Source: Girardia tigrina (lineage: Eukaryota). From it: a DNA stretch of 63,509 bases. The position numbers were made by a program, and so were the translations under genes. Positions 1-63,509 of this stretch are shown here, piece after piece. How positions within the stretch are numbered: position 1 is the first letter of the stretch; every line of letters starts with the position of its first letter. The notes beneath the pieces are model-generated. The model was not told the DNA's origin and made no database searches. It saw only the letters and a program-made list of their open reading frames with translations. The stretch covers positions 60,651 to 124,159 of the forward strand of contig MQRK01246158.1 in the NCBI GenBank assembly GCA_001938485.1, read 5' to 3'.

Positions 1-29
1 TCTGAAAATTTAAAAATTTAATTTAAAAA

Positions 30-250
30 ACCATTTCTGGATGATGTAATTTCGGATTATTGAATCAAATTTGACTTGAGACTTTCGAAAATTTTATTAA
101 AAAGAGCTTTCCGATTGCGGANNNNNNNNNNNNNGTTTAATGAATCAATTTTGGCTAAAAACTTTTGAAAATTGGCCAGATATATTTTTTATTTTTCGGA
201 TTATGAAGTTTCCGGATTATTGAGGTTCGGATTAATGGGGGTTGACTGTA
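30..250. mobile_element. Right end of a pogo/Tc1-type MITE
   Basis: Repeated subterminal (t/c)cggatta motifs ending ...ggggttgactg followed by TA (249-250), i.e. a CAGT-type terminus at a TA site. Confidence 0.5.
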
Positions 251-1210
251 TTTGTAAGTATTTTTATTTATATCGGTTTAAGATTTATAAAACAAATTGA
301 TTCTCAAAAAGAATAATAAGTTTGTTTAAATATCAGATTTAAACATTTTTGTGTGGTATAATAAAAGTTTTGATGTCAGAAATATCTCATAGTGATAATT
401 CCGACGATGTCCATAGAACCTCTAATAATATCTATTGAACTGGTTTACTATTGCTAGTATATATTCATATCCATTTATAATTCTTTTGAATGGATCACAA
501 AAGTCCATTCATATATTTTATGGAAAGATTCATCCACTGATCGATTTATATGCTTTTTTTTCATTTTGGGAGTTAAATAATTCCTTTTCTGACAATTAGG
601 AAACTTCAAAAAATTTTTTATAAATTCTGGGATATTTTCCATGTCAAAATCATTCCAAAGATAGGCAAATAAACTCTTTTTCTGCTTACATGACACAACA
701 TTTAGTGCATTTCGTCAATAAAATATTTTTTTTTAGTTATATCATTTTTATTGAATTATTTTATATCAATTTTTTATGTTATATCATTGTCTTGTACTGT
801 CCTTTCTGATATTTTCATTTATCTTTTCATTTTATTATTATTCTTCTGTCATTCGAAACTATTTGACTCTTCACTTAATTTCAATATTCTCCTTTTACCT
901 TTTCTTTCTTTGCTTTTTCGTATATTGTTTAACATTGACTTCACAATTCACATTAATTTCTTTACATTGCATCAGAATTTTTAGGTGTTCACATTTTCGA
1001 ATTAAAAATAATTATAATTTTTGAAGTGTCTCAATTTATTATTTTTTAGAGTAGTAACTAAAAACAAATACTTAAATTTAAATACTTAAAAATTTCGTTA
1101 ATCATGAATTAATTAAATATTTATTAATTTAACAAAATTTTTGACAACTATTTTTTTTCTGAAAAGTAAATAATATATTTTTATAAATATTTTATATATA
1201 ATCATTGCAG

Positions 1211-1447
1211 AAAATTATAATCTCTGCTTGTGGGATGGTTGCTCTGGTAATTCTTTTGGTTTTGTTTATAAAATTAAGGAAAAAACGGTGAGTTATAATT
1301 ATTTTAAATATTAAATAAAATACAATGTCTTTTACTTTTAGGTTGAAGTCCTTGCCTGATACAAATAATTATTATTCACAATGTACAGTCGGTACAACAT
1401 TAATTGAGATTAAAGAAACTAACGATACTTATGAAAAAGTGAATTGA
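1211..1447 (+). CDS. LamG/EGF-like receptor family copy A: last two exons (TM + Tyr-motif tail); upstream exons not found in window
   Basis: Exon 1211-1287 (after cag, before GTGAG) encodes KIIISACGMVALVILLVLFIKLRKKR. A 54-nt phase-2 intron follows. Exon 1342-1447 encodes LKSLPDTNNYYSQCTVGTTLIEIKETNDTYEKVN*. Same phase-0 in / phase-2 out TM exon layout as copies B-D. Confidence 0.75.
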
Positions 1448-1529
1448 TTTTAGCAATAGATATTTTTTGTTGTTATTCAATTTTATATGATATTCCTTAA
1501 GAACTGTGTGTTTATTATCAAAAAATAAT

Positions 1530-1880
1530 ATTAGGTTTTCCAAAAAGTTTTAATACACAATATCAAAAAATATTTTGTTGCAACCTATTATTTAAAATAT
1601 AAAACTATTCATCAAAGTATAAGCCATTATTATCCACATCTATTTGCCATGAATATGATAGCTTAAGGATTTGCTCGAAGTACAAATCTGGCTTTTTTGA
1701 ATCAAAGAACGAGTCGCATCCTTCTCCGGCTGGAATATGAATTCTTTCAATGAAACGAAAGATATCATAATCCGATAGACTACACTCTGAAATATGGGGT
1801 GGAAACGATTGTAGATTGATGGACTTTTCCTTAACCTTCACCATCACATGTCTCTTTTGCAGCTTTTCTAGTTGGTAAGT
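1530..1880 (-). mobile_element. Degenerate mariner transposase C-terminus and right TIR
   Basis: ORF 1605-1847: PPHISECSLSDYDIFR corresponds to [16 protein letters not shown], and FFDSK..KL..WQ..VDNNGLYFDE is the mariner C-terminus. TA-TTAGGTT.. TIR-like end at ~1529. Confidence 0.7.
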
Positions 1881-2899
1881 TGTTCCTTCAGTAGTACCGG
1901 ATCAAAATTTGAAGCTCAATTTTGTCAATTTCCATCTTGTATTTTGTTTCGTACATATAAATAAGTAATGTACAAAATATAAAATCTATAAAAATATTAA
2001 TTATTACTAAGTATTAGTATTAGTTTTTTGTAACAGAATGTATTTTTTTCTATGATGTATTATGACTTGACAAACTTAATAATAATATAATTATAACAGT
2101 TTAAATTTTCATGTCGTTAATTAAGATTGTGCTCAATTAAAAAGGAATAATTCTCATTATTTAAAAAAATGTATAACCAAACAAAATTAAACATTTAATT
2201 AAAATAAGTTCTTTATCAAAGTAATCGAAAACAAAATCGACAATAAACAAATTAATAATAAACAAAAGTTAAATCAATATAAAAGTATTCATTTAAAAAC
2301 ATGATGTTTAAATTAAATTAAAAACATAAATTTAAATTTATTAATTATATATAAATTACTTATTATAAATTTTATACCCAAATATTTAAGCTACATTTAT
2401 TCATTAATGTACTTGTCTTAAAGGCATACAAAGTCACAAAGTTTGAACATGAAATAACATCGTCGATTCCACTAATTGCTTCAACATCATTGAACCATGC
2501 TCGTTGACGCTCTTCCAAATGAAGCGATCTGTTCAGTGTTTGACTCATCACATCTCTTATTATTAATGTTCACTGTGAGGATCTGGCACACTCTGAAAAT
2601 TTTTGTATATTTGGAATAAGAAAATATCTAAAATCAAAAGTTTTAAAAAGAATATATTTAAAAATATCTCTAATAAATTAAAAAAAATAATTCTCAAAAA
2701 TAATTTAATGAAATTTTATTTGCTAAAAATGTAAGTTTGAAATTCTTTGTTAAATACTTGATTTTTAAAAGTACTTGATTCTTTTTAAAAAAAATAAAGT
2801 TTTGCGTTTTAATGAATTCCATTCTTGATCAAGAACTCAACATGGCAAGACAATATCAAATGTTTTATAGCGGCTTGCTCAAGGTATTCTAAAGTAGCT

Positions 2900-3840
2900 A
2901 AAATATCAGAAAATATCCAAGAGATATTGGTAATTTGGTGTATTACTCCTTGAGTTTCAGCCTGTATATGAGAGAGTATCAGCAGATATTGAAGGATACG
3001 AAGCTCGACTGCGAGAGGCTTTCCAGAAAAAAAGCACTTTAATGGAAGACTTGGAAGAGGCGATAAACTTCGAAAGGAGAGAAGATGTTTACCGTTTCCG
3101 GTCGGGGAAACTCCGCTATGGCCTTAATATGTCAACGGTCCGATGCCGTCATGTGATAAAATATGGCCTAAAAATTCTACTCTTGGCTGGAAGAACTTTC
3201 ATTTGGCAAGTTTCAGTTTTAAGTGATTATCATTGAGTATCAATAACATATCTGAAAGATCTTGTTCGTAAGTTGACTCATCCGGAGATGCAATGACGAT
3301 ATCATCAATACTAGCTGCAATCCATTAAGGACGATGTCAATATGTCTCTGAAAGGTCTGCGAAGCGTTTTATAGGCCTTATGGCTACCGTAGATATTTTA
3401 AAAGACAAATAGTGTGATAATTGCTGTTTTTAGTATTGAACTCTCCTCAACTGGAATCTGGTAGTACGATTTGGCCAAGTTTAATGATTAATGTATTTGC
3501 ATCCACAGAACACTGCAAAATATCGGTCATGAGGGGCATATGGTATGAATCAGGTGTCGTCACCCTGTTTAATCCTCTGTAATTGCCACAGATGCATAAG
3601 GTTCCGTCCTTCTTGGTCATGATACGATCATAATTCTTAGGATACGAAGTATGAAGAGTCTCGAGATTAAGATTGATCTCGATAATAATGGTGTTAATAG
3701 TAGAGTAAATTTCATTCCATTTGTTTCGAAGGTGAATGCGGATACAACAGTCCCTACAAATCAGTTAAACTGAAAGGGCACTTTTTGAGGAGTTGGAACC
3801 AGTATGTACCCTATGAGACTCAGACTGTAGCATAACTTTT
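2900..3840 (-). mobile_element. Ty3/gypsy reverse transcriptase remnant
   Basis: Broken frames give KKDGTLCICGNYRGLNRVTTPDSYHMP, LAKSYYQIPV, KTAIIT, NASQTFQRHID and IDDIVIAS. Confidence 0.85.
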
Positions 3841-4200
3841 TGTTAAAAAATAATCAAATAAAAATATATTAATCAGTCATCCAGGTGGACAAGACACAAA
3901 TCTATAAAACATACAAATATACACCTCAACAATTACAGCACATATTCAAGTGCGACTTAACTATTTGATCAGCGTGGATATGGACATGTGATTCAGGGAA
4001 AGCTCATTGTATAGATAATTGTACATTTTGCTGAGAAAAGATTGCTGCATGTGTACATAATTTTTGATGTAGCATAAAGATAATAAAAACAAAAAAAAAA
4101 GAAAAAAAAGGATACTAACAATGTCACCACAAAAAATGATATGAAATTGCCAAATAAATGATAAAAGAAGATTAAGAAAAATGAAGAAGCCCAAGATGAT

Positions 4201-4400
4201 TGTGAGGAATGTTTTGAATTGTGTATTGATATTGTGCATGTAGAATGTTGATTCGGATTGTGCCTCTCCTACACAGATGGATGATTGATATTTTCTTTGA
4301 TTCTTACTAATTAAAAATAATTTAATTTAATTTTAAAGTAAAATGATTTAAAATAATTTTTGAATGTATTATTTATTTTTTTAATGTAATTTAATTTTAA
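4201..4400 (+). repeat. Dispersed TGTGAGGAAT...CAGATGG repeat (element terminus)
   Basis: About 200 bp similar to 9872-10080. Related copies at 5292-5406 (+) and, inverted, at 16071-16187, 20115-20226, 24456-24553 and weakly 3866-3950. Confidence 0.7.
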
Positions 4401-4809
4401 CCAATTAGATTCTTTATAATTAAATAATTTTTATTAACAGATTTTCATTTATTGAAAATAATTAGTTTGAACTCAGAAAAAATTGATCAAGAGAGATGTC
4501 AAATAGTGAATGCGCTTGTAATATTAATAAATGTTGTAAACCTCATATTGATGTTGTTAATAATGATAAACGGTTTATCATCAAGGATGAAATAGTCTAT
4601 ACTGTCGATGGAAAGATATGAGTGCGGAAAAGACATGGATCAAAAACACGAAAATGAGAATAAAAAATTTGTTTAACATGTGTTTCTGAAAAATGTTCTT
4701 TTTATATTTTTCCGAAAATTATTCTTTATTGTATGACGATATAACCATAACGAACAATTCCCAATTTTAATAATTGATAGTAAAAAGACTTCAGATCAAT
4801 TAGTCTAAA

Positions 4810-5120
4810 AATAAATTGATCTAAAACAAAACAATCAACATAACAATAAGTTAAATTAAAACTATTATCGTTTACATTAATTATAAATTTATGATTTTAC
4901 TAAATCTTAATATTTATGTTCAAACATAACAAAAATAAAATGTAACTAAATTATCAAAAATAGACTTTTGAAAACTATTTAGTTATTTGTAATTGAGTGT
5001 CTCTCCTTTATTATTACCATATTTCGGTTTTATTACAGTTTATTCTTTGTCGGATTATTTACAATTTTAATTTAACTTATTGGTACATTGATTGTTTTGT
5101 TTTAGACCAATTGGTCGTCT
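4810..5120. mobile_element. MITE-like inverted-repeat element
   Basis: aattgatctaaaacaaaacaatcaacataacaataagttaaattaaaa (~4815) is mirrored by ttttaatttaacttattggtacattgattgttttgttttagaccaatt (~5065-5112). Confidence 0.6.
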
Positions 5121-5408
5121 CTCAGTAAAATATTTCAAATATTTATTATCGAAAAAAGATAAAAAAAACTTTCATTATTTTGTGAAAATTTATTATTTTT
5201 ATCTTATTATTATATAAAATATTTTTCATTGTTCAATGGTACAACAATGCACACTTCTAAATGAACATGACCATCATACATAAAGTACTTGTGTGAGGAA
5301 TAATTTAAATTGCTTGAATGTGTAAATGTAGTGATGCTGTATGTTGATTTAAGTATGTTGAATTTAGAATGGTGATTCTCCCGCCCAGATGGAAATTGGT
5401 ATTTTTTA

Positions 5409-5820
5409 TTTATTAATATGGCAAAAAAGTTTTTTCCATTACTCCTCTGTATTTCTAATTTCTAAATAAAACAAAAGAAAACAACAAATATATATTTCTA
5501 CACAACTGAATAACAGTATAACCATTACAACAAATAACATTTTCAGCATGTGTAAAAAAGTTTATCAAATTCATGTGAAAGTTTTTCTCGTGAGAGATTC
5601 CTCATAATATCACTGACCGCTTGTTTTTACCGACAACCTTTTAAATCCAATATGAAAAGTGATCATATGACACAAATTAATATGTATATATATCGATTGA
5701 TTTTTTTGCCAAAAAATATTTATAAACATGAATTAACAAAAAATAGCATTAGAATGGTAATTTTCTTTCTTATTTAGAAGTGGAGAGTAACGGAAAAAAC
5801 TTTCTTGTCATGTTAATAAA
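5409..5820. mobile_element. MITE-like inverted-repeat element
   Basis: tttattaatatggcaaaaaagttttttccattactc (~5410) is mirrored by gagtaacggaaaaaactttcttgtcatgttaataaa (~5785-5820). Confidence 0.55.
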
Positions 5821-5950
5821 TTTAAAGTGATTGACTATTCGAACATAATTAAAATAATCATTTTATAAGTTCATTTTTTTAATTTCACAATTAAAATTAT
5901 GTTTAATATTTTTTGGTAAAATTTAAATTAAATGCATTTTTAATAATTTG

Positions 5951-8900
5951 ATGACATTTTTATTATTTTGGGATTTATTGAGAAATGGTAAAATTTATTA
6001 TTTTTAATTAATATTAATTAATATATTTAAAAAAAATGACTTAGAAAAATTTTTCGAATAATCATGATTAAAAATAAAAATAAGAAAACAAATTAGAAGG
6101 ATGACAAACGACGAAAGACTTTCTGAGAGTCATAATGATTCAAAATGTGAGTGTAATAAAAGTTTAAACGAGACTTTTCTAAATGTTCTAAATAACTTGG
6201 ATGAAGCATTCTTTAAAAAAAGAATATTTCACGACGTCCGCCTTAAATTATATTAGAATCCAGAGATATAACTAAAAATAAATGTAAATAATAATAAATG
6301 GAAATACATATTCCAACAATGCAATGACTAATGATAAACAGGCTAATAAACAACAATAATCTACAGAACGTATTTGATAAACAACTTCACACACGATTTT
6401 ATAACAATAAACGATTAATAAATCATATTTTCGCAATAACTTTATGAATTATTTATTATTTTTAACACTTGCGCTAAGTACGTCTTTTTTATATTTGATA
6501 AAATTCTTATAATAAAAACAATATTAATAATATATTAACGAATAAATATAATTTTATCCTTATTATATATATATAATCATATTATTATATTTTTAAATAT
6601 TAAATATTTAATTGAATGTTTTAATTTTAATTTCAGTTTTCATAAAATTATTTAATTCTTCGCCTGAAAATTATGTTTATAAAGATTTCGATGGACACTT
6701 CACAGTCATGGGAGATATAAATTTCACAGTCTATATTAAATCTTTCAAGGGGTTGATCTTATACTGCTTTGAGAGGAACAAAAAGTTGGTTATTGAACTT
6801 GATAACAACAATAATCAAAGTACAATTGTAATAAAACTTAATAATTTATTTTTTACAACATCATTGAAAAATGTATCTTCAAGTAAATTTGTATCATGAG
6901 TCTACAGGAATATTAGTTTGTAACACAGACGATTGTATGGTTGGATCATATATGAAGCTCACATTTATTTTACAACTGAACCGATCAGAAGTTCTAATTA
7001 TTTGCAATAGAAGATCAAATATACTGAAAATCAGCAATAATATTAATTCAAGTAAAATTTCTGTATATTTATGTTTAAAATCACACAAAAATTATTTTTT
7101 GTAAATATTTGATTAGAAAAAAATAATCAAAATATAATACATTATTGATAACATTATTGTTTTCTAGAAAGTCAACCTGACCTTTATACATTAATCTTTC
7201 TGAAATGTATAGACATTGAATCTGGAGGAAATTATATGAGTGAAAGCTTAGATTTGATAGAAATATAAAAAATAATAAATATTTCTATTTTAAGCTCAAT
7301 TATTTTTCTTTACATTACAGTACATTATTACATCAGGAGATGGTCACTGTCTCGTAGATTAAAATGCAAAAAAAAACTATTATTTCTAGTTAGCAACAAT
7401 GGAAATATAAAAGGAATTGAATATTATCATACGACTATTGTTGAGTCTTGTAAACGCAAACTTGATATTTTTGAAAAATACTTTTGTTAAAGTTTCTTTA
7501 AGAAATTGGGTATTGATCATGTCTCGAATTTCCTCTTTCATCATCAGCAATTATAATGTAATATGCAAGATAATCAGATGTAAATTAACGGGAAATCGTA
7601 TCAGTAAATATAATTTTTTTAAGAATTTTTTTTGAATTTTAATTGCAAAATTTTTTTTTACTTTAATTAAAGATTTTATGAGTTGAGACTTTGCCAATTT
7701 TAAATATTAATTCATGAGTAATTAGTACTTAATTAATTAGTGCTTAATCACACAATAGTCTCTGATAATGTGAATCAAAGTCCTTCTGCAAAATAGAAAA
7801 TTCATTATTTGAAATAGAATAGATTCTAATTTAAAAAAATATTTTTGTTTAAATATTGACATATTTTGTAAATGTATTTTGGCTAATAAAATTTTCTTTC
7901 AACAAATAAGTGTTCTCTATTAATTTCTAATGATTGATTTTTACTGCGACTTGATGATTCCGCAAAACGGTCGCCACTTCAGCAACCAATAATCAGGAAA
8001 ATCGATCAACCAATCGAGCAACCAATAAAAAAAGTTGATCAAATTGAATAGGAATGCTCACTAAACTGGGTTTTGAAATAACGATTTGTTTCTCCAATGT
8101 GAACCTCTCTCCTTCTTTCAGGTATTAAGACTATAGTCTTTAATGAAGGACCTGGGACACTGATGGGGCCTTCATATCACTTACCCAATATGTTTATCTA
8201 CATAGTACTGTTCCGCTGGGTAACTGGCATCACTGAAACACTGCTCATCAAGATTGATTCATCGAGACTCATTGTGTTGCTATTTTACTGTCGACTGCAG
8301 GGTCACTACTTCCTACAGCCTTCACATCAGATTTGCAGCTGGGCTTTCAAGTAAATGGTTGTTAGTCACGTTACGAATACGATCACTGTTGGTTTTTAAT
8401 TAGCGAACGGCAAAGCATCTGACACTTTAGCCTAGAGTCGAACTTTAGTTTACCAGGGACACCACTTGGAGATACCTATAGCTGGCTTGCACAGATTGCC
8501 TAAGCAACTGATCTCTTTCTCGAATATATGAATTTTAGACCAAAGAATATTAAACTTATAGACAGATTAGCTTGCAATGGTTACATCGTTTTCGATTTAT
8601 TTTAGATGAAGCTTTGAAATTTGTATGTCATTAAAAAAATTTTGGAACTACCTACATATGCTCTTCTTCAATGCTTAAAATCCTTTAGAATTTAGTATTT
8701 TGATTAATTGTATGGGCTTTTTAATGTTTTTTCCTTTATTTCTTTCTTTTACCGCATTTGTTTACATAATTTGTCTTATGTGTCCTTATGTTGTGAATAT
8801 ATCTGTTTGATTGTATACATAATGTCTTTCAAACTTCCCTTCAGAATATTATAACCATGGCCTGCAATTTCAACATTGGATTTCAATACTTCAGATTAGT

Positions 8901-11900
8901 GGGCATTTCCAATGGGGATAATTAAGGTTCTTGATCATGAGTTACAATATAAAAATAGAATCTCTTCTATTTCAAATGATGATTTTTCTGTTTTACTGAG
9001 AGATTTTGATTCACATTAAGAGAGACATTCTGTGAATCACTATTGATTCACTACATTTCATAATTAATAATTAGAATTTAAAAATTTTATAAATTTTATA
9101 TAATTAATATTAAAAAAAACGAAACATACAAACATATTAAACAATTTAAAAATAATAATTTAGCGCCGATGATAAAAAAATTTAATTAGTTTTCTTAAAA
9201 AAATATTCAACAATCGGATAATAAAACAGATGCCAAATAGAAGAGTTTCAGATTAAAGAGACTTGTCTCTTATCATTAAGTTATAAAAGAATAATTATCA
9301 GAAGAAGTTTGTAACCTTTGTGAGTGGTAAATTTATTCTTGAAGAATTCTTGAAAATTTTAAAATAAATAAACATTATTCAAATTTATTTTTGTTTTTTT
9401 AACCTTCAGAACAATTTGGATCATTTCCAATTCCGTTTTCTTATGATGAAAATAAGGATCAGTCATTTATCTGGATGGGAAATATTGGAAAATATATTGG
9501 GTATAATCAAATGATTTATTTACCTTTCAAAGACCATTTAGATGGTTGTTTGGATTCTTTCTACTTTAATGGACGTTTAATAAGCATAAAGAATAGAGGA
9601 AAAAGGTTTTTATCATCTTGTGATATTTTCTATCAAGAAACAGTGATTGGAAAAAATATTAAAAAATATCAAGCAGTTTCGTATAAAATGTTTGACTGTT
9701 CATTGGATTCATTGAATTGGAAATATTGTAAAAGTGGTGAGTTTCTGTAAATAAATATTAAAAAAGGTTAAGTTAAGTCATTGAAATACCATAAATATTG
9801 ATTTAAGGATTTATAGTTTTATAAAAGTTTTATCTAACTTTCTGTTGTTTTGGAAAAATAAATATTATTATTGTGAGGAATGTTCTGATTTTCTTGTTGT
9901 TTTATATTGTGCCTGTGTATGTTGATTTGGATTGTGTCTCTCCTACCAAAATGGCTGATTGGTATTTTTTTGATTCTTACTATTTAAAAATAATTTATTT
10001 TAATTTTTAAGTACAAATATTTAAAATATTTTTCAAGTGTAATATTTAATTTTTTATGTATTTAAAAATTTTAATTTCAAGCTTCCAGGAAAGCTTGGAT
10101 TCCCCGGACTATGATGTTCCTCAAATCGCCAGGAGAATGCCCATGGCGAAGAAGTAGATGGTTCTTTGGGCTGCCAACTTCGACGATCTTTATTCTTTCA
10201 ACTTAATGCCTAGCAATACCACGGTGACGTCACATGTGTACATAACATTCCTACAAGACGCCTTCAATTCATTTAACACCAACCAGCTGCGATAGCAAGA
10301 AAAGTCGTCTTATGGGAAAATGAAACGCTGATTCATGACAATGTGCTAGTCCATGTATTTAGGGCAACTACCACTTTTCTGGAGACAAAACGTTGCCATT
10401 GTCTTGACCAACCCCCATACTCTCCCGACACTAACATTTGCGACCGCCTCATATTCCCTCTCCTGAAAATGCGTCGCACAAATATCGTCTTCATTGATTC
10501 TCATTCCTTGATACCGTCCTAGAAGATTACAAGGAGAGTATGAGTAGTGAGATCATGAGACATGAGTTTGATAAACTGAAACTACTTCCAACTGATAATT
10601 CAGCATCACATTAATTTTGTGTAATTAAATTGTTGAATGTAATTGGTGCAAAGTTATTTCTCTATTATCTGGATTTGTAAAAACGACATTTTTTAAGGAC
10701 AATCTGTAGTTGAGACGTTTATTTTTAAAGTGGTCTAAATTCATTCAAAACTCAAATTGAGATATTCATTTCAAAGCAATGAAAGATAAACGTAATATGA
10801 AAACTTATGTAACCAAATTTTTTTTCTATTTGGAATATGTGTAAACAGTAATACTTTATATATAAATTACTTGAGGCTGTACATGTTAACACTGACAACC
10901 TGAAATAATTGAAATATTGACTTAGGCTATGTTAGAAGACAAAAGATCTGCACTAAAATATATTTAAATAAACTAAATCACAAACACACATACATCAGTT
11001 ATATACAGAATAAATGGAGAGTCAGAGGTTAACTCTGCTCTCGACCCCGTAATTGTTATATAATACAAATTTAGAATTATTCTACATTTGGTGATTGTGT
11101 AATATTTCATTTAATTAATTTAAATTTAATTCTATAATATCTCACAGGCTACTTTCAAAATAAACGGCACAAATAATAATTATTTATTGTTCTCGAATAC
11201 ATAATGCATTCTTAAACTCTTAGAATTGATTGATTATTCGAATCTGAAACATACTTATTCCTTTAATAATGATAACGAACGTATTCGCGTTATTAAATTA
11301 GAATGGAAACTAAATGACTTTGGAAATTCAGTCAAAAACGTGATGGATTATTGTATATTGGAAATGAGGATGAAGTGGAATTTGTTTATTATACGCCTTT
11401 TAAATAAATAACCCTTTTTGTAGCAATATTATTTTACAAGTTCAAATAACAAGGTTTAGCGACCTGATTGTTCGTTCTTTGGATATCGAATCAAACAAAT
11501 ATAATAACATATTAAACATAAAAATGTTATCGAAAGTGAACAATATTTTGTTGATTTATCCGACTAGTGAAAATATCACCTTTAAGGTAATTTAAAAAAA
11601 ATATTTTTAAACATTTTGTGTTTCATTTTGACTTATTTTAGATTTGTAATGGAAAAAGTTTGACGACATTTACCACTTTTTTCACAGAAGATATTAATTT
11701 GATCAACGTTGGATTCTTTCATCATTCGACAATGTGTCGCGAGTTCCAAGGAGAAATGAGTAAATACATATTATTAAATATTTTTTTTTAATTTATTTAT
11801 ATTCAGATATCAATTTCGACATCCTTTGTAGAAATTCCACAAGTCGTGCGATTACAATTATTTCAAAAAGTGTTCAACAATTTCCAAAGAGAAAAATACT

Positions 11901-14900
11901 GAAGATATCTGTAATGGTACAACTAATTTTGTTAAGTAGAACCTTCATAATAATAATAATAATAACAAAAATAAAAAGAAGAAGATTATTAGTAATAATC
12001 TTAGTCTGTTTTTTACTTATTCTAGTCTTGTAGTTTTATTCATTAGGTCTAATGTACATTGAGACCTTTAATATATTTAAATGGATTCGTCATCGATTTA
12101 AAGAATTAGTAATCATTTATAACAATAGAATCTACTTTAATATCATAAATAAAACAAATAATACCTTTATGAATGATGTTCGGAAATATATTTGAAAAAT
12201 TGACTAATATTTTACTGTTAAATAAAATAAAAATAATTTTCTTTGAAATAGTTTTTAAGATCCATAAATAAATATACATATAATTTTGATAAAATGCTTT
12301 ATTAATTGTGAAAATTACCTAGAGTTCGAATTTGGAACTAGAGGTTGTTTCCACTATCGGAATAAAATTAAATATGAAATAATATTTATAATATATGTAA
12401 TTTAAAATCAAAGATATAACAAGGGAAAAGAAGATAAAAAAACAAATCACAATAAAATAATGGCAGGTGATAATAATAAAAAAGTTACTTGGAATTGACG
12501 GGATCTGCCCTTGGATAATTAAGTTCTTTTAATTCGGATAGAGTGGTTTCACAAACTGACAATGACAACAATTTTTAGTTATTCGGATATAGTAATTTCA
12601 CAATCGGACGACGACAAAATTTTTCTATTATTCGGTTATAGTGGTTTCACAAACGGACAACGACCAAAATTTTCAGTTATTTGAATATAGCGATTTTTTG
12701 ATCGGACGACGACAATTTCTTCAATTGATAAAAAAATGATTGATAAAGAACGGTTAATTGCGAAATCACACAAAATACAAATTGTAAAAACAAAATAAAT
12801 GAAACATACGACAAACAGTCATAATCATCATAATTTCTATTTTTAAATCGATGATTAATGATTCATTTAATTTTTTAATTTTAATTCAAATTTTAACTTG
12901 ACTACTTTATGTAGTCAAGCAAAATATATATAATAATAATAATTAAAATAATACAGAATTTATACATTAATGAAACATTGGATGACACTAGCAGCACACC
13001 ATACAAGTATTGGGAAGTTTATTAATGTAATTAAGGATGATGGAAGCTAAAATGAACTCAGAATATCTCAGTAAAATGCAGGATTTTCAAGGCCCAGTTC
13101 AAATTTCAGTTTTGAAAGAATTAATTGCAGAATCAAGAGATTGTTTCGATGTTGTTTCAAAATTGTGATGAAATTTTGGTGAAAGTCATTTCGATAAAAG
13201 TAATACAAGCCGTAATACAACGTTTCGGGAAAAATGAGCTCATAAGGGAGCGCCTTTTTTAGAGAAAATAAATGCCATTTCGAGAGGCTCAATTCCTCTC
13301 GTCTTTCATCACCAATGGGGATATGAAATTGAAAACGTTTCCTGAAAAAATTGTGCCTACTTTGTTTTTGATTTCCTCGACATGATCAATTGAAATCAAT
13401 CGAATATTTCATGTGTTGCATTTCAAAAAAATGATCATTTTTAAAACCAACATTCAAATTGATCTGTTTTTATGATCTATAAAATTTATCAATAAAAAAC
13501 TCAAAATAAAGATCAGATTCGTTGAAATGTTAATCATTACGTTAATTTTATTTTAGTAATCATCATCAGAATTGATCAATGAATCTGATTAACTTCTCCA
13601 AGTCAAATCGAAATCTAATTGTTAAAAATACATTTATTTGAAAACACGCAATATTTTTATATCAAAAGTAAAAAACGAAAACAAATCTTCTGAAATGCTT
13701 TTTTTCTCATTCACAATACTCTATTCTATCCGGCTCCCGACTGCTCAATTTTCGTAATCACTTCTAATCGAAGGCCCCGCTCTGTCGTTGGCCCGTCCTC
13801 TGAAAGTTGGCCAGTTCTCCGGTTCGCAACCAGAGTGTAAGGGCACGCTTGTTCACTAGTAGTTTCCGCTGGTTTCGGAAACTGTGCTTACTCGAAAGAT
13901 TAAAATAAAATAAACGATCAAGTGTCGACCAAAATCAAGAACGAGAACTAAGTTTGATTCGCTGAAGACATTATATTAATTTCCAAAAGAAATAACGATC
14001 GTATTTGTTTATTAACATTTATTAGTTCCAATTATACACTTATTTGTGTCATCTTGTTTGTAACGTTTAAACAAGCGTCTTTATTCGAAATATTTTAAAT
14101 ATTATTATAAAATCCTTGTAATTGTTCTAACAGAATCGTTTATAATATTAATCAAGGTTCCTGGATATTTGATGTATGTGAGTAAATTTCTCAAATTAAC
14201 CGTTAAAAAGACTTCTTGCATTGGAATTACTTCTTCATCGTAGCACTTCTTTCCATGAGAAAATTACTGTTTTCTATGGCCGTAATTAAATTCTTATGAA
14301 AGTCTTTGATAAGGCAGAGAATCTTGTCGGTTAGGTTGAATCTTGTTAAGCAAGCCAATTGAACTTTCGCAGGACAAGTGCATAATTTTATATCTATGGA
14401 GATTGTTGGAGTTACTTTTGGTGAACTTTAAATTTTTGATATTTTTTAAAAATCATATTTATATTTTAGATAAATTAAAAATAATGTTCGACTAATTAAA
14501 ATGAAGTAAGTTTTGTAAAAATTTTAGAGTAATGATAATATTTTAATTAAATTAAGACAAATTTTTATAAAAATTAAGTTTTAAAAATTCACAATTAAAA
14601 TATCATCTTCGAAGTTAAAGAATATTGAAAGAAGATTTTGATATATTTTGTAACATTATTTAAAATAAAATTAGAATTTTATTGTACACGGAAAGTTTTA
14701 TTAAAAAAATAATTTAAAATGTAATGATTTAAAATTAAAAAAAATTATTTAGGAATTGAATTTTTTACAGGATATGCCATTAAAATATTTCTAAAGATCT
14801 AAATTTCTAAACATTGTAAAAAAATAATTAAACAGAAACAAAATAAGATTTATGCAACATTAAGAACACCAATTTGATTTTTTATATTTTTATTTAAACA

Positions 14901-15227
14901 ACAATTTTGATTGTCCTCAAGACAATCTTTATCAAAACTTTCGTACATTTGCATTCAAAGCGAAATTGATTAATGGTTTAATTCTCATTACTTTTTTAGA
15001 AAATGGGGAACTAAATATTTAAATAAGATATTCACTCAAAACTTATTGGATAATAATTAAAATGATAATTAATTATTTAAAAAATATTACTTTGATTTAT
15101 TTATTAAATATTATAAAAATTATATTATTTAAATTATATTATATTATATTATATTATTTATATTATTTAACTTATTTAAAATTTTAAAATTATATGGAAT
15201 TAAAAATAAATTTAAACAATAAATTTA

Positions 15228-15270
<43 letters not shown>

Positions 15271-18200
15271 NNNNNNNNNNNNNNNNNNNNNNNNNNNNNN
15301 NNNNNNNNNNNNNNNNNNNNNNNNNNNNNNNNNNNTAGATCTGGATTATGTAATCAAAATATTGTTCCTCATAAATTTGTTTCAATAATGAAAATTGTAG
15401 TAGAAATAAAGTTTACAAAATTATGACTTCGAATTTTAATCACGAACCTAATAGAGATAACATGTACTGTCTTCCTGTATATGACAAAGTATATTAAGGG
15501 CCTGCAAAGTACCTCATTTCGGTCAAGAACCAAATTGTTAAGGAACTAGTTTTTCTTCCATATTTAGTAGGATTCTATTTGCGATGATTGAAGCAAAGAA
15601 TTTATCAGAAAAAGATCCCCTATTAGTTGTTCTAGTTTTACATTTTCCTTTGAGCAGTATTAAGAACATTGAGACAATTCTCATTTGAATATTTATTACT
15701 ACAACATTTAGAGTTATTACAACTCTCAGAAGATTTTTCATCGTTTGACATTGCACTAATTGGTTTAGTTATTTCTGTCTTTAATCATTATTATTCGAAC
15801 AATTTTTCTAAATCTTTTAAAAATACATAATTTTTAAAAAAAATAATTAAAAATAATAATTTAAATCATTTCTAAATAAAAACACAAAATTATAAAAATG
15901 TTATGAAATTAATAAAATGACTTTAGTTTAAATCTTATTACATTTATTTAAATTTAATTAAATGCTTTTCTTCTCTTAAAACAAATATAAAACTTAATTT
16001 AAATTGTTAATTTAAAAAATAAGAACTTATTATTTTAATAATGTTTGAATAGTCAATCACCTTAAATTTTAAAAAATATCAATTTCCATCTGGGTGGGAG
16101 AATCACCATTCTAAGTTCAGCATACTTAAACCAACATACAACATCAATACATTCACACATTCAAACAATTTAAAATATTCCTCACAAGTAGCATTACTAC
16201 GTTTGCATTCTTCAAAACTGATAAAAATTCATGATCACTGTTAGTATGAGAGCGGGCGCAGCATGTGTGTGGGGTGCCGGAGCTGGGAAATCAGTTATTC
16301 CGGGACGGGGGGAAACATAACTCAATCTCACCGAATATTTTGAACACGTGTTTCGGTCTTCCGAACGATGGCGATTTGCGACCGATATCTTCGACTCTCA
16401 CCGTTTTAAGTAACTTCTCGAGGTCTCTAAGAACGATAATGTTATCTCGCGTAAGCCGATATTTGCGCTGATGATTGATTAGAATTTCACGGTGTCTTTG
16501 CATTGTGTGATCATTGGCTGATGAGATTGAGAGAGCACTGTTTCGACCGTCTTTCTTGTCTTTAGAGTTGTCTGGGTGCAACTGATTCCACATTTTTTCA
16601 TTCGTCTCACTCAAACGGTCAAGAATCCGCCCGATATCGATCGAAACTGTTTCAAATAGAGGTTTATCTTTCAAACTTGCGCTTGAATCAGCACTGGTTT
16701 TCATTTCTCTTTTTACTCGCGACCAAAAACGACTGAAGGCGATTAATTTATCATCCGATGTGTTCTCTAGCGTCCTCTCTATTCGACTCAAATCATCCCA
16801 ATCTTTTTCTCCGGTCATTAAATTTATATTTGAAAAAAAAGAAAAATAATTGTACGAATTATTAATTCAATGTACAATATTTACAATATTTCATATCAAA
16901 TTCGCGCCGAATAATTATTTACAACGATCGATTTAAACAAATCAATTTTTTTTACCCATAATAACTGGCTAATCAAAATGGTCGAACAGAAAACTCGCTA
17001 AAAAGCACAAAATTCGATTCACATCATTTGCCATTTTGGCAATTTTGATTAATTTTTTTATTTTAATTTTTTTAAATTTTTTTTAACCAACAATTTATTT
17101 TCAAATACGACTTTAACATTTGTACAAAATTTATATCTTCGTCAAAAACAACATAAAATACATGTTAAATAACATCACGACACTGAATTTCGTTAATATC
17201 TTCTGAAACTAAATCTTGAATAAAATCACATGGAAATAGATCATTTCAATCAGTTTCACCAAACAAAATTAAAATTTGCATTTTTAACTTCATTCTGTTC
17301 AACGAGAAGTTCGTTTTCTGCTAAATTAAATGTTACTTGAGATTCTATATGCCGATCTTCATTATTGTCATCATACCAAATAACTTGCGGTTCACTTTTA
17401 GTCCATGATGAATGATAGTGTAATTGAATAGGATTATGTAACTCATATTTCCCTATTATAAACAAAAGCTTTTTGTTCACAATGTGAAACGCCGTCGATC
17501 ATGGACAAAACGTGGTGAGTCTGCCAACACGATCCCAAAAGCAGAAATTCACCAAAAGAAGGTTATGCTTTCCATCTGATGGGATTTTAAAGAAATTGTG
17601 TTTTTTGAACTCCTTCCGAGGAATGAAACCATCAATTCCGACAGATATTGTGGTCAGCTGGAGAAATTGGCTCATTCAATTCAACAGGAACGTCCTGAAT
17701 TGGCAAATCGAAAAGGAGTTGTAATTCAGCATGATAACGCAAGACCGCATACAAGTTTGACCACTCTCCAGAAACTCTTATCACTTGGTTGGGAGGTTTT
17801 GCCGCACCCACCGTATTCTCCAGACTTGGCCCCATCGGATTTTCACTTATTTAGATTTATTGTCACTGCAGAATTCCTTAAACAGAAAAACATTCGTCAG
17901 TGATGATGACATCAAATCGTTCCCAGACGGCTTTTTTGCTGACAAAGGCAAAGGTTTTTATGAATCAGGAATAATGAAGCTACCGGAAAGGTGGAAGAAA
18001 GTGATTGAAAATAATGGACAGTATATCGTGTAAAAATATTTGTGCATCCATGTCATTTTTTGATAATCAATATTTTAGTAAAAAACGCAATGACTTTTTG
18101 ACCAACACAATATATTGAAAATCATCACAGGCAAAAATTATACTTAGAAGGACTACGCTTTAAATTCATTTTGATTTTTATAAAATTTACATAATATTGT

Positions 18201-18689
18201 TTACATAATATAGTGCAATATTGTTGGGGTTGATGTGATATCATCAACCAACTGTTGCACAATCGGGAAAGTAAAGTAGTTACTTTACAGCTTATAACTA
18301 GAATCATACAACATTTGAATAATATAGCAATATTTAGAAAGTGTTAGATATTATAAACTATAATTTATATTTAAGAGAGTTTTCTTTTAACATTATTAGA
18401 GTCATTATATAAATATATTTAGAATGAATATAATGTTTAATGTATCAACAGGTTTCGGTCTGCTTTGGAATTGTTTGTGTAGTGTGTTTTAGTTGTTTTG
18501 GAATGATTATGTGGAGACTAAGGTAATATTTATTGATAAAAACCAAAAAGTAGTAAAACAGAGTTTCTCAGGTTAGACACACAAATTAATGACAAGAAAC
18601 AAACTTTGTCACAAAATATCTACGAATATGAAACAATCCACATCAATGATTCAACCGAGACAAATGAAGCTGAGATGGAAGGAGCTTAG
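5951..18689 (+). CDS. LamG-EGF-like-LamG single-pass receptor, copy B (10 exons, ~485 aa)
   Basis: Hand-spliced GT-AG exons: 5951-5987 (putative first exon, least certain), 6637-6882, 6929-7051, 9410-9736, 11224-11374, 11424-11586, 11642-11759, 11807-11910, 18452-18522 (TM VSVCFGIVCVVCFSCFGMIMWRLR), 18572-18689 (tail ..NIYEYETIH..EGA*). Total 1458 nt, open frame. LamG-type GCLDSFYFNG motif and DCSL..LNWKYC EGF-like end. Confidence 0.8.
7745..9040. mobile_element. Element bounded by ~90-bp imperfect inverted repeats, in intron 3 of copy B
   Basis: ..taatgtgaatcaaagtcc..gaaaattcattatttgaaatagaatagattcta (7745-7830) is mirrored by tagaatctcttctatttcaaatgatgatttttc..tttgattcacattaa (8955-9040). 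Confidence 0.6.
10080..10600 (+). mobile_element. Degenerate Tc1/mariner-superfamily transposase
   Basis: LIHDN..VH and QPPYSPDTNICD motifs, with stops and frameshifts. Confidence 0.7.
12532..12720. repeat. 49-bp tandem repeat x4 with ABAB higher-order pattern
   Basis: Units start at 12532, 12581, 12630 and 12679 (att(c/t)g..tatag-like starts). Units 1 and 3 share gtggtttcacaaac; units 2 and 4 share atcggacgacgacaa. Confidence 0.85.
15231..15270. repeat. (AT)n microsatellite abutting an assembly gap
   Basis: Pure AT run followed by Ns. Other AT runs at ~24815, 36372, 38245, 47180, 60410 and 60709. Confidence 0.95.
15380..15720 (-). mobile_element. LINE-type RT remnant
   Basis: SDKFFASIIANRILLNMEEKLVP*QFGS..GTLQA resembles the non-LTR RT motif K.FA.II..RL....L...Q.GF. 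Confidence 0.55.
16220..16900 (-). mobile_element. Unclassified repeat element with 175-aa ORF (wHTH-like C-terminus)
   Basis: ORF 16291-16818 ends LRDLEKLL..KSPSFGRPKHVFK. It is homologous in protein and 3' DNA to 35470-36020. Confidence 0.5.
17478..18110 (+). mobile_element. 5'-truncated mariner, same family as 47196-48463
   Basis: QHDNARPH and [17 protein letters not shown] motifs. Right TIR cgcaatgactttttgaccaacacaa followed by TA. Near-identical to the 47.2-kb copy. Confidence 0.95.
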
Positions 18690-18849
18690 ACAATGGCGCT
18701 TTTGAGTTTTAGCAATGGAAATCGATAATGTACATTACATAAATATTTTATGTGATAAACACGCGTCTTGAATCCCCTTTATTTTTTGTTTATTTACTAA
18801 ATTGTTTTGTTATAAAATGAACATAATTATGTTTTATCTTGATGTTTTA

Positions 18850-19480
18850 ACATCAATTTTAAAGTTGATTTTAAAACATTACAAATTAACTTTAGGGTTT
18901 GGAATATTAACCTTGAATCCTTCTTGTTTTAACGCTTTCGTGGAAGAGAAGGAACTAAGAAGACACATCAAAACGTACATACGGTCACGACACCGCAGCG
19001 TTATTTTATTTTTTTGGAAAAGATCATAAGATTTATTCTTTGTGAAAGCAAGACGATAATCAAAACAGATATTTCTTTGAAAAATTTCGGAAAGTTTAAT
19101 AATGTTAGATTTTTTTATTAAATAATTATTTTTTTTATTTAATGTAATTGGTAATAGTGTAATCTTAATTATTATTGCGTTTATTAAATTCGCTATTTCC
19201 ATGGTCAGAATAAATTTGATTTATTAATCAATATTGCGATCAATAAAAACTGTTGGAAATTTTCGTTGTTGTCTGTGGTTGAATTGATGATATCATTGTT
19301 GTTCCTGCTGAATAGAAGTATTTAATTGCAAATTCAATTTTCCGATTCTCAAAATCAAGCATTTATCTGAAACATTCTGAATTTTTCATTTTTTGTTAAC
19401 ACTACCGATCCCTTTATCGAAATTATTCGCAAAACAATCCCTACGGTCGCAGTATTTGATAAATCTCTACATACATTTTG
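18850..19480 (-). mobile_element. Penelope-like RT remnant
   Basis: FDKGIG and RFDVSS..P fragments resemble PLE RT motifs (ADKG.G; SFDVSSLFT.VP). Heavily degraded. Confidence 0.45.
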
Positions 19481-21299
19481 TGAAGAACGTCTATCAGTAG
19501 AATATTTTTTCCAATTATATACCAACAATGTTAGTCTAAGGTTATTTTTTTATTAATTGCATGAGCATACTTTTTGTTTATTACGTTTGAATTGTACTAA
19601 ACTTTATATAGTTACTTAATACAAAAGTGAGTTTAGTTTAGACTTTTGTTTTACATTTAGTGGTTAAAATCAATTTATCATACGATTCTGTATACGTTGT
19701 ATTAAGAACACCAACATGGCTTTTCAAACTTTTATTTTCATTACAATCAGAATTGTCTTTTGGACAACTCTCAGCGAAACTCGTCATTCGACATCGTTCT
19801 AAATTGATAATTTTTTTANNNNNNNNNNNNNNNNNNNNNNNNNNNNNNNNNNNNNNNNNNNNNNNNNNNNNNNNNNNNNNNNNNNNNNNNNNNNNNNNNN
19901 NNNNNNNNNNNNNNNNNNNNNNNNNNNNNTATTTAAAAATTATTTTATGTAAAGAAAGAATATTTAATTAATTCAAAACTTAGTTAAAACTATTTATTTT
20001 ATTTAAATTTTAATATGAAGATTTGAAAAGATTTATTATTTTTAATGTGTTTAAATATCTTATGCTGTACTTTAAAATATAAATTAGACTCGAATAATTA
20101 TTTATCGTGAACATCTAAAATATCAATTTTCCATCTGGGTGGGAGAAACACATTTCCAATTACTAAACTCAACATACAAAATTCAACAAACCAATTTCAA
20201 CAACCAAATTTAAAATATTCCTCACACGTTGGTTACTGGATAAATTGATTTTTACAGTGACAAACCTTTCCAATGTCCAATGAAAAATTATCACAAGACA
20301 TATAAAACAGATGGATGGTTAAAGACATTTATTATTCGATCACCGAACCCAAGGCAGTACTAGTTGTAATAGTGCTTCATAAAATAACGTAGATGAAAGA
20401 TGTTCAAAATATTCGAACCTAATCGCGATGCATGATATGTCAGTGCCCCTCCACGGTACCGCGGAGACCGACCCAGCAGTGATTCCAAACGTGGTTCTCG
20501 ACTTTCAGTGAAGAAATACAAATGATGTGTGGATTTTTTGGTGTCCCTGTACTCATTGTGCGAAACGTCTTCACACAGCCAAAACTCTACAGAACGGTAC
20601 GAGGGATCATGAATGGTCATATCTGACTGGGAAACCGAAGCGTGCCCGTGCACTGAAAGCTCGCATTCTTGCTTCTAAAGCCGTGTGAGAAAGTCAGTAG
20701 GCTTTGTATTGTATATTTTTGACTTCTACCCAATACAAAGTCTATGCCTCACTACCATGTACACCAATGCTGGTACTGAAATCTCTACAATACTCAGTTA
20801 TCCGTTCCGTCGGGGAGGCTTAACCTTGAATAATAATTTTTAAATGATTTATAAGACAATTACACTAATCAAAAAGAAAACACTGGAATTTAATCTTAAA
20901 ATAAAAACATTGAACGACCCAAATCTTCATTCAAAAGAACCATACGGTTAATTTATGAGTTATTTTGAAAAAAATGTAGTTAGGGAAAAGTTCTTAGAAA
21001 AATACAAATGAAAATAATGCTATAGAAATATGTAGATAGTAGATTTTAACTAACCGAGAGTAACTATTCATCGTGAAGCTTTAAATCAATGATGGTTGAA
21101 TTGCTTTTATTTGTTGAGTGTCCAACATAATTGGAACTTTCATCAAAAGGTGATGAATGACATCTGAAAAAACAGTGCGTCGTGCAGAAACGGTATTGTA
21201 GCGCCGATGGCGGATCTCTGTGTCGTAGTGGAGGACCTATAATGGGAAATACCTAATCAAAAATAAGTCTGTTTCCTCAAAGATTTCTCCAGATCCCGA

Positions 21300-21784
21300 T
21301 CTAACCATGATTTCATAATTCTTTTTGTGTTAGTTTGATTCTTGCCAATTTCTGAACGAAACAGATGCATCAACATGGGTAACTGAGTTTATATTTTGTT
21401 GTATAAGTATCGATATAAACTGAAGAGATTAGTTCTGACGATCTTGAGTCTGTTTTCACTGACATTCTCTGATTGACAGAAACATTAACAAACAAATCGC
21501 AATCTTCACCGAACTTATCATTTCTTTGTCACATTAAATTCTTTCAGATTCTCATTGATTAAACCTTTTAATTTTAAACCCCTCTGAGAATTGTTTTGAG
21601 ATTTTAAAGTCTGATCGATATGGTTCAGAGCAATTTTATATTCTTTCACATCGCAATAATATTTGGCACTCATTTTACATGGTAAATTAACGTATGAATT
21701 CTTTATTATTAATCTTATTTCCCGAAAATAACTTTCGATTCGATTGTTCTTTTGAAAAAGAATAAAATTCATCAGTGTAATCAC
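21300..21784 (-). pseudogene. Probable RanBP2/Nup358 N-terminal (TPR) gene fragment, intronless
   Basis: AKYYCDVKEYKIALNHI...GLINE resembles, from memory, RanBP2 AKLYYEAKEYDLAKKYI...LGLLYE. The frame stops early. Confidence 0.5.
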
Positions 21785-22129
21785 ATAAAATATTCAAAAT
21801 TATCATAAAGGTAAATCAATTTTACTTAATTTCGTTTATTGAAAAATAAAAATGGAAAATTCATAATGGTCACACTGAACAGATTTCACTTTTGAAAACA
21901 AAAATTTGCTAATCGAATCACAATATGAATTTTATTTTTAAAAACCGCTTACAAAAAACAATGCATAATGATCGATTTAAACAAGAATTATTTTAAAAAA
22001 CAATATCGATCTATTTTACACTAATTTACACTGATAATTATTATATGCCGACATTAAAAAACTAATTTAGAAAAAATATTTTAAAAAAATTTTTAAATTA
22101 ATTTGGCACATCTTTTTTCATTTTGTCAA

Positions 22130-22900
22130 AAGACGCGATTAGCGACTATGTTTGGTATTTCAGCTCTAGAATCTTTGTTGGATTGCCATGAGAAGTAAGA
22201 ATAACTTTACGTGGCGTCTAATATATGAATGGATGAGTTTTGTGCGTTATAGTTATAAGTAAACCTTAGATCCAGGATTTACCATGAAACGTTTAGCTTT
22301 GAATGTGTCTTCACCAAGGGCTGAGCTAAAGTCAGCAACTGGCCATGTACAAGTCAAAAGAAATGCGTCCCCGAGCAATTGACTATTACTTGAAAATAGC
22401 AATTTTTTTCAGATTAAGTTTTGCTGCAAAATATCCTGTGTAAAGAACTGATGGAAATCCAGTTATGCAAATTCAATTCGGAAAAATTAATCGGCTACTA
22501 TTTTTCGAGCTCCGGGGATGAAGTTGATCTTCATGATTGATTGATAAAGATGAAATTTTTTTGGCTTTTTACGGATTGGGTTCTCATCAAGAATATTTGG
22601 AGAAGCAGTTTGTGAGAAGTAGAAACTTGTATGAAACAGTTTCATGATTTTGAGGTGTATTGTGCCGTACTTGCATCAGAATTGATACAATCGCGATGTT
22701 GGATATCTGTCATTAATTGGATTGACAGGAAGATTTTAATATTTTAAAGTCAAATAGTCTGTGAGATATCCCGTTTTATATGGTAGAATACTGTTATAAT
22801 AATTTCAATTCAGGACAACAACTGGTGTTCGTCCAGTATTACATTTCCATGAGTGGAACTAGTGTTGCTGAGGTGTTTGCGGTAATAATAATTTGTTAAT
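22130..22900 (-). mobile_element. Non-LTR (CRE/NeSL-like) RT remnant
   Basis: Degraded SSPG and IQQ.D.-like RT motifs in broken frames. Confidence 0.35.
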
Positions 22901-25514
22901 TTAATTCTTAATCAAATTTGTTAACTATCGCATTATAGAAAGGAAAATAGAATTTAATAATTATATTTAAATAAAAAATTAAAAAGATCGGATGAAAGAA
23001 TCCTCGGAAAATCAGTTTTGTATGGCTAGTAGACCATCACCTTCGATATAGACAGGTTTTATAACTAATGAATATTATTACAGAATTTGAAAATGTCAAA
23101 GTTTCTATCTAGCAAATACAGCCGACGCCGTCTAAGTTCTAATATACTATCATTATCACGACTGATATACTTAAACACTTCTACTTTGGAATCATTTACT
23201 GTGGCGTTAAATGGATGGTATCAAATTTTTAAAAAGCACAGCGGGTAAATGACTTAGTGTCTCATTAAATATGGTGTGTTGGGTTCTTGATCAAAATTAT
23301 AATTCATTAACACCAAATTTTATTTCTATAACAATAACAATTATTTAAACATTTTTTTGAGGAACTTTTCTTTCGTTTTTTGTTGTTTTTGACCTGATTA
23401 AATATACATAAAAATACTGGATTAAATTACTGATATCTTATTTATTAAAACGTTGATTAAAATTGAATTTATTTTTCTAATACGTTAATTTATATATTAA
23501 GATTTTATTATTTTATAAAAATCTTCAAAATACATTATAAAAATCTAAATAATAACTGTTCTATTTTAAATCATTTTTAAACATAAATATTTTGCAACAA
23601 TTTCTAGTAATCTAAAATAATTCAAATATTTTTATTTCAATATTATTTATCTAAAACCAGTTAACTTAAATACAATTTTAGATCTTTTATAATATTTAGT
23701 ACATCTACTGTTAAAATTAAATTTCTTAATATTTTATTCTTCGTTAATTGGTTAAACATTCAATTATAATTATTCTTTTAATACAAATTGACACTATTTA
23801 AATTTTAAATAAACATTATGATTTTTTTTATTTTACCACCTAATTTTTAAAAAAACATTTAATTATAATTATATTTTTTATACAAATTTGATACAATTTT
23901 AATTGTAACTAAAACATTATGATTTTTATTTTACAACTCAATTTTTCAAAAAAAAATTGATTATAGTTATTTTTTTGAATACAAATTTTGAGTTACAATT
24001 ACTTAATATTGAAATATTTATTTAAAACCTAATTTTATTTACAATGTTTGTTACTCCGAATTATTTATTTCCCAAAAAGTCAAATTCTTATAAATTAAAT
24101 TTTAATTACAATTTTTGTTATTAATCCGAAATATTAAGAACATTAATTGGGTTTTCTTTAAATTTATTTACATCACAATTTCAATTGTAACTACAACAAT
24201 TCTCTGTAAAACTTGCGTAGCTCGTCATCGTTCTTGATTGATAATCTTTAATAATATTCTTTAACGTCTTATTATTCAAACAAATTTAAATTACAAATTA
24301 ATTATTGCAAAAATAGTTTATACTTTAAATTTAAAATAATTTTTATTTATTTTAAGAAGATATTATTAAAATATTATTTATGAAATTTTAGTTTAATTTT
24401 AAAGTGATTATTTAAATTTTAATAATTGATTAAACAACTCGACGTTTTAAAATATTTAAAATATCAATCTTCCATCTGGGTGGGAGAAACACAATCCTAA
24501 AACAACATACCAAACAACACACAATAAACACCATTCAAAAATATTCCTTACACGAAATATTTGTTTTTTTTTAATTTATATAGATAAATCATTTGAAATT
24601 ATTTAAATATAATATGATATTACAAATTAATTATTCAAAAATTTAAGTCACAAAAACTCCTTACATGGTGCATTTAAAATGTTTAATGGACAAGTGCTAC
24701 CAGTGATAAACAAAATGGATCGTAAAACCCTAAATGAACCGCATTAGGAATTTTCAATTAGTCAAATGAATAGCAAAACTAGATTTAAAAATATTTTTAA
24801 ATGACATCTTTTGTTATATATATATATATATATTTCAAAAACATATTATAATATTATGTTCATTAATGGACTTCCAGGTCAAGGTATTTATCCAGAATAT
24901 AACAGTATTTCAGATAAATATTCTATTTTATATTGACGTGCGTTATTGGTTATTATATTAGTGACAAAGGATGTCCTTCTATACTAAGGATGTGCATTAT
25001 GGCTACATCGTAATGTTAAGAGTTCACCTGATTTTATAAATTTTCGTTGTTGATTTATTTTTCGTTTCAGTGACAGTTCAATGAAGATTTTTTTCAATGT
25101 GAATATTTGTTCTGTATTTGAGGCCACAATTAGATCGTTCATTTTTAGATGTTACAAGAATTGTTTCATACAATTAATATATGAACCGATTTTAGAGTTT
25201 TTTAATTGTTTCCATTGTTTGTAGCGTTCAAAAGTTTTGTTATGCAGTGTATTGCAGTAGATAATTTCAATTTTCTTGTTGGGATCTTCTTTTTCTTGAT
25301 CCTCATATTTTCTTACCAAAAAGAAATAAATTATGATAAATTAATGAAGAGGTAAGATGATAAAAGTTCCAAACTTTTTTATTTAACTAACATTTACACA
25401 TTTAAATATGAATCATTAAATCATAGCAATAAAGATTTACCATAAACCACAATCTAAGTAACTAAAGCCCAAGAAGAAAGCTGATTACAAAATACACAAA
25501 AAAAACAATTTATA

Positions 25515-28500
25515 TTAGTAAATGTCTACAATTTTCGCATATTCATTCGTGACCGAGTATTCATCGTAACTATTACAATCTTCCATTTCATTAAATTCAC
25601 TTTTCCCCCTGAAAGAAAAAAAACGTATTGAGTTTTAAAAATTTTACTGCGAATAAATTGATAAATATTTTGGTTAAAACTTTTAAATATATAATAATTG
25701 TAAAATGAATAAAACCCTTAAAATTTGAGATTTTGAAATTTAGGTCGGACTGCCTACCAATATATAAGTATTGAAATACAAAAGTCTTTTTCGACTCAAA
25801 AAGTTTTATTATTTGTTGCTAATTGTTAGTTAAAGAACAAATAAAAAAATAAAACCTTTTAAAATTTATTTATCAAAATTATTTGTGTTGGTTTTTTGAA
25901 CACATAATTTAAATTAAAATTTAATACATGTAATGAGATAAAGTATTTACTACAACTCTCTCGTTTCATTCTTTCCTCATTCATCACAATGTATTGTACG
26001 TTTCTGGTGAAACCCGTGAATATGAGAACCCACGATAGTTCAATTTGTGTTCTCGACGAATCACGGTCGATAACTCGAGATAATGAAGATGCAGTCGATT
26101 TAAAGGGAATCCACGTTATTCCATCATCACCAATCTTTTTAGAGTCCACATCCTCGGTCACCGATTGATGATTACTAGACACGGGTAACAACCAATCTCT
26201 GCAGGATCACCAGGGACCGCTACCCGTGATTACTAATGATAAGGTTGCATCCCGGCACAATCTGATTATTTTTGGGAACATCAGCACAGCAACAGAGACA
26301 AATGGCGCGGATACCGAAAGATGTTGAGGTGTCATACGATTATGTTGTTTGGTGTACGGTTAACGAACTTCGACGTCCAGACGACAGTAATGATTGTAAA
26401 ATTAATAGTAAACGACATACTGCTAATTATTTTAAATCACTTTCTTCAACCTTTAAAGAAACTTCATTATTTCTGATTATAAAAAACTCATGTCGTTTCA
26501 GCAAAAATCTTCTAAGAATGATTTAATGTCATAAAGTGAGCTATTTTATCAACTGAATTATTAAAATATGTTAGGTCACCTTAATAATAAATAGAACATA
26601 AAGCGAAAATCAAAATAGAAACGGATTCAAGTATAATAAATTTATAGTATAAAATATATAAAAAAGCTATGTATATATCACCAGATTTGCAAAGTCGGAG
26701 TCGGAGTCGAAGGCTGAGTTGAAGGCATAGTCGAAGTAGGAGTCGGGCAATTTAAGTCTGACTCCGCAGCCTTGCATATCACAACTTAAAACAGAATGGG
26801 TGAAACTTAGGGTACGGAAGACATTTGGCTCCATTTACCAGGGCAGTCAAAAAAGAGTGAAATTTAACATGGTGTGTATGCAATTGAAAACAACAACATC
26901 CTTTTACCCTCGAGGTGCTAGAGCAGTTGATGGTACGATATTAAGCAAGATAGCTTTCTCGTTAGTTCATAGTTTACTCTCTGTCGCATTCTGGGAAATA
27001 AAGAGAATAAATAATACAAGCTTTTCAATATACTCCTGTAGAGGCTTTCAGCAAACAGTTATTGTACGACGCTGTAAGTGTTGTGTCACGCAAGGTATTT
27101 GTCCAACCAGCTTTTTGAAATCTTCATTTTCTTTTCAGCTTCTCAACAGCCACTGTTATATGATTATAGATGTCTCTGGCTTAATCCACTAAACGTCTAC
27201 CAGAAAGCAATACTTTCTTCTTAATATATAATTCATCATACCACGTAAATAAATCCTCCTCTATTTCTTTTGAAGTCAGCTTCCTTCCCCCACCATACAA
27301 GCACACTATCTTGCTTTATTACTCAGTTATGACAGCCATTCTGCTGCACTACCTCACCTCATAAAAAATAGAAGATACAGGAAGTTAGATAACTCGCCCA
27401 CCATCCACTTTGTGTTTGTGGTTGGTGATAGGGACAAATGTTGATTTGGATGATGATTTATTTTTAAATGTCTATCACCAAACCTGTCTTATAGATAGAC
27501 TTGTCGGTCTAATTAAGCACTGTTGCTCTATTGGAAGAAATACGGTATTAATAAAAATAATTGTAAGACATAAGAACAATTAATCGCAACACCACCGCTG
27601 TTTTGGTTTTAAAAGGGAATAATAAAAGCATATACGTCTCACCAAATAAATTTCTTTAAGGTCATGTTATAAACACAAATCGAGATTCCTGGTAAAGCCA
27701 TGATTCTTTATGCAACTTTTAATAATTTTGATTTTGATATTTTCAAGGTGCTACGATTTATCCAGACTTCATATGTGGATTAAATTCGATCATTGTTGTT
27801 ATTTTGTTTCAATCAACGATGACTAATCACCTAGATATAGTGTATTTTTCATACGAAATCCATGAGAATAAAATTTAGAGATCTAGTTCTAAGCATATCG
27901 AGGTTTTAAGTATTCTCGGTCAAATACAAAATATCTCATTAGTTTGCGTAATGCTTTTGGGTAATAAATTACCTTTTCACTAATTTTATTAATATTAGGG
28001 TGAGTCATAAGTTGTGGGGCACTCTTTCCAAAGTAATTATCTTTAATTACAACATGAATTGTCGAATCGATATTAATTGAATTTGTATATCGTAATAAAG
28101 CTCATAAACTGAAGTTTCAGTATTTGTAAGAAAATCATGATTTTATGTTCATTCTAATTTTTTAAACATTTTAGAAAATAATGGAAAAATTTGAAATTAG
28201 AGTACTTTTGAAATTTTTCTGGAAAAAAGGTCTGAGTTCAAGGGCGCCGTAAAGGAAATTTCCCAAGTTGAAGGGGAGGGCTTTGTCTCCAAATCTTCGG
28301 CAGCAAGATGGTTTAAAAAATTTAACGAAGGTGACATAAGCCTCGAGGATCAAGAACGACCGGNNNNNNNNNNNNNNNNNNNNNNNNNNNNNNNNNNNNN
28401 NNNNNNNNNNNNNNNNNNNNNNNNNNNNNNNNNNNNNNNNNNNNNNNNNNNNNNNNNNNNNNNNNNNNNNNNNNNNNNNNNNNNNNNNNNNNNNNNNNNN

Positions 28501-31500
28501 NNNNNNNNNNNNNNNNNNNNNNNNNNNNNNNNNNNNNNNNNNNNNNNNNNNNNNNNNNNNNNNNNNNNNNNNNNNNNNNNNNNNNNNNNNNNNNNNNNNN
28601 NNNNNNNNNNNNNNNNNNNNNNNNNNNNNNNNNNNNNNNNNNNNNNNNNNNNNNNNNNNNNNNNNNNNNNNNNNNNNNNNNNNNNNNNNNNNNNNNNNNN
28701 NNNNNNNNNNNNNNNNNNNNNNNNNNNNNNNNNNNNNNNNNNNNNNNNNNNNNNNNNNNNNNNNNNNNNNNNNNNNNGAACTCTACACTGATCAACTAGA
28801 TCGAATGTATACCGCTTTAGATAAAAAATATCCGGCATTGATAAACCGAAAGCAGGTGATACTGCAACAAGACAACGCATCTCCCCACACCGCTGCCTTG
28901 ACACGTCGTAAAATAGAGGAACTCGAAGCTATCGAACTTCTTCCACATCCTGCCTACAGTCCTGATTTAGCGCCTTCGGATTTTCATCTTTTCCGAGCTA
29001 TGTCGCATTTGAAGGGAAGGAGCTTTTCCGATATCGACGACGTCGATAATGGGTGTCGAGAATTTTTTGCTTCTAAAGACAAAACATGGTATCGACGCGG
29101 AATAGAACAACTTGCAGAACGTTGGGTACAATGTATTGAACATAATGGACTTTATTTCGAATCATAATCTTTATTGTGCGTTGTTTTATGAACATTTTAA
29201 TTTTTAATAAAAAGTGCCCCACAACTTATGACTCACCCTAATACATGTAAGATTTGTAAGTATAATTTATAAGATATTTTAATTCTCAACATTTAAATAA
29301 TTATTAATGTTATTAAATATGTATATCTATATACATATCCATATTTATAAGAAACGGTTAAAAATAGAAATACTAAAAATATCCTCAAATAAATACAGTT
29401 GTTTAAATAAACAGAAATTTTGTGTAAATATTCAAAAATTGTCATTAAATAAATTATATTAATCGAGGCGTATTTTTTCCTTATTTGAATGTCGGAAGAA
29501 ACAGGAGACATTTATACGACCAATGTTGTTTCTAACAATACAATTTTATAATAATAATTTATAAGCCGATATTACAAAAAATTTTCAGTAAACATTTTCA
29601 GAATATATTGGTCTAATTTTAATTTTATGACATATCTCTACATTTTTAAACTTCTATATTCCGACGTAGGCAAAAACGCTATGTCTTGTTGTTATCATTG
29701 AATTATCACTGTTTTGGTAATATGAAAATAGTAAATATTACTTTTGCATAATTATATAGTGTTATCAAAATAAGTTGTAATAATTTAAAAAAACATTTAC
29801 CTTGAAAATGATATAAAACTTGATGTTGGATTACTGTAAGGATCTTCAAAATTCTGGCCGATTTGTAATTTGCGATCCTTTCTCAAAACATTTCTAAATG
29901 TAAATTAGATTAATATAATCTTCAGAATAATCATATCCGACCTTATTTTGAATAAAAGAATAATTATCGTGCAAACAATTCCCGCTGCTCCAATGCATAT
30001 TATTATATTTTGCTAAAATTAAATTTAAAAAAAGTCAAATAACTTTTAACAAAAACATATAGAAATTACAATGATAAAACGTTTACTACATTTAGCGATT
30101 ATTTTAACAACAATTTTTTTTAATTACATAATTTTTGTAAAAATTTTAAATTAGTAAAATATGATTGTTTGGATACAGGACCACAGATTTTCTGTTTGAT
30201 CCAACAAGTTCTTAACAACATTATCATTAACATATATACGTTTATCCCACTAACATAATTGCCAACTTAGCAATTCTCAGTAACACATATCTAGGAATAA
30301 AGAAAAAGTCCAAATGGAGCGTATTGGTTCCATTTAGTGAGCCGGACTTGACAATCATCATTTATGACCCTGATGAGGGCCATATATATTTATATAAATA
30401 TTTAAAAAATGACGATAAGGAATTTTTAAAAGTCAAAAAATTTTCGTCAGAATATATTGTGATTAATTTCGACGGATCAAGCGTCATCATCAGACTGAAT
30501 TAACAATGATATACTCGCGTTTATATATCAAAGCAATGTTTATGTAATCATTATGTCATTTAAATCATGAAAATACTTTCAATAAAGTTGAAGAGGATGG
30601 TGTTTGGACATTGATTTTAGGATCAAAAGATTTGATCAACAATGCTTCATACATCACCCTCTCCCAGTAATTATCAAATTGTGAACACAAAATCTTAAAA
30701 TTACTTACATCAACTTTACTAGTTCTTCTTATGTTGAGCAATATTGCTATCACTTTCCCTGCGATTATGTTCCTGAATCCGTTTACAGAGAGGACGACAA
30801 GTCTCTGCGATGTATGTGGCGTCACACCCATTACATTTATTTTGATAAACTAAATTGGAACATAACCCAGTTGGAGTGATAGATTTATCCTTTTTCTTTT
30901 CTCACCATAGATCCTTCAATGCGTAGCATTAATATTCCATCTTCATTTAACACATTGATGACTTTTTCATGTTCAAATAACGTTTGGATTGAAGATTGTT
31001 GCATGTGATGCATCTTCGGGATCTAACTCCGATATCTTTTCTCTCTCATCCTTTTCAATATTATTTTCGAATTCATTATCGATTTCCGAAACTTTTCGAA
31101 CAAAGTCATCATATGTCATCATGAGAAAATGTAAAAATTTACTCTTAAAATCCATAAATTAAGGATGAGAATCATTGAAATTCGAAAGGACAGGAGCGGA
31201 AAAATAAGACTTTGTATTTTGCTCGACTGTTTCGCAATTCACGTAATCATGATGATTACGTGATTGTGTAATAGAATTTTGTGCTAATTTCATAATTGCG
31301 TAATTTGCTGTGCAGGTTCTTGAAGATGAAAAAGAGAAATAGTGTTTAATGAGAGAAATGATATTTCGTGAAACGAATGATTAAAATTTAAGAATGAAAT
31401 TGAAGAGAAAAAGTAAAAAAGGAAAAATTAATGCCCAACCTCAAATAAAAGAACAAAAAGAATAATTGATGGAGGCTGAGAGAAACGAATTCTCTTCTAG

Positions 31501-34500
31501 AACTAAAACTTATTCAAAGAAAAAAAGTCTGATCAAGTGCACAAATTCGGAACATTCTCATCTGAGTTATTTAATCCATTGGTAAATTATTGTCGGATTA
31601 ATGGCGAAAATTTCAAATTTCTCTTTTTCAAAGAATAATTACGAAAATTGAAAGTCCAAATCGAAATGCTTTAAAATTTTTTATTGTGCTTAAAATATTA
31701 TGCGGATTTACCGCATTTACAATATATAATATAAAAACAATTCTTTTATTTAAAAATTAAATTTGAATTCAAAATGACAATTTTAAGTACAAAAAAATTG
31801 AATTGTAATTTACCTTTTTTTCAAATAATTTTTAATTTAAAACTGGGAAAATTGGTCCACAATTTAAAACTTTTAACTGTTTTAACAACATTTTTCACCG
31901 AAGATGCATCAGTATATCTTCTTTATTTTTGCTTATTAAAAGAACAAAGATAATAGGAATCCGAAAATTTTATATATAATAATAAAATTATTAAAAGCAA
32001 AAATCATCTATTTAAAAACGCATGTTTTAATGAAAATATATTTAAACGAATGAACCCCCATCTCAAGGCCACTGAATTAGAGAGAAGAGAAACTAAAATT
32101 ATTATTTTTTAACAAACTGTTGTCATTGAACAGACACTTGTCCTACTTATTATCAAAATTCTTACAATAAATCTAGAAATTATCAATTTTAATATCACAT
32201 TTACATTTTTTATGTTAAAAAGTATATCTTTGAATCAATTTTGGCCATGTTCTTGAATTCAATTACACAGACGACAGCTGCCCGTGTCTCAAATGTATGT
32301 GACATAACAACATCTACATTTATATTCATAAACACTGTCAGAACAATGTTAAAGAAGTAATAAATTTATTGCTGAACATTTTTGATTTATGTGATCTTGA
32401 TAAAAAAACTTATTTCTTTATTAGTTTTTTTAAAAAGACATTTTAATATTTTAATCCTTCAAAATAAGAAATAAATAAGGAATATCACAGTGTATTATTT
32501 ATACATAATAATATGTCTTCGTGTAAAATATAATTTTAATAATATAAAAATATGAAGAGAATCTTTTACGAATTTCATTTTTTTGTTATCTTTATTTTCT
32601 AACGATAATTTTATTTTGGATTGATCGTATTGAAAATCTGCAATGATAAACATAAATTAAATTATTAATAAATAAATGTTCCAACCTATTATTCCTTCAT
32701 ATTTCTTGCATATAAACTGAGATTTACTCTTGCCTATCTTTATGAATGTCGGTGATCCGATCAATGTATCTTCATAACCTCTGATCTCATCATCACTGAA
32801 TATCTCAATATAAATATCGTTCCATTTTTAATATTATTTTTAACTAATTATTTACCTTTATAAAAAAGTTTCCTTCATCAAATCTCATTGATAAAATGTT
32901 TACATCATTCGGATTAATCTTTGATATATTTTGTGAATACAATAACAATTGGTTCATCAAAGTATTGATCGATATTTCATTATCTCCATTAATATGGATG
33001 ATCATTGTTGATCCATTACTGATACCATTGTCAAACAATTAATTTAATTATTTATTATTAATGAATACCTCATTTCTATTTCCATCAAACAATAATTCTT
33101 TTCTTCCATTTGTTTCCATTTCAATTGAAACATTATAATTTTCTCTCTTCCCAAAATTCTATAAACATTCTCTTCTCTTTGCAGCATTGATAATCTTTCG
33201 ACTATAAATAATTCAATGATCGATACTTCATTTATATTTAAAATGAATAGAAAATATTTAATAAACATTTATATTTGATAAATGATCGTTATTTACCGTT
33301 TCTGCAATATCTTCCGTTCACAATCGACAAAGAACAATCGGAAACGTCATACGATATTAATTTATTGGAGCAATTGTGGCGAGTGCAAATTGTTTCATTG
33401 TATTCTTTTGGACAATTCGGCAACAAGGAGGATCCGTCTATGGATTGGAAGGAGACGAGGGAATGGTTGAAATAAAACTTGTCCAAACAACCCTTCAACT
33501 GATTGTTTAATGATTTATATATCATATTTGTATGCCCAATATAATGTCCAATATTTCCCATCCACAAATAAAATTTATTTGATTTTCTTTGATAATGCAT
33601 CGGAATGGGAAACCCTTTAAAATAATCTACCAAAATAATTTAATTATAATAATAATTTAATATAAGTGGTTTCTAAATTTTTGAAAACTTTGTTTCATAT
33701 TTTTTATAATTTATTATTTAATCATTACTGTTTGATTGTAAAATGAGGAGGGTGACCAGATCGGCATCAACAGCAACAAGCGTGTGCAATCGATTTAATG
33801 GAACAAGTGAAAGCACAGGCCGCAATAATGCAAATTAGAGACCTGCTGCAAACGATCACCAAAAATGTTTTGAGAGGTGCGCTGGAGCGATACATTGCAT
33901 GGAGCGATACATTGAGGCGCACATTCTCGTCACGAGGACCAACAGCACGTGTCTGATAAAGGAGAATCATTTCGCTCCATCTGAAAAGTCACAAATTGAA
34001 AGAGATGACCACTAATTATTCCAGAAACCTAATTCGAAATCAAATGAAAAGAAACAACAGAAGCTTATTTTTCAAAATATGTTGTCTATGAATAAAGACG
34101 TTTCTTCCAAAAGATTTATTGAACGTAATTTGAAGCCGAATTAATCGCCACAAGAAAAGAATAGGTTGTAAATGAGGTTCGGTTGAGAGAGCAAATCAGT
34201 AACGAATGGAGTCAAACGATAATGGAAATAGAGAGGGATAATGCTCAGAACATGAAGGATCTTCGCTCCAAAATGCGAGATGATATGCAGCGGCGATCTA
34301 AAAACAAACGTACCAAGGCATTTCGACAATTGAAAAACGACGCAAACTCCATTCAATTGAACAAGAGGAAGAACAGGACGGGCTCAAATCAAGTGACGCT
34401 GACGAGGTAGAAAACTTAGCCATCACAGTCGATCGTCAAAATCGAGAAATAAACGATGTTAAAGCAAGTCTCAAAGAGTCAAAAAGAAGCGGCCGAAAAT

Positions 34501-36369
34501 CGCGAAACAATTGAAATGCTTCAGTCTGAAAAGGAACGACTGACAATCCAAAAAACTTTCACAAACAATGTCTTGAAATCTGAAGATATTTGGGATTTCA
34601 GTGATTTAACTATTGAAGATTATTGGAAGATCGATAATGCATTTTCGATTATGGTAGGTGAGGAAGATTCCAATCTTCAGCCCGAAGTTGAATTTGACTG
34701 AAAATTATTTCTCGAAAGAATTTCCTGGTTGATTCCTTTCAAATCAGATATAAAGATCCATTAATTGAGTCCGCTTTCAAATATTTATACGAATACAGAA
34801 AGAGCATTCTTATCTTCCTGAACACATTCTGTCAGATACACCTAACAACTTACCTCATTTATTCACAAATATTGAACCTATAGTTACCGAATCAGAAATA
34901 ATGTCTGAATTATTTGATTCCAAAACCCAAACTCAGCAGCCATATATCGACAAAATGATAATCTTTAAAATATTACTGGAACCAATTTTGGAACTTTATT
35001 TCTTTGAAAAATTTTTGACTCAACCAGCTTGGATTCATTCTTTTTTTATGGTAAAAAAGAATGTCCATTCTCTATGGAAAGGCGATACACCAGCAGAGTC
35101 ATATTATCTACTCAGGAAAATAATTCGTGAACATTTGAGTGTTTGCTGAATCAGAAAAACATATCTTTACCCGATGGTAATACGAAGTCTCAAGAAGTTA
35201 ATCAAATGATGAATTCGCTAGCAGAAGGACAATGATGATGAATTATTAATAAATGATCCGTGATTGGCAATCTAAAAATAATTCGGACCATTTTCGAACT
35301 CGAAAATTGAGTGTGTTTTTGTTTGATATTTTTCGATTTGTTTTAATTGATCATTTTTATAATTATTGCTGGCGTGAAAATTCTTGTAAATAATTTAAGC
35401 GAGTCGCCATTAATTTTGTACATTCGAATTTAAAGATTTTATAAAATTTGTCGATTTCGAATATTTTTTTAATTCATCAAGAGTGATTTTTCGAATGTTA
35501 TCTAATTTGGAGACATGTGGTTTAGATGGTTACGTGTTTGAGTTGAGAATTTGAGATATCAGTTACAAGTCGCCATCGTCTGGAAATCCGAAACATGTTT
35601 TCGAACGAAATCTACACGATCAAATTAATATGGAACAACCTTATGTTAAAAACCGCGATGGGTTTCACGTGACGGGCTCGAATAACAACAATGGTAATGA
35701 TAGTAATAATAAAAGATAGGTATCTTATAACAACGATAATGTTGATAATAATAAAAAATGGGGCACTAATAATGCTAGCTCGCAACGAAATGATGGTAAC
35801 CTGAAATGGGGCTCACCTGATACTAGCCCTCAGAGGAATGATAATAAATGGGCGTCCGTGTTCATCTCGACAGTGTAGAGGATTGCAAGTCTGAGCTTCC
35901 CCCGCTGGTGAGAATATGAATTTAAGCCCCCTGCGTCCCGCAGATCATCCCCTAATACCAACACGCCGCAGCCACTACGCTGCGCCCGCTCTCGCATCAC
36001 CAATTACTGATAATTTTTAGATCTGTTAAATAATAAACTTCCCTTTCTTGAAATTTCTGTCACTAGGATGAATAAAATATGGAAGTGAATTACCCAGAAA
36101 CACAAAATTATTTTTCATTTTTAATTTATCAAATTTATTGGTGAGCAGTATATCGCTTATTTTGTATTTATAATTGTTTTTGTTAAGTATATGAATCAAT
36201 TACCATTTCGATAAGGGAACGTCTCTATTTATGGACAGGATTTATTGAAACGTCTCTTTAGTACAAGATAATAAAAGATGTTAAAGTAAGCTTATAATCA
36301 TTTATCAATTTTTTGTACAATGATAAATAAGATTTTATTATTAATAATAAATATTTTTTGTAATTGAGA

Positions 36370-36403
<34 letters not shown>

Positions 36404-36822
36404 CTCGATATGGTGAGAGTATTAGATAAATTCATTCTCGTTGATCTTCTTTCACCGTTACATTCCGTTATTACTTCTCCTCGGATCAGTTTCAATATCA
36501 CTCTCAAATAAATGTTCTCACAAATTGAGCATTTACCTTAAACATATTATTTTATATTCAGTTAGAAAAATTATTCCCTTACACATTTCCTTACTGGTTC
36601 GACGAATAGAAATACGTTTTGTTTTAAAATCGATAATCTTTTGTCCGTCTTCTTCCTCAAACTCAATCACAAATCGATTCTCCATCGACTCGAAACCATA
36701 AAATAATATTCCAGTAAAATTTTGAACAAATATCGAAAAATTTAAGGGATATTTTTGAAACAGACTTCCGTTTAGTTCTTTAAAGATGTAACTCGTGGAT
36801 CCATAATGAATTAATTGTGACA
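25515..36822 (-). CDS. LamG-EGF-like-LamG single-pass receptor, copy C (10 exons found; signal-peptide exon not identified)
   Basis: Exons 36822-36583, 36536-36405, 33626-33297, 33201-33069, 33018-32856, 32803-32686, 32637-32570, 30012-29942 (TM QNIIICIGAAGIVCTIIILLFKIR), 29893-29801, 25608-25515 (GKSEFNEMEDCNSYDEYSVTNEYAKIVDIY*). All phases are consistent and match copies B and D. Confidence 0.8.
26690..27400. mobile_element. hAT-type subterminal GAGTCG repeats and an adjacent Tc1-like remnant
   Basis: ggagtcggagtcg..ggagtcgg..gactccgcagccttg end motif at 26695-26775, followed by degraded transposase-like coding sequence. Confidence 0.4.
27995..29241 (+). mobile_element. Full-length mariner (gap inside), in the last intron of copy C
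   Basis: Perfect 29-bp TIRs TTAGGGTGAGTCATAAGTTGTGGGGCACT with TA on both sides. Transposase starts at ATG 28181 and is frameshifted. C-terminal ORF 28805-29167 has QQDNASPH and [13 protein letters not shown]. Confidence 0.97.
30400..30850 (-). mobile_element. Penelope-like element 3' end (GIY-YIG endonuclease plus 3' UTR)
   Basis: [23 protein letters not shown] and NFKIL..WERVMYEALLIKSFDPKINVQ. Confidence 0.85.
30457..30497 (-). ncRNA. Hammerhead ribozyme core (minimal type I, PLE-associated, weak stem I)
   Basis: Minus strand reads GT-CTGATGA-T-GACG(CTTGATC)CGTC-GAAA-TTAA-TC-AC, about 70 nt after the GIY-YIG stop. Confidence 0.65.
32100..32320 (-). mobile_element. Third degraded Penelope GIY-YIG remnant
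   Basis: DNA similar to 51380-51510 (aattcaagaacat...aaaaaatgtaaatgtgat.ttaa.attgataatttc). Confidence 0.6.
33740..36040 (+). mobile_element. Unclassified degraded element (coiled-coil ORF pieces, wHTH-like end, GC-rich 3' motif)
   Basis: Broken long ORF at 33742-35230. YKSPSSGNPKHVFE at ~35565-35605 and the gctgcgcccgctctc 3' motif are shared with the 16.2-16.8-kb element. Confidence 0.5.
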
Positions 36823-38819
36823 CTACAATTTTTATGTCCTCATATATAAAATCAAAATCGATATTTAAATAATAAAAAATATAAAAACAAAATAAAATTA
36901 ATAGAATTATACTTATACATTAAATACAAAAGAAAATATAGAAAAAATTAAGCTTAATAATTTAAAAAATTTAAATCAATAAACTTTAGCATATTATGTG
37001 AGGATTTTCGGAAACTTCTTAATTTTGAATTAAAATCTAATTAAACAACATTTTATTAAGTAATACAATATTCAAATTTTTTTTGTTAATCGTGAATCAT
37101 AATTTTTAATGTATTGTGTAATTTAGACACAAAATTTCTATTTCCGTAAACAGTCAGAATATTTTAATTTTGTCTAATTATTGTTCGCGTTTTGGTCTGA
37201 TGTTTTTATATTTACTATAAATTATATTATTATTTCTCACAGTATCTCTATCAAAGTCCTATACAAGCAGTTTAGATTTTAAGAACAATAATGTACACAT
37301 CGTTTCGTTAAAATTCTTGCCCACTCCAAGAAAAACTTTACATTAATGTTCGATCCAGTACAATTCTACATGTAGAAGATTACGTCTTCATCACCACATC
37401 CTAGTTCAAACCTCGTCACAATACAGTGGTCATAATGATGGAATTTGACATCGCCACAAAGTTAAGCTGTTTCCATGTACCATCCAGGATTGACTTTGCT
37501 CTGCAAAAATGCTTGAAATGCGTTCCTTTAAGAAACCACTAATTTTCCTTTACGAATCAGCTTGCCAGAGTCAAATCTACAAAGATGAATTTCCATTAAA
37601 CATCCTCAGAATGGAAAAAGAGCTCTTATTGACGAGTCTTCTTTACTTTTATTCGGATCAGTTGAAATAGCGTATGTGAAATGTCCTGATAGTGAGAGTC
37701 TTAATTCTCGCAATCAGCATATAACCATCAAAAATTGGTGAAGAAAGGCTATTTTGTGCGGCTATTTCTTCATCGACGATATTGACCCCTTTTTCTACAT
37801 TTGAAACACCATAAAACGTTACACTAAAACGTTAAAACTGCAAGAACATTCTGAAGACCCATATGCTTCCACATGAGAGACAAGTGACTGGTCTTGGTTT
37901 AATATTTCAACAAGCTCCAGGGTTTCGTCACATAATATTCTGAAACTCGTTAATCTTAAAATATTTCAGAATTTATAAAAAAGTAAAATGTTGACAAATA
38001 TAAAATTAAGAAGTTATATAAACTCTGAAAAGACATTAATGATTTAAATACAATTTATAAAAAAAATCAACAAAATCTTTTTTATATCTTACCCATTAGA
38101 ATATTGACAATGTTCGATAGCATAATTAATTAAATAATATTCATTCTAAAATACAAATCACTGTTTTATATACAAACATTTTATATAATTAGAATTGTAT
38201 GTATTTGTATATAAACATAATGAAACACTTTAGCAAATAACATTATATATATATATATATATTATTACTTATTATTAGTTCACCGATGTCGAAAACATAT
38301 TTCCGAGAATAGTTGAAGATAAAAACATAAATATCTTATTTTAGAGTTGCAAAATATTTAAAATCGTAATTACAACGATCAAATTAACACTAGATTTACG
38401 GACTGAGTCAATTTGACTCATTTAAAATTATATTGCTATGTATGTAAAACTGAAATATTATTTTTTTAAATGCATATGATGGTTTTTAGTTACCTAATGA
38501 AATATTGCTTACTCCACCCTGCAGATTTCATCATTTCACATATTTGAATGTGATTTACATATTTCTACGGCCATGAGATCGCTTGTAGTATGAGTCGAAT
38601 TAGTTCACTTCAGTAAAAATAGGTATATAATCAACAATTGTAAATCTAGTGTTAAGAATCTCACGATAGAAACGTTTTAAATTTATGATATTAAATTTAT
38701 TTATAATAAATTTGTAATTTAACTCTTTGCGATCCATTTTTTCAATTGAATAATCTACAAGTTCTAATTAATTTCGGCAAAATACATTTTTATCGGAGCA
38801 TCGTCAGAATATAACAGAT

Positions 38820-39600
38820 TTCATATATTTCACTATTAGTGTGGAGGCTGCCCCGACAAAAGACCGAAACATAAGCATTTCAATGTCGGGGCTGCCCTCA
38901 CAAGGGACCGCAAATGGTTAATGGTCTTGGTGTTCTTCTTTTATTTTGCACTGTTCTCCATTCATTTTCTCTTTTCGTGTTATATGCCGCTACAGGAGCA
39001 TTTCTTTTCTTTTTATCATATTCGAACATTCTCGTTTGAATGTCTTCAATCTTTTCAGATTTCTTGACACCTCTAACAGCTATTTCTTTCTGTTCGTTCT
39101 CGTCATCTATCAGATTAGCGTAGACCAAATTTGATAGTTCATTTTTACCCAACTTTTTCTCAATTAACTTTTCAATGATTTCATCAGCCTTTCTAAATAT
39201 TATTGTTGGGTCGCTAGATCCAATTCTCATTTCTACTAGTTACTTCATTAGATCCAGGATAGATTTTTCCTTTGAAAATGCGGATCTTAGTTTCTCTTCA
39301 CGTTTCACCTGCCGCTGCTTCATATTTTATTATGGCATCCGAAGTCATATATGATGTTGCTAATAAGATTTTCCTCTCCTCTGAAAATCCCATTATCTTC
39401 GTATACCTGTTAAAGCTCGTTATGAATGTCTCAACCAAATGGTTAAGACCATTAATAAATAAGCATTTTATTTGTGTCACATATTAATAATATTTCTCAC
39501 CATCTTTGAAATCTGTTCTCAAAATTCAAGCTTCTTTACTTTCCTGATTCATAAAGTCATTTACTTATTCTGATCACAAATGAGACGATCAAAGGAAACG
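38820..39600 (-). mobile_element. LTR retrotransposon gag remnant with PBS-like site
   Basis: [22 protein letters not shown] gag-like segment, with a homologue on + at ~50590-50700 ([22 protein letters not shown]). TGTGATCAGAAT PBS-like sequence at ~39565-39578. Confidence 0.55.
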
Positions 39601-41349
39601 AATTTGTTTGAAGGAATTATACAATTTTTTTATTTTCTAAACTAGAAATACGTTTTACTTTGAAACATCTGCTAAAACTCACCGATTCGTATTTCAGTGC
39701 CTTTGAATACCAAATTAGTAATTTTAGCATATACTCAGTTTACTATATTTACAGTTATACATAAACACATTATATAAATATCAAAAATGTCATTATTTCA
39801 TTACTTACCAAATATATTCAATAAATAAAATTAGTTATATTAACCTACGTCTATTATATGCGGATCAATTTTTTAATTTAATAATTGAAATTCCATCTGA
39901 GATGACTTTCGAAAAATAATTTTAAATATCAAAATATAAAAAAAAGATGCAATTTTCGTCATAGTGAAAAATATGTTTAATAAAAATGAAATTTTGAAAG
40001 TCCAAAATAATGTATGGATAAGCTCGCAATGAATTTTAAATTTAACATACGTGTGAAAAAATTTGAAGACAATTTGTTTAAGGGAGTCTTGCGAACTTTA
40101 TATTTTTGAAAACTATTTTTTAAAGTTTTTTTTATTAATTGATTATTGTAGATTTTTCAAAATTACCTTTACCATCATCGGCAATCATAACTTAATATAT
40201 AAATAATAAAATGTTAAATAATGGTAGATTTTTATGTAAATATTTTATTTTACGCTTGAAGTACAACATGAACACAAAAAAACAGATAGGTAAAAATATT
40301 AATGTTACATTACAAAATTTAAGTACAGAAAAACTGATTAAGAAAGGACTAATGAAGAAAACATTGAGAAGTCTAAACAAAAAAACAAAATGCCATATTT
40401 TGAAGGATTTTAATCATTTAAGAAGAATATTGTTCGGGAATCAATTGTATTATTATTATTATATATTGTTATTTTCGTAATTCGTGTAAATACATATATA
40501 AATATATATATCAATAAATATAAACCATTACTTTCATATGGTTTCGTGATGGTGTTCGGTTCTTTTTGACGTCATTATAATGAAAATGAGAGTTGTTATC
40601 GAGTTTTTGATCCTGAAATTTTTCTTTGATTTTGAATGGAAATTCAAATCTGAATTTATATCGAATCAATTGGTTGATTTAAACAACAATTTTTCAATTG
40701 ATTATTGTTTATTTTACTAAGAATTTTTCTTATTAATTTGAATTGTCCAATGGGACAAGTAAGATGAAGAAGTCTCTCTCTCTATCAAGGCGTGTGTGTG
40801 CCTGATTGTCGATTGGCGAATGTGTGTGTGCCAATCAATAGAGAGGGAAAAAATCACTGATTACAAGAACTGAAATTTTTTAAAGATTGAGTGTCATTAT
40901 ATTTTTTGAACTGATTTTTTTTGTGATTTTGTGATCGAACATAAAAACTGAAAAATTGTACTCGAGATTGCGATTTATATTTTTCTTACAATTTGAAAAT
41001 TATCTGTATTTGAATAATAATTTTTTTTGAATGTTGAAAACTGAGCTGAATTTGATTATTGTTATTTGTTGTCGATTCGAATTTGAGGTCTGTTGAAATC
41101 TTTTCGGATGGAAATTTGACGATCACTGTTTATTATCAAACAAAATTTTGAACCTGGTTGATTAAATTTTTTTTAACTAATTAGAACCTAGTGATAAATT
41201 TTGTACTGGAAAATTGAATAAGGTAATAATTTCATAAATATATATATATACATATATCCTTTTGTGAAATATTACCTATTATATTATTATTGTGCTTAAC
41301 TCATATGATAGCTTTAAATGGTTTAATTATTTAATTATTTATTAATTCT

Positions 41350-41570
41350 TCCAGGAAAAAACATAGGGGATGCTAAATCTGCCTTCAACGATTTCATCGC
41401 CTCCAGAAAGTCAGAATTTTATACAACCGGAATACATAAACTTTACAACGTTGGTAAAAGTGTGTTGATGCTAACGGTTTTTATTTCGATTAATAAATTT
41501 AATTCTACGCTGAGATATTTGCCTTTAAAGATTAAGGTTAAACAACTTCATTATTTTTTAAACAACCTAA
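41350..41570 (+). mobile_element. Mariner 3' end fragment (cecropia-like)
   Basis: AFNDFIASRKSEFYTTGIHKL..RW*KCVDANGFYFD*, then a TIR ending aacaacctaa followed by TA. Confidence 0.8.
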
Positions 41571-42989
41571 TATTAAGATATTTACGAGTTAGAACCTTTA
41601 CGGTTTTGATGCTTTTTCTAACTAATTTATAAGTTTTTCATGTAAAAGCTTTATGACAAATAGTTATTCAAATATCATTTCTTAAGTTTTTATGGTCCAT
41701 TTTATCCTTCTCAATTTAGAGGGTGTGCCTAACCATTGTGTAAGTTCTTCAGGTAGAAGCTATAATTCACATATTTGCTATTAAGTTTTTAAATTGTTCT
41801 CAGTTTGAAGGGTAAAATATATTTAGAGTAAAAGATTTTTTCTAGAAATTAAAATTTAGAAACTAAGTAGAATAAATTGTTTATTTAAAGAATTCTTTTT
41901 TCTTATTAAAGAGGAGATTAAAGAGTTAACTGAGTGCAAATATCAGCTGTGATAAATTGACATACTATAAATATGTATCTGAATTTTCAAAAAATGACTT
42001 CAGAGTAAACCTTTTAATATATATAAATAATTTCTTAGAACTGAATATAACGTTTTTTAAAGCTTCAAAGTGTGTCTTTATAAAAATAAACTTAGAAGAT
42101 TCATGTTAATTAGGAATAATATTTAATGATACAAGTACTAAAGTTCAGCGAAGTGTACTTCTACATATTCTTAAATGCTTCCAAATTTTTTATAGTGCCA
42201 AATGATAAAATTTGGTTGATTTATTAGAGTACCGCTCTTTACAGTTATTTTGAGATGAAGAAAAGGAACCAGCTTCTCTTTCAATATTTGTTTCCGCAGA
42301 AACAAATCTCAAGTTTCAGACCGAAGTACGTAAAATATAAGTTTCATCTAAGACATGCGCCAAATATCATACTGCACCCCCGATTTATGTTTCTCGGCCA
42401 AAGTGTTTTTTTCGTTGATATCTATCCATTCGTCGACTCGTGACCCGAACGTGCAGTTGGTGTGATCACCTGAATCCGCCGCGCGTCACCGAATTGTGTG
42501 AGGCAATGGCGCGCGGGATCCGACCCATCGCAAACTCTGCCGTACAGTGCGGATCGAATTATTATCAATTAACAAAAAGACAATCAACAAACAAGAGACA
42601 TTTATTACAATAACAAAATTTTGAATTTTTTACATCATTTCATCATTTAATTAGCTAGATAAAACAAACAAAAATTTGTTTATTAAAATTTTTACGAGCC
42701 CCACAAGGACCTTTACTTGATGTGAAACGTTGAGGTAGCTTCATTCATGCTGCATACATCAACCATCACCTTTTTACTATATAATTTTTTATTTCTTGTG
42801 CAATTTTATTTTTCAGTCGCCATAATGATTGCGTATTTGTGCTGTCTTCAATATTTTCATGATTACCTTCCATTTTATTTTAATAAAAAAAATACTTTTT
42901 ATTGAATATTTAAATTATTTTTGATTTGTTGATTTATTGGTTTGCAAAATTATTTAAAGGACTTTCAAAATGATTTAAATAGCTTGTAA

Positions 42990-43445
42990 ATGGCATATTA
43001 TTACTAATAAGAATGTTAGCAAAGTAGAGGCGAATGGATTTCCAAAATGTCTTATATGTCATAAAACATTTCAAAAAATTAAAAATACGAACATTGAACG
43101 ACATTTCCAACGGAAACACATTACTTTTGCAGCCAAATATCCACTTGGTGAAGAAAGAACTCGAGCAATTACACATTTGCAATAAAATGAGTTCTGTTAT
43201 GAAATATTTTATAAACTCAGCAAACAATACTAATCAAGCTAGCTTCGCAGTCTCACATGAAATTTCTAAACGAAGACAATATTTTACAGATGCCGAATAT
43301 ATGAAAAAATGTTTCTTAATAACTTTTGAAAATTTATATACTGGTTTAAATAACAAGGTTGATATAATAAAAGAAAATAAAGGACATTCCATTATCAACC
43401 AAACCTGTAGGGCAGCGAACGACCGAATTAATTTTAAATGAACTG
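42990..43445 (+). mobile_element. hAT (Charlie/SPIN-like) transposase remnant
   Basis: CLICHK..K..NIERHF..KH and ASFAVSHEISK...FTDAEYMKKCF motifs. Confidence 0.75.
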
Positions 43446-45689
43446 AAATTGCTGAAATATTCTTAGAGACGATTTTTTTTCTACCTTTATCATTTCAAGA
43501 AAAACCCTTTTTGTAAAAATGGAATTTGTATCAATAAATAACTCTGTTTAAATAAAGTAAACCTTGTATTTAAAGACAAGAAGGTTTTAGGAAGATTTAG
43601 AAATGTTGGATGTACAAAAAGGCAAATAGGGCAAGTCATTGATAATTTTCGGATCACATATTTGTTTCACAAAATTTTGCTGATTCTCCTTTCAAAATTG
43701 GACAGTAGAGTCAGAAAAATTCTCTTTATAAAGATAATAAAGCCCACATGAGAATCACTGACTTGGTCTTCTAACATGAAAAAATGATCTTTTATTGAAC
43801 TCTAATGACATTTTTACAAATTGTCACACATAAAACGAGACTTGATAAAAATTGGTAAATGTTATTTTAGGAAATTGTAAATCGGAAAATTACAAACTTA
43901 AAAATAAACTTATATTCCATAAAGATTTCTTTTAAAATACATATATATTGGCTCTCGTGTAGATAATTTATCGTCCTTTTTTATAACGAAGAAAGTTTAT
44001 TCGGATGATAACTATTTTAATTATTTTTTGGGTCCTTAATGTACAACATCTTTTTGTCGCAACACCTCGTTGTGCTTCTTTGGTCTTTTGTAATGTTACG
44101 GCGATTCACTCTGCAGTTCGACGTACTGCTGCTAATGAATGAATAATTAAAGATATTAATATAATATCTTCTGTTTCGCCTTTTTTTATTTTTTATTCTT
44201 TTACCAATATAATATTTATCCCATGATCCTGGATCTTATTTCGGGTTGGAGCTTTGCCAACACTTAAATGTTACCAGATTCAATTATATTTCTAAATTTA
44301 ATTTCTGCTACGTTCATTTTTTATTGCTATTTAAATACAAATCCGATAAAAGATAAATAAATAAATAATTATATATTCAAAAAAATAAAAATACAACAAT
44401 ATATAAACAAAGTCATAAATTAAAATAAAAGTCATTTTTATAATAAATATTTCATCTATTATCACATTTGATCTTGAAAATCATCTAAATACTCGTCTTG
44501 GGTCCGTGTAAATATTATAAATATTAGTACACTGAGTCTTCGTTTCCTCAATCTGATAATCGGTTTATTTCACTTTTTTGATCTGGTTGTAGTTCTGTTG
44601 TGCTTCATTATTCACACCCTGCGTGATATAAAATTTATATTCAGTCGTCTATAATTTTTTTGAAGACAAAACGGCCATCTGTATTTATTTTCAAAGCCTC
44701 GTTCTCTTTGATTTTCACCATAACTTTCTGTCAATCCTTCAGTTTTGCATTTCATCAGCGTTTGTCAAATTATGCTTTATCTCTTTCATTTTGGGCCAAT
44801 ACATATCTAGTGAGGACTTGGTAGATTACCTTTGCTCTAACTTCTCATTTATTCTCATATTCATATGTGCTGGGATATTCTGTGTCCGAGAAGAGTACAG
44901 AGTGAATAAAATTATTGTTTGATTTGTATCCAAATAAGTCTTAAATTTCTCTTTCCACCATCACAGTGTTGATCATAGGTTTCGGTTTGTAACAAACTTT
45001 CTATTAATTCATTTCCATGTACATAGTCTTGTAACATATACATTTCTTGGACTCCAAATTCTTAACAGTTGTCGATAAATAAATTCTACTTAAAATTAGG
45101 GCCCTCTCGCTTTTTTTTCGTTCTGGAATCCCAAATTTTTCATCATCTTTTATGCTGTTATTATCTTCATCGGTATACATATTTTAAGCATACATATTTT
45201 AAGAAATAGTCAATCACTCCAAGGATGTATAGGTATCCCTTTCCGGTGCGTGTTAATGGTCTCGCGATATCTTTTCCGATTACTTCAAATCGTGTTTAGG
45301 TAAAAGACCTAGGTAGTATGGCTTGAATTTTTACATTGATGATTTTGTTTTGAATGCATGATATACATTTAATCAGACTATTTTTATGTCTTTTACCATG
45401 TTCACTATACTTAATCATTCAAAATAAATAATTCAATCATATTATTTTCGCTATTATACAGAAAATATTTTGTTTATATAATTCCTTACTTATTTAAGAG
45501 AAAATATTCGTTTTTATATATAAAAGATAATTGCTGCTTTTATTTCAATTGACATAGAATTTTTAACTCAAAAGCTTTGCAGAATACTCAAGAAATAAAA
45601 TGAAAAAAGTAATAGAATAAAAATATTTTATTTCATTCAATTATGTCCACCAAATGGTAAAACTTCTTGTTCTTTCAAAATATAATATT

Positions 45690-48600
45690 TTATGCGTTGT
45701 CTGAAACAGTCGTATATACATTCGTCGTTGTCAGGTGTCCGAATGTATTCGGAGAATAATGTTCATCTCCTCTATCCATATTTCTAATACAATTTAATAT
45801 CATATACAAATTCATGTTAAATATATAATAAATTGAAAATAAAATAGATTTAGAACTTTCTACTTCTTAGAATTAAAAAGTCCTTTTGAATTATAATTAA
45901 AAAAACAATTAACATTAAATAATTAAAACCCCTAACTCGATAAATATTTTATTTCTCATATTTCTTTTACTGCAAGACGTAAAAATTACAGGAAAGAAAA
46001 ATTTCAGTAATATCACTTATATACCCAGAATATCGCATTCTGATGCCTTCTAATGCTTTTTTACGGTAACTGTCGCTATCAATGCAACTTACTCTAATTG
46101 CGTCTGAATTTAATTATTTATACTCTTCTTGACCCTGAACTGTTGTATATGGTTGAAAATCTCAGTTTCATTTATAACTGTGTAACAGCGGATATTTAAT
46201 ATATAACCATCACCATTTAATTTGCATTCTATATTGAGAAATCAAGTACAATCCTTTTGTATTAACATCTTTTACTTCTGAGAAAACACTAGGAAAACCA
46301 CCTCCAACGATCATTCATTTTATTGTCAACTAGAGAAAGACTTGTCATTTAGGACGGGTGAGCTGAATTTTCGTTTTTGAAAGTTTGTATTACTTTTTAA
46401 ATCGCAAATTTTATAATTTATTATTTATTGTTTCGAATTCTGCGTTGATTTAACAGTCGGTCAATTTCGTCGGCTTTGGACCAAAGCGCCCCACTGACAG
46501 CATCCTTTTGATGCGGGATATTATGGATCTTTTTAATATTTATAAAAAGATAGATGAATTTAAATGTAAATGTGTTGATATTAATTTAATTATCCTAATA
46601 TGTGTTATTGCAATAAAAAATTTATGATTTTGAATTTTAGGACCTCGAAGGTTTTTTCAGGAATTAAGTTTTTAGTAAATCATTAAAGAATAAATTAAAA
46701 TTTAGATAAATTTATCACATTTCGAAACATGACTCTTTCTGAAAGGTAATTGGGATTTTCACTAAAGTATTTTTAATAAAGTAAACCTGTTATTAATTTC
46801 TTCTCTTAAAATGGAAGGAAAGGATGTGGAATATTCAGAAAGAGGAATGTCGCTCTCCGGATGTCTCTCTTCCGCAAAAGAAGAACTGAATGACCTGAAA
46901 TTATACGATTATTTTAAACACAAAAACATTGTTTTAACACTTATTTTTAGTTCTACATTTCCATATATAAATAATTGAAATAACTCCGACAACTAGAACT
47001 GCGAAAAGACACACGAAAAGCTGAAATGATTTAAAATAAAAATCCTTTTAAATATGATAAAGTAAAATAAATTATTTATAAATGACTTGAATATTTTTAG
47101 GAAGCAGTAACTGGATATTAGAATCATTCTTAATAATAAATAAATTATTTAACAATTATCATTCACCAGAAATATACACTATATATATATATATATTGGG
47201 TTGGCCAAAAAAGTCATTGCGTTTTTGAGTACGTCCTGATAAAAAGCTTGAAAATATAAAACGATGTGATAAAATTTAAATTCAATTATATATTCTGAAA
47301 CCTTAATTTTCAGACTATGTTTATAGAAAATATTAATTGATTTTGTTTTAATTTATTACTTTACCGTCCATTCGAAATGGAAAATCAAAATGAGCATATT
47401 CATCATGTTTTGTTGCATTATTTTCGCAAAGGGAAAACCGCTGTTCAAGCTCATAAGAAGATATGTTTTGTGACTCCTTAAAGCTTCGACAGTGTCAATA
47501 CTGATTTTCTAAATTTCGTTCTGAAAAATTTCATCTGAAAGATGCACCACGCTCCGGTCGACCAGTTGAAGTTGATGGCGACAAAATAACAGCACTGATC
47601 AAATCTAATCCACATATGATGACAAGAGACGTTGCAGAGACTCTGGAAATATCAAAATCAAGTGTTGGAAGTCATTTAAAGAAACTTGGATTCGTCAGTA
47701 AACTCGATATGTGGTTACCACATGAACTGAAAGAAATTAATTTGGTGAAACGTATAGACATTTGCGATTCCCTTTTGAAGCGAGAATAAAGTGATCCATT
47801 TTTGAAGCGCTTGATTACATGTGACGAAAAATGGATTGTTTACAACAATGTGGAACGCCTAGGAAAAAATGTGGTGAGCCTGCCAAAACGATCCCAAAAG
47901 CAGAAATTCACCAAAAGAAGGTTATGCTTTCCATCTGGTAGGATTTTAAAGGAATTGTGTTTTTTGAACTCCTTCCGAGGAATGAAACCATCAATTCAGA
48001 CAGATATTGTGGTCAGCTGGAGAAATTGGATCATTCAATTCAACATGAACGTCCTGAATTGGCAAATCGAAAAGGAGTTGTAATTCAGCATGATAACGCA
48101 AGACCGCATACAAGTTTGACCACTCTCCAGAAACTCTTATCACTTGGTTGGGAGTTTTAGCCGCACCCACCGTATTCTCCAGACTTGGCCCCATCGGATT
48201 TTCACTTATTCAGATCAATACAGAATTACTTAAACAGACAAACATTCGTCAGTGATGATGACATCAAATCGTTCCTAGACGGCTTTTTTGCTGACAAAGG
48301 CAAAGGTTTTTTATGAATCATGAATAATGAAGCTACCGGAAAGGTGGAAGAAAGTAATTGGAAATAATGGACAGTATATCGTGTAAAAATATCTGTGAAT
48401 CCATGTCATTTTTTGATAATAAATATTTTAGTAAAAAACGCAATGACTTTTTGGTCAACCCAATAATTCTCTCAACAATGATCTCATAGAACATCCATTT
48501 AGACTTATTTATTCACAAATATTTATTCAAAGTGTCTTTAAATATGTAGCCACGGAATAACAAAAAAATATGTAATTAACTGAAAATATTGGAACACTTA

Positions 48601-51600
48601 CAATAATTCATCTCCCCATGATTCTTGAGAATCTAGCTCATTTAAAGAGACATAATCGCAATAATCCGTATAAGTGTTCGAGTTTATTAATTTTCATGTT
48701 TTGCTGTGGATAATCATTCAAATCATATAGGTTTTAGTTTGGTAACGTTACACAGAGTCATTTTTCCTGTTGGGATTGAAAATTTGATTCTACTGACTCT
48801 CTTAGATTACTCCTTCTACCCTTCTCTTATCACACTGCTGAGCCTGGTTAGATTTCAACCAGACTTTATCAACTTCCTTAAAACTTTGATAATAAAATGT
48901 CTTCGACATTGTCATCGTTTGTGGAACCAACTGACCTCAATTGAATTTGATAACTTTAAAGAATCTTACAGGAGGTTGTGAAAACAAGTTAACAAGATTA
49001 ATCATCATATGTCTATCTATGAAATCATCTTTGTCAATAAACAGAATAAAAACAATAATAATTGTAATAAAAATATTATATTAATACTATTAACAACTAG
49101 AAGCTGAAAGAATAAAAATAAGATTTATATTATTATCAAGATACAAAAAAGGAAAAAAAGAGGGAAGATGTAATTAAAATAATTAGTTAATTTTATTAGT
49201 TGTAGTTAATTGAGCCAAGGAGGATAACAGTAGGAAATTATGTTCTTTAGTTAAAAAAATAAGAATGTCTTTATTGAATGAAATTTGTATTTGAATAAGT
49301 ATTTCTTTTGATACAGACGGAAGTTAATATCAGATTGTTGATTTAGTTTGTCTATTTTTACTTATTCGAACGCCAACAATAATATATTGTAATTGCAATT
49401 AATGATGATTATTTCTGTTGGGAGGATATATTATTTGTTTTTAAATTAATTATAAAAATTTGATATTCGTCTTCTCCTTTTGTCCTTCACAAATACTTGT
49501 ATGCATGCGTCTTTCAGATCCGACATCGCGTAATTCTCAGACTTCTTCATCCACCGCGGAAGCTTTTCACACAGGCCGCCCTACTACCACTGTAAACATT
49601 GACATATTTATTGATGTTACTTAAATAAAAAACAGGTCAAACTTTATTTTTATTTGTTCTCACTGCCGAAAAAATAGGGATTGTTCAATTACGAGGCTCT
49701 AATTTACATTCATCATACAAAATTAAAAATCGGTTTTCAATCCACTGCTCCATCACTTCTTCAAATTTGTCTTCCGATGAAACAACAATATTGTAATAGT
49801 TACACTGATAATCAAAATTTGGAATCCTCTCTAATTTACAATTTATATTTCAATTTTCATGCTTTGTTATATGACACCACGAAGTTCTTTCCTGTTACAT
49901 TCATAAAGTCAACATTTGTTGTATCAAGAAATTCTAACGAAATTCAAATTTCTGTCAATCGTTACACCTCCAAAATTTCGAATCACATCTAGACAAGAAT
50001 GAATTTATAACCCGTCCATCAGACCTGCCGTAGAACATTTGTTATTCAGAATCATGACCTCAAGTACAACTTATTGAGCTATAAGTCTATTGTCATACAT
50101 CATGGTTATTGTCCTGTCTAATTTCACTTGATGTTTAGCAATTATAATAGTAAACGCTGTGGAATCAGTAATAGAAATAACTCATTGATGAAAATGATTT
50201 TAAGATTTGACTAGGCTCAGTTGTACATCTGGACTCTACTGCAAATTACTCCCATTCAAGTTTCTAAAACAGTACATCTTTACAAGAAGTACATCTAAAC
50301 ATGTGTCTACATTAGTTTGCGATATGACACATAGCAAAAATCTTAAAAACATCACATAATATTTCTTTCAAAGTAATAGAGAGCTACTATAACTATTCAT
50401 ATAACACTTGCACCTTTTTAAAGACTTTACGTTTCCAAATATTAACAAGACAACATCTTCTTGCAATGTAAATTTTGTTAAAACCATCACAATCTAATCG
50501 CCGGCCTTTTATTTTTACCAAACTTCTCACTAACCCGTTAATATCCGCGCAACATTCGTCTGCAGTTTTTTTTTCTCTGAGATAAAAGTTGAAGCATTTA
50601 TCAAGAACTTCAACAGATACGCGAAAATAATGGGATTTTCAGAGGAAAGGAAAATCCTTTTAGTAACGCCATGCTTGACTCCGGAGGCAATCATGATATT
50701 TTTAATAATGATATTTTTACTTTACATTTTAATTTTTAATTTACTTTTTTTAAATTTTCAAATTAAAAAAAATAATAAACTATTTTGGTGAAAGGCAAAT
50801 TTAAACTAACCCCTCATAATATCAAATCGCGTTCACCATACTTTGATCGAGATCAGCCTTCATCAAATTTAAGAATAAGGACTAATAATGTTTTGATGTC
50901 CAGAAAGCTTGTTCTAACGAAATAACAAAAAAGATAACATGATAAGAGGCTTAATTTCTCCTTCTTTGTCGTTGTCCTCAACTTTTGTTAAATCTGTAGA
51001 AAGTGTTAACAAACTAAGTTCTTCGTTAAATCAGAATGGTTATTCTAAATTTTTTCTTGAAAAATTTATAAAGGCAATAGTCGTTAAAATACTTTTTTTT
51101 TAGAAATCAGAGTTTTGCTTCTTTTCATGGATCTAAGAAAGGAATCCAGGTATTATTAGATATTAGCAATATACCTAAATATTACTTAATTACACTTTAT
51201 TCTGAAGGATTTTAAAAGTTTAAAAATGCATTGTTACAAGTAACTAATAATGAATTAAATTTAAAAATTATTTCACGATCTCATAAAATTCAAAATATGT
51301 TCAATAATAAATCTATGACACCTTTAACACTTTGTTCTGATATTGTTTATGAATAAAAATATAGTGGGTGCGATGCCACATACATACAGAGACTGCCCGT
51401 AATCTCTGTAAACGAATTCAAGAACATAGTCGAAAGAAGAGTAACAATTAGATTGTGAAACATAAGAAAAAAATGTAAATGTGATCTTAATATTGATAAT
51501 TTCAAAATTCTGTGTAAGCATTTTGATAGTTATTGGGAGAGAGTGTCGTGTGAAGCATTGTTAATTAGGTCACGTTGCCCTAAAATCAATGTTCAATCGG

Positions 51601-54600
51601 CAGTCTCAACCAGCTTATTGAGAATTTTTGATTAGCACCAATTCATGCAATCGATTACATAATCATCATTTTTGTATTTATATACAGGTGAATTGATTAT
51701 TAATTAGTGACCTGAAGATGACGGTAGATCCGTCGAAATATATTGTTAGAAAATATTTTTTAAATGGATGAATTTTGTTCTTCATAACCAACTCTCATCC
51801 GGATTTAAATTTATCAATAAAGATAATATGTTAATAATATTTCATTAAATAACATAACTTCATAACAGCATCCCAGAATATTAATTGCTCTGGAGAGTTC
51901 TCAATTAAATCAATTGAAGTTACACAATAATCAACTTGTATGATTTCATTAATAATTATACATTTATTTTTGCACATTCAATTTTCGAGAAAATAATATC
52001 TTTTTAATTATTATCAAATGACTACTCACAATTTTAAAATGATAATTTGTTTTATGCACATTATTTTCCTGAGTTTTATTTAGATTCGTTTTAATGACGA
52101 CTGACTCTCGAATATTTGATTCATATCTGAAATCTTTGATCGAATAATAAATATTATTGTATTACAAATATTTACTGATTCTTCCTTCAAATATTCCACA
52201 AATAACATTTGACTGTTGAAAGAATCCAATATTTATTATTGTGATATTTTCCGTGAATGAATCAAAGATGTAGGTCTTTATATTTTCCCCATTGAATATC
52301 TGCATCAAATATCCATTATCATCTACCATCATCGATTTACCTTCACATTCCAGTCAGAATTATTCGTAATCTCAATCAATAAAATATTCAGTTTATTCGG
52401 TATTATATTTATTTTCAATTTAGTGTCGTATTTGTTTGATCCTCTTCCGTATGAACTCATGCTCAAGTTATAATATTGAGAAATACTGAACAACAATATC
52501 GAATTATCACTAAAGTTATAACATATTTATCACTCATTATTCTCTTTATTTATAAATTAACCTCAATAATAATTCCATCAAACAATAATATAGTGATCTG
52601 TTATACGATAGAATCTTCCATTCCAATCTCACAATTCGTATTGATTCAGTATCGGTATTGATCTCAAATGTGCGCCGTTGTGATTTGTAATCGAACAATT
52701 CTGATCGATACCGGTATCGATCAATCAATCAATATCTCATATAAATACTCACCATGATCACAATATCTCCCATTCAATGAATACAATGAACAATCATTTA
52801 TTCTGTAACTGATAGATCCATTTGTCCATGAACCATTTTTGTATCTATTCTCTTGATATTTGATGTCGCAAGTCGAAAGGAAATGTTTTCCACTATGATC
52901 CATCGTAATCAAGTCTCCACTGTAATAGAACTTATCTAAGCAACCTTCTGTTGATTCATTTTGGGTTAAATATTTCATTCCCTTGTATCCGACATAAAAC
53001 CCGATATTCGCCATCCAGATAAACAATTTGTGTGGATAGAGATTGTAGTTCTTCGGTATGGGATAATTAGCAAACTGATCTGCACAAATAATTATCAAAT
53101 AATAAAATATTATTCATGAATAATATTATCAAGAATTAAATATTATTGCATAACAATGGAAAAATATTTTAATTAAAAGTTTTTAGTATTGAATTGACCT
53201 TACTTTGCCAAATCAGAATGTTAATTGATGGGTTCTAGTATCTCTCTTTGATGTGGGCCTCCCATCTAATTCGAATGGTATTGAGCCTCTAGGCTCTTTA
53301 GAGGGTCCGCCCAAATTAAAGAATCACTAACAGCCCCCCAATAGGCCTCCTACGATTTCGGATAGTTTCAGTCTCTGAGATCTTTTCGGCTTCCCTGTGA
53401 AAAACGACCACCCATGGCTTGTATAGCTATGGTTCTGCATACCTTTGACTGTATTCGTTGACTTCGTACAGCCGCGAAAGGGACATCAGAACTCCCGCTT
53501 GCAGTTAGATCTGAAATCCTAAAAGTGTTTCTTCAGTATCTTTCGCTTCCTCCACCGCCGTCGTGATAGTTCATCACGGATTGAATCTGGTTGCCTTGAA
53601 TGTTGAGGTTTTCTACGATTCTTTCTTCTGTGTTATTTGTTGTACTGGTTTGCGCTGATATAATTGTCGGTTCTCCAATTTCTTCTCTCTCATCCAGTTT
53701 ATCATTCATGTGAGGGATAATTTGGAATGTTGTAAGTTTTTTGTTTGTTGTTTGTTGTTTGTTGTGTTGTTTGAAGAAAACCAAAAAAAACAAACGTACG
53801 TAAATACTTATTTCGTCTGCGTATCACACGTAACTTTAGAGAATCAAATGCCACACCAAATAAAGTACTTTTATTAAATGCTTAAACAAAAGTTTTATCA
53901 ACCATTCTCATAGTGAGTTGCCCATCATTCGAAAAGTATATAAATTATATTTATATAAATTATAATAATAATAAATTTATTTAAAAAATTATGTAATGTT
54001 TTTTTGATCCAATAAAATTATGAAAAATTAAAATTTAATATTAAAGTTTCCCATTCATTATTTTTTAGATTTGAATACTTTAACAAAAAACTATATCAAT
54101 CGAAGAAAGATGACCTCTGAAAATTGTTGTGAAGAATCTGTTTGTGTTGTCAATAAATGTTTACATTCAAATTGTGATGTTGTTAATAATCCCGGTAGAG
54201 GTGCATGGTCAGGCATCTCTTCATTTTGTACGACTTTTATATAGTGTACATGAGAATGGTAATTGCCTTTATTGTGTCTCGTTGGGTTGTTTAGGATTAG
54301 AGGAAGCGGACAAGTGTGGTCATTTCTTATGTATCTATTCATCTCCTTCTTTTCGGCAAACACCTTGTAGAATCTTTCTACTGGACATTGTTGACGTTTG
54401 TCTCTCTCGTTGATAAGCTTCGACACAGTTTTCCTTGACCTATTGAGTCTTTCTGATCGAATTAAGGAGTTTATGTATGTTTCCCTTGATACAGTAGGGT
54501 CTCTGTAAATGATTTGGTTAATGAAATCTCCATATACCGCATTATCCTTAAATATCCACTGTATGTCCACTCGAAGACATTCCCAGATTGATTACTTCTT

Positions 54601-57600
54601 TCTTCCATTGATCTTTTTCCGCATCTGTTTTTCTCCCCTCCATATTTGATTGTCTCATACTCCTCTGAAGTTTCCGTCTTACAGTTAGAAGTAAGCCTTT
54701 TACTAGTGATAATATTCAGGGGATGGGGGAGTCCAATGTCCAGGATATACATTTAGATCTTTTCAATCTTGTGTTTCTTCGGAACTATGCACGTGCATAG
54801 GTTATGAAGGGCATCCAACTTTTTAATGTTCTTTCACAGCCATACTAGACTACGGAGAATATTCATGCGTTCATAACTTTATTCTTATTCCTCATACTCA
54901 GTTTGAGCTCTTCTGGGTTTCTTTCTTGATTCTTTCCTCCACTTTCGCGTCCATATTTCCTGCTGAAGAGATCGTGGATCCTAAGTAACAAAAGCTAGAG
55001 ACCCACTCAATACCTGCCTCAAGCTGGTGCCCAGCAGTTACGTGCTACAAATGCAATAAAACTTGGTATATAACGAGATTTTGAAGAACAATAATATGTT
55101 ATGAATGCGCCGGAAATCACAAAAAACTCACTTTCTGAACCTTTACACTGTGAAGGTGATGCAGGAAAAAGAACTATCAGATACTAAGAACATTAACTCT
55201 ACATCTCATTCTTCAAGATCAAAGAATATGTAGTTTAAGGCAATTTCAAAATCTAAACCAGAAAAACGGGATTTGACCAAACAGTATGTTGATTATATCA
55301 ATGGTATGGCTAAAAAGCCTAAAAGTCAACTATACAAAAGTTACTGATGAAAATTCCGACACTCTATCAAGATTGGGTTATTGTGAATAATGCACTCTAA
55401 ATCATAAAGAACCACTGAAAAGATGAAGTGTTCAAGTTTTCAAAGATAGTTCAAGCAATTCAAGCATTGAAAAACTATAAATTATTTAAAAATGATGACA
55501 ATCAATTTAAAGATCTTGTAATTGTATGAATGATTAAAATGATTGCAAAAAGTATAACCATAAACGAAGTATCTACGGAAATCAAAGAAGATAAATGTTT
55601 TAAAAAATATTTGCAAGTTTATCAGATCTAACACTACGATTTGACTTACTTTATTTACTAGACAATGACATTTACATACTAGTTATTTCAAAGTCTCCTA
55701 GATATATTATTATTCAAAAAATGCACGAAGGTCTGGGACATAGATATAAAGAGAACCACAGTTGCATTGAAAAATCACACTACTGCCCACGTATAGATCT
55801 ATAATTAAATTATTATGGGAACAATGGATATCAAATTATGGAAAACTAGAGCGTATACATTCAGATAAGGGTTCTTATTTTGTTTCTGTTGAATTTAAAA
55901 CCTTTTATTTTTCGATAAATATTAATCAAACTCAAAGCCCACCGTATTATCCCAAACAAATGGACTAATTGTACGAGTTTTTCGAACAGCTAAAGAAATG
56001 ATAAATACTTCTATGTATTCTCGTAACACACGAGATTGGACAGATGTTCTTACAATTGTCTGAAACGAATTGCGATGTACAACACAGAAAACCATGGGGT
56101 ATAGCCTTTTGAAATAGATTATGGAAGAAAACCGTCATTACTAATTTTTTATGGAAGAAACGAGGGCAGAAGAACAGAAATGAATATGTATCATCATTAA
56201 AAAACACGCAACAATAGCTGAATAAATTAGTCACAGATAATATAAAAATAATTTGAAGAATTCAAGTAATCTTTATAATAGAGAAATGTAGTTTACCAAG
56301 TTCAGAGTTGAAAACAAAGTGTTAATAAAGAAGCTGGGAAAAGAGAAGATTAGGGAAAATAAAATACGTCGGATTATTTACTATAAAGAAAATAAATAAT
56401 GATTTGACTTATGAATTATTGGAAAAAGTATCTCACAAGCTCGTGAAAAGAAATTACAATCAAGTTAAAAGATATAAAGGAAGATTAAGTATTCCTTGTG
56501 ATGGGAAATCAAGTGTATCATCCAGCTGCGTCGCAAAAACGATGGGGAAGGAAAACAGATATGCAGTATAAAGTACAAGAAATCCAATTCCTAAATATCA
56601 GTGACCCCCGATTAAAATTTATGATAATATATTTTAAAAATTAAAAAACTAAAAATATTTAAAAACAATATATATTTGTTTAAATAATATTTTATATAAT
56701 AAATATTAATCTTGTTAGACTTTTATTGACTTTATAATTATTCAGATATATACAACAAATATATACCATGGTGAAAAACCAATGTTGTACAAGAGATATT
56801 TAGATGATGTCTTTTGGTTTTCAGAAATCAATCCCTCATAGAATCATTTCTAACATTTATGAATGGTCTTCATCCTAATATTAAATTTTTCAAAGAATAA
56901 GAAGTAAATAAACTTCCTTTTTTGGACATTCTTGTCACTAGGAGGAATGGAGGTTAAAAAACTGAATTATTCAGAAAGGCAGTGGATATATGTCTTTGCA
57001 CAACAACTGATGGTGGTCGACAAAGTAGTTGCCAGTCTGAAAGCGATGTCGAAATTGGTGACGACACCCGAGGATATCGCGCAAGTCTCGAATATTTCTA
57101 CGAACGAGTACAGATTGATCGGTGATTTGATATCGGATGCGATCAAGAAGGTCGGGAAGGACGGTAAAACGCTGCACGGTGAACTCGAAATGAAAAAGAA
57201 AATTAAGAAGCCGCTCGTGCTGAAACAACTAATGTTCCGGCTGCAGGTGTGTGCGATAAAGTTTTAGATAATTTTTTTAATAATAAAACTTGTAATTAAA
57301 TAGATTTTAAAACGAATAAAATAAGATCTGAAAAATAGTTATCCTGTGATCCATCAATTGCTCAAAATTAAGAGTCAAAACCATTTGCATCGTAAGCCTT
57401 ATATAAAACGCACATTTCCTGATCATATATTTTTAATTCCTCAAAAGAATTTTACTATATCTTTAAAAGCGTGTCTGAATTTAGCCCAACATCATAAACT
57501 CTCGCATTCTTCTTGTACAGGCTATTGTCTTAAAATTCGTTCACGATTCTTCAAATTTTAGAATGACTGCTAACAATGTTCTAATGTCCATGTTGTCGTA

Positions 57601-60600
57601 TAGCTTTGCAGCAACGGATTAACAAAAAGAAATATCTAATTAATAGTTATTTATCAAACATCGAATTTTATAGAAACCGTCAATCTGAGATTCTTAAAAC
57701 ATGGTTTTAATTTAAAGAAACAAAATTAAACATTAGGATTTTTTAAAGAAATTACCTGATAAAACAATAGAACTAATCATTAAGATTTTTGAATAGGAAT
57801 TACATTTTAAAGTAACTTGTGATCGGTTCAGTTGGAGCATGAATGTCAGATACATGTATGATCCGATCAGACAATTTGCTGAATTTCAAATAATCATCAT
57901 ATATAAGTCCAATAATTGTTTACATAAATTTATCTTTTCCAATGTCGATGAAGCTAAAAAGTTATTTAGTTTTATTTGAACTGTTTTCATTCTGTTTATT
58001 TCTTTTAGATAGATCGAAAATTTATAATCCTTTTCGAAACTGTACAAAAGAATTCCGCACCAATTTTTGATATAAACAGAGAAATTCAATCCGGAATTAT
58101 TGACGATACTTCCGTTGAGCTCTTTGTAGACGAAATTATCTTTTGACTCGGTCCAGTTATACAAAATTTTTAAAACTAATATTAAATATAAGTACCAATA
58201 AATATATTTATGTATTAAAGATAAACGTCATAATTTATTACTTAAGATTGATCATTGATGATCATCGAATATTTAATAACGTATTTATAAAATGAGGTTT
58301 TTCCTAAAAAATATTTAAATATTGATAAACTAATTTTCATCATGGAAATGGAAAACTTTATTTTAACAATGAGATTTATAAAGGTAGATAAAAACTTAAT
58401 TGAAGCCATGTGCACAGAGTACACATTACAGGAAAGAGAAGGTTAAACGCATTTGAAAATCTGTAACATTATGTAAAGTTCAGTTAGAACAAAATGAATG
58501 AAAATTGTGAGGTAATTTTATAATCATTAAATCTATTTAATTATAAGTTCCATTTTATTTAAAACATTTATTTTTAAATATTATTAATATTGAAACTTAG
58601 ACGTTTCCAGGAATTTTATATTACATTTCTATTTCTTACTTTTAAAATTTAATGTTAATTTAAAATGTTTTTATCTTTACGTAGAATTAGACGTATTATT
58701 TGTCACGTTGTTTGAAAGTAAAATTAAAATTGTTATTGTAATATTCACGATTTATCGAACGTTTTAAAATTATATTTTGATCGTGGAAATAAATCATTAT
58801 TTGCCGTTGCTGGAATTACAAGCTATTTGGGGGAAATACGAATCGAAAATGTTAATTGCCCTTTTCCCTGATACGACGGAATGTCGACTCCAATTAGAGC
58901 AGCGATTCCCAAACTGGGGTATGCGTATCCCTAGGGGTACTCGAAAGGTTACTTAGGGGTACTCAAAAAAAGTATTATTGCGGAAAATGCAATTCAAATC
59001 TAGCCTAAAAACTCAAAAGTATTATTAAACACATTGCAAATGGTATTTTCTTATATTTAAATTAAATAATAGGAAATAGTACCGTATACTGATGTTTAAA
59101 CACATATATAAGGGCAAAATACTAGTCTATTAAGTACAAAATCGTATACGATCACTCTTAATGAGGTGTTTGCTTCTGATATATGATTGGTGGACAGGAA
59201 GCCGTGTCTCCACGATATTTTGGTAGGAGAAGAAATGTTTGTCGATTCATCTTCTAAAATACTCAGAGAATCAGCGGGGCTATTAAGAATTCGTGTGTGA
59301 GAAATGTGACACGCAGCAAATTCTGATTCCGGTCGCGAATCAATAATCAATACATTCTCATTCTGTTTGATACATTTGTGGAATTCTTCCACGTTAACGA
59401 ATTCCTTCACGACATTATTGAAGTCTTTCACTGGCTCTTTTTTTATTTCTCTTTGTTTATCGAGCTCATATCGCGTTTGTAAACTATCTTTTAACTTTTC
59501 TACTTTCTCAAATGCCTGATTAACTTTCTCGGAATCGCACATCACGTTAATGAATTTTGTATCGCTTTTAAATGACTTTTTAACTTCAGAAAGCATCGTC
59601 AGGAATCTCATAACATAGATGTACACTATTTCCTCATCTTTTTTTAGAAGAGATTTTTCATATTGCTCATAAAGTTTCGACAATGTTACACATGTCTTCA
59701 TGATACTGACAGTAACATATTTTGAGATTTCAGACTTTTTCTCAAGTTCTTTGAAGTTTTAACATAAATAAACTGGTTTTTTATCTTTTTTTTATTTATA
59801 GTTAGATAAGACGAAATTCAGCAGTTCTCAAATATTTATTAATTGTTTTAATTGTGACAAAGTCACGTACACATTTTTTAAAAAAAAGCAAACACACACA
59901 CAACAAACACACATTCATCCAATTACAATTCACTTTCTTTTCTTTACAAACATGCATTCACCCAATCGACTTAACACACACCACACAACACACAATCCAG
60001 ACATTCAATCAAAATTCCAAAAAAATAAAATGAGGCTCACCATTAATTTAATCACATTGTGATTACATAATTTGACTTCATTTAGTAATCGATCGACTAT
60101 CACGAATATTTTTTTCTTTAAAAATTCAACAATTTCAATAAAGGAATTTTACAAAATTCGACAATTAAAAAAAACTCAAAAGACATTCTTTAATTTAATT
60201 GTTTTAATTTAGTTATTTTATTTATTTAATTTATTTACTTAATTTTAAATAGATTTATTTAAATATTTTAATTTATTTAATTTATTAATTTATTTATATT
60301 TTTTTTATTTATGAATTTCTGAAACTGGCAAAAAATATTCGGTCAAATTGGCAATTTTCCGCTCCTATTGGTCATCTGAAATTACTAAATCATTTCATTT
60401 TTGTATATATTTATATATATATATATATATATACATATACCTTGAAAGTTTCTGTTTTAATAAGTAATCATAGTTATAATTTGTTATTTATTGTCTCGAA
60501 TCGGGTGTTTAATTTTTCAAATTCTGAAATTTTTTATTTTTTAAACAAACCCTAACCCTAACTCTAACCCTAACCCTTAATCTAAACCCGACCCCGAACC

Positions 60601-60707
60601 CTAACCCGTAACACGATTTTTGCCACAAAAAAATAAATTAATTTAATTATCTTCTTACAATGGTAAGTAAATAATATGAGAATTACGCAGATGAAACATT
60701 TGGGTTT

Positions 60708-60746
<39 letters not shown>

Positions 60747-61652
60747 TAGGGGTGCCCACTAAGTAAACAATCAGGTAGAGGGGCACTCTAATGAAACAAA
60801 GTTGGGAACCGCTGAATTAGAGAATGGAGAACGAAGTTTGAAATAATTGCCGCATGTCAGGGAATTTCCGATCCTAAAGAGTTAGCTAAAATCTAGCCCT
60901 TATTCCTCGAGAGAGAGCGGGATTCACGATCAACGAAAATATCAATGAGAAGCAGAGGAGCTATTAGGAAGTAACGTCACTTTTAATTAAATCGTTTGAT
61001 GTAGATGAGTTCGGCGTATTTGAGCAGCTGTTAGGAACTTTTTGGTCATCTAAATTTAGAGTGGGAGAAAAAGTTTGGGTGAAACCAAATCAGATCCAGC
61101 GTTGTAGTGAAAGATGGAAAGAATGAGTCATCAAAGAAGTCCTGTTCAACTTTTTGTCTTTATCAGAAACGTCGATTCATTGTATCATGTCGCCGATACT
61201 TCTGATAATTCTGATACTTCTCAGAGATTCTCATTCACTTAAACTAAATAGGAAAGTATAACGAATACATTAAAGAAGTCTTAAGTAATAATTTTGCTGT
61301 TTCTCTAAATATAAAACTTTTTAAACTTTTTATTTTTATTTAAAATTATATTTAATAATGATCATATGAAAGAAAGTTTAAAACGAAAGACTCAACTTAA
61401 TTTTTCTATTATACCCTTCCATATTTTACGCCATAATGTTTAAAAGTCTTTTACGCTCGAATCGACAAAATTTCTCAAGAATCCGTCATCAGTTCTAATT
61501 AAACATATTTTTAATATCTAACTAATTTAATTAATTATTTATATTTTAAATTAATGAAATCTCTTATGATGATAAAATGTTAGAAAAAAATAGTTAAATA
61601 TCAAAATAAAATTACCTGAAAATATCAAATAAATAATGAATTTGTTCAACAT
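45690..61652 (-). CDS. LamG-EGF-like-LamG single-pass receptor, copy D (11 exons, ~518 aa)
   Basis: Exons 61652-61616 ([12 protein letters not shown], signal-like), 58175-57924, 57878-57756, 53079-52753, 52700-52562, 52509-52341, 52299-52176, 52133-52030, 47020-46941 ([25 protein letters not shown]), 46894-46787, 45783-45690 (..[13 protein letters not shown]). Total 1557 nt, open frame. Confidence 0.8.
47196..48463 (+). mobile_element. Full-length 1268-bp mariner, defective (mellifera-like TIRs), in an intron of copy D
   Basis: TIRs TTGGGTTGGCCAAAAAAGTCATTGCG / CGCAATGACTTTTTGGTCAACCCAA with TA TSD. Motifs RSGRP, WLPHEL, TCDEKW, HDNARPH and YSPDLAPSD. Several stops and frameshifts. Confidence 0.98.
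51330..51800 (+). mobile_element. Penelope-like element 3' end (GIY-YIG plus 3' UTR)
   Basis: [19 protein letters not shown] and [39 protein letters not shown]. Same family as the 30.4-30.8-kb copy. Confidence 0.85.
51708..51748 (+). ncRNA. Hammerhead ribozyme (minimal type I, PLE-associated)
   Basis: TGAC-CTGAAGA-T-GACGG(TAGAT)CCGTC-GAAA-TATA-TT-GTTA: intact core, 5-bp stem II, stem I UGAC/GUUA and palindromic stem III. Confidence 0.75.
53220..54960 (-). mobile_element. NeSL/R2-like non-LTR retrotransposon 5' remnants
   Basis: C2H2-like [21 protein letters not shown] near 53420-53490. ORF 54091-54570 has an ERLNRSRK...CP segment resembling the pre-RT region. Confidence 0.4.
54990..56610 (+). 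mobile_element. Ty3/gypsy remnant (zinc knuckle plus integrase)
   Basis: VTCYKCNK knuckle, [12 protein letters not shown] and SPPYYP.TNGLI integrase-core motifs, and an [16 protein letters not shown]-terminal motif. Confidence 0.8.
56760..56945 (+). mobile_element. Penelope-like RT remnant
   Basis: YKRYLDDVF and [21 protein letters not shown]. Confidence 0.8.
57005..57267 (+). pseudogene. HSPD1: HSP60 (chaperonin 60) fragment with internal deletions
   Basis: [26 protein letters not shown]...[28 protein letters not shown] and LQVCAIK match mitochondrial Cpn60 segments in order, with intervening parts deleted. Confidence 0.85.
59250..59787 (-). pseudogene. USP8: USP8/UBPY N-terminal fragment (MIT-like dimerisation domain plus start of rhodanese domain)
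   Basis: [41 protein letters not shown] and [17 protein letters not shown] correspond to USP8 LYL..LKDLNKK, RDEERAYVLYMKY, LSESLKLRYE and LIIMDARR. One in-frame stop; no catalytic domain. Confidence 0.85.
60548..60612. repeat. Degenerate (CCCTAA)n telomere-like array
   Basis: About 10 imperfect CCCTAA units inside the hAT element. Confidence 0.8.
60830..61260 (+). mobile_element. LTR-retrotransposon integrase C-terminal remnant
   Basis: [25 protein letters not shown] homologue lies on - at ~48800-48900 ([20 protein letters not shown]). Confidence 0.6.
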
Positions 61653-62749
61653 TTCGAAAATTAATAAATATTTAATAATTATATATTTGTATAAGTGAAG
61701 CAATTTGTTTATAATTATTATTATCACATGAAATATCTATTTTAATATTATATTTATTTCTTATTACTATTTGTGCAGATTATTTTATTTTCCTTTGTTC
61801 GAACAATAAATTCGATTTATAAATTATTTCTTCTCTACCTCAAGTGTATTTCCATCAAACAAAAATTAGTCGCTTTATCTCCACCTCTCCGAACTGCTGT
61901 TTGGATTTCGGGCGATACTAGTTTTTTGGCGACTATTATCTACAACCAGTAACGCACTTCATGGCCTCGCCACCATATCTGTCGGGATAAATGTGCAAAG
62001 CCGATATGTTTAAGTCAGTGCGATCACATTTACGTGCTGAACCGCGTTGACACTTTTTTTTCTTGTTACCAAAGCTATCGTAAAAGTAGCATAAAACATG
62101 TCGTTGATTAATCAAATTATACTTTCCCTGAGAAGATTTACTTCAGCGTGTGGCTTACTGTGGGAGGTGGTTACATTGAGTGTAGTTTGTTTTGTCAAAT
62201 CCGTGATCAATGACTCCATTTGCGTGATTTCTGTTCGAAAATACGGAAACTTGAGTGTCTTTTTGAGATGAGTTCCGCTTAGGAACTGTCGGGTTGAACA
62301 TTACTTGATTGTATCGGTCAGCGTCTTTCTGAACTATTTTAGCATTGCGGTCTGCGATGCAAGCAAATTCTCTGAGATCCTTTTAAGTAATATTTTTTCT
62401 ACTTACCAAGTCCGTGTCTTTCTTCATTGGGCACCGGGCATTTGGGCTCCGATTGACGTCGTTTATTTTGGAACCATTTTTTTCTCTCTGTATTTGGTGA
62501 CTTATGTTTTAGTTGATTGTCTTGGTCACGTAATTTTGGGTGTTGAATTTGTTTGACCAAGTATTTTTTGGAGTCGAAATTTTTGGTCACGTATTTATTG
62601 ATTAAAATTTTCATTAGGATTTATTACAAATATGTTTGTATATTTTTTCCTTTTACTGAGGATGATCACCATATTATTCTTTTTCTAAGAAATCTATCAA
62701 CTAATTCTAAAAAGATCCGTTGATAGAAAGGAAAGTAAAAATATTATTA

Positions 62750-63509
62750 AAACAGTGGTCGTAATTGTCCAATCTTGGTATCGTTTCAATACACATCCAT
62801 CCGAAGAGAATTAAAAGAACATCTCACTCGTTTGTATATCCTATTATTTATTTTACAGATCAATGCAAGCTCAAATGATTCTTTCTGAACGAAACTTCAA
62901 CTTTCAATTTTCATCAAATTTTTGGAAAATGATATTTTATAAATGAGGTCAATTTTTTAAGGCTCATTCCAATCGAACATAGCAAGTACTTTTGTAAATT
63001 TCTAAGATTGTTAATGCATAACACCGACTAAGTGATATAACTCGCATTTAATGTTTGGAATTCTTTAATTAACTTATCTAACTTTGAGCTAACTAATGAG
63101 GAACGGGAAATTTTAAAATTTGGTCCTAATCATGGAATAAGATCTTCGTTAAATACATGGAAATTAAAATCTAAAATCGAATATATTTATCAACAATATG
63201 AAAAAAGTATAATTGGCAATGGCAATGGTAAAATTAAAATTATTCAAAAAGATCAAAAAGATAAAAAGGAAAGCAAATATGCTCTGGACTCTTCAGTATC
63301 AAATATTGAAAAGACAGAAAAACAATCACAGATTCAAAATATCATAGGTTATGTATTAAAAGACAAACAATTTGAATTGAAAACGGCTAAAAATATTTAC
63401 ATTAATAACAATAAGAAAATGAAGAATAATGAAGAAAAAACATTAAAGGATTTAAGAAAAAAGAAGGACATAATAATTACAAAATTTGATAAAGGTAACG
63501 GCCTCGTCA
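62750..63509 (+). mobile_element. Penelope-like ORF N-terminal region, running off the window
   Basis: INLSNFELTNEEREILKFGPNH...LKDLRKKKDIIITKFDKGNGLV, typical PLE pre-RT motifs. Confidence 0.85.

Follow-up and report, generated by a model that had tools for sequence, protein, structure and literature searches.

Animals have variable receptor arrays built on several scaffolds, namely Ig, lectin, LRR and fibrinogen, and in the KIR, Siglec and SIRP families like ectodomains sit on unlike tails, and the reverse, an arrangement kept by gene conversion. An alpha-neurexin has three LNS-EGF-LNS repeats and a beta-neurexin a single LNS domain, Caspr/Neurexin-IV carries discoidin and fibrinogen-like domains, and the tails of both have a juxtamembrane 4.1 motif and a C-terminal PDZ motif. 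Schmidtea has conventional neurexins according to the lists in the supplements of PMC6453901. Schmidtea mediterranea PHRED-1, with 2536 aa, 6 LamG domains, 9 EGF domains and an intracellular WD40 part, is conserved across lophotrochozoans and has been termed a divergent neurexin (bioRxiv 10.1101/131789). The Alr family of Hydractinia has a mean identity of 24% and shuffled domains (bioRxiv 10.1101/2022.03.04.482883).

Here we describe a cluster of four genes, A to D, in Girardia tigrina that belong to a flatworm multigene family, apparently undescribed, of dozens of small neurexin-like receptors. The window (the whole stretch of DNA analysed) in which they lie is 63.5 kb long and forms the end of a 124-kb contig; the assembly has 1.43 Gb in 255,254 contigs. 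The family resembles neurexin-1-alpha (LNS5-EGF3-LNS6, PDB 3asi) and Caspr/Neurexin-IV in its LamG-EGF-(LamG)-membrane order and jelly-roll fold, and the GC-strand, disulfide partner and EGF end of neurexin-1-alpha align with it by profile. In contrast to these one to five conserved genes, it comprises dozens of fast-changing paralogs less than 15% identical to them, each a single unit (484 to 518 aa in B, C and D) with neither discoidin nor fibrinogen-like domains, the signal exon joining LamG1 directly, and with neither a 4.1 nor a PDZ motif in the tail. PHRED-1, another single-pass protein of planarians, also combines LamG with EGF domains, but we rejected identity with PHRED-1 as described, as the family has one unit and tails of 40 to 73 aa. 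The family is a member of the LamG superfamily with neurexin-like descent and is not neurexin, Caspr/Neurexin-IV or PHRED-1.

Hydractinia Alr genes are similarly clustered and encode very divergent single-pass receptors that are invisible to domain searches, shuffled and equipped with tyrosine tails; the comparison had been drawn in the preliminary description, and clustered divergent paralogs with module shuffling are indeed what we find. However, Alr proteins have Ig and fibronectin folds and formal ITAMs or ITIMs, whereas the planarian family has LamG and no strict ITAM or ITIM in A to D, and Alr1 and Alr2 have proven allelic polymorphism and function. KIR, Siglec and SIRP share with it the re-pairing of ectodomains and tails, but their fold differs, and neither a charged membrane residue nor a strict ITIM was seen in the genes described here. 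Full-text literature searches, with thin coverage of subscription journals, found no description of the family, and no description of a variable receptor array on a neurexin-type LamG scaffold was found in the literature; none of six conserved words of the family occurs in the matrisome tables of planarians.

Gene models and splicing

The window has a G+C content of about 28%, introns of 40 to 55 nt, and mariner and Penelope-like remnants, features that suggest a triclad planarian. Genes B, C and D were spliced from window coordinates in scripts, and the products were used to check frames and identities; walking the splice sites gave 10 exons for B and 11 each for C and D (Table 1). All introns are GT-AG, there are no internal stops, and pairwise identity is 28 to 38%. 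The cluster of three near-complete genes and the 3' end of a fourth that had been proposed therefore stands, as B, C and D have open frames and the 3' end of A is real, and so do the proposed intron phases (1,1,1,1,2,0,1,0,2 in all three genes, with an extra last 2 in C and D). The exon sizes claimed at the same time were reproduced for 327/330/327, 163/163/169, 123/123, 104/104 and 94/94 nt, but a claimed 37/37 pair was not, the signal-peptide exons being 34 (B), 31 (C) and 37 (D) nt. The exon of 327 to 330 nt, hereafter the big exon, is found three times in the window, in B on the plus strand and in C and D on the minus strand, and in a six-frame self-comparison that of B matched those of D (E 6e-34) and C (E 8e-29) far beyond chance.

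Table 1. Genes, exons, recombinant blocks and assembly gaps of the window
Feature	Positions	Strand	Remarks
Gene A, 3' end	1211-1447	+	membrane exon 1211-1287; tail exon 1342-1447 (YEKV motif at its end)
Gene B	6444-18689	+	484 aa; 10 exons
B exons 1-4	6444-6477, 6637-6882, 6929-7051, 9410-9736	+
B exons 5-8	11224-11374, 11424-11586, 11642-11759, 11807-11910	+	for the first, donor 11383 is likewise in phase
B exons 9-10	18452-18522, 18572-18689	+	membrane; tail (YETI)
Gene C	25515-38123	-	490 aa; 11 exons
C exons 1-4	38123-38093, 36822-36583, 36536-36405, 33626-33297	-
C exons 5-8	33201-33069, 33018-32856, 32803-32686, 32637-32570	-
C exons 9-11	30012-29942, 29893-29801, 25608-25515	-	first is membrane exon, last is tail end (NEYAKI)
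Gene D	45690-61652	-	518 aa; 11 exons
D exons 1-4	61652-61616, 58175-57924, 57878-57756, 53079-52753	-
D exons 5-8	52700-52562, 52509-52341, 52299-52176, 52133-52030	-
D exons 9-11	47020-46941, 46894-46787, 45783-45690	-	first is membrane exon, last is tail end (NVYTTV)
Recombination tract of C	33297-33501	-	about 205 nt; last LamG1 strand and EGF remnant
Shared block of D	52133-52900	-	EGF remnant and domain 2; common to four other loci
Assembly gap	15271-15335		B intron 8, adjoining AT microsatellite
Assembly gap	19819-19929		intergenic, between B and C
Assembly gap	28364-28777		last intron of C; splits one mariner into collinear halves (anchors 550 nt apart; an ungapped copy has 578)

None of the three assembly gaps falls inside an exon. 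The ectodomain of B would be joined to its membrane exon over the gapped intron 8, since phase and strand fit and no other membrane exon is present. Similarly, the 3' end of A is presumably joined, across assembly gaps, to ectodomain exons further upstream on this contig that were recently duplicated from those of B (dS 0.1 to 0.2 for most exons).

Splicing of D agrees with RNA. In RNA contigs aligned to positions 46720 to 52710 (the last D junction lies beyond that range), four predicted introns are skipped exactly, at 46894/46941, 47020/52030, 52133/52176 and 52509/52562, and these include the 5,009-nt intron that leads from the ectodomain to the membrane exon. The runs came from at least two studies and were taken as RNA by the tool's guess; the joints end in CT..AC at the predicted D sites. 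Our first picks for the last exons, C 29612 and D 46761 (NPxY), were dropped, the former because the exon at 25608 has upstream homologs (the last exon of C is homologous to the last exon in two upstream paralogs, at 38% identity) and the latter because RNA depth in the first bin matches coverage of 46787-46894 alone (expected 21.2, 5.9 and 8.6; seen 20.8, 5.85 and 8.52).

Domain architecture and cytoplasmic tails

Proteins of the A-D type are type I membrane proteins that run from a signal peptide through a LamG domain, an eroded EGF, a predicted second beta-sandwich, a short stalk and one membrane helix to a tail of 40 to 73 residues. Database and fold queries were single exons or database homologs; the joined models were kept to scripts and to a local profile that placed exons within fetched paralog loci. 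Pfam gave no match above cut-off for the family exons, and single exons gave nothing useful, so that domain-based catalogues of a major regeneration model lack these genes, which are invisible to Pfam.

A big-exon profile from 20 paralogs matched only neurexin-1-alpha in the PDB (E 9e-5, or 2e-7 with homologs), covering the final strands of LamG together with the disulfide partner and the EGF, in agreement with the neurexin-related LamG-EGF junction that had been recognized earlier. Since folding used exons or database homologs, the evidence for the fold comes from the homolog P0003, which is 33 to 37% identical to B, C and D and alignable to window and paralog exons, rather than from B, C or D themselves. 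The AlphaFold model of its residues 18 to 246 (pLDDT 82, pTM 0.79) matched LG domains of agrin, laminin, neurexin, pikachurin and SHBG in Foldseek (E 2e-5) and, in VIA-align, laminin-511 (Z 11.3 over 144 residues) and neurexin L2-L3 (Z 10.6). Domain 1 is LamG, as had been expected. It is the EGF junction that singles out kinship with neurexin, for which a LamG fold alone would be insufficient. Language-model features gave LamG as top match for both halves (0.94 and 0.90); for domain 2, an all-beta region of about 150 aa, the top ten such matches are of the LamG clan (best 0.90), and its start shows a weak profile match to the first strands of neurexin LNS. A model of domain 2 (pLDDT 39) had no structural match and profile searches with it were blank; domain 2 is probably LamG. 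The model of another homolog, P0001, was uninformative (pLDDT 39).

An intact EGF, in contrast to the earlier suggestion, is not present: the six-cysteine spacing is lost, with two of six cysteines kept in B and D and four in C. All six are kept only in the basal paralogs L043 and L048, and the EGF has eroded stepwise, from six cysteines in basal members to four in the C type and two in B and D; in the P0003 model the region is a long hairpin. The six-cysteine members group in the tree with a conventional neurexin-type fragment, and conventional LamG genes are separate loci elsewhere in the same genome. The best explanation is that the family descends from a gene of the neurexin superfamily, one LamG-EGF-LamG unit of which gave rise to it. 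The presumed glycosylated spacer between binding domain and membrane has 7 to 14 sequons.

In a pattern scan of seven tails, neither 4.1 nor PDZ-binding motifs were found, and every window tail has one YxxI/V motif (YEKV, YETI, YAKI and YTTV in A to D), so that the loss of the former and the presence of tyrosine motifs, as first proposed, are upheld. The tails of two upstream genes carry YRII, and YxxI/V is present in 2 of 3 database homologs. Shuffle tests gave p 0.004 for the four window tails, p 0.001 for 6 of 7 tails with homologs included and p 0.0004 for NxY, tests that are post hoc and include last exons of C and D chosen partly for carrying motifs. With 13 of 218 residues, tyrosine shows no enrichment, EYSxxNEYxxI is common to C and the two upstream genes, and while the window tails A to D lack a strict ITSM as well as the ITIM and ITAM, one ITIM occurs in the tail of P0001. 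Tyrosines flanked in this way by acidic residues or Asn serve as Src-type sites and as ligands of SH2 domains, but YxxI/V equally fits an AP-2 sorting signal.

Such trafficking or adaptor motifs would also suit an internal adhesion or cell-identity code, in which neurons, epidermal or muscle cells each express different members that bind partners on neighboring cells, like neurexins or clustered protocadherins. We consider this fairly unlikely, as the 4.1 and PDZ anchors are gone and the family shows recent blooms, partial exon duplicates and swaps, unlike wiring codes, whose number of members tends to be stable. Moreover, in a weak HMM alignment the aspartate of neurexin that we take to be a calcium ligand on the hypervariable surface aligns to K, R or Q. 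Arguing for such a code are the neurexin-superfamily ancestry, the average purifying selection, several subfamilies old enough to be common to another organism's proteins, and the patterning of planarian muscle by the LamG-EGF protein PHRED-1 (bioRxiv 10.1101/131789).

Family expansion and exchange of modules

Genome-wide, the big exon has 93 matches, a count inflated by duplicate contigs; 92 are free of stops and 6 lie on this contig. Clustering of the 38 full copies examined gave 34 groups at a protein identity of 97% and 26 at one of 90%. The family thus has at least 26 to 34 distinct members and is far larger than four genes. Among 1.84 billion database representatives we found 16 credible homologs, all unnamed UniParc, ENA or Logan records and suspected to be from other planarians; P0017 was a false match, and word-indexed homolog searches returned nothing beyond the query sequences. 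In the tree, which has long branches and a midpoint root, C lies in a well-supported bloom of 12 own-genome copies and D in one of 9, B groups with A, and database proteins join at deeper, weakly supported nodes. Hence there is no one-to-one orthology to a described gene, and the blooms, together with the few database homologs, bear out the suspected lineage-restricted tandem expansion.

Duplicate contigs with identical scores, partial exon copies and transposon-rich introns would be expected if the family had bloomed largely neutrally, its 1.4-Gb genome being rich in repeats and its count raised by haplotype contigs, with most copies redundant or dying. This we find very improbable, given six intact genes on one contig at 28 to 85% identity, the stop-free state of nearly all exon matches, dN/dS below 1, pairwise loss of cysteines and splicing of D in at least two studies.

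Mean dN/dS is 0.38 to 0.51, which indicates constraint, and no positive selection was seen on average. The latter speaks against a role as gamete or mating recognition proteins, which on sperm, egg, yolk or copulatory cells would change rapidly from one species to the next, and dozens of paralogs with unlike signaling tails better fit a somatic repertoire. Fast divergence and repeat homogenization are typical for reproductive recognition proteins, and the family is confined to few organisms; even so, this role appears quite improbable.

The paralogs are mosaics in which recombination has reassorted three parts (distal LamG, EGF-LamG2 module and tail), with blocks that are 96 to 99% identical, introns included, adjoining blocks of 60 to 70%. 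Over the recombination tract of C, this gene is 97 to 99.5% identical to five paralogs, while the preceding 120 nt differ by 26 to 35%; against the contig's first gene, 42 of the first 120 nt of the big exon differ and then 1 of 205. A breakpoint step was found in 9 of 9 chosen pairs (permutation p<=0.005; pairs picked by eye and not independent), and synonymous divergence at the step falls from 0.35-0.63 to 0-0.06. The shared block of D is 93 to 99% identical in exons and 85 to 100% in introns to four loci whose LamG1 end is only 64% alike and whose stalk exon is 60 to 67% alike. The synonymous step, and introns as alike as exons, show this to be recombination and not selection.

Tails were apparently re-paired as well. 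Two upstream genes, the second with an assembly gap between its halves, share a 1.4-kb membrane-tail block that is 98% identical under ectodomain exons 74 to 82% alike, and conversely the ectodomain blocks of A, C and D have near copies while their tails have none. A genome search with the membrane-tail DNA, of a kind that is insensitive to A+T-rich DNA, gave only three copies for B, at 71%, and no near copy for A, C or D.

Proposed function

Module swapping of this kind is characteristic of recognition receptors. We propose, with about an even chance of being right, that the family consists of variable receptors that recognize foreign or altered surfaces and act via phosphotyrosine. The variable part that binds a surface protein or glycan would be the distal LamG, held off the membrane by domain 2 and the EGF remnant, which is predicted to be heavily N-glycosylated. 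Ligand binding might then cluster the receptors, a Src-type kinase could phosphorylate the tail tyrosines, and SH2 proteins would dock at YxxI/V, all of these steps being conjectural. Duplication and ectopic recombination would supply ever-new pairings of binding domain and tail, parallel to paired or variable recognition-receptor clusters, and the receptors would most likely serve, at an epithelium or phagocyte, to sense microbes, parasites or non-self cells. In that case a fast-evolving signaling receptor would have arisen from a conserved module of synaptic adhesion, and the genes are RNAi-testable candidates for planarian recognition of microbes or foreign cells, or for cell-identity labels.

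More speculatively, this recombination of variable distal LamG domains with phosphotyrosine tails could constitute a planarian self/non-self system on a LamG fold, a proposition we regard as doubtful; if it were true, the LamG repertoire would govern microbe recognition or the tolerance of foreign tissue and stem cells. A true allorecognition complex, with one or a few members as highly polymorphic, homophilic self markers that decide graft acceptance or stem-cell competition like Hydractinia Alr1/Alr2, seems improbable to us. Solitary planarians do not fuse naturally, we know of no described planarian histocompatibility locus, and the D tail has a single listed change in RNA contigs, which mix alleles and paralogs. 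What favors such a complex is the Alr-like genomic profile of clustered genes, about 25 to 40% identical, with exon shuffling and tyrosine tails (bioRxiv 10.1101/2022.03.04.482883).

Cysteine loss in C-type EGF remnants

In the C-type paralogs, which keep four cysteines in the EGF part of the big exon (the 327- to 330-nt exon), the lost residues are apparently the first and fourth. These two are not disulfide partners in canonical EGF domains, and because of this their loss leaves over the second and third cysteines, between which a new disulfide may form.

Variant and fragmentary family members

The database homolog P0016 has a long unrelated N-terminal part ahead of its LamG end and EGF remnant, lacks domain 2 so that the membrane helix follows the remnant almost directly, and carries two tyrosines in its tail; this layout may reflect an error in the gene model or, alternatively, a shorter domain organisation. 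Within each of four paralogs (L013, L015, L022, and L024), one to three exons are duplicated in tandem, possibly as alternative exons or through decay. The orphan piece upstream of gene D, in which the similarity to the fifth exon extends to that exon's donor site, is a remnant of another paralog.

Repeats and a captured gene piece

The element in gene D is a hAT-type transposon that captured a gene piece, namely the USP8 N-terminal stretch, in which a rhodanese start is also present. Two of the broken mariner copies are 90% alike, and the intronic mariner and Penelope-like sequences reach very high copy number in RNA contigs.

Features of the window
Feature	Position	Strand	Details
EGF part, big exon	33297-33420		gene C
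hAT-type element	58892-60822		gene D intron 1; 14-nt terminal inverted repeats, 8-nt target duplication
USP8 N-terminal piece	59099-59758	-	intronless, 220 codons; Pfam USP8_dimer, E 1e-13
Telomere-like AACCCT run	60548-60612		within the element
Orphan piece	61836-61867	-	resembles 3' end of family's fifth exon
Broken mariner copies	17434-18112, 47446-48465, 28174-29164		introns
GIY-YIG Penelope-like remnants	30381-30888, 32133-32513, 51307-51830		introns
Short tandem array	12524-12715		non-coding, 49-nt units
Short tandem array	23754-23988		non-coding, 98-nt units
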